NCBI GenBank assembly: GCA_036689375.1
Contig: CP144808.1
Span: 20,927-84,926, forward strand
Source of the DNA: Candidatus Stammera capleta
GTDB taxonomy: Bacteria > Pseudomonadota > Gammaproteobacteria > Enterobacterales > Enterobacteriaceae
Length of the DNA: 64,000 nucleotides
Direction: 5' to 3'
The notes beneath the pieces are model-generated. The model saw only the letters and a list, made by a program, of their open reading frames with translations, was not told the DNA's origin and searched no databases. How positions within the stretch are numbered: position 1 is the stretch's first letter; each line of letters opens with the position of its first letter. The position numbers and the translations under genes are program-made. Shown one piece after another: positions 1 to 64,000 of the stretch.

Positions 1-482
1 ATTTATATATTTTAAAAAAAAAAAATTTTACTATTGTTAAATTAATTTCTCCTAAATCAGGGGAAAATGATATTTTATTTGTTAATTCTATTAATAATAG
101 TTTTATTAATTATGGTAATTTATTTTTTAATGGTATAGGTATATTAGGAAAAATTATTGGATTAAATAAAAATATAGCTGAATTAGAATTAATATGTCAT
201 AAAGGAAGTGGTATTTTGGGTAAAATTTTTAGAAATAATATGGAAGTAGTTGTTTTAGGTTTTGGTTGTTTAAATGATATGAAAATATATGATATTCCTT
301 TTAATTCTGATATTAAAAAAGGAGATATTATTATTACTTATTCTTTAAATTCTAGTATTTTTGTTAATTATCCTATAGGTATAATTAAAAATGTTTATTT
401 AGACAAAAATTGTGGTTGTATAAAAGCTAATGTTAAATCATTTATTAAATATAATAAGTTAGAATTTGGTATTTTAATTTAA
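1..482 (+). CDS. mreC: Rod shape-determining protein MreC, C-terminal part (5' end outside window)
   Basis: Frame 3 is open from the window edge to TAA 480-482. The C-terminal region is MreC-like (GDIIITYS...YPIGIIKNV) and is followed by mreD as in mreBCD. Confidence 0.75.
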   Translation, partial: LYILKKKNFTIVKLISPKSGENDILFVNSINNSFINYGNLFFNGIGILGKIIGLNKNIAELELICHKGSGILGKIFRNNMEVVVLGFGCLNDMKIYDIPFNSDIKKGDIIITYSLNSSIFVNYPIGIIKNVYLDKNCGCIKANVKSFIKYNKLEFGILI

Positions 483-511
483 ATTAATTATATAAATATA
501 ATTTTAAAAAA

Positions 512-1015
512 ATGTTTTTAAATTCTATATATAGTAGGTATAATATTTGTTGTTTTTTATTTATTTTATTTATTTTATGAATTTTTTTTAGTTTTTTAGA
601 TTTTTTTATAAAAAAAATATATATATATCCTTCTTTTTTAAATATTTTTTATATTTATATTATATTTTTTTATTTAAGTAATGTTAAATGTTTTTTTTTT
701 AATTTTTTATTTGGTTTTTTAGTTGATGTATTATTTGGATGTATATTAGGTAAAAATATTTTAATATATTTATTATCTTTTTATATAATTTCATATATTA
801 AATTTAATTTTTTTTATTTGTTAAATATAGAAATTTTTTTTATTGTTTTATTTTTTAATTTTTTTTTAAATTTTTTTTCTTTAATTTTTAATTGTTTTTT
901 ATTAAATTATAAATTTAATTTTTGTTTTATTTTTAATGTTTTTTTAGATACTTTTTTATGGTTTTTTATAATTAATTTATTATTTAATAATAAATTTTTT
1001 AAAAATTATTATTAA
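512..1015 (+). CDS. mreD: Rod shape-determining protein MreD
   Basis: 167-codon hydrophobic ORF if TGA 578-580 is read as Trp. Contains the MreD-like motif GFLVDVLFGCILGKN and lies directly after mreC. Confidence 0.7.
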
Positions 1016-1027
1016 ATAAGAGGTTTT

Positions 1028-2479
1028 ATGTTTAAAAATATAGTTTATGAAGATATTTTATTTAAAAATAAAATTTCTGAAGATAATTTGTTTAATATTT
1101 TATCTGATTTATCTTTTAATAATAATATATATAGTGAAATTTATTTTCAAAATTTAATTTTGGAGAATTTTTATTTAGAAAATAAAATATTAAAAAATAA
1201 TTTTTTGAAAAATATTAATGGTTTAAGTGTTCGTATTATTGATAATGAAAAAACTTATTTTTCTTATTCTAATGAAATAAATTTAAATTCTTTAATAAAA
1301 TGTGTAAATAAAGTAAAATTATTTTGTTCAAATAAAAATATTAATAAAAAAATAAATTTGAATTTTTATAATTATTTATTTAATAATTATGAAAGTTTTT
1401 CTTCTATTGATTTTAATTTAAGTAAATCAAAAATAGATTTATTATTATATTTAGATAATTTTATTAGAAAGAAAAGTTTATTTGTTAACTATATTGGTAT
1501 AAATTTAATAAATAATTATGAAATTATTTTAATTATTTCTAATGATGATGTTTTTATTGGTGATATAAGACCTTTAGTAAATATTTTTTTTAAAGTTCAA
1601 GTTGAAAAAAATTATATTAAAGGAATTGGTATATGCAGTGGAGGTGGTAGATATTCTTATGAAAATTTATTAAATAAGATTTATAATGGGGTTTCTTTTG
1701 TAGAATATTTAGCAAATGAATCTTTAAGAATAGCTGAGAATAATTTAAATGCTGTAATTCCTTCTGCTGGATCTATGCCTATAGTTTTAGGATCTGGATC
1801 TCCAGGAATTTTATTTCATGAAGCTGTTGGTCATGGTTTAGAAGGTGATTTTATTAGAAAAAAATCTTCTGTTTATTCAGATTTTTTAAATAAAAAAGTT
1901 GCTTCTAGTTTATGTACGATAATTGATGATGGTACTATATATGGTTTAAGAGGTTCATTAAATATAGATGATGAAGGTGTTTTATCTAAAAAAAATGTTC
2001 TTATTAAAAATGGTATTTTAAAATCTTTTATGTTTGATAAGTTAAATTCTAAATTATTAGGTTTTAATAGTACAGGAAATTCTAGAAGAGAATCTTATGC
2101 ACATTTACCTTTACCTAGAATGACTAATACATATTTATTGCCTGGTAGTAATAATTTTTGTGATTTAATTAATAGTGTTGATTATGGTTTATATATTGTT
2201 AGTTTATTAGGAGGTCAAGTTGATATTACATCTGGTAAATTTGTTTTTACTGTTTTAGAAGGTTATTTAATTAAAAATGGATTAATTTCTAAACCTATAA
2301 AAGGTGTTACATTAATAGGATCAGGAATTGAAATTATGAATAATATAACTATGATTGCAAATGATTTAAAATTTGATTATGGATCTGGTACTTGTGTTAA
2401 AGATAATCAAAGTATTCCTGTTGGTGTTGGTCAACCTTCTTTAAAAATAAGTTCTATGATTGTTGGTGGTATAAATTAA
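1028..2479 (+). CDS. tldD: Metalloprotease TldD
   Basis: Uninterrupted 483 aa ORF with the HEAVGHGLEGD zinc-protease motif and a TldD-like C-terminal half. A GAGG Shine-Dalgarno sequence lies upstream. Confidence 0.9.
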   Translation: MFKNIVYEDILFKNKISEDNLFNILSDLSFNNNIYSEIYFQNLILENFYLENKILKNNFLKNINGLSVRIIDNEKTYFSYSNEINLNSLIKCVNKVKLFCSNKNINKKINLNFYNYLFNNYESFSSIDFNLSKSKIDLLLYLDNFIRKKSLFVNYIGINLINNYEIILIISNDDVFIGDIRPLVNIFFKVQVEKNYIKGIGICSGGGRYSYENLLNKIYNGVSFVEYLANESLRIAENNLNAVIPSAGSMPIVLGSGSPGILFHEAVGHGLEGDFIRKKSSVYSDFLNKKVASSLCTIIDDGTIYGLRGSLNIDDEGVLSKKNVLIKNGILKSFMFDKLNSKLLGFNSTGNSRRESYAHLPLPRMTNTYLLPGSNNFCDLINSVDYGLYIVSLLGGQVDITSGKFVFTVLEGYLIKNGLISKPIKGVTLIGSGIEIMNNITMIANDLKFDYGSGTCVKDNQSIPVGVGQPSLKISSMIVGGIN

Positions 2480-2499
2480 TTATGTATTAATGGATATAT

Positions 2500-2907
2500 A
2501 TGAGTGATTTTTTAAGAAAGTGATATTTGATTGATTCTAATAATAAAGTTCTAGGTAGGTTAATTACTAGAGTTGTTTATTATCTTATGGGTAAAAATAA
2601 ATCTAATTATTTACCTTATAAAGATTTTGGAAATTTTGTAATTTTAATAAATATTAATAAAATTATTGTTACTGGAAAAAAATTTAAAAAAAAAATTTAT
2701 TATCGTCATAGTGGTTATGTTGGAAATTTAAAAAGTATTTTTTTTAAAGATATGTTTAAGAAATCTCCTGAATATATTATAAAAAAATCAGTTTATGGTA
2801 TGTTACCTAAAAATAATTTAGGTAGATGTTTTTTAAAAAGATTAAGAGTTTTTAATTATTCTAATCATATATATAATTCTCATAAACCAGTTTTAATTGA
2901 AACTTAA
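2500..2907 (+). CDS. rplM: 50S ribosomal protein L13
   Basis: Aligns to E. coli L13. ATG 2500 followed by TGA 2521-2523 at the conserved Trp (RDWYVVDA vs RKW-YLIDS). rplM-rpsI pair is conserved. Confidence 0.93.
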
Positions 2908-2919
2908 GGATAATTATTT

Positions 2920-3303
2920 ATGTTATATAGTACTGGTCGTCGTAAAACTTCTTCTGCTAGAGTTTTTATGAAAGAAGGTAATGGAAATATTTTTGTTAAT
3001 AAAATTAATTTTAGAAAATATTTTATTTTTATTATTATGCAAAAAATTATTTTACAACCATTTTTTGTTGTTGATAATTTTTTTAATAAATTTGATTTTT
3101 ATATTACTGTTAAAGGAGGAGGTATTTATGGTCAAGCTGTAGCTATAAGACATGGTATTAGTAGAGTTATTTTAAAATATGATTTATCTTTAAGGAGTAA
3201 ATTAAAAATTTATGGTTTTTTAACTCGTGATTCTCGTTCTGTTGAAAGAAAAAAATATGGTTTTCGTAAGTCTCGTTGTAGACCTCAATATTCAAAACGT
3301 TAA
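2920..3303 (+). CDS. rpsI: 30S ribosomal protein S9
   Basis: GRRKTSSARVF...ITVKGGG...RPQYSKR matches S9 end to end. Confidence 0.95.
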   Translation: MLYSTGRRKTSSARVFMKEGNGNIFVNKINFRKYFIFIIMQKIILQPFFVVDNFFNKFDFYITVKGGGIYGQAVAIRHGISRVILKYDLSLRSKLKIYGFLTRDSRSVERKKYGFRKSRCRPQYSKR

Positions 3304-3383
3304 AATTTTTATTATTTATTTTTTATTAATAAATAATATTTATTATATATATAATTTTATTTAATTTAAATATAGGAATATAA

Positions 3384-3704
3384 ATGTTTTATTATGAAAT
3401 TGTTTTTATGATATATCCTGATAAAGGATCTTTAGTAGATGATATTATTAAATATTATTCAGATATTATTAATAATAATGGTAAAATTGATAGATTAGAA
3501 AATTGAGGTTTAAAATATTTATCTTATAATATTGAAAATTGTTGTAAAGCTTATTATGTTTTAATGAATATATCTATAAATAAAAATTTTATTGATTCTA
3601 TTATTAAAGATTTAAAAATTAATAATAATATATTAAGATTTATGGTTGTAAAAAAAAAAAATATAGAAAAAGATTCATCAATAATGATGTTTAAGAAAAA
3701 ATAA
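3384..3704 (+). CDS. rpsF: 30S ribosomal protein S6
   Basis: N-terminus MFYYEIVFMIYPD. TGA 3504-3506 lies at the conserved Trp of RLEDWG (here RLENW-G). Ends at TAA 3702-3704. Confidence 0.9.
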
Positions 3705-3719
3705 ATTTAAGGTTTAATT

Positions 3720-3959
3720 ATGTTTAATTTTTACAGAAATAAAAAATATTGTCGTTTTGCTTTAAAAAAAATAAAATATATAGATTATAAAGATATTAAT
3801 TTATTAAAAGATTTTATTACTGAATGTAATAAAATTATACCTTCAAGAATAACAGGTATTTCTTTAAAGTATCAAAGAAAATTAGCAATAGCTATTAAAA
3901 GAGCTAGGTATTTAGCTTTACTTCCTTATACTGATTTGCATTCTAATTTAAAGGTTTAA
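3720..3959 (+). CDS. rpsR: 30S ribosomal protein S18
   Basis: CRF...[24 protein letters not shown]...[13 protein letters not shown] matches S18. Confidence 0.95.
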
Positions 3960-3960
3960 T

Positions 3961-4419
3961 ATGGTTAAAGTTATAATTTTAAAAAAAAATTTATTAGGTA
4001 ATATTGGTGATATTGTTAAAGTTAAATCTGGTTATGCAAGAAATTATCTTATTCCTTATGGTTATGCTTTATATACTTATGAGTATAATTTAAATAAATT
4101 TAGTAAAAAAAAATTATTAAATGAAAAAAATATAGATAAAAAAATTAAAGAATATAAAAAAATATATAATAAAATATTAAAATTATCTCCATTAAAATTA
4201 GGTTTTAGATGTAGTGATAATGGTAAATTATTTGGTTCTTTGAATTCGTTAGATATATGTAATATTATTTCTAAAACTATAAAATATAAAATATCTAGAA
4301 AATCTGTATCTATAGTAGGAGGAAAAATAAAATATTTAGGTGAATATAGTATTGATATTTGTTTATATAAAGAACATAAAATTAAAATTATTTTAAATAT
4401 TATATCATTAAATAATTAG
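3961..4419 (+). CDS. rplI: 50S ribosomal protein L9
   Basis: N-terminus VIILKKNLLGNIGDIVKVKSGYARNYLIP matches L9. Lies in rpsF-rpsR-rplI operon context. Confidence 0.92.
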   Translation: MVKVIILKKNLLGNIGDIVKVKSGYARNYLIPYGYALYTYEYNLNKFSKKKLLNEKNIDKKIKEYKKIYNKILKLSPLKLGFRCSDNGKLFGSLNSLDICNIISKTIKYKISRKSVSIVGGKIKYLGEYSIDICLYKEHKIKIILNIISLNN

Positions 4420-4576
4420 TTTAAATAATGAATATTTTTGTTTATTTATTTTTTTAATTTGTATTTTATTTAATTTATTTTTATGTTAATTTAAATATTT
4501 TATTTTTTTTTACTTGTTTTATTTTTTTTTTCTTGTTATATTTATTAATATATTTGTTTTATAAGTTATAAGTGTA

Positions 4577-4593
4577 TTTTGTTCTTTTAAAAT
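4577..4593 (+). promoter_or_regulatory. boxA-like rrn antitermination element in the 16S leader
   Basis: TTTTGTTCTTTTAAAAT resembles E. coli rrn boxA TGCTCTTTAACAA. The identical 17-mer recurs at 6356-6372 in the 16S-23S spacer, the second canonical boxA position. Confidence 0.5.
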
Positions 4594-4684
4594 AAATAGT
4601 TTATATGAGCGCTTGCAAAATAATTAATAAGAATTTTTTCTTATTTTTTAAATGATGTTTATTTAAAAAATAAGTTGTAGTTTT

Positions 4685-6239
<1,555 letters not shown>

Positions 6240-6281
6240 TTAAATAATATTTTGCAGGCGTTTATATATTTATTTTATTGT

Positions 6282-6353
6282 GTCCTCTTCGTCTAAAGGA
6301 TAGGACATCGCTCTTTCACGGCGATAACAGGGGTTCGAATCCCCTAGAGGACG
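6282..6353 (+). tRNA. tRNA-Glu (anticodon UUC), rrn spacer tRNA
   Basis: Near-identical to E. coli tRNA-Glu. Anticodon loop CTTTCAC, acceptor GTCCTCT/AGAGGAC plus G. No encoded CCA. Confidence 0.95.
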
Positions 6354-6355
6354 TT

Positions 6356-6372
6356 TTTTGTTCTTTTAAAAT
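6356..6372 (+). promoter_or_regulatory. boxA-like element in the 16S-23S spacer
   Basis: Exact copy of the 17-mer at 4577-4593, located between the spacer tRNA-Glu and 23S as in E. coli rrn operons. Confidence 0.5.
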
Positions 6373-6401
6373 TTTGTATTTAAGACATTTTTAGGTTGCG
6401 A

Positions 6402-9324
<2,923 letters not shown>

Positions 9325-9346
9325 CGCAACCTAAAAATGTTTTATA

Positions 9347-9459
9347 TTTCTGGCGGTAATAGCATAATAGAACCACCTGAAACCATTTCGAACTCAGAAG
9401 TGAAATGTTATAGCGCTGATGGTAGTGTATTTACGCGAGAGTAAGACGCTGCCAGGGAT
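9347..9459 (+). rRNA. rrf: 5S ribosomal RNA (shortened terminal hairpin)
   Basis: CTGGCGG...CCACCTGA..CGAACTCAGAAGTGAAA...GATGGTAGTGT...GCGAGAGTA..CTGCCAGG aligns with E. coli 5S. The GGGGTCTCCCCA hairpin is replaced by ATTTA. Confidence 0.9.
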
Positions 9460-9463
9460 TTAT

Positions 9464-9537
9464 GGTACGGTAGTTCAGTTGGTTAGAATATCAGCCTGTC
9501 ACGCTGGAGGTCACGGGTTCGAGCCCCGTTCGTACCG
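9464..9537 (+). tRNA. tRNA-Asp (anticodon GUC), distal rrn tRNA
   Basis: Anticodon loop CTGTCAC and T-arm GGGTTCGAGCCCC. Similar to E. coli tRNA-Asp. Followed by T11, with no encoded CCA. Confidence 0.95.
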
Positions 9538-9554
9538 TTTTTTTTTTAAAAAAA

Positions 9555-10100
9555 ATGTTATATAATAAAAATAATTTAATTTGAATTGATTTAGAAATGA
9601 CAGGTTTAAATCCTGAAAAAGATAGAATTTTAGAAATTTTTACTTTAGTAACAGATTTTAATTTAAATATTTTAAAAGAAGGACCAAATATTGCTATATA
9701 TCAAAAAAATATATATCTTTCTAATATGAATAAGTGAAATTTAAATATTCATAATAAAACTGGTCTTATAAATAGAGTAAAAAATAGTTTTTTTGATGAA
9801 AAAAAAGCTGAATTTGTTACTATAAAATTTTTAAAAAAATTAGTACCTAAAGGTTGTTCTCCAATATGTGGTAATACAATAGCACAAGATAGAAGATTTT
9901 TATTTAATTATATGCCTGATTTAGAAAGTTATTTTCATTATAGATATATAGATGTTAGTACTATAAAAGAATTAATAATTAGATGAAATCCTTCTATTTT
10001 ATATAATTTTAAAAAGAAAAATAATCATATTGCTTTTTTAGATGTTAAAGAATCTATTAAAGAATTAATTTTTTATAGAAAAAATTTTTTTGTTTTTTAA
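9555..10100 (+). CDS. orn: Oligoribonuclease
   Basis: [23 protein letters not shown]...[28 protein letters not shown] matches Orn. Three in-frame TGA codons lie at conserved Trp positions (the first at 9582-9584). Confidence 0.92.
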
Positions 10101-10110
10101 TTTTCTAATT

Positions 10111-10183
10111 GCGGAAATAGCTCAGTTGGTAGAGTGTAACCTTGCCAAGGTTAAGGTCACGAGTTCGAATCTCGTTTTCCGCT
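10111..10183 (+). tRNA. tRNA-Gly (anticodon GCC)
   Basis: GCGGAAATAGCTCAGTTGGTAGAG...CTTGCCAAGG...TTCGAATCTCGTTTTCCGCT is close to E. coli glyV-type tRNA. No encoded CCA. Confidence 0.95.
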
Positions 10184-10185
10184 TT

Positions 10186-10645
10186 ATGTTTAGTAAAATT
10201 ATATATATAGATAATTTAAAAAAGATGCGTTTTTTATCTGAAAAAATTTCTTATTTTTTAAATAAAGGTAATTTATTATATTTAAGTGGTCCTTTAGGTT
10301 GTGGCAAATCTTCTTTTTGTAATTTTTTGGTTAAAAAATTAGGTTATAAAGGTATTATTAAAAGTCCAACTTATTCTTTAGTAAATATATATAAATTAAA
10401 ATTTTTTGATGTTTTTCATTTTGATTTTTATAGAATATCTTCTTTTGAAGATTTATTTGATATAGATATTTATTCTTATTTTAATGATAATAGTATTTGT
10501 TTAGTTGAATGACCCTGATAAATTTATTAATTATTTACCTAAGCCTACTTTTTATTTAAAATTTAATTATTTAAAATCAGATAAACGTGTAATTATTATA
10601 AATTATAATAGTTTTTTTTATAAAAAATATTTAAATGAATTTTAA
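10186..10645 (+). CDS. tsaE: tRNA t6A ATPase TsaE (YjeE), interrupted by a +1 frameshift at CCC-TGA (10513-10518)
   Basis: P-loop GPLGCGKSS and ...ICLVEW-P match TsaE. Frame 0 stops at TAA 10519-10521. The +1 frame from 10514 stays open to TAA 10643-10645 and continues the TsaE-like sequence. Confidence 0.7.
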
Positions 10646-10695
10646 TAAAAATTTTATTTTTTAAAAAAATTTTATATTTTTTTAGTATAAATATT

Positions 10696-11634
10696 ATGAA
10701 TAATGATATTAAAGTTTTTTGTATATTAGGTCCAACTGGAATTGGTAAAACTTTAATGATTATGGAATTATATAATTTATTACCTTTTCCTATAGAAATA
10801 ATTAGTGTTGATTCTGGATTAATTTATAGAGATATGAATATAGGAACTGCTAAACCTTCTAAGAAAGAATTATTTATTTATCCTCATAAATTAGTTAATA
10901 TTTTAGATCCTAAACAATCATATTCTGTTAGTAATTTTTTTTATGATGTTAAAAAAGAAATATATTGTGCTTTTTTAAATAAAAAAATACCAGTTCTTGT
11001 TGGTGGAACAATGATGTATTATAATGTTTTATTTAATGGATTATATGATATTCCTAGTATAAATAGTAATATTCGTAATTATATTACTAATTTATTTAAT
11101 AAATATGATTGTAAAAGTATTTATAATTTTTTTAAAAAGATAGATTATGATTCTGCTAAAAATATTCATTTTAATGATAAATATAGAATTATTAGAAATT
11201 TAGAAGTTTTTTTTTCTACTAAAAAAAATATGTCTTTTTATAAGAAAAAAAAAGTTTTTATAGAATTTAATATTTATAAAATAATAATTTTATATAAAAA
11301 TAAAAATAAATTATTTTTAAATATAAAAAATAGATTTTTAAATATGTTGAATATTGGTTTTGAAAAAGAAGTTAGAAATTTATATAATAGAAAAGATTTA
11401 AATATTAATATGTCTTCTATGAAACGTATTGGTTATAATCAAATGTGATTATATTTTGATAAAAAAATAAGTTATAAGCAAATGATTAATTTAAGTATAA
11501 AAAATACTAATTATTTAGTAAAAAAACAAATTACTTGATTAAAAAAATGATTAAAATTTTCTAAAGTTATATATTTTTATAATTATAATAGTTGTATAAA
11601 TAAAATTTATAAATTTATTAAAAATAGTATTTAA
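10696..11634 (+). CDS. miaA: tRNA dimethylallyltransferase
   Basis: GPTGIGKT P-loop. GYNQMW and KKQITW-LKKW match MiaA GYRQMW and KRQITWLRGW, with TGA at all three Trp positions. Confidence 0.9.
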
Positions 11635-11646
11635 AAAAGTTATTAA

Positions 11647-12909
11647 ATGTTTAAAAATTTAGTTATTTATGTTTATTATAAAAAAATTAATTTAATAGAA
11701 AAAAATGAATTTATTAAGCTTATTAAATCATCTAATATGTCAATTGATAAATTTATTTATATTCGTATTAGAAAATTTAATAGAAAATATTTTTTTGGTA
11801 TTGGAAAACTAAATGAAATTTTTTTTATTATTAAAAAAAAAAAATATAATCAATTATTAATAAATGTTACTTTAAAAAGTATACAAGAATATAATTTAAA
11901 AAAATTTTTAAATTGTAATCTATTAAATAGAATAAATATTATATTAAATATATTTAAAAAAAGAGCTATTGATAGTTATAGTAAATTACAAGTAGAATTA
12001 GCATATTTAAATTATTTAAGTACTAGATTAGTAAAAAAATGAACTCATTTAGAAAGACAAAAAGGTGGAACAAGATATATTTCTGGTCCAGGAGAAAAAC
12101 AAATTGAAATAGATAGAAGAATAATAAAAAAAAAAATAAATTTTGTTTTAAATAAAATAAATAAAAATATTTTAAATAAAAATCAAGAAAAATTTTTAAG
12201 AAATAAAAATGAAATACCTTTAGTTTCTTTAGTTGGATATACTAATTCAGGTAAATCAACTTTATTTAATTGTCTTACTAATTATAATTTAGAATCAAAG
12301 GATTTTTTTTTTACTACATTAGATACTTATATTAAAAAAATAAATAAATTTAATTTTTTTTATAATGTTTTGATATCAGATACGATAGGTTTTATAAGAA
12401 ATTTACCTTCTGTGATATATGATGCCTTTAAAAGTACATTACAAGAAATTAAAAATTCTGATCTTATTTTACATATTGTAGATATTTCTGACATTTATTT
12501 TAATGATTATATTAATGTTGTAAATTTAATTTTATCTAATATAAATATTAATAATATACCAGTTATTTTAGTTATGAATAAAATAGATAAAATATATGGT
12601 TTAAAAGAAAAAATTGAATTTAATATTAATAATGAACCTATTAAAATATGAATTTCTGCTAAAAATGAATTAGGTATAATATTTATTAAAAAAGTTATTG
12701 ATTTTTATTTATTTAATAAATTTATTAAATATAATTTATTTATACCAGTAAATTTATTTAATATATTTAATAATTTTAAATATAAAAAAAGAATTAGTAG
12801 TGTAAAATGAAATAATTTTAAAAAGTATTATATTTTAGATATTTTTTTAACAAAAAATGAAATTGATTTTTTTTTAAAAAAATATCCTAGAATTATAATT
12901 AATTTATAA
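11647..12909 (+). CDS. hflX: GTPase HflX
   Basis: LVKKW-THLERQKGGTRYISGPGEKQIE, G1 GYTNSGKSTLFN, DTIGF and NKID motifs. Three in-frame TGA codons. Same frame throughout. Confidence 0.88.
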
Positions 12910-12915
12910 ATAATT

Positions 12916-13662
12916 ATGAATATATTTTATGGAATTAATACAGTAAAAAATTTAATAAAGTATAAATGTACTTATATTGAAAAAATTTTTTTATGTTTAA
13001 TGAAAAAAAATATTAAATTAATGAATTTAAAAAAAATAATTTTATATAAAAAAATTAATTTAGTTATTTTTTCACCTGATATTTTTAAAAAAAAATTTAA
13101 TAAGTTAAATGTTTCTCATCAAGGAATTATTGTTTTTGTTAAAAAAAAAATATTTAATTTTAAATTAAATGATTTTTTAAATAAAATAAATAAAAAAAAT
13201 AGTTTTTTTTTAGTATTAAATAATATAATGAATCCTTATAATTTAGGTGCTTGTATAAGAATAGCAGTAGCTGCTGGAATAAATGGAATTATAGTAAGTA
13301 AAAATAATACAGTTTCTATAGAAAATAGTATTGTTCATAAAACATCTTCTGGTTCAATATATAAAATATTTATATTTCAATTTTCTAATATATTAAATAT
13401 AATAAATATATTTAAAAATAAAAAATATTTTATTGTAGGTACAACAATTGAAAATTATAATAATATATTTAATTATAATTTTTCTAAAATTAATTCTTTA
13501 GTATTAGTTTTAGGATCTGAAGATAAAGGTATTAAGAAATCTATTAAAAAAAAATGCGATATATTAATAAATATACCTATAAAAAATATAAATTCTTTAA
13601 ATTTATCTGTTGCATGTGGTATTTCTGTTTTTGAAATATTAAGGCAGAAAAAATTATTTTAA
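12916..13662 (+). CDS. rlmB: 23S rRNA (guanosine-2'-O)-methyltransferase RlmB (SpoU family)
   Basis: 248 aa with SpoU/TrmH motifs (NPYNLGACIRIA, LVLGSEDKGI, IPI...SLNLSVA). Position is syntenic with E. coli. Confidence 0.8.
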   Translation: MNIFYGINTVKNLIKYKCTYIEKIFLCLMKKNIKLMNLKKIILYKKINLVIFSPDIFKKKFNKLNVSHQGIIVFVKKKIFNFKLNDFLNKINKKNSFFLVLNNIMNPYNLGACIRIAVAAGINGIIVSKNNTVSIENSIVHKTSSGSIYKIFIFQFSNILNIINIFKNKKYFIVGTTIENYNNIFNYNFSKINSLVLVLGSEDKGIKKSIKKKCDILINIPIKNINSLNLSVACGISVFEILRQKKLF

Positions 13663-14577
13663 TATTTCTCCTTTTTTAAAAAAATTTTTTTTTGAATTAA
13701 TAAAGTCTATTATATTTAATATTTTTTTATTATTTATTTGTATTTTTTTTATTTCTATAGGATAAGTTATTGTATTTATTATTAATTTTTTTTTATTATA
13801 AGTTAATATTTTTCCTGGTTTATCATTTTTTTTTTTATTTATTATTTTTATTGATCATATAAATATTATTTTTTTTTTATGATAAAAATATGTTTTAGGT
13901 CATAAAAAAAAAGCTTTTATTTTTCTATATATAGTTATAGCATCATTTTTTTTTCATTTTATTAATCCTTCTTTTTTATTTATTTTTTTTGCATATGTAA
14001 TATATTTTTTATTTTGTTTTTTATATATATATTTTTTTAAAAATATATTTAATATTATTTTTTTAATTAATCTTATACTTATTATTTGTATTCTATTTAA
14101 TAATGATAAATAATTATCATTGTTTTTTATTATACATTTTTTTTGATATATTATTTTTCCATTATCTATATATTTATTCATTTTTATAAATGTAACTCCT
14201 GTTTTTTTATCTCCTGATAATATACTTCTTTGTATTGGTGCAGCTCCTTTTCATTTTGGTAATAATGATGCATGTATGTTTATAAATCCATTTTTTGGTA
14301 TATTTATTATTGATTCAGGAATTTTATAACCATATGAAATTAATATTCCTATATCTATATTTTTTTTATTTATTTTATTTTTTATATTTTTAAGATCTTT
14401 AATTGTTTTTGTTTCAAAAATTTTTATTTTATTTTTATTTAATATTTTTTTTATTTTTTTTTTTTTTTTAGTTATTATATTAATAATATTAAATTCTTTA
14501 CAATTTAATAAATATTTTAAGTGATTTATTGAAATTTTATTGTTTCCTATAAATATAATATTTATTTTTTTATTCAT
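13654..14577 (-). CDS. fmt: Methionyl-tRNA formyltransferase
   Basis: [21 protein letters not shown] matches Fmt. Four in-frame TGA (TCA on the plus strand) were checked codon by codon down to TAA at 13654-13656. Lies downstream of def. Confidence 0.9.
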
Positions 14578-14595
14578 TTATTTTTTTTAAAATGT

Positions 14596-15042
14596 TTATT
14601 TTATATGGTCAATAAATAATATACCTTTAGTATGATCTATTTCATGTTGAATACATATTGATAATATATTTTTGCATTTAAATTTTATTTTTTTTCCATT
14701 TATATTATATGCTTTTATTGTTATTTTTTTATATCTTTTTATATATGAACTAAAATTTTTAATTGATAAACAACTTTCTTTTGAAAAAATATTATTTTTT
14801 TTTTTTATTATTTTAGGATTAATTAATATTAATTTACTAGATTTTTTTTTTAAAATATCTATTATTATTATTGATTTATTTATATTTACTTGTATTGCTG
14901 CTAATCCTATTCCATTACTATTATACATAGTATCAAACATATCTGATATATTTTTTTTTAATTCATTATCAAATATAGTAACTTTTTTACTTTTTTTTCT
15001 TAATATTTTATTTGGATATGTAATTATTTTTAATATTGACAT
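14596..15042 (-). CDS. def: Peptide deformylase
   Basis: GIGLAAIQV, ESCLS and QHEIDH motifs in 148 aa. def-fmt operon. Confidence 0.93.
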   Translation of the reverse strand: MSILKIITYPNKILRKKSKKVTIFDNELKKNISDMFDTMYNSNGIGLAAIQVNINKSIIIIDILKKKSSKLILINPKIIKKKNNIFSKESCLSIKNFSSYIKRYKKITIKAYNINGKKIKFKCKNILSICIQHEIDHTKGILFIDHIK

Positions 15043-15052
15043 ATTATATTAT

Positions 15053-15137
15053 TACCCAAAGCGGGATTCGAACCCGCACAGTTTTGTATAACTGAGGGAT
15101 TTTAAGTCCCTTGTGTCTACCATTCCACCATTTGGGC
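15053..15137 (-). tRNA. tRNA-Leu (anticodon UAA), long variable arm
   Basis: The reverse complement GCCCAAATGGTGGAATGGTAGACACAAGGGACTTAAAATCCC... matches E. coli leuZ-type tRNA. No encoded CCA. Confidence 0.93.
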
Positions 15138-15160
15138 AGTTTTTATATATTATTTATATT

Positions 15161-15232
15161 AAGCGTGTCCCGGAATTGAACCGGGATTATATGGATTTGC
15201 AATCCAGTGCATTACCTGTCTGCCAACACGCT
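15161..15232 (-). tRNA. tRNA-Cys (anticodon GCA)
   Basis: The reverse complement has anticodon loop TTGCAAA, acceptor AGCGTGT/ACACGCT and T-loop GGTTCAATTCC. Cys then Leu order matches E. coli cysT-leuZ. Confidence 0.9.
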
Positions 15233-15411
15233 ATATATAAAATATTAAACATATATTATATAATATATTTATATAAAAATAAAATTTAATTTTTTTAAAA
15301 TTAGTATAAATATATAAAATATAGTAAAATATATATTATATTAATTTATATTATTTTTTATTTAATTTTAAATATTATTTATATTTAATATTTATATTAG
15401 TTTATAATTTT

Positions 15412-15780
15412 ATGTCTACAATAAATCAATTATTACGTAAATCTCGTTTAAAAAAAAACATTAAAAATAATGTTCCTGCTTTAAATGGTTGTCCTCAAAA
15501 AAGAGGTGTATGTATAAAAGTTTATACTACTACTCCTAAAAAACCAAATTCGGCTCTTAGAAAAGTTTGTAGAGTTCGTTTAACAAATAATTTAGAAGTT
15601 ACAGCTTATATACCTGGAGAGGGTCATAATTTACAAGAACATTCTGTTGTATTAATTAGAGGTGGAAGAGTAAAAGACCTTCCAGGTGTTCGTTATCATG
15701 TAATTAGAGGATCTTTAGATTGTAGTGGTGTAAAGGATAGAAAAAGATCTAGATCGAAATATGGAGTTAAAAAAAATTAA
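15412..15780 (+). CDS. rpsL: 30S ribosomal protein S12
   Basis: [10 protein letters not shown]...[18 protein letters not shown]...[17 protein letters not shown] matches S12. Confidence 0.97.
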
Positions 15781-15811
15781 ATGGATATTTATTTATTATG
15801 AGGATTATTTA

Positions 15812-16282
15812 ATGTCTCGTCATAGTGTTTTTAATAATAGAAAAATTGTTTCTGATTATATATATAATTCTAAATTAGTTTCTAAATTTATAAATATATT
15901 AATGTTTGATGGAAAAAAATCTATTGCTGCAAATATTTTATATAAATCTTTAAATATTATTTCTAAAAAAATTAAAAAAGATGGTTTAGATTTATTAAAA
16001 TTAGCATTAAATAATGTTAAACCTATAGTTGAAGTTAAATCTAGAAGAGTTGGTGGTACTACATATAAAATTCCAGTAGAGGTTAGACCATCAAGAGGTT
16101 ATACTTTAGCTATACGTTGAATTATTTTTTCTGCTAGAAAAAGATATAAAAAAAAAATGTTTTTAAATTTATCTGATGAATTATTGGATGCAATAAATAA
16201 AAAAGGTTTATCTATTAAAAAACGTGATGAAATTCATCGTATTGCTGAATCTAATAAAGCTTTTGCTCATTATAGATGATAA
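15812..16282 (+). CDS. rpsG: 30S ribosomal protein S7
   Basis: ATG 15812. [21 protein letters not shown] and LAIRW-II motifs. Ends ...AFAHYRW with the terminal Trp as TGA 16277-16279, then TAA. Confidence 0.95.
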
Positions 16283-16309
16283 TTTTAATTTTTATATTAA
16301 GGAATTTAT

Positions 16310-18439
16310 ATGTCTCGTATTACATCTATATTAAATTATCGTAATATTGGTATTAGTGCTCATATTGATGCTGGAAAGACTACTTTAACTGAGCGAATTT
16401 TATTTTATACTGGTATTAATTATAAATTAGGTGAAGTTCATGATGGAACAGCTACAATGGATTGAATGGAACAAGAACAAGAAAGAGGTATTACTATAAC
16501 TTCTGCTTCTACTACTACTTTTTGGTCTGGTATGTTTAAACAATATATTAATCCATATAGAATAAATATTATAGATACCCCAGGTCATGTAGATTTTACT
16601 GTTGAAGTAGAAAGATCTATGAGAGTATTAGATGGCGCTGTTATGGTATATTGTGCTGTTGGTGGAGTTCAACCTCAATCTGAAACTGTTTGGAAACAGG
16701 TTAATAAATATAATGTTCCTCGTATTGCTTTTGTAAATAAAATGGATCGTGTTGGATCAGATTTTTTTAATGTAATAGATGATTTAAAAAATAAATTTAA
16801 TATTTTTGTTTTACCTATTCAGTTACCTATAGGATCAGAAGATAAATTTTCTGGAGTTATTGATTTAATTAAAGAAAAATTTTTTATTTGAAATAATAAT
16901 AATTTTGGATTAAATTATAGTACACATAATATTAATAAAAAAAATGATTTTTATGATTCTTTTATTTTTTGAAGAAATAAAATTATTGAATTAGTTGCTG
17001 ATTATTCAGATGATTTTACAAATAAATATTTAAATGGTGAAAATTTTAGTGAAAAAGAAATAAAATTAGTTTTAAGAAAAAAAGTTTTGAATAATAGTAT
17101 TTTATTAGTTACATGTGGATCTGCTTTTAAAAATAAAGGTATTCAATGTTTATTAGATTGTGTAGTTGATTATTTACCTTCTCCTAAAGATATAGGTAAA
17201 ATATATGGTTTAAATATTAAAAATAATGATAATATTTGTCGTCTATCTTCTGAATCAGAATCTTTTTCTTCTTTGGCTTTTAAGGTTACTAATGATCCAT
17301 TTGTTGGAAATTTAACTTTTTTAAGAGTTTATTCAGGATTTATTAAATCAGGAAATACTGTTTTAAATTCTACTACTAATAAAAAAGAAAGAATTGGTCG
17401 TATAGTTCAAATGCATGCTAATAAAAAGGAGGAAATTAGAGAGGTTTTTGCTGGAGATATAGCTGCTGCTATTGGATTAAAAGATGTTGTTACTGGTGAT
17501 ACTTTGTGTGATATTAATAATCCTATTTTATTAGAAAAAATAAAATTTCCTAATCCAGTAATTTCTGTTTCTATTGAACCAAAAACTAAATTAGATCAAG
17601 AAAAAATGGGTATTGCTTTATCTCGTTTAACAAAAGAAGATCCTACATTTAAAAGTTTTTTTGATAAAGAATCTAATCAAACAATAATATCTGGTATGGG
17701 TGAATTACATTTAGAAATTATAGTTGATAGAATGAAAAGAGAATTTAATGTAAATTGCAATATCGGTAAACCTGAAGTTGCTTATAGAGAAACTATATTA
17801 AATAGTATTAAAAATATTGAAGGTAAATATATAAAACAAACTGGAGGAAGAGGACAATATGGACATGTTGTTATTGATTTATTTCCTTTATTAGAATCAG
17901 AAATATCTAAGTCTAAAAATGGTTATTTATTTGTTAATAATATAAAAGGTGGTGTTATTCCAAATGAATATATACAATCTATAGATAAAGGAATACAAGA
18001 ACAATTAAGATGTGGTCCTTTAGCTGGATATCCAGTGGTTAATATAAAAGTTAGATTATTTTTTGGATCATATCATGATGTTGATTCTTCAGAAATAGCA
18101 TTTAAAATGGCTGCTTCAATTGCTTTTAAAAAAGCTTTTTTAAAAGCTCAACCTATTTTATTAGAACCAATCATGAAAGTGGATGTTGAAACTCCAGAAT
18201 CTTATATGGGTAATGTTATAAGTGATTTAAATCGTCGTAGAGCAATTATAGATGAAATAAATGATATTAATTTAGGAAAATTGATTAAATCTTATGTTCC
18301 TTTATCAGAAATGTTTGGTTATGCAACTGATTTAAGATCTCAAACTCAAGGAAGAGCTTTATATTCTATGGAATTTTATAGATATAAGGTTACTCCTGGA
18401 TATATTTGTGAAAAAATAGTAAAATTACGTAATAATTAA
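16310..18439 (+). CDS. fusA: Elongation factor G
   Basis: [10 protein letters not shown]-loop and [16 protein letters not shown] with TGA at 16463-16465. Three in-frame TGA join the ORF-track pieces in one frame to give 709 aa. Confidence 0.97.
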
Positions 18440-18457
18440 TAATAATATAGGATTTTT

Positions 18458-19642
18458 ATGTCAAAAGAAAAATTTAATCGTTCTAAAATACATATTAATG
18501 TAGGAACTATAGGTCATGTTGATCATGGTAAAACTACTTTAACTTCAGCAATTACAACAATTTTATCAAAGAAATATGGTGGTAAACCATGTTCTTTTGA
18601 TCAAATAGATAATGCTCCAGAAGAAAAAGAAAGAGGTATAACTATTAATACTTCTCATGTTGAATATGATACTAAATTAAGACATTATGCTCATGTTGAT
18701 TGTCCTGGTCATGCTGATTATATAAAAAACATGATTACTGGTGCTGCTCAAATGGATGGTGCTATTTTAGTTGTTGCTGCAACTGATGGACCTATGCCTC
18801 AAACAAGAGAACATATTTTATTAGCTAGACAAGTAGGAGTACCTTATATTGTTGTTTTTTTAAATAAATGTGATATGGTTGATGATGAAGAATTATTAGA
18901 ATTAGTAGAAATGGAAATAAGAGATATATTAAATCAATATAATTTTCCTGGAGATAAAACTCCTATTATTCGTGGATCAGCTTTAAAAGCTTTAGATGGA
19001 ATAAATAAATGGGAAAAGAAAATTTTTGATTTATCTAATATTTTAGATACTTATATTCCTAATCCTAAAAGAGATATAGATGAATCATTTTTATTACCAA
19101 TAGAAGATATTTTTTCTATATCTGGAAGAGGTACTGTTGTAACTGGAAGAATAGAAAAAGGTATTATTAAAATAGGTGATGAAGTTGAAATAGTTGGTAT
19201 AAGAAATACTCAAAAATCTATATGTACTGGTATTGAAATGTTTCGTAAACTTCTTGATGAAGGAAGAGCTGGAGAAAATGTTGGTATTTTATTAAGAGGT
19301 ATTAAAAGAGAAGATATAGAAAGAGGTCAAGTTTTATCTAAACCTGGTACTATTAATCCTCATACTTATTTTGAATCTGAAGTATATGTTTTATCAAAAG
19401 AAGAAGGAGGAAGACATACTCCATTTTTAAATGGTTATCGTCCTCAGTTTTATTTTAGAACTACTGATGTAACTGGTACAATAGAATTACCTAAAGGTGT
19501 TGATATGATAATGCCTGGAGATAATGTAAAAATTTTTGTTAAATTATTTAATCCTATAGCTATGGATGAGGGTTTACGTTTTGCTATTAGAGAAGGAGGT
19601 CGTACTGTTGGAGCTGGAATAGTAAGTAAAATTATTATTTAA
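18458..19642 (+). CDS. tuf: Elongation factor Tu
   Basis: Uninterrupted 394 aa with [18 protein letters not shown] and NKCD motifs. Confidence 0.98.
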
Positions 19643-19657
19643 TTATTTAAAATTTTT

Positions 19658-19969
19658 ATGAAAAATCAAAGAATGAGAATAAAATTAAAATCTTTTGATC
19701 ATCGTTTAATAGATATATCTACTTTAGATATAATAGAAACTGCTAGAAAAACAGGAGCTAGAGTTTGTGGTCCTATACCATTACCTACTTCTATTGAACG
19801 TTTTACTGTTTTAACTTCTCCTCATGTTGATAAAGATGCTAGAGATCAATATGAGATAAGAATACATAAACGTTTAATAGATATAATTGAATCTACAGAT
19901 AAAACTGTTGATGCTTTAATGAGATTAAATTTAGCTTCTGGTGTTGATGTTCAAATAAGTTTAGGATAA
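19658..19969 (+). CDS. rpsJ: 30S ribosomal protein S10
   Basis: [13 protein letters not shown]...GPIPLPT...[18 protein letters not shown] matches S10. Confidence 0.97.
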
Positions 19970-19994
19970 TAATATTTATTATTATAAAAAAAAT

Positions 19995-20615
19995 ATGATT
20001 GTTTTAATGGGTAAAAAAATTGGTATGACACAAATACTTAATTCAAATAATGTGTTTATACCTGTTACTATAATAAAATTTAGTAATAATATTATTACTT
20101 CTATAAAAAAAAGTAGTAATAAAAAAAAGGTTCAAATAACTACTGGAAAAGTTAATTTTAAAAAACTTAATAATTGTAAAAAAAATTTTTTTAAAAAAAT
20201 AAATGTAAAACCTGGATTATATTTGTATGAGGTTCCATATATTAAAAATTTGCATACTAAAATTGGTAAAAATTTAGATGTTAGTATATTTAATAATATT
20301 AATAAAGTTAATGTAACTGGTATTTCTAAAGGAAAAGGATTTTCTGGTACTGTAAAGAGATGGAATTTTAAAACTCAGGATAAAAGTCATGGTAATTCTT
20401 TATCACATAGAGTTCCTGGTTCTATTGGTCAAAATCAAAGTCCTGGAAAAGTTTTTAAAGGTAAAAAAATGTCTGGTCATTTAGGAAATTCAAAAGTGAC
20501 TAAAAAAAACCTTGATATTATTAATATATATTTAGAAAAAAATTTACTTATTATTAAAGGATGTGTATCTGGTTTTAATAATAGTTATATTATTGTTAAA
20601 TCTTCAGTAAAATAG
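19995..20615 (+). CDS. rplC: 50S ribosomal protein L3
   Basis: MIVLMGKKIGMTQI and GKGFSGTVKRWNFKTQD..HGNSLSHRVPGSIGQNQSPGKVFKGKKM match L3. Confidence 0.96.
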   Translation: MIVLMGKKIGMTQILNSNNVFIPVTIIKFSNNIITSIKKSSNKKKVQITTGKVNFKKLNNCKKNFFKKINVKPGLYLYEVPYIKNLHTKIGKNLDVSIFNNINKVNVTGISKGKGFSGTVKRWNFKTQDKSHGNSLSHRVPGSIGQNQSPGKVFKGKKMSGHLGNSKVTKKNLDIINIYLEKNLLIIKGCVSGFNNSYIIVKSSVK

Positions 20616-20628
20616 TTAAGAGATTTTT

Positions 20629-21243
20629 ATGGATATAATTCTAAAAGATACTAATAGTAGTATTATATTATCAGATGATATTTTTAATGTTCCTTTTAAT
20701 ATGTCTTTAATACATCAAGTTGTAGTTTCTTTTAGACATAATTGTCGTCAAGGAAGTGTTTCTCAAAAATCTAGATCTGAGGTTAGAGGATCTAATAAAA
20801 AACCTTGAAAACAAAAGGGTACTGGTAGAGCTAGATCTGGATCAATTAAAAGTCCTATATGGAGATCTGGAGGTGTTACTTTTGCTTCTAAACCAAAAAA
20901 ATATTATTCAAAAATAAATAAAAAAGTTTATTTAAATTCTTTAAAAATTGTTTTATCTGAATTATATAGATTATCTAGATTTTATGTTTTTAATAAAATT
21001 GAAATTGATAAACCAAAAACAAAAAAATTTTTAGAAAAATTTAATTTTTTAGATATTAGAAAATTATTAATTATAAATGATAATTTTAATAGATTTTTAT
21101 TTTTATCTACTCGTAATTTATTTAGTGTTAAAATTATTAATGTTGATAATATAAATATATTAGATTTAGTTAAATGTAGAAATGTTATTTTTACTTTAAA
21201 ATCTATAAAAAAATTTGAGGATAAATGTATTAATGTGCAATAA
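20629..21243 (+). CDS. rplD: 50S ribosomal protein L4
   Basis: [29 protein letters not shown] matches L4, with one TGA Trp and one TGG Trp. Ends at TAA 21241-21243. Confidence 0.93.
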
Positions 21244-21541
21244 AATTTATAATTGTTTTAATTATATTAAAAAGGTATGTTTTTCAAGTAAAACATCTTT
21301 TTTAAAAAAAAATAATAATACTTTAGTTTTTAAATTTAATAAAAATATAAGTAAATTAGATATATTTAATTGTATATCTAAAGTTTTTGATGTAAAAATT
21401 AAAAAAATAAGAACATTATTAGTTAAAAGAAAAAAAAAAATAAATAAAAAAAAAATAGGTTATACAAAAGTTTGAAAAAAAGTTTATGTTATTTTAGAAA
21501 AAAATCAAAAAATTAAATTAAATGATATATTTGTAATGTAA
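21233..21541 (+). CDS. rplW: 50S ribosomal protein L23
   Basis: ...TKVW-KKVYVILEKNQ matches L23 SDWKKAYVTLKEGQ. The ATG 21233 start (overlapping rplD by 11 nt) is my choice and is uncertain. Confidence 0.85.
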
Positions 21542-21551
21542 GGTATAGTTT

Positions 21552-22373
21552 ATGGTAGTTATAAAATATAATCCTGTTACTCCTGGATATAGAAATAAAA
21601 CTAGAATTTTAAATAAATATTTATATAAAGGTAAACCTTATAATATTTTATTAAGAAAAAAAAAAAAAAAAAGTGGTCGTAATAATTTAGGAAGAATTAC
21701 AGTTAATCATAGAGGTGGTGGTAATAGAAAAAAATATAGAATTATAGATTTTAAAAGAAATAAAGATAATTTATATGGTTTAGTTGAACGTATTGAATAT
21801 GATCCTAATCGTTCTTCTTTAATTGCTCTAATTTTATATAAAGATGGAGAAAGAAGATATATTATATATCCTAAAGATTTATTAATTGGTGATAATATAA
21901 TTTCTGGAAAAAATATACCTATTAAAATAGGTAATTGTTTATTTTTAAAAGATATTTATATTGGTTCTTTTATTCATAATATAGAGTTATTTCCTGGAAG
22001 AGGTGGAAAATTAGTTAGATCTGCTGGTTCATATGCTCAGATTATTTCTAAAGAATCAAAATATGTTTTTGTAAGATTACGTTCAGGTGAAATAAGAAAA
22101 ATAAATTCTTTATGTAAGGCTACTATAGGTCAAGTTGGTAATTCTGAACATATGTTATGTGTTTTAGGAAAAGCTGGTTCTAAGAGATGATTAGGTATAA
22201 GACCTACTGTAAGAGGAACTGCTATGAATCCTATAGACCATCCTCATGGTGGAGGTGAAGGAAGGAATTTTGGTAAACATCCTGTAACTCCTTGGGGTTT
22301 TAAAACTAAAGGAAAAAAAACAAGAAAAAATAAAAGGACTAATAAATTTATTGTAAAATTCCGTAGAAAATAA
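21552..22373 (+). CDS. rplB: 50S ribosomal protein L2
   Basis: [11 protein letters not shown] and [27 protein letters not shown], with TGA at 22188-22190. Contains a 17-A run at 21656-21672 that stays in frame. Confidence 0.96.
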
Positions 22374-22392
22374 TTTATAAAAGGTAAATAAA

Positions 22393-22674
22393 ATGTCTCG
22401 TTCTTTTAAAAAAGGTCCATTTATTGATTTTCATTTATTTAAAAAAATAAAAAAAGCTTTATTAAAGAAAGATAAAACTCCTATAAAAACTTGATCAAGA
22501 AGATCAACAATAATACCTAATATGGTTGGATTAACAATTTTAGTTCATAATGGTAAAATTCATATACCTGTATATATTACTGAAGAAATGATTGGTCATA
22601 AATTAGGAGAATTTTCTCCAACAAGAACTTATAGAGGACATTTATCTAATACTAAAAAAATAAAAAAAGAATAA
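22393..22674 (+). CDS. rpsS: 30S ribosomal protein S19
   Basis: [12 protein letters not shown]...[22 protein letters not shown]...[16 protein letters not shown] matches S19. Confidence 0.95.
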
Positions 22675-22693
22675 TTTTATTTGGAATATATTT

Positions 22694-23023
22694 ATGGTAA
22701 ATATAATAGCTAGAAATCGTTATGTAAATTTATCAGATAGAAAATTAAGAATAGTAGCTAATTTTATTAGAGGAAAAAAGGTTGATTGATCTTTAAATAT
22801 TTTATTATTTATGAAAAAAAAAGCTGCTATGTTAATTAGAAAAACTTTATATTCTGCTTTATCTAATGCTAAACATAATAATGGAATTAAAAGTAATTCT
22901 TTAATAATAAGTCAAATATATATAGATAAAGCTATTTTTTATAAACGTGTTTTATATAGAAATAAAGGAAGAATAAATTATATTTTAAAAAAAACAAGTC
23001 ATATTACAATAATTATTTCTTAA
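22694..23023 (+). CDS. rplV: 50S ribosomal protein L22
   Basis: LRIVANFIRGKKV...KKKAAMLIRKTLYSALSNAKHN...LKKTSHITIII matches L22. One in-frame TGA. Confidence 0.92.
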
Positions 23024-23044
23024 GTTAATAATAAAAGGTGTTAT

Positions 23045-23767
23045 ATGGGTCAAAAAGTTAATCCTAATGTAATTCGTTTTGGTATTACAAAAATGTGAAA
23101 TTCTACTTGATTTGCTACTAAAAAAGATTTTGCAAATAATTTAGAAAATGATTTTAAAGTTAGATCTTATTTAAATAAAAAGTTATATAAAGCTTTAATA
23201 TCTAGAATATTAATTGAAAGACCTGCTAATAAAAGTATTAAAATAACTATATATACTGCTAGACCTGGTGTTGTTATAGGAAAGAAAGGAGAAGATATAG
23301 AAAAATTAAAAAAAAAAATTTCTTTAATTTCTAATGTTCCATGTCAAATTAATATATATGAAATAAGAAAAATAGAAATTGATGCTAAATTAATTGCTGA
23401 TAATATATCTTTTCAATTAGAAAAAAGAATGATGTTTAGAAGAGTTATGAAAAGATCTATTAATAATGCTATTCGTTTAGGTGTTAAAGGTATAAAAGTA
23501 GAAATTAGTGGTAGATTGGGTGGTACTGAGATAGCTAGAAGAGAATGATATAAAGAAGGAAGAATTCCATTACATACATTAAGAGCAGATATAGATTTTT
23601 GTGTATCTAAAGCTATTACTACTTATGGAGTTATTGGAATTAAAGTTTGAATTTTTAAAAATGAAATTTTTGATAAATATCATTCTATTAAGATGTATAA
23701 TAAAAATATTTTTAATTCTAAGAAAATATATAGAAGAAAAATAATAAATAAAAATAAAAGGTATTAA
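23045..23767 (+). CDS. rpsC: 30S ribosomal protein S3
   Basis: MGQKVNPN...KMW-NSTW-FA...[15 protein letters not shown]...[19 protein letters not shown]...IKVW-IF. All four TGA lie at Trp positions conserved in E. coli S3. Confidence 0.96.
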
Positions 23768-23768
23768 T

Positions 23769-24200
23769 ATGTTATGTCCTAAAAAAACTAAATATAAAAA
23801 AATGCAAAAAGGTCGTAATAAAGGTATATCTAATGATATTAATATTATTTTTGGAAAATTTGGTTTAAAGGCTGTTACTAGAGGTTTTATATCTTCTAAA
23901 CAAATTGAATCAGCTAGAAGAGTTATTACTCGTGTTTTAAAAAAACAAGGTTATATATGAATAAGAATTTTTCCAGATAAACCTATGACTAAAAAACCTT
24001 TAGAAGTAAGAATGGGAAAAGGTAAAGGTAATGTTGAATATTGGGTTTCTGTTATAAAACCTGGAAAAATATTATATGAATTATCTGGTATTGATGAAAA
24101 TTTAGCTAAAAAAGCTTTAAAATTAGCTAGTGCAAAATTATCTGTTAAAACTATTTTTGTTATTAAAAATAATTTATTATGTCAAACAATAAACTTTTAG
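23769..24200 (+). CDS. rplP: 50S ribosomal protein L16
   Basis: [17 protein letters not shown]...[34 protein letters not shown] matches L16. The C-terminus is extended and overlaps rpmC by 22 nt. Confidence 0.95.
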
Positions 24201-24376
24201 AAATTAAAAAAATAAAAAAATTAAGAGTAGATTTAAATAATTTATTAAAAGAGCAATTTAATTTAAAGATATATAAATTATCTGGTAATTTAAAAAAAAC
24301 TCATTTAATTAAATCATGTAAAAAAAAAATAGCTAAATTAAAAACAATTTTATGTAATATTTTAAGGAAAAATTAA
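24179..24376 (+). CDS. rpmC: 50S ribosomal protein L29
   Basis: [24 protein letters not shown] resembles L29 [24 protein letters not shown]. Confidence 0.9.
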
Positions 24377-24618
24377 TGATTATTAAAAAAATTTGTGGTT
24401 TAGTTATAAGTGATAAAATGAATAAAACTATTATTGTTAAAGTTTGTAAATATAAGAAAAATAAAGTTTATGGTAAATATATTAAAAAAAATACTAAATT
24501 ATATGCTCATGATGAATTAAATAAGTGTAAAAAAGGAGATTTAGTTGAAATAGTTTCATCTCGTCCTTTATCTAAGAAAAAATGTTGAATTTTAAATAAA
24601 TTTATTGTTAAAAAATAA
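24376..24618 (+). CDS. rpsQ: 30S ribosomal protein S17
   Basis: VISDKMNKTIIV...YGKYIKKNTKLYAHDE...RPLSKKKCW-IL matches S17 RPLSKTKSWTL. TGA at 24586-24588. Confidence 0.93.
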
Positions 24619-24632
24619 TTGGATTATAATAT

Positions 24633-25004
24633 ATGATTCAGGAAAGATCTTTATTAAAAGTTGCTGATAATTCAGGTGTTAAATTAGTAATGTGTATTAG
24701 AATTTTAGGTGGTAGTAAAAGAAAATATGCAAATATTGGTGATATAATTAAAGTAGTTGCAAAAGAAGTTATTTCTTCTAGTAAAGTTAAAAAAGGTGAT
24801 GTTTTAAAAGCTGTTATAATTCGTTCTAAATATGGAGTATCTAGATCTGATGGATCTTTTGTTAGATTTGATAGTAATTCATGTGTAATATTAAACAGTT
24901 CTAATTATCAACCTTTTGGTACTAGAATATTTGGTCCTGTTGCTAGAGAAATTAGATCAGATAAATTTATAAAAATTATATCTTTAGCTTCTGAAGTTAT
25001 TTAA
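24633..25004 (+). CDS. rplN: 50S ribosomal protein L14
   Basis: [15 protein letters not shown]...GDIIKV...VRFD.NS.VIL matches L14. 123 aa. Confidence 0.97.
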
Positions 25005-25019
25005 TTTTTGGTATTTATT

Positions 25020-25343
25020 ATGGCATGTAAGTTTCGTTTAAATGATAAAGTTGTTATTATTACTGGAAAAGATAAAGGTAAAGAAGGTATAATTAAAAAG
25101 ATTTCTTTAAAAAATAATAGAGTTTTATTAGATGGTTTAAATTTAGTATTTAAACATAAAAAGTCTATTCCATCAAATAATATAGTAGGAGGGATTTATA
25201 AAAAAGAATCTTGAGTAAATATTTCTAATATTAGTCATTTTTGTATTATTTCTGGAGAAATTTTTATTTCTAGAATTGGTTTTATGTATATTAAAAATAA
25301 AAAAAAACGTTATTTAAAATATAATAATATGATTATTAAATAA
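25020..25343 (+). CDS. rplX: 50S ribosomal protein L24
   Basis: KFRLNDKVVIITGKDKGKEGIIKK...LDGLNLVFKHKK matches L24. One in-frame TGA. ATG 25020 was chosen by alignment. Confidence 0.9.
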
Positions 25344-25344
25344 T

Positions 25345-25887
25345 ATGAGTAAATTATTTGATTTATATAATAGTGTTATTAAAAAAAAATTAATTAAGGA
25401 ATTTAATTATGTTTCTATTATGCAAGTTCCTAAATTAATTAAGATTGTTTTAAATATTTCATTGGATTCAGAATCTTTAGAAAAAAAAATAATAAATAAT
25501 GTATTTTTAAATTTGAAACTTATTTCTGGTCAAAAACCTATTTTTACAAAATCAAAAAAATCTATATCTAATTTTAAAATTAGAAAAAATTTTATTATTG
25601 GTTGTAAAGTTACTTTAAGAAAAAAGAATATGTGAAATTTTTTAGATAAATTAATATTTATTGTTATTCCTAGAATAAGAGATTTTAGAGGTTTTTCTAA
25701 AAAATCATTTGATAAAAATGGTAATTTAAATATTGGAATAAAAGAACATACTATTTTTCCAGAAATAAATTATGAAAAAATTTTTTATAATCATGGTTTA
25801 AATATATCTATTGTTATTAATAATAATAGTATTAATGAATCATTTAAATTATTAAAATATTTTTATTTTCCATTTAAAATTATTTAA
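25345..25887 (+). CDS. rplE: 50S ribosomal protein L5
   Basis: SGQKPIFTKSKKSISNFKIRK...GCKVTLRKKNMW-NFLDKL..VIPRIRDFRG matches L5. TGA at the conserved Trp. Confidence 0.95.
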
Positions 25888-25894
25888 TTAAATT

Positions 25895-26200
25895 ATGACA
25901 AAAAAATCAATATTAGCTCGTGAAAAAAAAAGAAAAATTTTATCAAAAAAATTTTATTCAATAAGAATGAAATTAAAAAAAATTATTTCTAATGTTAATA
26001 TTTCTAATAAAGATAGATGAAAAGCAGTTATTAAGTTACAATCTTTACCAAGAGATTCAAGTATTATTAGACAACGTAATAGATGTAGACAAACTGGCAG
26101 ATCTCATGGATTTTTAAGAAAATTTGGTTTGAGTAGAATTAAATTTCGTGAATTTGCTGTAAATGGTGATATTCCTGGATTAAAAAAATCTAGTTGATAA
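25895..26200 (+). CDS. rpsN: 30S ribosomal protein S14
   Basis: [39 protein letters not shown]...GLKKSSW. The terminal conserved Trp is TGA 26195-26197, followed by TAA. Confidence 0.95.
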
Positions 26201-26221
26201 TTATTTTTATTGGGTAAAAAT

Positions 26222-26617
26222 ATGAGTATGCAAGATTCTATTGGAAATATGTTGACTTGTATAAGAAATTCACAATTATCTAAAAAAAATGTTATTGAAA
26301 TTTATTATTCTAAATTCAAAAAATCTATTTTAGATATATTTTATAAAGAAGGTTTTATTAAAAAAATTAAAGTTATTATTAATAATAATAAAAAAAAAAT
26401 TTTAGTATATTTAAAATATTTTTCTAATGTTCCTGTTATTTATGAAATAACTCAAATTAGTCGTCCTAGTTTACGTATATATAAATCTTGTAAAAATTTA
26501 CCTGTTTTAAGATCAGGTTTAGGTATTATTATAGTATCTACTAATAAAGGAGTTATGACAGATAAACAGGCTCGTTTATTAAATGTTGGTGGAGAAATTA
26601 TTTGTAGTGTTTATTAA
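26222..26617 (+). CDS. rpsH: 30S ribosomal protein S8
   Basis: MSMQDSIGNMLTCIRNSQ...SRPSLRIY...STNKGVMTDKQARLLNVGGEIIC matches S8. Confidence 0.96.
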   Translation: MSMQDSIGNMLTCIRNSQLSKKNVIEIYYSKFKKSILDIFYKEGFIKKIKVIINNNKKKILVYLKYFSNVPVIYEITQISRPSLRIYKSCKNLPVLRSGLGIIIVSTNKGVMTDKQARLLNVGGEIICSVY

Positions 26618-26631
26618 TGGTGTAAAATTAT

Positions 26632-27174
26632 ATGTCACGTATTGCTAAAAATCCTATTGTTATTCCAAATTCTATTAAAATTTTTTTTGATAAAAATATT
26701 TTATTTTTAATTAAAGATAAATTAAAAATAAAATGTATTATTCATCCATCTGTTATTTTATCTATTATAGATAATAAAATATTTTTTGATATTAATAAAA
26801 AATATTTTAATTCTTGAATGTATGCTGGTACAACTAGATCTATAATTAATAATTATATAATTGGATTAATTAATGGTTATTCTAAATATTTAATTTTAGT
26901 TGGTATTGGTTATAAGGCTTATATTGAAAATGATTTTTTATTTTTAAATTTAGGTTTTTCTTATACTATTAAATATAAAATACCTTTTGGTATTTTAATT
27001 GAATGTATTGATTTTAATGAAATAGTTATAAAAGGTTATGATAAACAATTAGTTGGACAAATAGCTTCTAAAATAAGATCTTTTAAAAAACCTGAATGTT
27101 ATAAGTCTGGAAAAGGGATAAGATATAAAGATGAATTTGTTAAAATTAAAGAAAGTAAAAAAAAAATAAAATAA
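26632..27174 (+). CDS. rplF: 50S ribosomal protein L6
   Basis: [12 protein letters not shown]...[20 protein letters not shown]...[15 protein letters not shown] matches L6. TGA 26815-26817 joins the two ORF-track pieces. Confidence 0.94.
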
Positions 27175-27184
27175 ATATAAAAAT

Positions 27185-27535
27185 ATGTTTAATAAAAAAC
27201 AATCTCGTTTACGTAGATGTAAAAAATTACGTTTTTTTGCTAAAAAATATAATAAATTACGTTTAGTAGTTTATAAAACTTCTAAACATATTTATTCTCA
27301 AATTATATTATTTAAAAATAATAATTCTTATGTTTTAGCATCATCATCTACTTTAGAAAAAAATAATATTGGTTTTAATAAGAAAGTTTCTGCTAGTATT
27401 ATTGGTAAAAATATAGCTATTCGTTCTATTAATATTGGTATTAAAAAAGTTGTTTTTGATAGATCTGGATTTAAATATCATGGTCGTATAAAAATTTTAG
27501 CTGAATATGCTAGAAAATATGGTTTATTATTTTAA
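27185..27535 (+). CDS. rplR: 50S ribosomal protein L18
   Basis: [16 protein letters not shown]...[24 protein letters not shown] matches L18. Confidence 0.95.
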
Positions 27536-27548
27536 TATATGGTTTTTT

Positions 27549-28049
27549 ATGAAAAAAAATATTTTTAATAATGAGTTTTATGAAAAGTTAGTTTTTGTTA
27601 ATAGAATATCTAAAACAGTTAAAGGTGGTAGAGTATTTTCTTTTTCTGCTTTAACTGTAGTTGGTAATAAAAAAGGTAAAGTTGGTTATGGTTATGGAAA
27701 AGCAAAAGAAGTTCCTTTAGCTATACAAAAATCTTTAGATAAATCTAAAAAAAATATGATTGATATTTTAGTAAATAAAAATAAAACTATTAATCATGAA
27801 ATAAAAACTAAATATATTAGTACTATTGTTTTTATGAAACCAGCTTCTATAGGTACTGGTATAATAGCAGGTAAATCTATGATGGCTGTTTTTAAAGCAG
27901 TTGGTATTGAGAATATTTTAGCTAAAATTTATGGATCTAATAATCCTATAAATATAGTAAAAGCTACAATAAAAGCTTTATCTTTAATAAAATCACCTTA
28001 TTATATTGCTTGTAAAAGAGGTAAGTTTTTAAAAGAAATATTATTTTAA
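27549..28049 (+). CDS. rpsE: 30S ribosomal protein S5
   Basis: [45 protein letters not shown] matches S5. ATG 27549 was chosen by alignment. Confidence 0.95.
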
Positions 28050-28084
28050 TTATATAATTAATTAATTTATTTGTGGTAAATATT

Positions 28085-28507
28085 ATGTTATTGTTAAATA
28101 GGTTATTTAATGTTTTTGTTAATAAAAAATCTAAAAGATTAGGTAGAGGTATAGGATCTGGTTTAGGAAAAACTAGTGGAAAAGGACATAAAGGACAAAA
28201 ATCTAGATCTGGTTATAAAATTAATAGGTTTTTTGAAGGTGGACAAACTCCTTTTTATCGTCGTATACCAAAATTTGGTTTTAATAAAAAAAAAGATAAA
28301 AAATTAAAAGAATTATGTTTATCTAAATTAGATATTTTTAAAGAAAATGATATTATTAATTTAAAATTATTGAAAGATAATAATTTAATTAATAAAAAAA
28401 TAAAATTTGTTAAAATTATTTTAAGTAAAAGTTTTTTTAAAAAAAAATTAATTATTTTAGATAAAAATATTAGTATATCTTCTGGAGTTTTAAAAAAAAT
28501 TAAGTAA
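28085..28507 (+). CDS. rplO: 50S ribosomal protein L15
   Basis: [27 protein letters not shown]...[17 protein letters not shown] matches L15. Follows rpsE directly, so there is no rpmD. Confidence 0.94.
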
Positions 28508-28536
28508 TTTGTTTATGAATTAATTATAGGTATTCT

Positions 28537-29847
28537 ATGATTAAAAATGTTTATATAAATACTATTATAAATGGATTGCAAGAGTTAAAAAATAGATTAT
28601 TTTATTTATTTTTGTTTATTTTTGTTTTTCGTATAGGAGTTTTTATATCTATCCCAGGTATTAATATTAATATATTTAATAATTTATTTATAAATAATCA
28701 AAATACATTTTGATATATATTTAATATGTTTTCTGGAGGATCTTTAATTCATTCTTCTATATTTGCTTTAGGTATTATACCATATATATCTTCTTCTATA
28801 ATAATTCAATTATTTACTATAGTTTTTCCTAATTTTTTAGGTTGTAAAAAAGAAAGTGTTTTAGGAAGATATAAAATTAATATGTATACTAGATATTTAA
28901 CTTTATTTTTATCTATTTTTCAATCTATATGTATTTCTACAGTAATACTTAATTTTAATAGTTTAAATAATATTATTATAGATGATAATTTTATTACTTA
29001 TTTTATGTTTATACTTAGTTTAGTTACAGGTACTATGTTTTTAATGTGATTAGGAGAACAAATTTCTGAAAAAGGTTTAGGTAATGGTATATCTGTAATT
29101 ATTTTTATAGGTATTGTTTCTAATTTACCTAATTTTTTATTTTATTTTTTTAAAAATTTTAATATTAATTATATTTATTTAATTAAGTTAATTTTAATTA
29201 TTTTTTTTATGTTTTGTACTATTTTTTTTATTGTTTTTGTTGAAATGGCTCAAAGAAAAATATTAGTTTATTATGCGTCTAGAAGATATATTCAAAATAA
29301 ATATTTTTTTTCTACAGATACTTTTTTACCTTTTAAAGTTAATATGTCTGGTGTAATCCCAGTTATTTTTTCTTCTAGTATTTTAGCTTTTATTACATTT
29401 TTTATTTTTTGGATAAACAGTTATTTAAAATATTATTTTTTTTATTATTTAGCTATTTTATTTTTACCTAGATATATATTTCATTCAATATTTAGTGTTT
29501 TTTTAATAATATTTTTTTCTTTTTTTTATACATTATTGATGTATAATTCTGATGATATATCAAATAATTTAATGAAAACTGGTGCTTATATTCCTGGAAT
29601 AAGACCTGGTAAAAGTACATCTGTATTTTTAAATAAAATTATATTACGTATAACTTTATTTGGTTCTTTATATATATCTATTATATGTTTAGTACCGGAT
29701 TTTATTTATAGTGTTTTTAGTTTTCCTATTTATTTTAGTGGTACGTCTTTATTAATAGTTGTTGTAGTTGTTATGGAGTTTATATCTCAAATTCAATCTT
29801 TAGTTATGTCTAATAAATATTTTTCTATTATAAAAAAAAAATATTAA
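28537..29847 (+). CDS. secY: Preprotein translocase subunit SecY
   Basis: [17 protein letters not shown] and [26 protein letters not shown] match SecY. Two in-frame TGA join three ORF-track pieces in one frame. Confidence 0.94.
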
Positions 29848-29851
29848 ATAT

Positions 29852-29968
29852 ATGAAAGTAAGAGCTTCTATTAAAAAAATTTGTTTTTTTTGTAAAATAA
29901 TTAAAAGATGTGGTGTTTTACGTGTTATTTGTAATAATAATCCAAAACATAAACAACGTCAAGGATAA
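29852..29968 (+). CDS. rpmJ: 50S ribosomal protein L36
   Basis: [38 protein letters not shown] is a 38 aa L36 with its Cys/His ligands. Confidence 0.93.
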
Positions 29969-29985
29969 TTGATAATTTTAAATTT

Positions 29986-30339
29986 ATGATTAGAATAGTT
30001 GGAGTTAATATACCAGATAATAAGTCTATTTTATTTGGTTTAATGTTAATTTACGGTATAGGTAGATCTAGAGCTAAATTAATTTGTAATTCTATTAAAA
30101 TAAATTATTTAACAAAAATAAAAGATTTAAGTGAAAAAAATATAGAATTAATTAGAAAATTTTTATTTAATTTTATTTTGGAAGGTGATTTAAGAAGAGA
30201 AAATATGTTAAATATAAAAAGATTAGTTGATTTAAATTGTTATAGGGGTATAAGATATAAAAAAAAATTGCCTGTTAGAGGTCAAAGAACAAGAACTAAT
30301 GCTAAAACTTGTAGGAAATTAAATATATATAGAAAATAA
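29986..30339 (+). CDS. rpsM: 30S ribosomal protein S13
   Basis: MIRIVGVNIPDNK...IYGIGRSRA...LNCYRGIRYKKKLPVRGQRTRTNA matches S13. Confidence 0.96.
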   Translation: MIRIVGVNIPDNKSILFGLMLIYGIGRSRAKLICNSIKINYLTKIKDLSEKNIELIRKFLFNFILEGDLRRENMLNIKRLVDLNCYRGIRYKKKLPVRGQRTRTNAKTCRKLNIYRK

Positions 30340-30352
30340 TATAGGTTAGATT

Positions 30353-30739
30353 ATGTTAAAAAAGAATAAAGTAAATATTAAAAATAAAAGAAAAGTTATT
30401 AATGGTATAGCTCATATATATGCTTCTTTTAATAATACTATAATTAGTATTACTGATATATTAGGTAATGTTTTAGGTTGAGCTACTTCTGGAGGTTCTG
30501 GTTTTAGAGGGTCTAGAAAATCAACACCTTTTGCTGCTCAAATAGCTGTTGAAAAATGTTCTAATATAGTTAAAGTTTATGGTATTAAAAATTTAGAAGT
30601 TATGGTTAATGGTCCAGGACCTGGAAGAGAATCAAGTATTAGAGCATTATATAATTCTGGTTTTAATATAACAAGTATAAGTGATGTTACTCCTATACCT
30701 CATAATGGATGTAGATCTCCTAAAAAAAGACGTGTATAA
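30353..30739 (+). CDS. rpsK: 30S ribosomal protein S11
   Basis: [44 protein letters not shown]...[13 protein letters not shown] matches S11. TGA at the conserved Trp. Confidence 0.95.
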
Positions 30740-30764
30740 ATAAATAATTTTATAAGGAATATAT

Positions 30765-31382
30765 ATGAAATATATTGGTCCTAAATTGAGATTAAGTAGA
30801 AGAGAAGGTTCGGATTTATTTCTTAAGTCTGGATTAAAAAATATAGAGTCAAAATGTAAAATAGATAAAATTCCTGGTCAGCATTCTTATAGAAAAGTTA
30901 GATTATCTGATTATGGTATTCAACTTAGAGAAAAACAAAAAGTTCGTAGAATTTATGGTATTTCAGAAAAACAATTTTTTAATTATTATAAAAAATCTTT
31001 GCTTTTAAAGGGAAATACTGGAGAATTTTTATTAGTTTTTTTAGAAAGAAGATTAGATAATGTTGTATATAGAATGGGATTTGGTAGTACTAGATTTGAA
31101 GCTAGACAATTAGTTAATCATAAATCTATTATTGTTAATAATGTTATAGTAAATATTCCTTCTTATTTAATATCATCTGGAGATGTTATTAAAATTAGAT
31201 TAAAATGTATTAATCAAGAAAGAATTAAATATTCTTTAAAATTATTTGAAAAAAGAGAAATTCCTTCTTGAATAGATGTTAATATAAAAAAAATGGAGGG
31301 TATTTTTAAGAATAATCCTTCTAGAAAAGATTTTTTACATGATATTAGTGAAAATTTGATTTTAGAATTTTATTCTAAATAA
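30765..31382 (+). CDS. rpsD: 30S ribosomal protein S4
   Basis: [15 protein letters not shown] and [22 protein letters not shown] motifs, and REIPSW-IDVN matches REKPTWLEVD. Ends ...LEFYSK. Confidence 0.95.
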
Positions 31383-31399
31383 TTTATTAGGGATAAATT

Positions 31400-32416
31400 A
31401 TGTTTTCTTTGATTGAATTTTTAAAACCTAAATTAACTAAAATTAAGAAAATATCTGATGTATGTTCAGAGATTGTATTAGAACCTTTAGAAAGAGGATT
31501 TGGTTATACTTTTGGAAATGTTTTTAGAAGAATATTATTATCTTCTATACCAGGTTTTGCTGTAACTGAGGTTGAAATTAAAGGTATTTTACATGAATAT
31601 AGTATAAAGGATGGTTTATTAGAAGATATTATGGATGTTATTTTAAATTTAAAAAGATTATCTATTTTTTTGAAAAATGATGTAATTGAAGGTATATTAT
31701 TTTTAAAAAAAAAAGGTATATGTACAGTATATGCTTCTGATATTACATCTAATGTAGATTTTTTTATACCAAATCCAAATTATGTTATATGTAATTTAAC
31801 TTCTAAAGAATCTTTTATTGATATGAAAATAAAAGTTGAATTAGGTAGAGGTTATTCTTCATCTAATTTAAAAATAAATAATTATAAAAAAAAAAATTTA
31901 AATAATTTATTTATAGGTAAGATACTTATTGATTCTATTTATTCTCCTGTAGAACGTGTTTCTTATAGAGTTGAAAAAATTTCTTTAAAAGAAAAAGATG
32001 ATTTAGATAAGTTAATTATAAATATTGAAACTAATGGAACTATAAAACCTATAGTTGTTTTAAAAAAAGCTGCTTTAATATTAATTGATCAATTAAATTC
32101 ATTTGTTAATTTAAACGAGGATTATAATTTTTGTAAAAAAAAAAGTAAGTCATCGTTTGATTCTATATTATTAAAATTAGTTGATGATTTAGAATTAACT
32201 GTTAGATCTGCTAATTGTTTAAAAAATGAATCTATAATTTATATAGGTGATTTAATTCAAAAAACTGAAAATGATTTATTAAAAACTCCTAATTTAGGTA
32301 AAAAATCTTTAATTGAAATAAAAAATGTTTTGTATAGTAAAGGATTAAAATTAGGTACAAAAATAAATAATTGACCTCCAATAGAATTATTAAAAAAAAA
32401 TAATGTAAAGGATTAA
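31400..32416 (+). CDS. rpoA: DNA-directed RNA polymerase subunit alpha
   Basis: [24 protein letters not shown], with C-terminal domain [12 protein letters not shown]...IGDL and INNW-PP matching LENWPP. Confidence 0.95.
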
Positions 32417-32421
32417 ATTTT

Positions 32422-32775
32422 ATGCGTCATAAAAAAATTGGTAGAAAATTAAATAGAAATAGTAGTCATAGAAAATCTATGTTTATTAATATGTCTAATT
32501 CTTTAATAAAGTTTGAATTTATAAAAACTACTTTATATAAAGCTAAAGAATTAAGAAGATATATAGAATATTATATAAATATAGCAAAAAAAAATAATTT
32601 TTTTAATAAACGTGTATTATTTAATAATATAAGAAATAAAAATAATGTTAATAAATTAGTTGATTTAATAGCTCCTAGATTTGTTAATAGATCAGGTGGT
32701 TATACAAGAATAATAAAGTGTTGTTTTCGTAGTGGAGATAAATCTTCTATGGCTTATATAGAAATTATTAAATAA
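32422..32775 (+). CDS. rplQ: 50S ribosomal protein L17
   Basis: MRHKKIGRKLNRNSSHRKSMF.NM...GGYTRIIK matches L17. Confidence 0.95.
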   Translation: MRHKKIGRKLNRNSSHRKSMFINMSNSLIKFEFIKTTLYKAKELRRYIEYYINIAKKNNFFNKRVLFNNIRNKNNVNKLVDLIAPRFVNRSGGYTRIIKCCFRSGDKSSMAYIEIIK

Positions 32776-32876
32776 TATTATTTATTTTAAGATAAGATAT
32801 TTATTATTTTTTTATAAATATTTAATTTAAATATTAAAATTTTTTATAAAATAATTAATTAGTAGTATAATAAATT

Positions 32877-33971
32877 ATGATTAGACCTATATTTAAAACT
32901 TTTAATATAAAAAATTTTAAGAATAATTTTTCTTTAATTAATAAATTTTCTTATAATAAAAAATTATGAATTGTTGTTAAAGCTGATGCTTATGGTCATG
33001 GTATAAAAAATATATATAAATTTTTATATAATAAAATATATGGTTTTGCTGTTGTTAGTATTGAAGAAGCAATTTTATTACGTGATTTAGGTTTTGATAA
33101 ATATATTTTATTATTGGAAGGATTTTTTGATATTAAAGAAGTTTATTTATGTTTAAAATTTAATTTTGTTGTTGTTATTCATAATATTTGACAAATAAAT
33201 ATTTTAAAAAAAATAAAAAATTTTTCAAATAAATTAAATGTTTATTTAAAATTTAATAATGATTTAAATAGATTAGGTTTTGATATAAAATATATTAAAA
33301 AAACTTATTTTTTGTTAAAAAATATAAATATAATAAATAGTATTGGTTTAATTTTTCATTTATCTAAATCTGGTAAATATGATTCTAAAAATAATTATAT
33401 TATTAATTATAATAAAATAATGAATTTTAATTTATATTTTAATGATATATCTATTTTTAGTTCATCTGGTTTAATATGACATTTAAATAATATTTTTACA
33501 AATTCTGTTAGAATAGGAATATTATTATATGGAGGTTCTCCTACTGGAGATTTTAATGATATAAAGAAATATGGTTTTAAACCTGTTATAACTTTTAATA
33601 GTAGAATTATTAGTATTAGAAAAGTAAAGTCTGGAAATTTTGTTGGTTATAATGGTAGTTATTTTTTTAGAAAATCTACTATTTTAGGAGTAGTATGTTG
33701 TGGTTATGCTGATGGTTATCCTAGACAATTATCTAATAATTCTTTTGTTTTAGTAAATAATAATTTTAAAGCTAAAATAGTAGGATTTATATCTATGGAT
33801 ATGTTAATTATAGATTTATTAGATAATAAATATATAAATATTGGTGATATTGTTGAATTATGAGGTGAAAATATTTATATAGATTATATAGCTAAATTAG
33901 CTAACACAATTAGTTATAATTTAATGTGTTCTATAAATAATAAAAGAGTAAAATTTGAGTATAAATATTAG
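32877..33971 (+). CDS. alr: Alanine racemase
   Basis: The PLP site W-IVVKADAYGHG, LLLEGFF, GILLYGGSP, GYADGYPR, ISMDM and GDIVELW-GEN are collinear with E. coli Alr. Four in-frame TGA. Ends at TAG 33969-33971. Confidence 0.88.
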
Positions 33972-33975
33972 TAAA

Positions 33976-34833
33976 ATGTTTACTTTTCAAAAAGTAGTTT
34001 CATTATTATTTAAATTTTGGTCTAATTTAGGTAGTAGTATTATTCAACCTTTTGATATTGAAATTGGAGCTGCTACTTTTCATCCAATTACTTTTTTTAA
34101 TTCTATTAATAAAAATAATATATTTTTTTGTTATTTACAATTATGTAGAAGACCTAGTGATAGTAAATATGGTAAAATATTTAATAAATTTCAACAATAT
34201 TATCAATTTCAAGTTATAAAAAAACCTTTTAATAATAATTTACAAAATATATATATAGATTCTTTAAAGTTTTTAGGAATTGATTTAAGAATTAATGATA
34301 TAAGTTTTATTGATGATAATTGAGAAAATCCAACTTTAGGAGCTTATGGAATTGGATGAGAAGTTTGATTAAATGGAATAGAAATAACTCAATTTACTTA
34401 TTTTAAACAAATGGCTGGTTTTGAGTGTATTCCTTCAGTTGTTGAAATTACTTATGGTTTAGAGCGTATATTAATGCATTTACAAAATGTATATAATATT
34501 AAAGATTTAATATGAGATAATAATATTTTTGGTGTTATAAAATATAATGATGTAGTTTTTTTTAATGAAATAGAAAAGTCTTTTTATAATTTATGTTATT
34601 CTGATACGAAATTTTTAATTAATTCTATAATTAATTATGAAAATCAATGTTTGAAATTAATTTCATTTAAAAAACCATTAATAATTTCTTCTTATGAATT
34701 TGCAATTAAAATTGTTAATTATTTTAATTTGTTAGATGCAAGAGAATATTTTTCTTATTTAGAAAGACAAAGTTTTATTTTACGTATAAGAAATTTATTT
34801 AATAATATAGCTAAAATTTATTTAAAATATTAA
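33976..34833 (+). CDS. glyQ: Glycine--tRNA ligase alpha subunit
   Basis: [31 protein letters not shown] and ITYGLERI match GlyQ. Four TGA lie at conserved Trp positions. Confidence 0.95.
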
Positions 34834-34841
34834 TTTTGTTT

Positions 34842-36947
34842 ATGAATAATATGTTTTTAAATGGTATTTTATTAATTGAAATAGGTGTTCAAGAATTACC
34901 TATAAATAAATTAATCTTTTTAAGATTAATGTTTTCTAAATATATAAAATATGAGTTTAATAAATTTAATTTTTTTTATAAAAATGAAAGATTTTATATT
35001 ACTTCTAGAAGATTTTCTTGTTTATTATATGATTTTTATTTTTATCAAAAATTTAAATTTGATTATAAAATAATTAATGGCCCTAAATTATTTATAGATA
35101 ATTGTGATAATTTTTTTAAAGATAAAAAAATATTAGGTTGAGCAAATAAATATAATATAAAAAAAAGTGATATTTTATTTAAAATAGAAAATAATTTTAA
35201 ATGTTTTTTTTTTAAAAAAAAAAATGAATCTTTAGGAATAGATTTATTAATTAAAAATATAATTAATAATGTTTTAATTAAACTTAATTCTAATTATTGT
35301 GGAGTTAGATGAAGTAAAAAAAATTTTTTATTTTTAAAACCTATCACTAATATAATTGTTATGTTTAATAAAAAAATATTAGATTTTTGTATTTTTGGTG
35401 TTAGATCAGGAAATAAATTATTATGTAATAGATTTTTATTAAATAAAAATATATTATTATATAACTCTAAAGATTATATTGATTTTTTATTAAATTATGG
35501 AAAAGTTATTTTAATTTGTAAAGATAGAGTAAAAAAAATTATTTATTTTTTAAAAAAAATATCATTTTTTAAAAAAATTTTTTTTAAATTTAATATTTCA
35601 TTTTTTAGAAAAATAGTTTTTATGTATGAATGACCAGTATTATTATTATGTAAGTTTAAAAAAAAATTTTTGTTTTTACCTAAAGAATTTATAATTTATA
35701 TTTTAGAAAAACATTATTTTTTTGTTTCTTATAATTTATTTAATAATTTAAATAATTATTTTATAGTAGTTTTAAATATAGAAATTGTAAATTATATTTT
35801 TTTAAAAAATAATTATGAAAATATTATAAATTCTGAATTAAATGAGTTAAAAAAATTATATATAAAAGATATTAAATATGATTTAATATTTTATTTATAT
35901 AAATTAAGAAAATTGTTTTTTCATAGAAATCTTGGAACTTATTTTGATAAGATTAGAAGAATTTTATATATGTGTAAATATATATTAAAAAAAACAGATT
36001 TAAATATTAATTATATTTTATTAAATAAAGCTATTTTATTATCTAAGTGTGATTTAGCTACTTGTGTATATAAAGAATATCCTTTATTAAAAGGAATAAT
36101 TGGAATGCATTATTCTTATTTAAGTAATAATGAAAAAAAAATATCTTATATTATAAAAAATCATTATTTTAATAAAAAAAATATTGATCATAATAATATA
36201 TATTATAAATATAGTATTTTAATTTCTTTAGTTGATAATATAGATACATTTGTTGGAATTTTTATATTAAAAAACAATTTATTTTTTTTTAAAAAACAAA
36301 ATGATCCTTATGGTTTAAAGAAAATATCTGATAAGATAATAAATCTTATTTTATTAAATAAAATTTATTTAAATATATTATTTTTAATTAAATATTCTCT
36401 TTTATTATATAGAAATTTTGTTTTTGTTAGTAAATATTTTAGTATTATTATAAATTTTTTAATTAAAAGATGTTTTGTTTTTTTTTTAAAATATGGTCAT
36501 CATAAAAATGATATAATGTCTATTTTAAAAATAAATAATTTTGATATTTTTGATTTTAAAAATAAATTAATTTTTATAAAAAAAAATAAATATAAAAATA
36601 TTTTTATTAAATTAGTTTGTGTTTTTAAGAGAATAAATAATATTTTGTTGAAATTTAATTTTGATAAAAAAATAATTTTAAATAAATATTTTTTTTTTAA
36701 TTTTTATGAAATTAATGTTTATAATTATTTAATTTTTATTAAGAATAAGATAAATAAATTTTTGATTTTGCATAATTATAATTTATTTTTTAGATGTTTA
36801 TATGGTTCTTTAAAAAAAATAGAAATTTTTTTAGATAAAGTTAAAATAAATGTTAAAAATGTATATATAAAAAATAATAGATATTGATTATTAAATCAAT
36901 ATAAAATTATTTTTAAAAAATTTTCTAATTTTTTATATTATTTTTAG
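34842..36947 (+). CDS. glyS: Glycine--tRNA ligase beta subunit (highly diverged)
   Basis: LLIEIGVQELP, MYEW-PVLLLCKFKKKFLFLP (E. coli [20 protein letters not shown]), LSKCDLAT and GIIGMHY motifs. Four in-frame TGA, one frame. Ends at TAG 36945-36947. Confidence 0.88.
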
Positions 36948-38044
36948 TTTAAAATAATACCATTTGTTATTATTCCTCCTCCTATACATATTTTTTTTTT
37001 ATAAAATACTGCTGATTGTCCAGGACATATTGATAATATAGGTTTTTTAAATATTATTTTAATTTTTTTTAAAAAAAATATTAAACATGATATATTTTTA
37101 TATTGTTGTGATCTTATTTTTATATAACATTTTAGTTTTTTTATTTTTTTTATTTTATTTATAAAATGTATTTTTTTTATATATAATCCTTTATATAGTA
37201 GCTTTTTTTTTTTTGATGATACTATTAATTTATTTTTTTTAATTTTTTTTTTAATTACATAATATGCTTTTTTTTGTTTTATATCTAAATTTAAATTTTT
37301 TCTTTGTCCTATTGTATAAAAATGGAGTCCTTTATGTATACCTAGAAATTCTTTTTTAGAATTTATTATTATTCCTGGTTTTTCTTTTATATATTTTTTT
37401 ATAAATTTAAAGAAATTTTTTTTTCCTATAAAACATATTCCATATGAATCTTTTTTTTTATAATTTATTAAATTTAAATTTTTTGCTATATCTCTGATTT
37501 TTTTTTTATAATAATTTCCTATTGGAAAAATACATTTTTTTAATTGTTTTTGATTTAATGTATATAAAAAATAAGTTTGATCTTTTTTATTATCTATTCC
37601 TTTTAATAAAAAATATGAATTTTTTTTTTTATATTTTATTGCATAATGTCCTGTAGCTATAAAATCTGCTTTTAGAATTTTTATACTAAATTTTATAAAT
37701 AAATTAAATTTAATTATTTTATTACATAATATATCTGGATTTATTAATATATTTTTTTTTAATTTTTTAATAAATTTAGAAAAAACCATATTTCAATATT
37801 CATATGTAAAATCTATTAGATATAGTTTTACATTAAATAATTTACATACATTTTTACAATCTTTATAATCTTTTTTATAGTTACATGTTTTATTTTTAAT
37901 GTTTTTTTTTTCTTGTCAACATTTTATAAATACACATTTTATTTTATATCCTAATTGTTTCAATATTCATATTGAAACAGAAGAGTCTACTCCTCCTGAT
38001 AATGCAACTATTATTGTATATATTACAGTTATATTTTTATTCAT
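36944..38044 (-). CDS. mnmA: tRNA-specific 2-thiouridylase MnmA
   Basis: ALSGGVDSSVSIW-IL, FIKCW-QE, FTYEYW-N, NPDILCNKIIKF, ATGHY, KDQTYFLY, DSYGICFIG and PGQSAVFY are collinear with MnmA. Confidence 0.92.
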
Positions 38045-39229
38045 TTAAAATATTTTTGTTAATTTATTAAGTATATTTGATATATAAATATATATATTCA
38101 TATATATATATTCAAATATATATTGTATTTTATTTTTTACTTTAACATTTGTTAGTGATTTTAATAAAAAATGTTTTTGAATTTTATTATTTTTTTTAAA
38201 ATATATTTCTCCTATTATTTGATTTTTATATATTGGAGCTTTTAATATATTAAATATTTTGTAGTATATTTTTTTTTTTTTATTTTTATTTTTATTAAAT
38301 GTTACATATATATTTTTATTTATCCCTACTTTTATTTTATTTTTTTTTCCTAATCATATATTTTCATATTTTATTATTTTGTTTTTTAAAAATATTTTTT
38401 TTGTTTTAAAATTATTAAAACCTCATTCTAATAGTTTTTTTGCATATATATTTCTATCTTTTATTGATTTAGAACCTAAAATTACAACTATTAATCTTGT
38501 TTTTTTTTTTTTTGCTGATACAACTATATTATATTTAGCTAAATCTGTATGTCCTGTTTTTATTCCATCAATATTTAATTTTTTATTTCATAGTAAATCA
38601 TTTCTATTTTTTTGTTTTATATTATTAAATTTAAAAAATTTTTTTTTATATATTTTATATTCTTTAGGAAAATTTTTAATTAATTTTATACTTAATTTAG
38701 CTATATCTCTTGATGTTGTATATTGATTTATATCATCTAATCCATGTGAATTTTTAAAATTTGTATTTTTTAAATTCATTATTTTTGAATATTTATTCAT
38801 TAAATATGTAAATTTTTTTTCATTATTTGATATATGATTTGTAATAGCTATACATGCATCATTACCTGATATTATTATCATTCCTTTATTTAATTTATCT
38901 ATTTTAATTTTTTGGTTTTTATTTATAAACATTAAAGATGAATTTTTAAATATAGGATTTTTATATCATGAATTTTTTTTTATTAAAACTAAATCTTTTT
39001 TATTTATTTTTTTTTTTTTTATATAATCAGATACAATATAATTTGTCATTATTTTAGTTAAACTAGCTGGAGCTAGTTTTAGATCTGGATTTTTTTTTGC
39101 TAATATTTTATTTGAATAAAAATCTACAAGTATATATGATTTAGCATCTATTTTTATATTTTTGCTTTTTGAAATTGATATATTTAATAATAATAATATT
39201 ATTAAAATCATTTTTTTTATTTTTTTCAT
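38045..39229 (-). CDS. dacA: D-alanyl-D-alanine carboxypeptidase (PBP5/6 class)
   Basis: Signal-peptide-like N-terminus, SxxK (ASLTKIMT), SxN (SGNDA) and KTG (KTGHTD) motifs. Four in-frame TGA. Frame checked down to TAA 38045-38047. Lies downstream of rodA as in E. coli. Confidence 0.85.
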
Positions 39230-39230
39230 A

Positions 39231-40298
39231 TTATTTTTTTTTAGTTGACATAATTATTCCAAATATTGACATATTACTAATTAATGAAGTTCCTCCATAA
39301 CTAATTAATGGTAATGGTATTCCTACTACAGGTAATAATTCAATAATCATACCAATATTTATTAATATTTGTATTATAAAATTTATTATAAAATTTGATA
39401 TTAATATAGAATTATATATGTTATTATCATTTATTGATATTGAAATTAATTTTAAAATTAATATTATATATATTATTATTAAAAAACATATTCCTATAAA
39501 TCCGTGTTCTTCTGCTATTACAGTAAATATAAAATCTGTTTTATTTTCTGGTATAAATTTTAATTGTGATTGTGTTCCTTTAAATATTCCTTTTCCATAT
39601 TTTCCTCCAGAACCTATTGCTATTTTTGATTGATGTGTATGATATCCACTATTTTTTATATTTTTTTTATTATATTTTATTAATGTTAATATTCTTTTTT
39701 TTTGATAATTATGTAGTAAAAATTTTCATGATATTGGTATAGATAATATAAAAATTATAAATAAGAATAAAATTATTTTTTTGTTTATTCCATTTAAAAA
39801 AAATATAATTATTAAATTTAATAATATTAATATTGATGTTCCTAAATCTGGTTGTAAATATATTAAATAACTAGGAATAAGAGTTATTATAATAGGATAA
39901 ATTATATTATATATTGTTAATAAATGAATTTTACTAGTTATTTTATTTATAATTATTGGTATTATTATTTTTGTTATTTCTGATGGTTGAAATTTTATAA
40001 ATCCTAAATTTATTCATCTTTGAGCTCCTTTTATTATATATCCATTTATTAAAATTATTATTAATAAAATTATATTTATAAAATAAAATATTTCTATATT
40101 TTTTTTATAAAAATCTATTTCAAATTTTTTAATAATAATCATTATAATTATACTTAATATTATATGAAAAATTCTTTTAAATATTATATCTATATTTTGA
40201 TTATTAGCACTATATAATATTAATATACTATATAATAGTAATATTATTATACATATTAATATAGTTATATCTAGTTTTTTAAATATATTTTTAATCAT
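39231..40298 (-). CDS. mrdB: Peptidoglycan glycosyltransferase RodA (SEDS family)
   Basis: Polytopic membrane protein with GAQRW-INLG..FQPSEI.K and LPVVGIPLPLISYGGTS motifs. Overlaps the mrdA stop by 8 nt. Confidence 0.88.
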
Positions 40299-42069
40299 AT
40301 TTATTTATATTTTTCATAATAAAATCTGTTATTTTTTTCATAATTAATCCTATTTTTTGTTTTTTATTTCCTCCATGATCAAGTATTATTGTTATTGCAA
40401 ATTTTGGATTTTCATATGGTAAAAATGCATTCATTAAAATATGATCTTTAAATTTTTTTTTAATTTTATTATTTTTATATCTTTCATTATTTTTTATTGA
40501 TATTATTTGAGCTGTCCCTGATTTAGCTGCTATTTTATATTTTGTTCCTATAAAATATATATATGCAGTTCCATTTTTTTTATGAATTACTCCATACATT
40601 GCTTTTTTAATTATATCTCAATATTTTTTTTTTATATTATTTATTTTTTTTTCAAATGAATAATTTATTTTTTTATTATTTATTTTTTTTATTATATGAG
40701 GTTTTATTGATTTTCCATTATTTATTAATGTAACTAAAGCTTTGTTTATTTGAATAGGAGTAGCATTTAAATATCCTTGTCCTATTCCAATTGATATTGT
40801 ATCTCCTATATATCATTTTTTTTTAAAATTTTTATATTTTCATTTTTTATTTGGTAAAAAATTTTTTTTTTCGTTTGGTAAATCTATATTTGTTTTTTCT
40901 CCATATCCAAATAATTTTATTCATTTTGATATTTTTTCTATTCCTAAGCTATAAGATATTTGATAATAAAATATATCTGATGATTCTTCTATTGATTTAG
41001 TTATATTTACTAAACCATGTCCTCATTTATTTCAATCATAAAATATTTTTTTTGATTTTGGTATTTTCCATCATCCTGGATCAAGTATTTTTGAATTTTT
41101 TTTTATTATTTTTTTTTTTAATGCATATATAGCTATATATGGTTTTATTGTAGAAGCTGGAGGATATGTTAATTGTATTGTTTTATTTATTAATGGTTTA
41201 TTTTTATTTTTTAATATTTTTTTATATTCTTTATTATTTTTTTTTATAAAAATATTTGGGTTGTATCCAGGTATAGAGATTAAAGATAAAATTTCCCCAT
41301 TTTTACAATTACTTATTATTACTGAACATTGATTTTTTTTTAATAGATTATATATGAATTTTTGTAAATTTAAATCTATTGATAAAGTAATATTTTTTCC
41401 AGCTTTTTCTAATTTTATATATTTTTTTTTTATAGTATTATTTTTTCCATCTATTATTTTTTCTTTATATCCATTTTTTCCATATAATATATTTTGATAA
41501 TATTTTTCTATTCCTGTTTTTCCTATATAATAGTTTTTTTTTTTTTTTATTACATAACCTATTACATGAGATAAAATATCTTTATATGGATAATATCTAT
41601 TATATTCACTTATTATTTTTATATTTGGAAATAATTTTTTGTATTTATAAAAAATATTTATTTCTTTTAATTTAAGTTTTTTATTTATTTTTATATTTTT
41701 ATATTTTTTTTTATTTTTAAATTTAATTATTATATCTTTAATTATTTTTTTTTTAAATAAAAATATATTTTTTATTTTTTTTATTTCTTTTTTTATATTT
41801 TTTATATTTTTTCTTTTTATTTCTAAAAAATATGTTTTTTTATTATATGCTATTGGTATTCCATTTTTATCGAAAATTCATCCTCTGTGTGGTATAATTG
41901 ATATTATTTTAGTGTAATTATTTTTTGCTAATATATTATAATATTTATTTTTAACTATTTGTAATATATATAAATTATATATTAAATATATTAAAAATAT
42001 TGATAATATTATAAATATTATTTTAAGTCTATTTAAAAATATTTTTTTTTTATTATTTAATAAATACAT
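40291..42069 (-). CDS. mrdA: Penicillin-binding protein 2 (elongation transpeptidase)
   Basis: YPPASTIKP (SxxK) and KSGTAQ. DPGW-WKIP, YDW-NKW-GHG and KKKW-YIGDTISIGIGQGY are collinear with E. coli PBP2. One frame throughout. Confidence 0.9.
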
Positions 42070-42203
42070 GTTAAATTATAAATTATAAATTATTAATTAT
42101 TTATTATAATTAAATTTATTAATAATAAAAAGTATAAATATTTATTTATGTAAAAATTATTTTATATATAATAAAATTATTTATAAATATATTAGGAATA
42201 TAT

Positions 42204-43865
42204 ATGTTTAAAAATCCTATTAAAACAAAAAGTTGATCTAATTTATTAAATCATTTTAAGTTAATTAAAAATATTAAAATGATAGATTTATTTAAAAAAA
42301 ATAAAAATAGATTTAAAGATTTTTCTTTAAATTTTAATAATTGTATTTTAGTTGATTATTCTAAAAATAGAATTATAGATAAAACAATTGATTTGTTTAT
42401 TGATTTATTAAATGAAATTAATTTTAAAGATTATATTTTTTCTATGTTAAATGGAGAAAAAATTAATTTTACAGAAAATAAATTTGTATTAAATTTTTTG
42501 TTAAGAGATATAAATAATATTTTTGTTAAAAATAATCCTTCTTTTTTTGATATTAAAAAAGATATTGATACTAATTTAAATAAAATTAAATTTTTTGTAG
42601 ATAAAATTAATAATTATTCTTGATTAGGTTTTTCTGGAAAAAAAATAAAAAATATTGTTAATATTGGTATAGGTGGGTCTGATCTTGGATCAAGAATGAT
42701 TATTAAATCTCTTTCATTATATAAATATAATAAATTTCAAAATAATTTTTTTGTTTCTAATATAGATTCTACAGATATAATTAATGTTTTAAATAATATT
42801 TCTCCAGAAGATACTATTTTTATAATATGTTCAAAAAGTTTTACTACTTTAGAAACTTTATTTAATGCTAATATTGCTAAAAAATGAGTTTTAGATTTTT
42901 TTAATAATAAAAAAAATTGTTTAAATAATCATTTTATTTTGGTTTCTAGTAATTTCAATGAGGCAATAAAATTTGGTGTTAATTCTAATAATATATTTAT
43001 TGTAGATGATTGAGTTGGTGGTCGTTATTCTTTTTGTTCAGCTTTTGGGTTACCTATAGCTATATATATAGGATTTGATAATTTTAAAAAAATATTACAT
43101 GGAGCTAATGATATGGATATTCATTTTTTTAATTCAAATTATAAGTTTAATATTCCTGTTATATTATCTATTTTGACAATTTGATATAATAATTTTTTTA
43201 ATTTTTCAAATGAAGCTATATTAGTATATAATGAAAATTTATCTCTTTTACCATTATATTTACAACAATTATTTATGGAATCTAATGGTAAATATGTTGA
43301 TTACAATGGTAATTATATTAATAATTATTATACGTCTCCTATTATTTTTGGAGGTAAAGGTACTGTTTCTCAACATTCTTTTTATCAATTATTACATCAA
43401 GGTACATATATAGTTCCTTGTGATTTTTTTATAGAATCTAATAATGTTAATTCTAATAATATAAATAATTCTAATTTAAAATTAGCTTCAAATTTAATAT
43501 CTCAATCTCAGTCTTTAGCTTTTGGAGATAGAGTTTTTAAAAATAGAAAGGATAATGTTTTTTTGAATAATTCTAATCTTTTTAGGTTTGTTAAATTTAA
43601 AGGTAATAGACCTAATAATGTTTTTTTAATAAAAAAAATTAATCCATATTCAATTGGAGCGATAATATCTATGTATGAACATAAAGTTTTTACACATGGT
43701 GTTATTTTAAATATATCTAGTTTTGATCAATGAGGAGTTGAATTAGGAAAAAAATTATTTAATTATATTTATCCATGTTTGAAATATAAAAATCATATTC
43801 AGAAAAAAATTTATTTAGATAGTTCTACATATAATTTAATAAAATATTTTAATAAAAATTTTTAA
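42204..43865 (+). CDS. pgi: Glucose-6-phosphate isomerase
   Basis: [49 protein letters not shown] and FDQW-GVELGK are collinear with Pgi. Six in-frame TGA. Confidence 0.93.
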
Positions 43866-43884
43866 TGTATGTTAGTATATTATT

Positions 43885-44145
43885 ATGTCTATAAAATCTT
43901 CAAAAAAAAGAGTTTTAATAAATAGATTTTGAAAAAAAATTAATTCTATAAAAAAATCTATTTTTAAAACTTATTTTAAAAAAGTATCTTTATCAATAAA
44001 AAATAAAGATAAAAAAAAATCTTTAATAGATTTTTGTATTTTTCAATCTATATCTGATAGACTAGCTTCTAGAAATATTTTATCTTTAAATAAAGTTTCT
44101 AGATATAAGTCAAATTTAATTAAATTAATTAATAATATTGATTAA
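43885..44145 (+). CDS. rpsT: 30S ribosomal protein S20
   Basis: MSIKSSKKRVL...SRYKSNLIKLIN resembles S20 (MANIKSAKKR...ARHKANLTAQIN). One in-frame TGA. Confidence 0.8.
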
Positions 44146-44896
44146 TTTTTATTATATATTTAATTATTTTACATATATTTTTTATAGATATATCATTTAT
44201 TCTTTTATTTAATATTTTTTTATATTTATTTTTTTTTTTTATAAATTTTTTTATATTATTTATTATTTTTTTATTTTTTTTAAAAAGAATATTATTTAAT
44301 ATATGTATAAATAATTTTATATTTTTTATTTTGTATTTATTATTATTAGATTTTAATTTTAAGAAAACTGAATTTACCTTTGGTATTGGATTAAAGTTTT
44401 TTTTTTTAATTGTTTTAAAAAAAATTATATTAAAGAAAGTATTTATTAGTATATTTGTTTTTGAATATTTTATATTTTTTTTGTTTATTTTTATATTTTC
44501 ATATAATTCTTTTTGAATCATTATATAAATATTTTTTATTCTTGATTGATTTTTTATAAGTTTAAATAATATTTTATGTGATATATAATATGGTATATTA
44601 CCTATTATATTTATTTTTTTTTTTTTATATATAGAAAAATTAAAATTTAATATATTTATATTTAGTATATTTATGTTTTTTATTTTTTTTTTTATTTTTT
44701 TTATTAATATTTCATCTATTTCTGTTCCAATAAAGTTTTTTGTATATTTTATTATTTCTTTGGTTAATTCTCCATTTCCGCATCCAATTTCTAAAAAATG
44801 TTCTTTTTTAGATGGTTTTATATATTTTATTATTTTTTTTATTATTTTTTTGTTTTTTATAAAGTTTTGTCCTATATCTTTATATATAATAGTCAT
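44129..44896 (-). CDS. rsmA: 16S rRNA (adenine1518/1519-N6)-dimethyltransferase
   Basis: GQNFI, the SAM site LEIGCGNGELT and the GNIPYYIS motif in an uninterrupted 255 aa ORF. Confidence 0.88.
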   Translation of the reverse strand: MTIIYKDIGQNFIKNKKIIKKIIKYIKPSKKEHFLEIGCGNGELTKEIIKYTKNFIGTEIDEILIKKIKKKIKNINILNINILNFNFSIYKKKKINIIGNIPYYISHKILFKLIKNQSRIKNIYIMIQKELYENIKINKKNIKYSKTNILINTFFNIIFFKTIKKKNFNPIPKVNSVFLKLKSNNNKYKIKNIKLFIHILNNILFKKNKKIINNIKKFIKKKNKYKKILNKRINDISIKNICKIIKYIIKINQYY

Positions 44897-44897
44897 G

Positions 44898-44921
44898 TTA
44901 TTATTATTATTATTATTATTA
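44898..44921. repeat. (TTA)8 trinucleotide microsatellite immediately upstream of the rsmA start codon
   Basis: Eight perfect TTA units were read directly, starting one base after the rsmA ATG (plus-strand CAT at 44894-44896). Confidence 0.9.
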
Positions 44922-45170
44922 TTTTAATTATTAGATTTATATTATAATTTATAATAAATTTATTATTATATATTTTTTAATTTTATATTATAATTTTATG
45001 AGAAAATTTTTTAAGTTTTTATTTTATAGTATTGGTATTTTTATTTTTATTTTTTTTTATTTTTTATTTAAATTTATTTTTATATTTTTTTTATTTTTAT
45101 TTCGTTGTTAATTTAGTTTATTAATATTTTTTTATAAATATTATTATTTTTTTATAAAGTTTTATTTTAT

Positions 45171-45980
45171 ATGTTAATGAAAATTTTTAATTACTTTTTT
45201 AGTAAAAATAATTTTTTTTTAAGTTTTTGTTATCAATATTTAATACATAAATATATTTTATATACATATATATTTATATTTTTAGTTTCTTTTATTGAAT
45301 CATTAGTTTTTATTGGTTTATGTATTCCAAGTAGTTTAATTATGTTATTTATAGGTTTTATGATAGGAAAAAAAAATATTAATTTTTATATTACATATTT
45401 TTTAGTAGTTTTAGGATGTTTTTTAGGAGATTTAGTTTCTTATATTATAGGTGTTTTTTTTAGAGATTATTTTGTTTCTTTTGAAAAAAAATTTATTAAT
45501 AGAAATGTATTTTTTAAATATGTATTTTCTTATTTTAAAAATAATACATTTTTATTTATGTTATTAGGTAAATTTTTAGGTCCTTTAAAATCTTTTTTAT
45601 TATTTGTATCTGGAATGTTATTAATTCCTTTTAATGATATTGTTATTCCTAATTTTATTAGTATATCTGTTTGAGCTATATTATGTATAATTCCAGGTGC
45701 TTTTTCTGGAATAGCAATTAATATACCTAATAGTTGTATTTTTAATGTTTATTTATATATTTTTATATTTTTAATGTTTGTAAATATTTTTATGTTATAT
45801 AATTGATATATGTTTAATAATTTTGATTTTTATTATGTTTATTTAGATAAAAAAAAATTTGTTTATTTATATATTATTTTTTCATTAATGTTATTAAATA
45901 TTTTTTGAAATTTACAACGTCAATCTGTATTTTATATTTTTATTAAATTATTATATAGTTTATTTATTTTTAAATTATAA
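45171..45980 (+). CDS. yabI: DedA-family inner membrane protein (YabI-like)
   Basis: VSFIESLVFIGLCIPSS, GCFLGDLVSYIIG, LLGKFLGPLKSF and PNFISISVW-AILCIIPG are collinear with E. coli YabI. Three in-frame TGA. Confidence 0.7.
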
Positions 45981-45989
45981 ATTTTTTAT

Positions 45990-48764
45990 TTATATAAATT
46001 TTCTTTTTTCTCCTGATCCAATTGTATTTTTAATACATCTATTACATATATTTTCATTTTTTATTTTTATTTTTTTTACATAATGCCAACATCTATTACA
46101 TTTTGTTCCTTTAGTTTTTTTACATATTATTTTAAAAAAATTTTTTTTTATGTTTTCTTTTAATTTTTTTAGTTTTGTTTTTGATGTTAAAAAAAAATAT
46201 TTTAATTCGTTTTTAATTTTTTTAATTTTTGTAAAGAAATTTTTTTTTGTATATAGAATAATTTCTGTTTCTAATGATGAATTTATTTCTTTATTTATTT
46301 TTTTTATTTCTATTATTTTATTTAATTTATTTTTAATTAAAATTAATTTTTCTCATATTTTTTCATTTATTTTATTATTTTTATGCAAAAAAAATAATTT
46401 ATTAAATCATGTTTCATTATATAAATTTTTATTTTTTTTTCTAGGTAAATAATTTCAGATTTCTTCTGCAGTAAATGGTATTATTGGTGTTATTCATTTA
46501 GTTATTGATTCTAAAATCATTCATATTGTTGTTTGTACACTATAATAAGGTATAGTATTTTTTTTTATTGTATATTTTCTATCTTTTATTATATCTATAT
46601 ATAAAGAACTTAGATATTTTGTACAAAAAATATTTATTTTTTTTATTATTTTATTAAATTTAAATTTATTAAATAAGTTTATTATTTTATTTTGAGTTTT
46701 TTTTGTTTTATGTATTATTCATTTATCTATTAATAATATTTGTTTTTTTTTTATTGTTTTTTTTTGGGGGTTAAATTCATCTAAATTAGATACTAAAAAT
46801 TTTATTGTATTTCTTATTTTTCTATATAATTCTACAGTTCTTAATATTATTTCATTAGAAATATGTATTTCATTTTTAAATTTTGTAGATGCTACTCATA
46901 ATCTTAATATATCAGCACCAAATTTATTTATAATATTTTTTGGATTTATTGTATTTTTTAATGATTTAGACATTTTTTTTCCATTTTTATCAACTATAAA
47001 TCCATGTGATATTATTTGTTTAAATGGTGCACAATTATTAATTGCTACATTTATAATTAATGATGACATAAATCATCCTCTGTATTGATCCGATCCTTCT
47101 AAATATAAATCGCTTATATTTTTTTTTTTAAATTTTGGATTAATTATTGAAAAACATGTAGCTCCGGAATCAAATCATATATCTAGTACATCAGTTATTT
47201 TATAGTATTCATTATATTTTTTTTTTAGTATTTTTTTAGTTGATGTATTGAATCAATAATTTATTCCATTTTTTTTTATTTTTTTTATTATTTTATTTAT
47301 TATGTTTATTGTATTTGGATGTATTTTTTTGTTTTTTTTATTTATAAATAATATTATTGGTGTTCCTCATTTTCTTTGTCTTGATATACATCAATCAGGT
47401 CTTTTTATTATCATTTCTTTTATTTTTTTATATCCTCAGGATGGATTCCATTTTACATTTTTAATTGATTTAAGTATATTTTTTTTTAATTTATTATTTA
47501 TTTTTATAAATAATTGTGGTGTTGATCTTATTATTATAGGTGTTTTATGTCTTCAGCAATGAGGATATTTGTGTATTATTTTTTCTTCTAGGATTATTTT
47601 ATTTTTTTTTTTTAGTTCTTTAATTATTATTTTTTCTGATTCATATATATTACAATTATATATATTTTTTATAAAATTATATTTTATATAATTTCCTTTT
47701 TCATTTATTACATTTATTCCTTTTAGATTATTTTTTTTAGATATTAAATAGTCTTCTTCTCCATGTTCTGATGCTATATGTACTATTCCTGTTCCAGTAT
47801 TTATTTTAATTTTTTTATTTAAGATTATTGGTATTTTTTTATTTGATATAGGATGATTTACTAAAATATTATTTAATTTTTTTCCGTTTATTTCTTTAAT
47901 TATTTTTATTTTATTTTTATTAAATATTTTTTTTATATTATTTTTTATAATTATATATATTTTTTTATTAAATTCTATAATTGAATATAAATAGTTTGGA
48001 TGTATTGATATGGCACAATTTCCAGGTATTGTTCATGCTGTAGTTGTTCATATTATTAAGTTTATTTTTTTATTTTTTATTTTTTTAAATATATTATATT
48101 TTTTTATATTTTTTATTGTAAAACATACATATATTGATTTTGATTTTTTATTTAAATATTCTGTTTCTGCATCGGATAAAGATGATTTGCAATTTATACA
48201 TCAGTTTATTGGTTTATTTTTGTATTTTATTAAATTAAGTTTTATTATTTTTTTAAATACTATTATTGTATTAATAATAGTTGATGTATTCATTGTTTTA
48301 TAATAATTTTTTCAGTCTGCAAATATTCCTAATCTTATAAAATCTTTTTTTTGTTTATTAATTTGTATATTTGCATATTCGAAACATTTTTTTTTAAATT
48401 CATTTTTTTTATTTTTAAAATTTGTTTTTTTTTGTATTTCTAATTCTATTGGTAATCCATGACAATCCCATCCTGGTATGTATTGTATATTATAATTCAT
48501 TAGGTTTTTATATTTTAATATTATATCTTTTAATATTTTATTAAAAGCATGTCCTATATGTATTTCTCCATTAGCATATGGAGGACCATCATGGATAATA
48601 AATTTATTTTTATATTTTTTTTTTTTTTTTATTTCTATATATATATTTTTTTTTTTTCATTTTTTTATTATTTGTGGTTCTTTTATATTTAAATTTGCTT
48701 TCATTGGAAAATTTATTTTTGGCAAATTTATATTATATTTATAATTTATGTTTTTTTTTTTCAT
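45990..48764 (-). CDS. ileS: Isoleucine--tRNA ligase
   Basis: [35 protein letters not shown] and the C-terminal zinc knuckle CNRCWHY...[13 protein letters not shown] match IleRS. The middle part was read by eye only. Confidence 0.88.
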
Positions 48765-48927
48765 ATTTATTAAAATTATTTAAAATAAAAAAATTAAAGT
48801 TATTATTATTATAGTTTTTTTTTATAAAATATTAAATTGTATATTTAAAATTTGTTTTAAAAATATTTATATATTTTAGTTGATATTTTTATGTATGTAC
48901 ACATATATGATTTATATATAGTATTAA

Positions 48928-50850
<1,923 letters not shown>

Positions 50851-50877
50851 TATTTATATTTTATATAAGGTTTATAA

Positions 50878-52011
50878 ATGAATAAAAAAGATTATTATGA
50901 AATATTAGGTATACATAAATCTGCTACTGATATAGATATAAAAAAAGCATATAAACGTCTAGCTATAAGATATCACCCTGATAGAAATAAGGGTGATAAA
51001 TCTTGTGAAGAAAAATTTAAAAAAATAAAAGAAGCTTATGAAATTTTAAGTAATAAAAAAAAAAGATCTATGTATGACCAGTATGGTCATACTGCTTTTA
51101 ATCAAAATAGTGGATATAGTGATTTTACTTCTAGTTTTAGTTCTTCTGTAGATTTTGGTGATATTTTTGGTGATGTTTTTGGTGATATATTTGGATCTAG
51201 AAAATCTAAATCTAAAAAAAATGTTGGAAGTGATATTTATTATAATATAGATTTGACTTTAGAAGAAGTTTTAAAAGGTATTTCTAAAGAAATAAAAGTT
51301 TTTATAATGCAAAAATGTAGTATTTGTAAAGGTAATGGTTGTAGACCTGGAACTAATCGTAAATTATGTAATGTATGTAGTGGTAATGGTAATATAAAAA
51401 CAAGTCAGGGATTTTTTACAATACAGCAAACTTGTCCTAATTGTAATGGTGAATGTTATATAATTAAAAATGTTTGTTATATATGTAGAGGTTCTGGAAC
51501 TGAAAAATCTTTGAAAAAATTTTTTGTTAAAATCCCATGTGGAGTTAAAAATAATGATCAAATAAGAATTTCTGGTAAAGGTAATTATGGTGGTGTAAAT
51601 TCTATACCTGGTGATTTATATATAAAGGTTAAAGTAAAAAAACATAATATATTTAGTAGAGATAAAAATGATCTTTATTGTGAAGTTCCTATAAATTTTT
51701 CAATGGCTGCTTTAGGTGGAATAATAGAGATTCCTACTTTAGAAAATAAAATAAGAATAAAAATTCCTGCAGAAACTCAAACAGGTAAATTATTTCGTAT
51801 AAAAAATAAAGGTATAAAATCATATAATAGTAATATTTATGGTGATTTGTTATGTAAAATATTAATTGAAACTCCTGTTAATTTAAATGAATATCAAAAA
51901 AAATTATTGTATGATTTTGGGGTTAGTATATCATCTTCTAATAATAAAAATAGTCCTAGATATAAAAATTTTTTTAATAATATTAAAAAATTTTTTAATT
52001 ATTTTAATTAA
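50878..52011 (+). CDS. dnaJ: Chaperone DnaJ
   Basis: J domain with HPD (RYHPDRN), a G/F region and four CxxCxG zinc-finger repeats. 377 aa. Confidence 0.95.
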   Translation: MNKKDYYEILGIHKSATDIDIKKAYKRLAIRYHPDRNKGDKSCEEKFKKIKEAYEILSNKKKRSMYDQYGHTAFNQNSGYSDFTSSFSSSVDFGDIFGDVFGDIFGSRKSKSKKNVGSDIYYNIDLTLEEVLKGISKEIKVFIMQKCSICKGNGCRPGTNRKLCNVCSGNGNIKTSQGFFTIQQTCPNCNGECYIIKNVCYICRGSGTEKSLKKFFVKIPCGVKNNDQIRISGKGNYGGVNSIPGDLYIKVKVKKHNIFSRDKNDLYCEVPINFSMAALGGIIEIPTLENKIRIKIPAETQTGKLFRIKNKGIKSYNSNIYGDLLCKILIETPVNLNEYQKKLLYDFGVSISSSNNKNSPRYKNFFNNIKKFFNYFN

Positions 52012-53236
52012 TTATTGGATATTTTTTACATATTTTAATTATTTTTTTTTTTATATTTTTTATAATATTATAATTATTTATATTATTTAATATTTTGCAT
52101 ATTAATTTTGATATATATAGAGATATTTTTTTATTAATTTTTCTTTTACTTATACAAGATGTTCCTATTCTTATTCCTGAGGTTATTAATGGATTTTTTT
52201 TATCATTTGGTATGCAATTTTTGTTAACTATTATATTTGCAAGTGATAATCTTTTTTCTGCTTTTATACCTGTTATATTTTTATTTTTTAAATTTATTAC
52301 AAATAAGTGTGTTTCTGTTCCATTTGAAATAATTTTAAATTTTTTTTTTATTATTTCTTTTGACATTATTTTTGCATTTTTTATTGTGTTTTTTTGATAT
52401 TTTATAAATTTTTTTGTTAATGCTTCTTTAAAAGATATAGCTTTTGCTGCTATAATATGCATTAAAGGACCTCCTTGTGTACCTGGAAATAAAGATGAGT
52501 TTATTTTTTTATATAATTTTTTATTATCTCCTTTAGCTAAAATTATTCCTCCTCTAGGTCCTCCTAATGTTTTATGTGTTGTTGTAGTAACTATATCAGC
52601 ATAATCTAATGGATTTGGATATAAGTTTGCTGCAACTAATCCTGCTATATGAGACATATCTACCATAAATATACAATTATATTTTTTTGCTATTTCTTTA
52701 AATATTTTTCAGTTACATATTCTTGAATATGAAGAAAAACCTCCTATTATTAATTTTGGTTTATTTTTTTTAACTAGATATTCAATTTCATTAAAATCTA
52801 TTCTTTCATTTTTATTTAATCCATATAATATTGAATTATATATTTTACCTGAAAAATTTATTTTAGATCCATGTGTTAAATGTCCTCCATGATCTAATTT
52901 CATTCCTATTATTTTTTCTCCAGGTTTTAATATAGCATTATATACTGCGAAATTAGCTTGTGATCCAGAATGTGGTTGTACATTTATATAATTTGCTTTA
53001 AATAATTTTTTTGCTCTATTTATTGCTATTTTTTCTATTTCATCTATATATTTACATCCTTCATAGTATCTTTTTTTATAGTATCCTTCTGCATATTTAT
53101 TTGTTAATATTGATCCTTGTGCTTTCATTACATTTTTACTTGCATAATTTTCTGAAGCAATTAAATTTATATTATTTTTTTGTCTTTTTTTTTCTAAATT
53201 TATTAGTTTAAATATTTTATCTATTTTTTTTTTCAT
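52004..53236 (-). CDS. glyA: Serine hydroxymethyltransferase
   Basis: [31 protein letters not shown] and CNW-KIFKEIA (E. coli VDWAKMREIA). One TGA joins the two pieces. Confidence 0.95.
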
Positions 53237-54158
53237 TTTTTTTTTTTAAAATATATTGTGTTTGTATGTGTAGAAATTCATTTGCTATTGTTGCTGCTGT
53301 TAATGATGTTATATTAGATGGGTCATAAATTGGTGATACTTCAACTATATCAATACCTATTATATTTATATTTTTTAGATTTCTTATTATTTTTAATATT
53401 TTATTTATATTAATTCCATTTATTACTGGTGTTCCTGTTCCTGGTGCATATGATGGGTCTAAACAATCTATATCAAAACTTATATATGTTGGATTATTTT
53501 TAATATTTTTTTTTATTTTTTTTAAAATATTTTTGTGTGATGAATTATTTACTTCTTCAGAAGTTATTATTTTAAATGGATGATTTTTTTTTATATATGT
53601 TCTTATTCCTATTTGTATTATATTTGATTTAGATATTAATTTTTCTTTTTTAATTTGGTAAAAAATTGATCCATGATCAAATATATTTTTTTCATAGTAT
53701 GTATCTGTATGTGCATCAAAATGTATTAAAGATATTTTTTTATATTTTTTTTTACATGCTCGTATTATTGGTAGTGTAATATAATGATCTCCTCCTAATA
53801 TTAAAAAATTTTTATTTATTTTTAATATATTTAATATTTTTTTATAAATATTATAATTTAAATTTTTTATATTTCCAGTTTTATATATTAAATCTCCTCC
53901 ATCTACAATTTTTATTGTTTTATTTAATTTAAAATTTCATGGTCATTTATATTTTTCTCATATTAAATGCATTGATTCTATTCTTATACTAGTTGGTGCT
54001 AGTTTACTTCCAGGTTTTCCAGTGCAAGTAATTTCTGATGGTATACCCATTATTATTATATTAAAATTATCTTTTTTTTTGTATTTTTTTTTTATAAATA
54101 AATCAAATCTCATAAATCCAAATATATTTGATATTAATGATATATCTTTTATAGTCAT
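53217..54158 (-). CDS. speB: Agmatinase
   Basis: LIW-EKYKW-PW-NF (E. coli AWEHNRFPWNF), [17 protein letters not shown] and [18 protein letters not shown] metal-site motifs. Confidence 0.9.
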
Positions 54159-54162
54159 TTTT

Positions 54163-55959
54163 TTATTTTAAATATGTTTTTGATAAAAATATTTTTTTTA
54201 TTTTTTTTATTATTTTATTATTTTTTTTATATTTATTTAAAAATTTTTTTATTTGATTATTTTTTATATTTGTTTTTTTAGTAACATTTATTATTGATTC
54301 ATTTAAGTTTATTATTTTTTTTTCATATTTATTATTTTTTTTTATTTTTATTAAGTATGTTTGTAAATTTCCAAATAGATTATGTTTATTACTTAATATA
54401 TTTTGATAAGCTCCAGTCATAAATATTCCTATAAATACTGATTTGTAATTTTTTAAATAAGGTATTTCTAATGAATTAGAAATATAATTTTTTATATTTA
54501 TATAATTGTTTATTTTTCCATCAGAATCACATGTTATGTCAAGTATATTTATTTTTTGATTTTTTTTTTTTTTTAATTTTATTATAGGTAATATTGGAAA
54601 TATTTGATTAGTTCCTCATGAATCTGGAATTGATTGAAATATAGAAAAATTAAGGTGAATTTTTTTTGATATATATAAATTTATATTTTTTAATATATTT
54701 TTTTTTTTAAATATTTTATATTTATATATTTTTTTTAATATTTCTTTATATATATTTTCTATTCATGATTTTTCTATTATATTATATTTACCTATTTTAA
54801 ATTCGTTTTTTATTTTTTTTAAATTTTTTTTTATAAAAAAATTAGATATATATTTTTTTTTTTTAATATTTATTCATATTTTTCATATATTATTTAATAT
54901 TTTATTTTTTTTTTTTATAAATATTTTTTTTATTTTAATTTTTTTATTTTTTTCAATATTATATATATTAGTTATTATAAATTCATGATGTGCTGTTATA
55001 TATCTTCCTGATTCAGTTATTAAATTAGGATGTTTTATTTTATTTTTATTACATATTTTTTTTATTATTTTTATTATATATTTTATATATTTATTTATAT
55101 CATAATTTATATTTTTATTATTACTATATTGTAAAGCTAATCCTCCTCCTATATCTATAATTTTAATTTTTATTTTAAATATTTTTTGTATATCTATATA
55201 TAAATTTATTATTTCTTTTATATATATTATTATATTTTTTATATTTTTAATTTGTGATTCTAAATGACAATGTAAAATTTTTAAATTATTAGTTGTTTTT
55301 TTTTTAATTAATATTTTTATTATTTTTAGTATTTCATTAGATGTTAATCCAAATTTAAATTGAGATTTATTTTTTTTAGGATTTATTTCTAGATTATTTA
55401 ATTTAATTCTTATTCCTATAAAAAAATTTTTTTTTTTTATATATTTTCATAGTAATTTTAATTCTTTTATTTTTTCTATTATTATATATATTTTATGTCC
55501 TATTTTTGTAGCAAGATATGCTATATACATATATATTTTATCTTTGTATCCATTACATAATATTGTTATTTTTTTATTACTATTTATAAGTATAGTTATT
55601 AATTCTGTTTTTGATCCTGATTCTAATCCAATTTTATATTTTTTATTTTTTAATATTGTTTGTATTACATAAGATTTTTGATTTACTTTTATTGGATAAA
55701 TTAAAAAATATTTTCCTTTATAGTTATATTTATTTATATAATAATTAAATTTTTTATTTATTTTATTTGTTTTATCTTTTATTATTTCTGGTATACAAAA
55801 TTTTACAGGTAATTTTTTTTTTATTTCATTTGTTATTATTTTTTTTATTTTTATTTTTTTTTTTTTGTTTTTTATATTTATATTTAAATTACCTTTTTTA
55901 TCTATAAAAAAATATTTTTCAGATCAATTTAATTTTAAATTTTTATTTTTTTTATTCAT
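54163..55959 (-). CDS. speA: Biosynthetic arginine decarboxylase
   Basis: IDIGGGLA, ITESGRYI, FQSIPDSW-GTNQIFPILP, LDITCDSDG and GAYQNILSNKHNLFG are collinear with SpeA. Shorter than the E. coli protein. Confidence 0.87.
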
Positions 55960-56063
55960 TATATTTGAATTTTAGTTTATATTAAAATTGATTTTAACAA
56001 TTATTTAGTATTAATGTATACTTAATTTATATATAATTTATTATTTGTTTGGAGATTTATAAA

Positions 56064-57221
56064 ATGAAAATTTATTATTTTACTTCTGAATCTGTATCTG
56101 AAGGTCATCCTGATAAAATTGCTGATCAAATATCTGATGCTATATTGGATGCTTATATTGAAAAAGATAAATTTGCTAAAGTTGCTTGTGAAACTTATAT
56201 TAAATCAGATTTAGTTGTTGTTGGTGGAGAAATTAATACTTCTGTATTAATAAATGTAGAAAATATTGTACGTAATACTATATATAATATAGGATATACT
56301 GATATTAAAATGGGGTTAGATGCTTATAAATGTTATATATTAAATATTTTAGGTAAGCAATCTCCTGATATAAGTATTGGTATTAATAAAGGAAATTTTG
56401 TTAATCAAGGAGCTGGTGATCAAGGAATTGTTTTTGGTTATGCTACAAATGAAACATATGTTTATATGCCAGCTCCTATATTTTATGCTCATAATTTGGT
56501 TAAGAGACAATCTTATTTAAGAAAAAAAATAAAAAATTCTTGATTATATCCTGATGCTAAAAGTCAGATAACATTTATTTATAAAAATAATTTAATATTA
56601 GGTATTGATAATGTTGTTTTTTCTACTCAACATAGTAAAGATATATCTTTAGATAAATTAAAAGAATATGTTATGGAAGAAATAATATTTAATGTTTTAC
56701 CTAAAAAATGATTAAGTAATAAAACTAAATATTTTATTAATCCAACTGGTAGATTTATAATAGGTGGTCCTATGGGAGATTGTGGTTTAACAGGAAGAAA
56801 AATAATTGTTGATACATATGGAGGTATGTCTAGACATGGTGGAGGAGCTTTTTCTGGTAAAGATCCTTCTAAAACAGATAGATCTGGAGCTTATATTGCT
56901 AGATATATTGCTAAAAATATTGTTGCTGCTGGTTTGGCAGATAAATGTGAAATACAGATATCCTATGCAATAGGAGTATCTGATCCTGTTTCAGTTACAA
57001 TAAATACGTTTGGAACAGAAAAAATTTATATAAAATATATATATAATGCTTTAAATATTTTTTTTAATTTAAAACCTGGTAATATAGCAAAAACATTAAA
57101 TTTGCTTAGACCTATATATTTTAATACATCTTCTTATGGACATTTTGGTAGAAATGAATTTCCTTGAGAAAAAATTGATAAAATAAATGAATTAATTGAA
57201 TTTAAAAATCATTATTTATAA
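56064..57221 (+). CDS. metK: S-adenosylmethionine synthase
   Basis: [63 protein letters not shown] and [16 protein letters not shown] motifs. Three in-frame TGA. Confidence 0.96.
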
Positions 57222-57802
57222 TTTAATATCATATATTTTGATTTTGGATATAATATATATATTTTTTTTTTTCATATTTTATTTATTTTTTTTTTAAGTT
57301 GTTTATTATTAACAAAATATATATATTTTTTTTTTATTAATTTTAATTTATTTATACATTTTTTAAGTGAATTAAATTTTTTAATTTTTTTTTTATTTTT
57401 AATTATTGTATATATTTTAATATTATTTATATTTTTTAATATTATTATATACATACACATATATATATATGTATATTTTGATTTTAAATAATTTATTACT
57501 ATATTAGGATATGACATTTTTATTATTTTTATTTTTGGATATTTTATTTTAAATGTTTGAGCTATAATTGTAGATATTCTAATTCCTATTAAACTTCCTG
57601 GTTTTTTATTTATTATAATTATATTTATTTTTTTTTTTTTTATTTTATTTTTTTTTATTATTGATTTAATTATTTCTAGTATATATTGGTTATTTTTTTT
57701 TTTAATTATTTTTTTTTTTGTATATATTTTATTTTTATATTTTATTGATACTGAAATTAATTCTGTAGATGTTTCTATAGCTATAATGTTTTTATTTTTC
57801 AT
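57212..57802 (-). CDS. tsaB: tRNA t6A biosynthesis protein TsaB (YeaZ), shortened
   Basis: IAIETSTE and KPGSLIGIRIS match TsaB LAIDTATE and GPGSFTGVRIG. Extended through TGA 57272-57274 (conserved C-terminal Trp) to TAA 57212-57214. Confidence 0.7.
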
Positions 57803-57849
57803 ATATTAATTTTATAATATAATATTGTAAATTATGTTAGTATTTTATA

Positions 57850-58884
57850 ATGAATAGGTTAAATTTATTAAATTTTAATGTAAATGATTTAGAAAAAAAA
57901 ATTTTTTTTAAAAATAAATTTATTTATAATCAAATTATTTATTGAATATATAAAAAATTTTGTTTTAATTTTAAATATATGACTAATATTAGTATAAATA
58001 TTAGAAATATTTTAAATAAAATGTTTAAAATTGATTTACCTAAAGTTGTTAGTTTTAAAAAATCTATTGATAGTTCAATTAAATGATGATTTAATGTTAA
58101 TGATGATATTATAGAGACTGTATATATACCAAGTTTTGGTAGATCTACTTTATGTATTTCAACTCAAGTTGGTTGTGCTATGAAGTGTAAATTTTGTTCT
58201 ACTAGTAAAGGTGAATTTAAAAGAAATTTAAGTGTTGGTGAAATAATAGGTCAAATTTTATTTGTTTGTTATTTTTTATATAAAAATAAAATGAAATGTA
58301 TTACAAATATTGTAATTATGGGTATGGGTGAACCTTTATTAAATTTTTATAATGTTGTAAATTCTGTTAAAATTATGTTAGATAAAAAATTTTTTGGTTT
58401 TTCTAAAAGAAAAATAGTATTATCTACTTCAGGAATTGTTCCTTTTATATATAAATTATATAATTATATTGATATTGTTTTAGTTATTTCATTACATTCA
58501 TCTAATAATAGTATAAGAAATAAAATTATGCCTGTTAATAAAAAATATGATATAATTTCTTTATTGCGAGCGGCTTTTTTTTATGTAAAAAATACTAAAG
58601 CTAGTAAAAATAAAATTAATATTGAATATTTAATGTTAAATAATGTTAATGATGATGTAATTAATGCTTATGAATTATTAAATTTGTTAAAAAATTTTCC
58701 AAGTAAAGTAAATTTGATTCCATTTAATTATATTAATAATTCATGTTTTTCTAGGAGTAGTAAAAAAAAAATGTTATTATTTTTAAATATTTTAAATAAA
58801 AATGGTATTTTTACTTCTATTAGAAATAATAGAGGATTAGATATAAATGCTTCTTGTGGTCAATTGTCAGGTGATTTAAATTAG
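57850..58884 (+). CDS. rlmN: Dual-specificity rRNA/tRNA m2A methyltransferase RlmN (radical SAM)
   Basis: CISTQVGCAMKCKFCST radical-SAM cluster, GMGEPLLN and CGQLSGD motifs. Three in-frame TGA, including the tandem TGA-TGA at 58084-58089. Confidence 0.92.
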
Positions 58885-58913
58885 TTTTATTATAAAATTT
58901 AGTTAAAATTAAT

Positions 58914-59345
58914 ATGAATAATATAAAGTTAGATTCTTTAGGTAAAATTTTAGTTAAAGCTCGCGAATTAATGAATTTAAAAAAAAAAGATATTGCTGAT
59001 AAATTGTGTCTTAAATTAAATGTTATTGATTCTATAGAAAATGATAAAGTTCCTAATAATATATCTTTAGTTTTTTTTTGTGGGTATATTCGTTCTTATG
59101 CTCGTTTAGTTAAAGTTCCTGAAGATAAAATAATTTGTTTTTTAGATAGGTATAAATATAATGATTATTTAGATAAAAAAAATGTAAAAAAATCCTTTTA
59201 TTTTAAAAATAATTGTTATTTTTATATAAAAATTTTTATTTTTATAAAATTATTTTTTTTATTGACTTTAGGATTTTTTTATTTTAAAAATAGAATTATT
59301 AATAATAATAAAGATTTTATTTTTGTAATGGAAAATGATAAATAA
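58914..59345 (+). CDS. rodZ: Cytoskeleton protein RodZ, truncated (HTH domain and one TM helix only)
   Basis: DKLCLKLNVIDSIENDKVP...FFCGYIRSYARLVKVPEDKI matches the RodZ N-terminal domain. One hydrophobic helix, then a stop. rlmN-rodZ synteny is kept. Confidence 0.75.
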   Translation: MNNIKLDSLGKILVKARELMNLKKKDIADKLCLKLNVIDSIENDKVPNNISLVFFCGYIRSYARLVKVPEDKIICFLDRYKYNDYLDKKNVKKSFYFKNNCYFYIKIFIFIKLFFLLTLGFFYFKNRIINNNKDFIFVMENDK

Positions 59346-59378
59346 TATAAATTATATTGTATTTATTTAGATATATTT

Positions 59379-60680
59379 ATGTATAAATTAAAAATTAAGT
59401 CTTTAAAAGGAATGCATGATTATTTTGGTAAAGATATTTATTTATATCAATATATAGAAAAAGTATTTAAAAATTTTATTAATAAATATTCTTTTCAAGA
59501 AATAAGATTTCCTATTTTAGAAAATACATTTTTGTTTAGTAAATTTATTTTTAATAATTATAATAATAATATTTTAAAAGAAATGTATTCTTTTTTTGAT
59601 AAAAAGAATTTAAATATTAGTTTAAGACCGGAAGGTACTGTTTCTTGTTTTAGAGCTTATATTGAAAATAAATTATTTTTAAATAGTTTTTTAAATAAAC
59701 TATGATATATAGGTTCAATGTTTAGATATGAACGTCCTCAAAAATGTCGTTTTAGACAATTTAACCAGATTGGTTTAGAAATTTTTAATGATAATAGTTT
59801 TATTTCAAATATTGAATTATTATTAATAATTAATAATTTTTTTAAAATATTAGGAATTAGTGATTTTTTGTGTTTAGAAATAAATTGTATAGGTAATTTT
59901 GATGATAGAAAAAAATATATTTTTTATATTAAAAATAATTTTTTAGATATAATAAAAAAAAAGTTTCCATTTTTTAAAAATGATTCTAATTTTTTTAGAT
60001 TTTTAGATAAAAATAATAAAAATATTAATATTTATATTCCTAATATACCTTCAATATTTGATTTTATAAATAGTAATTCTAAATTTAATTTTAATAAATT
60101 ATGCAAAAAATTAGATTTACTGAATATTAAGTATATTTTTAATAAAAATTTAGTTAGGGGTTTAGATTATTATAATGATTTTGTTTTTGAATGAAAAAGT
60201 AATTTTTTAAATAAAAATATTACTATATGTTCTGGAGGAAGATACGATTTTTTAGGAAATTATTTATGTAATAAGTATATTCCTGCTGTTGGTTGTGCTA
60301 TTGGTTTAGAAAGATTATTTTTTTTATTAAAAAAAAAAAATAAAAAAAAAAATAAATTTTTTAATAAAATTGATATATATATATATTCTTCTTATAATGA
60401 ATATTCTAAAATGATTGGTTTAATTATTTGTGATAAAATAATTAATTCTAATATTAAATCATTAAATATATATAATAATTATTTTTTAGATAAAAAAATT
60501 AGTAAAATTATAAATTTAGTTATAAAAAAAAATATTCGTTTTTTAATTATAATAGATAGAAAAGAAATTAAAGGTAATTATATTATTTTAAAAGATTTAT
60601 TTTTAAATATTCAAAAAAAAGTATTTATTTCTAATATTATAGAGAATATAATTTATTTTTTAAATAAAAGTGTTTTTTAA
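59379..60680 (+). CDS. hisS: Histidine--tRNA ligase
   Basis: [48 protein letters not shown] and GGRYD motifs. Two TGA. Frame checked across two A-runs. Confidence 0.92.
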
Positions 60681-60692
60681 TTTTTATTATTT

Positions 60693-62150
60693 ATGTTTAC
60701 TATAGCTATAGTAGGTAATTTTAATTCTGGTAGAACCAGTTTATTTAATTATTTTATATATAAAAAAATTTTTTATAATTTTAATAATAAAAAATGTATT
60801 TGTGATTTTAATTATGGTTTATTTGATTATAAAAAAAAATTTTTTGTTTGTATAGATACATCTGGGATTAATAATTTTAATTTTTTAAAAAAAAAAAATA
60901 ATTTTAACAATAAAGATTTATTGTTAGATATTTTACAAAAAAAATTTATTTATATATTAGATAATGTTGATTTTATTTTTTTATTAATAGAATCTATTGA
61001 TGTTAATTATAAAGATTTTTTTTTTTTAAATTTTTTTTTAAAATATAAAAATAAAATTTATTTATTAATATCTAAAATTGATTTATTTAAAAATTATAAA
61101 AAATATATTTATAAATTTTTATCTTTTAAAGTTAAAGAAGTATATTTTATATCTATTTATAAAGAAAATTTAATATTAAAATTAATGGATAAAATTTATT
61201 TAAAATTAACTAAAAAAAAAAAAATAAATTTTTTATTTAAAAAATATATATTATATTTTTGTATTAATTTTAATAAATATTTTTTAATTAATTTTAATTT
61301 TATAAATATTTTTTTAAATATAAAAAAAGAAATTAAATTAATAAAATTTATAAAATTAATTATTTTAGGTAAACCTAATATAGGAAAATCTACTTTTTTA
61401 AATTTTATTTCTAAAAAAGATAGATCTTTAGTTTCTAGTAATTCATATACAACTAAAGATTTTTTAATATGTAATTTATTTTTAAATAATATTATTTATT
61501 TGATTAGTGATTCTCCTGGTTTATGTAATCAACATTATGTTTATAGAAAAAAAAAATATATTTTTTTTTGAAGAAATATATTTTTTAATAATATAATTAT
61601 TTATATGTTTGATATAAATATTGGTATTACTAGATTTGATTTACGTATATTAAAGTTTTTATTAAATAATGGTAAATTTTTAATATTAATTTTTAATAAA
61701 TCTAATTTTTCTAATAAAGAAAAACAAAAATATAAAAAATTTTTATTTAAAAGATATGATTTTATGAAGTATATGAATATATATTTTTTTAGTAAAGATT
61801 TAAAAAAAAATAATAAAAATATTAATATTATATATAGAGATATAAATATTAATTATAAAAATATTTTTTTATATAAAATAAATAGTTTGAAATTAACTAA
61901 AATTTTAAAAAAAGCTATTGATAATTTTAATAATAAAAATATTACTTTAAATACAGTAAAATTAAAATATGCACATGTTGGTAGATATAATCCATTATTA
62001 ATTGTTATTCATGGAAATAAAATAGATAAAATTAGTATTTCTTATAAAAAATATTTATTAAATTTTTATATGAAGTCTTTAAAAATTCATGGTTGTATAA
62101 TTTCTTTGAAGTTTAAAGAAATATATAATCCTTTTATTAAAAAAAAATAA
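60693..62150 (+). CDS. der: GTPase Der (EngA), with degenerate first G domain
   Basis: Two G domains: GD1 GNFNSGRTS/DTSG/SKID and GD2 GKPNIGKST/SDSPG. KH-like C-terminus. One in-frame TGA at 61569-61571. hisS-der synteny. Confidence 0.8.
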
Positions 62151-62154
62151 AAAT

Positions 62155-62545
62155 ATTTATTTGGTAATCGCTATTTTAAATATAATAGAGGAAAGTCCGG
62201 GCTCCATAGGATGGGATGCCAGATAACGTCTGGAAATATATATTAGTATATATTATGAAAAGTGCAACAGAAAATAACCGCCGAAAGGTAAGGGTGAAAA
62301 AATATCTTAAGAAAATATTATATATTATAGTAATATAATATATGTGTAAACTCCATCTGGAGCAAGGTTATAAATAAAATATTAAGTATTTTAACATTAA
62401 TGTATTTATCCATACATATATTTAATTATTTTATGGTATACTGCTTGAGTTAATAAGTGATTATTAATCTAGATTAATGGTTACCTTATTGTATATTTAT
62501 ATACAATAAACAGAACCCGGCTTATAAATAATTATTTTTATTTGT
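62155..62545 (+). ncRNA. rnpB: RNase P RNA (type A), with AT-rich replaced peripheral helices; ends approximate
   Basis: Conserved blocks GAGGAAAGTCCGGGCTCCATAGG, GCCAGATAACGTCTGG, AGTGCAACAGAAAA, ACCGCC, GGTAAGGGTGAAA, GTAAACTCCATCTGGAGCAAGG, CTGCTTGAG and ACAGAACCCGGCTTA occur in E. coli rnpB order. Confidence 0.88.
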
Positions 62546-62666
62546 TAATATAATTATTTTTATTAAATTATTATATTTGTAATTTTATTTTTATTATATT
62601 TTATTATAATTATATAATTTATTTTATTAAAATTATAATTTATATATAAAAAAGTTTTAATAATAT

Positions 62667-64000
62667 ATGTTGAAAATATTTAATACATTAAGTAAAAAAA
62701 AAGAAGTTTTTATACCTAGAAATAAAAATAAGGTTAATATATATGTTTGTGGTGTTACTATATCTAATTATTGTCATATAGGTCATGGTCGTACATTTTA
62801 TTTTTTTGATATTTTAATAAGATATTTAATATATTTAGGATATAAGTGTAATTATATTCGTAATATTACTGATATTAGTGATAAATTAATAAATAATATA
62901 AAAAATATTGATGATTTTAAAATATTATCAAATACTATGATAAATAGTATGAATAATGATTTTTTAAATTTAGGTTTTTTAAAACCTAATTTTGAACCAA
63001 AAATAAGTGATAATATTAATTTAATTATTTTTTATATAAAAAAATTATTAAATAATAATTATGCTTTTATAGACTCATATGGAAATATTTTATATAAAAA
63101 TAAAAAAAGAAATGGTAATAATTTTATATTATGAAAAATTATTAATAATAAAAATAAAGAAAATTTTTTTAGAGGATGAAATTCTCCTTGAGGAAATGGT
63201 ATTCCTGGTTGACATATAGGATGTTGTGTTTTAAGTAATTATTATTTATCTAATATTGATATTCATGGTGGAGGTTTAGATTTATTATTTCCTCATCATG
63301 AAAATGAAATTTTGTTATCTGAATATATTTTTAAAAATAAAAATTTTGTAAATTATTGAATTCATTCAGGATTAGTTTTATATAATAATTGTAAGTTATC
63401 TAAATCTGTTAATAATTATTTTTTAATAAATGATATATTAAAAATGTATCATGTAGATGTTGTTAAATATTTTTTAATGTCAACTCATTATAGAAAAAAA
63501 ATATTTTTTAGTTTAGATAAATTAGATTTTTATAAAACAGTAATTAATAAGTTATATTTTTCTTTAAAAGATTTAAATTTAAATATTAATTTTTTAAAAA
63601 GTGATTTAAAATATTTTATTGAATTTGATGATCGTTTTATTAAATTTATGAATGATGATTTTAATATTCCTAAAGTATATAGTATTATTTTTTATATGAT
63701 TAATGAAATTAATAGACTTAAAAAAAAAAATAAATATATTTTAGCTAGTAAATTAGGTATTAAAATGTGTAATTTATTAAAGATAATAGGTTTATTAAAT
63801 TCAAATATAGAAGATTATTTTAAAAATAAAAAAATTTTAGATATTAGATTTGTAAATTTTAATATAATTAATAAAATAAAAAAATTAATAAAAATAAGAA
63901 ATATTGCTCGTTTAAAAAAAAGATGAAATATTGCTGATTATATTCGTAAAAGATTAAAAAAAAATAATATTTTTTTAATAGATTATAAAAAAAAAAATTT
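62667..64000 (+). CDS. cysS: Cysteine--tRNA ligase (3' end outside window)
   Basis: [59 protein letters not shown] and KLSKS motifs. The frame is still open at position 64000. Confidence 0.94.

Follow-up and report, generated by a model that had tools for sequence, protein, structure and literature searches.

UGA is read as tryptophan across the whole of the window, the 64,000-nucleotide stretch of DNA analysed here, in a table-4-like code, and this reading is fully supported. The observation is real and statistically overwhelming, and it is already known. The earlier note had proposed UGA as Trp throughout the window, and both the alignment of TGA codons with Escherichia coli Trp residues (99 of 114) and the gene ends at TAA or TAG uphold it. 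The whole account, comprising a Stammera strain on table 4, UGA as Trp, UAA and UAG as the sole stops, and steps involving RF2 and a CCA-anticodon tRNA that we infer, has in our estimate a probability of about 0.95.

1..64000, no strand: whole window, Candidatus Stammera capleta chromosome segment, 19% G+C

Candidatus Stammera capleta is an extracellular, pectin-digesting gut symbiont of tortoise beetles. The window makes up ~23% of the genome (a roughly 283-kb chromosome), and its G+C content lies inside the range of 13.9-20.4% published for Stammera. Under table 4, 70 gene frames together with an rRNA operon, five tRNAs and rnpB account for 95.9% of the bases, and DnaK, Der and CysS translated with this table are exact NCBI protein entries. 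The reference Stammera genomes (Salem et al. 2017; CP062308.1; ~50 in Garcia-Lozano et al.) belong to the same organism group as the window, while the GTDB representatives are other strains (chromosome of 283,359 bp vs 282,761 bp for the window's source). Compared with CP062308.1, window DNA is 93.6% identical across 22.8 kb, IleRS is 91% identical, and the gene order from glyS to rlmN is collinear.

That Stammera reads UGA as Trp was published by Salem et al. 2017, a paper cited to this effect in PMC8629427, in PMC10540940 and in a preprint of 2026. Stammera has been entered as UGA Stop->W and confirmed with Codetta (PMC8629427), and code 4 is the table used in annotating its genomes (10.1101/2023.12.12.571295). 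As biology the recoding is not new: Stammera has served as a textbook example of a table-4 symbiont from 2017 onwards and stands among Codetta's known cases. The earlier note had attributed such recoding to “a few tiny insect symbionts”, of which Stammera is a named case, without recognising it as such.

In-frame TGA and tryptophan

The 70 gene frames (18,750 codons) hold 129 TGA and 16 TGG codons in frame, with 0 TAA and 0 TAG; off-frame, the same 70 frames hold 3606 TAA, 1059 TAG and 758 TGA. TGA is the sole stop triplet tolerated in frame within the window. An earlier estimate of the number of such sites, “on the order of a hundred”, agrees with this count, whereas the accompanying statement that nearly every conserved gene is cut by TGA was overstated: 47 of 70 genes (67%, vs 62% of CDSs published for Stammera; PMC10540940) carry at least one, and TGA is missing from the other 23, among them tuf, dnaJ, tldD and many of the short genes for ribosomal proteins. 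TGA accounts for ~89% of Trp codons (129/145). The ratio TGG/(TGA+TGG) is 0.10, and AAG, GAG, CAG and TTG reach 0.05-0.08 in their own pairs; in this AT-rich genome, the TGA share of Trp codons is close to that of the A-ending member in other A/G pairs. No context signal was found after TGA, the next nucleotide being A (0.47), T (0.29), G (0.18) or C (0.07), the same as after all codons.

For the in-frame codon table of the window vs E. coli K-12, the best non-overlapping alignment per region was kept; unfiltered six-frame tblastn against E. coli also returns antisense and off-frame shadow matches, e.g. 35 TGA opposite “*” and 22 opposite Cys. Opposite Trp in the E. coli orthologues we found 99 of the 114 aligned in-frame TGA codons (87%), for which the binomial P is ~1e-181 at a background of 0.97% Trp among aligned E. 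coli residues, and a chance origin of this coincidence is excluded. The other 15 sites face non-Trp residues, as is expected at variable positions, and are no proof of Trp insertion there. Aligned TGG codons face E. coli Trp in 13 of 13 cases, and the table shows no reassigned codon besides TGA. Individual genes and codons of this pattern, including those cited before, are these:

45990..48764, minus strand: ileS, with the most TGA of any gene (19 TGA, 3 TGG)
48470, minus strand: ileS, Trp codon kept as TGG
16310..18439, plus strand: fusA (EF-G), TGA at 16463, 16889 and 16970, all opposite E. coli Trp; TGG at 16523 and 16691
EF-G stretch spanning UGA codons: ...ATMDWMEQEQER
33955..34833, plus strand: glyQ, TGA at 34321, 34357, 34366 and 34513, all opposite E. 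coli Trp; TGG at 34018
62667..64000, plus strand: cysS, cut by the window end, six TGA at 63132, 63177, 63189, 63210, 63357 and 63924
40291..42069, minus strand: mrdA (PBP2), eight TGA and one TGG; TGA at 41034 and 41025 opposite E. coli Trp
23096 and 23108: S3 gene, TGA opposite E. coli Trp
22188: L2 gene, TGA opposite E. coli Trp
29047: SecY gene, TGA opposite E. coli Trp
24042: L16 gene, Trp codon kept as TGG

In ileS, 18 of the 19 TGA codons stand opposite Trp in E. coli IleRS, and about 15 of 19 do so in the IleRS of Priestia and S. aureus, two Firmicute structures whose printed alignments were read by eye. In mrdA, a TGA directly followed by a TGG (41073/41070) stands opposite two consecutive Trp residues of E. 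coli, which shows the two codons in neighbouring use for the same residue. Every TGA position cited in the earlier note is in frame and faces E. coli Trp, save CysS 63177, which falls opposite an alignment gap adjoining a Trp and leaves five of the six cysS codons on Trp itself; its TGG sites in EF-G (16523), L16 (24042) and IleRS (48470) are likewise correct. Between the window and CP062308.1, TGA is present in both at 62 sites, and ten Trp sites differ (six TGA -> TGG, four TGG -> TGA). This exchange at the same sites indicates that the two codons behave synonymously.

On the surface, the same frames might be taken for the decaying pseudogenes of a degenerating symbiont, with every TGA a true stop: read with the standard code, 47 of 70 genes come out truncated, and only 44% of residues are translated before the first TGA. 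Decay would, however, also have brought frameshifts and in-frame TAA and TAG, triplets that are plentiful off-frame and absent in frame, and the frames run collinear with E. coli up to the orthologous stop. TGA positions are moreover conserved between Stammera strains. The placement on Trp columns, the gene ends and the lack of any in-frame TAA or TAG refute decay, which we regard as extremely improbable. With UGA as Trp the truncations are an artefact of the standard table, and table 4 is obligatory for annotation pipelines here.

Other amino acids have also been assigned to UGA in bacteria. It is recoded in Gracilibacteria and Absconditabacteria, and it specifies selenocysteine in many bacteria. 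For the window, Gly (table 25), Cys or selenocysteine is a vanishingly improbable assignment: none of the 114 aligned TGA codons faces Gly and none faces Cys, TGA is exchanged between strains with TGG and not with GGN or TGY, and 129 sites over 47 genes in 64 kb are far above any selenoproteome. The alignment to E. coli thus refutes table 25 and the Cys/selenocysteine readings alike.

Gene ends

Valid gene ends anchored on E. coli orthologues number 63 in the window, of which 57 are TAA, six TAG and none TGA, in agreement with the earlier statement that closed coding sequences end in TAA or TAG. Most stop at the end position of the E. coli protein itself, with tail lengths mostly equal. A seventh TAG was left out of the count: it comes from an antisense alignment that covers the tRNA-Gly gene, and it marks no gene end. 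The 3' ends of rpsG, rpsN and tsaE read ...TGA TAA, the first two at these coordinates:

15761..16282, plus strand: rpsG (S7), last sense codon TGA, then TAA; the true start is probably near 15812
25895..26200, plus strand: rpsN (S14), last sense codon TGA, then TAA; tail length equal to E. coli S14

The terminal TGA of S7 matches the Trp of the conserved ...HYRW of E. coli S7, beyond which the K-12 protein continues. That of S14 falls on the C-terminal residue of E. coli S14, a Trp.

These tandem ends bear on a reading in which UGA is ambiguous, mostly Trp and still a terminator at some genes through residual RF2, in a transitional state like that of Candidatus Providencia siddallii PSAC. Stopping at the TGA of rpsG, rpsN or tsaE would cost a single residue, and prfB is reported in some code-4 Stammera assemblies (10.64898/2026.05.24.727570). 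The distribution of TGG also fits UGA as the poorer codon, since among aligned Trp codons TGG retention is 4-5 times higher in ribosomal protein and elongation factor genes (7/30) than elsewhere (6/97; OR 4.6, P = 0.013, or P = 0.04 allowing for the general G-ending bias). Nevertheless, no gene end anchored on E. coli requires a TGA terminator, and the terminal TGA codons of S7 and S14 fall on E. coli Trp. Internal TGA in 67% of genes, with 19 in the essential ileS, cannot be reconciled with UGA stopping translation to any appreciable extent, and in PSAC, the transitional case, UGA occurs in only 20% of genes (PMC10540940). We therefore consider ambiguous decoding very unlikely and retain UGA as Trp, with UAA and UAG as the stops.

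Decoding of UGA

As the earlier note had stated, prfB and tRNA-Trp lie outside the window: no prfB-like sequence was found in it, and tRNA-Trp is absent among its five tRNAs.

4685..9538, plus strand: rRNA operon with 16S, tRNA-Glu(UUC), 23S, 5S and tRNA-Asp(GUC)
10111-10183: tRNA-Gly(GCC)
15052..15232, minus strand: tRNA-Leu(UAA) and tRNA-Cys(GCA)

The rRNA operon has the same layout as E. coli rrnC, but the latter carries a tRNA-Trp gene after aspT that the window lacks; here, orn begins 17 nt past tRNA-Asp. The search for prfB and tRNA-Trp covered the window and ~124 kb of other Stammera sequence, only ~30% of a genome, and found no tRNA-Trp, prfB or lysS in positions 1-84,253 of CP062308.1 or 54,017-84,966 of CP144843.1.

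Stammera tRNA-Trp is reported to keep a CCA anticodon (PMC10540940 Table 2; PMC13092985; preprint 10.64898/2026.05.24.727570) on a normal 5-bp anticodon stem (PMC13092985), and tRNA-Trp(UCA) is found in no Stammera strain (PMC10540940; PMC13092985; 10.64898/2026.05.24.727570). Judged by these relatives, the window's strain probably has no UCA anticodon either, as is the case in Zinderia. The anticodon UCA predicted by the earlier note thus fails against the literature, and only its vaguer “modified equivalent” survives. The absence of prfB, which had also been predicted, holds for the type/reference genome of Stammera (PMC10540940) and for most code-4 Stammera genomes, in which the gene is lost, and not for some code-4 assemblies that still have it (preprint 10.64898/2026.05.24.727570), so that RF2 loss in the window's strain is not certain.

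From the Stammera literature and established knowledge of termination, RF2 would have been lost or be no longer effective, which would leave UGA without a competitor in the ribosomal A site. A single tRNA-Trp that kept its CCA anticodon would read UGA through a wobble-position C-A mismatch, and AT-biased mutation would then have converted most TGG to TGA. One modification gene in the window is relevant to such decoding:

10696..11634, plus strand: miaA (tRNA dimethylallyltransferase), retained, itself with three TGA

MiaA introduces i6A37 into the tRNAs for UNN codons, of which tRNA-Trp is one. The retained enzyme may help a CCA tRNA-Trp to read UGA through i6A37. A mutation in rRNA causing UGA suppression was rejected as the decoding explanation, the sites known for such mutations being unchanged and identical to E. 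coli (16S C1054, h34, the 530 loop and h44; 23S G1093, H69 and U2555). Hints in the window on how a CCA tRNA-Trp works are of three kinds, namely the retained miaA, the unchanged rRNA decoding sites and the preference for TGG in highly expressed genes. More tentatively, and with the odds against it, the ~89% of Trp codons that are UGA might be read at a cost by the 5-bp-stem tRNA-Trp(CCA), via C-A wobble or an undescribed modification or editing of C34, in which case selection on a near-cognate code still under optimisation would have left its mark in the retention of TGG.

Other systems with UGA as tryptophan

Within Stammera, the divergent CP144843.1 has 39 in-frame TGA sites in common with the window, which places it on code 4 too. 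A basal clade of five genomes shares the named species and the symbiosis, but there prfB and the standard code are kept and UGA is not Trp (preprint 10.64898/2026.05.24.727570). Beyond Stammera, Candidatus Zinderia insecticola is likewise a tiny, AT-rich insect symbiont that reads UGA as Trp, has lost prfB and keeps the anticodon CCA on its tRNA-Trp (PMC10540940). It is, however, a betaproteobacterium, and the anticodon stem of its tRNA-Trp(CCA) measures 4 bp, against the 5 bp reported in Stammera (PMC13092985); in experiments with eukaryotic translation systems, a 4-bp stem lets tRNA-Trp(CCA) read UGA (PMC13092985).

In Candidatus Hodgkinia cicadicola, Candidatus Nasuia deltocephalinicola and the Mycoplasmatales, UGA is also Trp and RF2 is lost (PMC8629427, PMC10540940). 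These taxa have a tRNA-Trp(UCA) that pairs directly with UGA, whereas Stammera reportedly never does (PMC10540940, 10.64898/2026.05.24.727570). Candidatus Providencia siddallii PSAC is like Stammera an Enterobacterales symbiont with tRNA-Trp(CCA) and UGA as Trp, but it is transitional: prfB is present and itself contains a UGA, and UGA is confined to the 20% of genes mentioned above (PMC10540940). About nine PSAC genes seem to stop at UGA (PMC10540940), whereas in the window UGA lies within 67% of genes and terminates none.

UGA is read as tryptophan

UGA serves as a tryptophan sense codon and not as a terminator in the window. A six-frame translation, with TGA rendered as X and frames cut at TAA or TAG, was aligned to 13 E. 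coli K-12 stretches carrying the orthologues, and the single best non-overlapping alignment per region was retained (65 alignments, 16,736 aligned codons). E. coli Trp lay opposite 99 of the 114 in-frame TGA codons, the other 15 facing Ala (3), Leu (3), Ile (2), Gln, Val, Glu, Thr, Tyr and Phe (1 each) or a gap (1), and in none of the 114 was the E. coli K-12 residue Gly or Cys. Of the E. coli residues in these alignments, 0.97% are Trp (binomial P for at least 99 of 114 approximately 1e-181), and TGG was opposite Trp in 13 of 13 aligned cases. Sixty-two codons were seen in frame, UAA and UAG being absent; for 61 of them the residue most often aligned was the standard one or nearly tied with it through trivial noise (TCT; TTC, n = 12), and TGA alone is off the standard code. 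The earlier note had proposed this decoding from the sequence, and each of its coordinates was verified in the E. coli K-12 alignments. In IleRS, about 15 of the 19 TGA codons also have Trp opposite them in IleRS of Priestia megaterium and Staphylococcus aureus (printed alignments read by eye), so the description of such sites as conserved Trp positions holds true well outside E. coli.

Taking TGA as sense gives 70 gene frames, which together with the RNA genes cover 95.9% of the window bases. These frames contain 129 TGA and 16 TGG, with at least one TGA in 47 of the 70 genes, and neither TAA nor TAG occurs in frame in any of them; off frame there are 3606 TAA, 1059 TAG and 758 TGA. We also asked whether the table-4 frames close with TAA or TAG where their orthologues end. 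Mostly they do, leaving 1-4 codons of tail on both sides, and among valid ends anchored on E. coli 57 are TAA and 6 are TAG. A seventh TAG was rejected as a gene end, as it belongs to an antisense match over tRNA-Gly. In no gene of the window is TGA needed as terminator. Three genes close with TGA TAA:

10516-10521, end of tsaE
16277-16282, end of rpsG (S7)
26195-26200, end of rpsN (S14)

The last TGA of rpsG is opposite the conserved E. coli Trp of ...HYRW, and that of rpsN presumably matches the C-terminal Trp of E. coli S14; in all three genes the terminal TGA is a sense codon that stands in last place by chance. A standard-code reading of these genes costs one residue only, so that their ends look intact under both codes. 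The mechanical ORFs of rpsG and rpsE begin upstream of the E. coli homology (15812 and 27573, respectively), and the extra N-terminal stretches (15761-15811 and 27507-27572) are probably untranslated. Each of them holds one TGG, which may put the counts of Trp codons wrong by one or two.

TGA and TGG as a synonymous pair

Comparison of Trp sites between the window and CP062308.1, a close Stammera chromosome, gave TGA in both at 62 sites, TGA in the window but TGG in CP062308.1 at 6, the opposite at 4, and TGG in both at 1. In mrdA, TGA and TGG stand side by side, aligned to E. coli Trp-Trp, and the G-ending share of TGR (10%) is close to that of AAR, GAR, CAR and TTR (5-8%). By strain swaps, the mrdA pair and codon shares, TGA and TGG thus behave as normal synonyms close to the mutational equilibrium of an AT-rich genome, which indicates that the UGA reassignment is old and complete.

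TGG is unevenly distributed: among aligned Trp codons it accounts for 7 of 30 in genes for ribosomal proteins and elongation factors (EF; 7 TGG, 23 TGA) versus 6 of 97 elsewhere (6 TGG, 91 TGA; odds ratio 4.6, P = 0.013). Correcting for the general G-ending excess of the former genes (odds ratio 1.37) gives P = 0.04.

Aligned TGG codons (window positions)
Ribosomal protein and EF genes: 16523, 16691, 19010, 20361, 20860, 22293, 24042
Other genes: 29410, 34018, 41070, 46088, 47450, 48470

This weak signal from a small sample suggests that UGA is a poorer codon than TGG, and the retention of TGG may reflect that a tRNA-Trp with anticodon CCA decodes UGA less efficiently.

Genomic setting and relatives

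G+C content of the window is 19%. All 4-kb bins show a positive GC skew and the + strand carries 60 of the 70 genes, placing the window within one replichore.

Gene content of the window
RNA genes: one rRNA operon, RNase P RNA, and 5 tRNAs (Glu-UUC, Asp-GUC, Gly-GCC, Leu-UAA, Cys-GCA)
Genes, part 1: mreC'D, tldD, rplM-rpsI, rpsF-rpsR-rplI, orn, tsaE, miaA, hflX, rlmB, fmt-def
Genes, part 2: str, S10, spc and alpha operons, alr, glyQS, mnmA, dacA, rodA, mrdA, pgi, rpsT, rsmA
Genes, part 3: a VTT/DedA-like gene, ileS, dnaKJ, glyA, speBA, metK, tsaB, rlmN, rodZ, hisS, der, cysS'

When one genome per species was searched with the IleRS protein, the best relative was Candidatus Stammera capleta CP062308.1 (91% amino-acid identity); identity to the IleRS of another Stammera chromosome, CP144843.1, was 57%. 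At the DNA level, window and CP062308.1 share 93.6% identity across 22.8 kb with identical gene order, and window genes translated with table 4, among them DnaK, Der, CysS and TldD, match protein-collection entries exactly; these entries derive from an NCBI contig of 282,761 bp and from Logan assemblies of run SRR23946972. By these sequence comparisons, the strain is a Stammera near CP062308.1 (283,359 bp) yet distinct from it. In a comparison with CP062308.1 positions 1-17959, the right end of the window (cysS, then folD, tRNA-Arg(UCU) and lon) maps no more than a few kb from position 1 of that chromosome.

CP144843.1 is without dacA-rodA-mrdA, speB-speA-metK and rlmN-rodZ at the places syntenic to window 38045-42069, 53217-57221 and 57850-59345, and mnmA there adjoins pgi, glyA adjoins tsaB, and tsaB adjoins hisS. 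Stammera lineages therefore differ in cell-wall, cell-shape and polyamine/SAM genes. Beyond the window, the CP062308.1 flank (L039) carries a tmRNA gene with the tag peptide VAKNNSYALAA at 15347-15694, adjoined by an unannotated 154-aa gene that we take to be probably smpB; trans-translation appears to be kept in this roughly 283-kb genome.

The decoding apparatus

The rRNA operon (4685-9555) has the E. coli rrnC layout of 16S, tRNA-Glu, 23S, 5S and tRNA-Asp. Behind tRNA-Asp, where E. coli has a tRNA-Trp gene after aspT, there is none, and orn starts 17 nt past tRNA-Asp; a rearrangement has broken the ancestral trpT position, and trpT must be located elsewhere. The rRNAs (4685-9325) are 86% (16S) and 83% (23S) identical to E. 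coli overall, and fully so at all decoding and termination sites compared: the 530 loop core, h34 with C1054, h44 and the anti-SD of 16S, and 1051-1108, H69, 2548-2562, the PTC and the SRL of 23S. Where rRNA mutations are known to suppress UGA termination, the positions all match E. coli, so the ribosome itself offers no explanation of UGA reading.

Neither tRNA-Trp nor prfB (release factor 2, RF2) nor lysS was found in CP062308.1 1-84 kb or CP144843.1 54-85 kb, and for the window strain the state of prfB and the tRNA-Trp sequence are taken from the species literature. RF1 reads UAA and UAG only, so that with RF2 gone UGA would have no competitor, and a tRNA-Trp with CCA would then read it through a C-A wobble mismatch. 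Low-level reading of UGA in this way is a property of the wild-type tRNA-Trp of E. coli, and D-arm changes, G24A among them, increase it; E. coli genetics also show that i6A37, the product of MiaA, promotes UGA reading by tRNA-Trp. The window retains miaA (38% identity to E. coli MiaA, E = 3e-56).

Reading of UGA as Trp in Stammera is correct and already known. Stammera capleta is listed among known UGA Stop-to-Trp lineages with attribution to Salem et al. 2017, Codetta recovered it too (PMC8629427), and code 4 is routinely used to annotate its genomes (10.1101/2023.12.12.571295). Manzano-Marin et al. 2023 described 15.4% G+C, UGA in 62% of CDSs, absence of prfB and a trnW anticodon CCA (PMC10540940). 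In a 2026 preprint, five basal Stammera genomes retain prfB and the standard code, prfB occurs in some code-4 assemblies, and tRNA-Trp(UCA) is never found in code-4 Stammera (10.64898/2026.05.24.727570). The anticodon UCA predicted in the earlier note is contradicted by this literature, which gives CCA and never UCA (PMC10540940, 10.64898/2026.05.24.727570). A 2026 NAR paper, which mentions the tRNA-Trp variants A9C and G24A, treats Stammera as a UGA-Trp bacterium with tRNA-Trp(CCA), whose ordinary 5-bp anticodon stem differs from the 4-bp anticodon-stem variant in the tRNA-Trp(CCA) of Zinderia (PMC13092985).

Follow-up and report, generated by a model that had tools for sequence, protein, structure and literature searches.

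A single-base insertion in tsaE of a Candidatus Stammera capleta strain, probably an early step in the loss of a dispensable gene

The tsaE gene analysed here is interrupted by one additional C, and the explanation that we favour, at a probability of about 65%, is a genuine insertion of one base that is confined to this strain of Candidatus Stammera capleta, a symbiont of tortoise beetles, and that represents an early and ordinary step in the loss of a dispensable gene, with some ribosomal slippage at the site as a probable and incidental consequence. According to this reading, an ancestral CCT would have become CCCT in this strain; standard decoding would then proceed as ...Glu-Trp(UGA)-Pro(CCC)-Trp(UGA)-stop(UAA) and give a TsaE of 111 aa that lacks the final 42 domain residues. 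The lesion would mark the onset of reductive gene loss, at a date that is recent compared with the divergence from the closest sequenced sister. Because it is the only visible lesion, and because the gene appears to have been lost from sister lineages in three or more independent events, early reductive loss is the most likely course. A minority of ribosomes probably slip by +1: the peptidyl-tRNA-Pro on CCC would shift its pairing to CCU while the UGA in the A site is still unread, and the product would be a TsaE of exactly the ancestral sequence (…VEWPDKF…). Such slippage may have made the mutation less costly; there is no sign of selection for it. Erosion of genes in reduced symbionts is a familiar phenomenon, to which the finding belongs, and the outcome is mostly a clean negative: what looked like a programmed frameshift is an insertion, specific to the strain, in a repeatedly lost gene.

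The window, by which we mean the whole stretch of 64,000 nucleotides that was analysed, has a GC content of 13-36% per 4-kb segment. Translation table 4, in which UGA is read as Trp, is the code that fits it. In fact, open reading frames of at least 80 aa sum to 27,973 aa with table 4 and to 18,923 aa with table 11, and the Trp codons of 64 selected ORFs comprise 131 TGA and 21 TGG, UGA thus making up 86% of them; on both counts code 4 is correct.

With this code, tsaE starts at ATG 10186, three bases past tRNA-Gly(GCC), and arrives through GAA (10507-10509), TGA (10510-10512), CCC (10513-10515) and TGA (10516-10518) at TAA (10519-10521). The first-pass annotation had described this GAA-TGA-CCC-TGA-TAA arrangement and a frame-0 product of 111 aa, and sequence and translation reproduce both exactly. 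The frame-0 product ends in ...ICLVEWPW* and shortens to 98 aa if ATG 10225 is taken as the start; the product reported by the gene caller (P0001) is 98 aa long, and a database look-up of it returned no record. If T10516 is skipped after CCC, the frame from GAT 10517 onward is open for 42 codons up to TAA 10643-10645, and joining the two frames gives a TsaE of 152 aa, which bears out the earlier statement of a +1 frame open to that stop and of a protein of about 152 aa. The +1-frame tail of 42 codons begins DKFINYLPKPTFYLKF and ends KYLNEF (in full, DKFINYLPKPTFYLKFNYLKSDKRVIIINYNSFFYKKYLNEF); the junction of the shifted product reads …ICLVEWPDKFINYLPK…, against …ICLVEWPW at the frame-0 C-terminus. 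Off-frame stops occur at 0.117 per codon in the window's genes, and only 1.0% of the +1-frame positions in these genes stay open for at least 42 codons, so that the open +1 frame of tsaE is beyond chance. Separate translation of the 3' part was considered and rejected, as its first 21 codons hold no ATG, GTG or TTG, just an internal GTA. The features of the locus are collected in Table 1.

Table 1. Positions in the window of tsaE, its neighbours, the inserted base and tsaB
Feature	Positions	Strand	Basis or use
orn (oligoribonuclease), upstream neighbour	9555..10100	+	translation; PF00929 RNase_T matched on orthologues in related loci
tRNA-Gly(GCC), slot marker together with orn	10111..10183	+	ARAGORN and Rfam
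tsaE frame 0, ATG 10186 to premature TAA 10519-10521	10186..10521	+	translation, Pfam TsaE
C run with one extra base	10513..10515	+	pairwise alignment to L081; codon view of four relatives
CCC_UGA_U shift-prone heptamer, product of the insertion	10513..10519	+	sequence; shiftiness per PMC3082878
tsaE 3' part, +1 frame, native stop TAA 10643-10645	10517..10645	+	translation
miaA, downstream neighbour	10696..11634	+	handle for fetching related loci
tsaB (yeaZ), TsaE partner in t6A synthesis	57212..57805	-	TIGR03725

That the +1 frame continues the homology to TsaE, as had been proposed, is confirmed by PF02367, by TIGR00150 and by an ungapped alignment to 1HTW. On the frame-0 product, PF02367 (TsaE) matches over profile positions 3-102 of 128 with 96.9 bits; on the joined protein it matches over 3-126 of 128 with 106.3 bits (cut-off 26.6), and the TIGR00150 equivalog over 3-130 of 135 with 114.9 bits (cut-off 60.1), whole-domain coverage being reached only when both frames are joined. 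Residues 21-138 of the joined protein align with H. influenzae YjeE/HI0065 (PDB 1HTW) without gaps across the junction, and a continuation of the homology into the +1 frame is likewise evident from the sequences of H. influenzae and Shewanella. Frame 0 holds the Walker A motif GPLGCGKS (GxxGxGK[ST]) together with SPTY (SPT[FY]), HFDFYR (HxDxYR) and VEW; the invariant residues P118 and R134 are also retained, both of them in the +1-frame part. Judged by its sequence, the joined protein would be a complete TsaE. The truncated 111-aa form, deprived of 42 residues that include P118 and R134, is probably inactive, since the region of these two residues lies within the folded domain in the 1HTW alignment.

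The genomic context is also of the Enterobacterales type. The order in the window, established by translation and ARAGORN, is orn-tRNAGly-tsaE-miaA-hflX-rlmB, and the order in E. coli is orn / tRNA-Gly ... tsaE-amiB-mutL-miaA-hfq-hflX; the window order corresponds to the Enterobacterales order minus amiB, mutL and hfq. In related Stammera loci the conserved slot is orn-tRNAGly-tsaE-(amiB)-(mutL)-miaA, with tRNA-Gly flanking it in every related locus checked, and the largest relatives (L089 and L091) retain tsaE-amiB-mutL-miaA.

An assembly error in the C run, one of the options listed by the first-pass annotation, is unlikely. The Logan contig SRR23946972_43114 (8,837 bp), assembled from the raw run SRR23946972, likewise yields the TsaE call of 98 aa and corresponds to positions 7696-14469 of the window with 0 mismatches in 6,774 bases, CCC included (GAATGACCCTGATAA). 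Moreover, Stammera genome projects have been sequenced with Illumina 2x150 (bioRxiv 10.1101/2023.12.12.571295). This agreement between independent assemblies and the use of Illumina reads make an artefact of the assembler or of polishing unlikely. A wider form of the same objection supposes a symbiont population that is mostly CC, the third C being either an error or a within-host variant. Sequencing errors classically show up as a homopolymer that is one base too long or too short, the collections searched hold a single sample of the strain, and the Logan contig may share its reads with the deposited genome; even so we consider this explanation very improbable, because the two assemblies come from different software and are identical over the bases compared, the run is just three bases long, the indel error rate of Illumina 2x150 is low, and no other broken gene was seen in the 6.8 kb compared to the sister or among the 64 selected ORFs.

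The same locus was fetched from ten other Stammera genomes by means of the neighbour MiaA, so that 11 genomes, including the window, were compared. The MiaA search gave about 40 relatives on NCBI contigs of 212-326 kb (for example CP024013.1, of 271,175 bp); the source contig of the window measures 282,761 bp. A contig scan with the joined TsaE retrieved no Stammera and distant relatives only, at 30-44% identity, and a single-sequence protein search found, among close relatives, only the window's own 98-aa product. A profile search with a TsaE alignment was dominated by Vibrio and Shewanella, with four Stammera TsaE among the matches listed; three TsaE proteins in this listing, additional to those of the loci fetched and on contigs with the lengths of Stammera chromosomes, are full length (155-157 aa).

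The closest sister, L081 (CP062308.1, 283,359 bp), has 89% protein identity to the window over MiaA, HflX and RlmB, with a dS of about 0.18. At the site it reads ATT TGT TTA GTT GAA TGA CCT GAT AAA in a single frame, and its TsaE is intact (152 aa). In the DNA alignment of the two tsaE genes one C is the sole intragenic length difference (CCT to CCCT), and the +1-frame tail of the window is identical to the L081 protein at 32 of 42 residues with zero indels. Single-frame tsaE genes, encoding 150-160 aa, are present in six more genomes (L083, L085, L086, L089, L090 and L091); the orthologues have TGA-CCT/CCA/TCT-GAT/AAT in one frame at the shift site, and CCC_UGA is found in 0 of the 7 Stammera tsaE genes fetched. 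Since the relatives are single-frame at this site, the frameshift is confined to the window's strain. This comparison of tsaE among related strains had been suggested by the first-pass annotation, and all seven genes obtained are single-frame at the site. Its proposal of a one-base insertion from CC to CCC agrees with L081, which has one C less; its addition that the insertion was tolerated through spontaneous slippage is plausible only, and a simpler reason for the tolerance would be that tsaE is dispensable, as it is absent in three sister lineages. A metagenome scan for a CC or CCC allele of tsaE gave no match, and no mention of tsaE was found in the supplements of bioRxiv 10.1101/2023.12.12.571295.

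These three lineages (L082, L088 and L092, out of 11 Stammera genomes) lack tsaE in the syntenic slot, which was searched. In L082 (CP043983.1) the slot is composed of tRNA-Gly, a 340-bp spacer and amiB; in L088 (CP043989.1, a genome of 212.7 kb) it is composed of tRNA-Asp, tRNA-Gly, 115 bp and miaA, and orn is gone too; in L092 (CP043987.1) it is composed of tRNA-Gly, 380 bp and mutL. Searches of the L082 and L092 slots with tblastn and a Stammera TsaE HMM gave no tsaE remnant above shuffled controls, and weak collinear tblastn matches in L092, considered as a remnant, were dropped for this reason. The 115-bp spacer of L088 has a marginal score of 4.7 bits against the TsaE HMM, which 1.5% of the shuffles equal or exceed. 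In the Stammera pangenome 125 of 503 clusters are core, gene loss is unidirectional and the chromosomes are highly syntenic (bioRxiv 10.1101/2023.12.12.571295); this supports the reading of an empty slot as a loss. In a neighbour-joining tree built on MiaA, HflX and RlmB, L088 is placed inside a clade of 100% bootstrap with L085 and L090, in which tsaE is intact, L092 lies in a 96% clade and L082 outside, and the window and L081 are paired at 100%. These tree positions, together with flanking genes that differ between L082, L088 and L092 in which of them are kept, suggest that the gene was lost on three separate occasions.

Absence from three sister lineages argues for tsaE being dispensable in Stammera. 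A comparable state is known in tiny Serratia symbiotica, where tsaE has been lost and tsaB, tsaC and tsaD have been kept (PMC5013485). The two cases are alike in that tsaE appears as the expendable member of the t6A set, and the window still has tsaB; they differ in that tsaE is already gone from those Serratia symbiotica (PMC5013485), whereas in the window it carries a single lesion, which would be an earlier stage. The tsaB gene of the window has kept its open frame and is strongly diverged, TIGR03725 matching the N-terminal half (E 5e-11, 42.9 bits, below the cut-off of 69.3 bits). Three apparently independent losses and one fresh lesion in 11 genomes, with tsaB persisting, add to the evidence for TsaE as the expendable component of bacterial t6A synthesis in reduced genomes.

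Between the window and L081, omega is 0.39 for the part of tsaE upstream of the lesion and 0.50 for the part downstream (11 non-synonymous and 4 synonymous changes, which are small counts); in neighbouring genes it is 0.24-0.36. The upstream value indicates purifying selection on tsaE over most of the divergence between the two genomes, a point against the reading that we favour. The gene has one lesion and its downstream frame is free of stops and indels, and a single lesion fits a young pseudogene as well as a gene still in use. In simulations, a random substitution in the downstream frame has a chance of about 12% of introducing a stop, and the neutral probability of seeing none is 0.18-0.59 (0.41 at 7 substitutions, 0.18 at 15). 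With such values neither the intact downstream frame nor the comparison of the two omegas separates these readings; the intact frame would indicate a lesion that is young when set against the L081 split, and nothing more.

The position of the lesion is more peculiar. Among the 1,381 distinct single-base insertions in a repaired tsaE, 1 yields an in-frame CCC_UGA. The repaired gene also offers 72 nonsense substitutions and several long runs (one of T8, four each of A6 and T6), and the lesion lies in a 2-base run, on the best-known of the +1 shifty motifs; in a model where the rate rises 2-4 fold per base of the run, this CC run holds about 0.015-0.2% of the indel propensity of tsaE. Under pure neutrality CCC_UGA would therefore be an improbable first lesion, which hints at a selective filter for a leaky one, and the figure of 1 in 1,381 lends modest support to the idea that the insertion was tolerated because it is leaky. 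We give this argument little weight: it was for looking slippery that the site had been flagged, which introduces a look-elsewhere bias, and three lineages tolerate the loss of the gene altogether.

The first-pass annotation had taken CCC-UGA for a classic +1 slippery site, which is correct: CCC_UGA has a particular tendency to shift by +1, its shifting in E. coli is usually <=2% and attains 15% in pheL, in which Pro follows a hydrophobic residue, and a near-cognate tRNA-Pro on CCC raises frameshifting several-fold (PMC3082878). At the tsaE site, CCC_U allows re-pairing on CCU in the P site, and this is the sole in-frame CCC_TGA among the window's genes examined. CCC accounts for 3 of the 421 Pro codons in these genes, and CCG likewise for 3 of 421; CCC is foreign to the codon usage of the genome, and the near-absence of both codons suggests that a single tRNA-Pro(UGG) is present. 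Stammera is a code 4 gammaproteobacterium of 15.4% GC that lacks prfB and has kept its tRNA-Trp(CCA) unchanged (PMC10540940); the anticodon stem of this tRNA has the normal 5 bp (PMC13092985). The absence of RF2 and the use of tRNA-Trp(CCA) on UGA suggest slow, near-cognate decoding; very slow decoding is unlikely, since UGA is the normal, and indeed the main, Trp codon in the window.

Three features of the site could favour slippage: the Trp that precedes Pro, the absence of RF2 with tRNA-Trp(CCA) on UGA, and the likely single tRNA-Pro(UGG). With these, some +1 slippage is likely, and some TsaE of wild-type sequence (…VEWPDKF…) is probably still made. A high efficiency of slippage is argued against by the normal use of UGA and by the lack of an SD-like stimulator, no GGAGG or GAGG having been found in the 30 nt upstream (AATGATAATAGTATTTGTTTAGTTGAATGA). 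The site resembles the CCC_UGA of E. coli pheL in having peptidyl-tRNA-Pro on CCC, UGA in the A site and re-pairing on CCU, in the hydrophobic residue before Pro (Phe in pheL, Trp in tsaE), and in that the event is incidental, not selected. In E. coli, however, RF2 reads UGA as a stop and shifted ribosomes run past the end of the gene, whereas here UGA is Trp and RF2 is reported absent; the pheL shift extends a gene, and the shift predicted in tsaE would mend an interrupted one.

These properties of the site are the ground for a possible, though unlikely, reading in which tsaE is leaky but working, is still needed, and is kept functional by spontaneous +1 slippage at CCC_UGA_U. Without RF2, the near-cognate tRNA-Trp(CCA) would leave the A site empty for re-pairing of the peptidyl-tRNA-Pro; enough TsaE would be made, as this ATPase would be needed only catalytically, and the insertion would have been fixed as one of the few leaky frameshifts available. 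Such an explanation can draw on the shiftiness of CCC_UGA, stronger with a near-cognate tRNA-Pro (PMC3082878), on the missing prfB and the normal anticodon stem of tRNA-Trp(CCA) (PMC10540940, PMC13092985), on the rarity of CCC and CCG (3 + 3 of 421 Pro codons), on the exact restoration of the ancestral WPDKF by a slip, on the figures of 1 in 1,381 insertions and of 0.015-0.2% of indel propensity, and on the intact state of the downstream frame and of tsaB. However, a codon that makes up 86% of the Trp codons is unlikely to be read very slowly, the site is without a stimulatory element, and three sister lineages without tsaE indicate that tolerance needs no rescue; in addition, the argument from an improbable site is a case of look-elsewhere bias and the intact downstream frame lacks statistical power. 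We regard as quite unlikely the claim that CCC_UGA_U is a high-efficiency natural +1 site and that tsaE is still working, the insertion having been fixed because slippage restores the wild-type protein; if it were true, tsaE would be a natural in vivo reporter of the slow decoding of reassigned UGA. The lesion offers a ready natural test of the speed at which UGA is read after a reassignment that left the anticodon of tRNA-Trp unchanged.

In the endosymbionts Buchnera and Blochmannia, long poly(A) tracts reportedly allow transcriptional slippage that rescues frameshifted genes. These genes are similar to tsaE in that a frameshifted but otherwise intact gene is found in a tiny AT-rich genome and possibly still gives some full-length protein; the difference is that slippage there occurs at the RNA polymerase, on A/T runs of about 8 or more, whereas tsaE has a CCC run, and a rescue, if there is one, would take place on the ribosome. 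Transcriptional slippage as a rescue of tsaE was rejected, the run consisting of three C's only.

A real programmed +1 frameshift, also among the options raised earlier, would be an evolved regulatory device of the prfB or antizyme type that sets the level of TsaE. It has the right motif, CCC_UGA_U, and a frame-0 product that ends immediately, which is the classic architecture; nonetheless we hold it to be exceedingly improbable, because the site is conserved in 0 of 7 orthologues, including the sister at a dS of about 0.18, no SD-like or other stimulator was found in the 30 nt upstream, and there is no plausible sensor logic where UGA has no competing release factor (PMC10540940). The CUU_UGA_C site of prfB (RF2) is similar in its +1 slip beside a UGA, which is read slowly in prfB and possibly so in tsaE, and in a frame-0 product that ends at once, but it is conserved in most bacteria, is stimulated by an SD-like element 3 nt upstream and serves the autoregulation of RF2, none of which is true of the tsaE site. 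The gene is better annotated as a frameshifted, probably decaying tsaE than as a case of recoding. The 3' end of the 16S rRNA keeps the anti-SD sequence (CACCUCCUUA), and the rRNA operon, as located by ARAGORN and Rfam, has the layout 16S-tRNAGlu-23S-5S-tRNAAsp.

We compared the slot between tRNA-Gly and miaA in the window and in loci L081-L092, fetched from related Stammera genomes, and found that the ancestral tsaE-amiB-mutL block has been patchily retained among the Stammera loci compared. Both amiB and mutL are present in this slot in L089 and L091; mutL occurs without amiB in L083, L086 and L092, amiB occurs without mutL in L082, and both genes are absent from the window, L081, L085, L088 and L090. 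The neighbourhood of the slot also varies among these loci, orn being absent in L088 and L090. Because mutL is missing at this locus, small indels, of which the extra C in tsaE is one example, are predicted to arise at a higher rate in the lineage of the window. An indel of about 185 bp, located in the space formerly occupied by amiB and mutL, separates the window from its closest sister, L081 (CP062308.1), as seen in the lengths of the tsaE-miaA spacer (see table), indicating that deletion in this slot was ongoing after the two had split.

Upstream of tsaE, the rRNA operon is directly followed by orn and tRNA-Gly, a junction also found in L082, L088, L090 and L092, so that the end of an operon like E. 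coli rrnC has come to lie beside the orn/glyV neighbourhood.

Coordinates of the features described, in the window or in L081
Feature	Locus	Position	Strand	Length
16S-tRNAGlu-23S-5S-tRNAAsp, orn, tRNA-Gly	window	4685-10183		
tsaE-miaA spacer	window	10646-10695		50 bp
tsaE-miaA spacer	L081	2764-3000		237 bp
TsaB (YeaZ) homologue	window	57212-57805	-	
rlmN (intact)	window	57841-58884		
RodZ-like ORF	window	58896-59345	+	143 aa

A second component of the t6A machinery, the TsaB homologue, is strongly diverged: its match to TIGR03725 is confined to the N-terminal half and reaches 42.9 bits against a cut-off of 69.3 bits, and the remainder of the protein is rich in Lys, Ile and Asn. The whole t6A machinery may be eroding in this strain. 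The short RodZ-like ORF, which adjoins rlmN, matches the 334-position profile NF008109 only through residues 7-80 and appears to be a truncated form of the cytoskeleton protein.

Codon usage, counted in 64 selected ORFs over the whole window, is extreme. Trp is encoded by TGA 131 times versus 21 for TGG, Pro by CCT (256), CCA (159), CCC (3) and CCG (3), and the stop codons are TAA (57) and TAG (6); stops in the off-frames occur at 0.12-0.13 per codon.

The L081 TsaE, a 139-aa gene call with 83% identity, was missed by the word-indexed protein search, whereas its genome was recovered by the MiaA search; thus, for short, low-complexity symbiont proteins, the lack of a match in that search is no evidence of absence.
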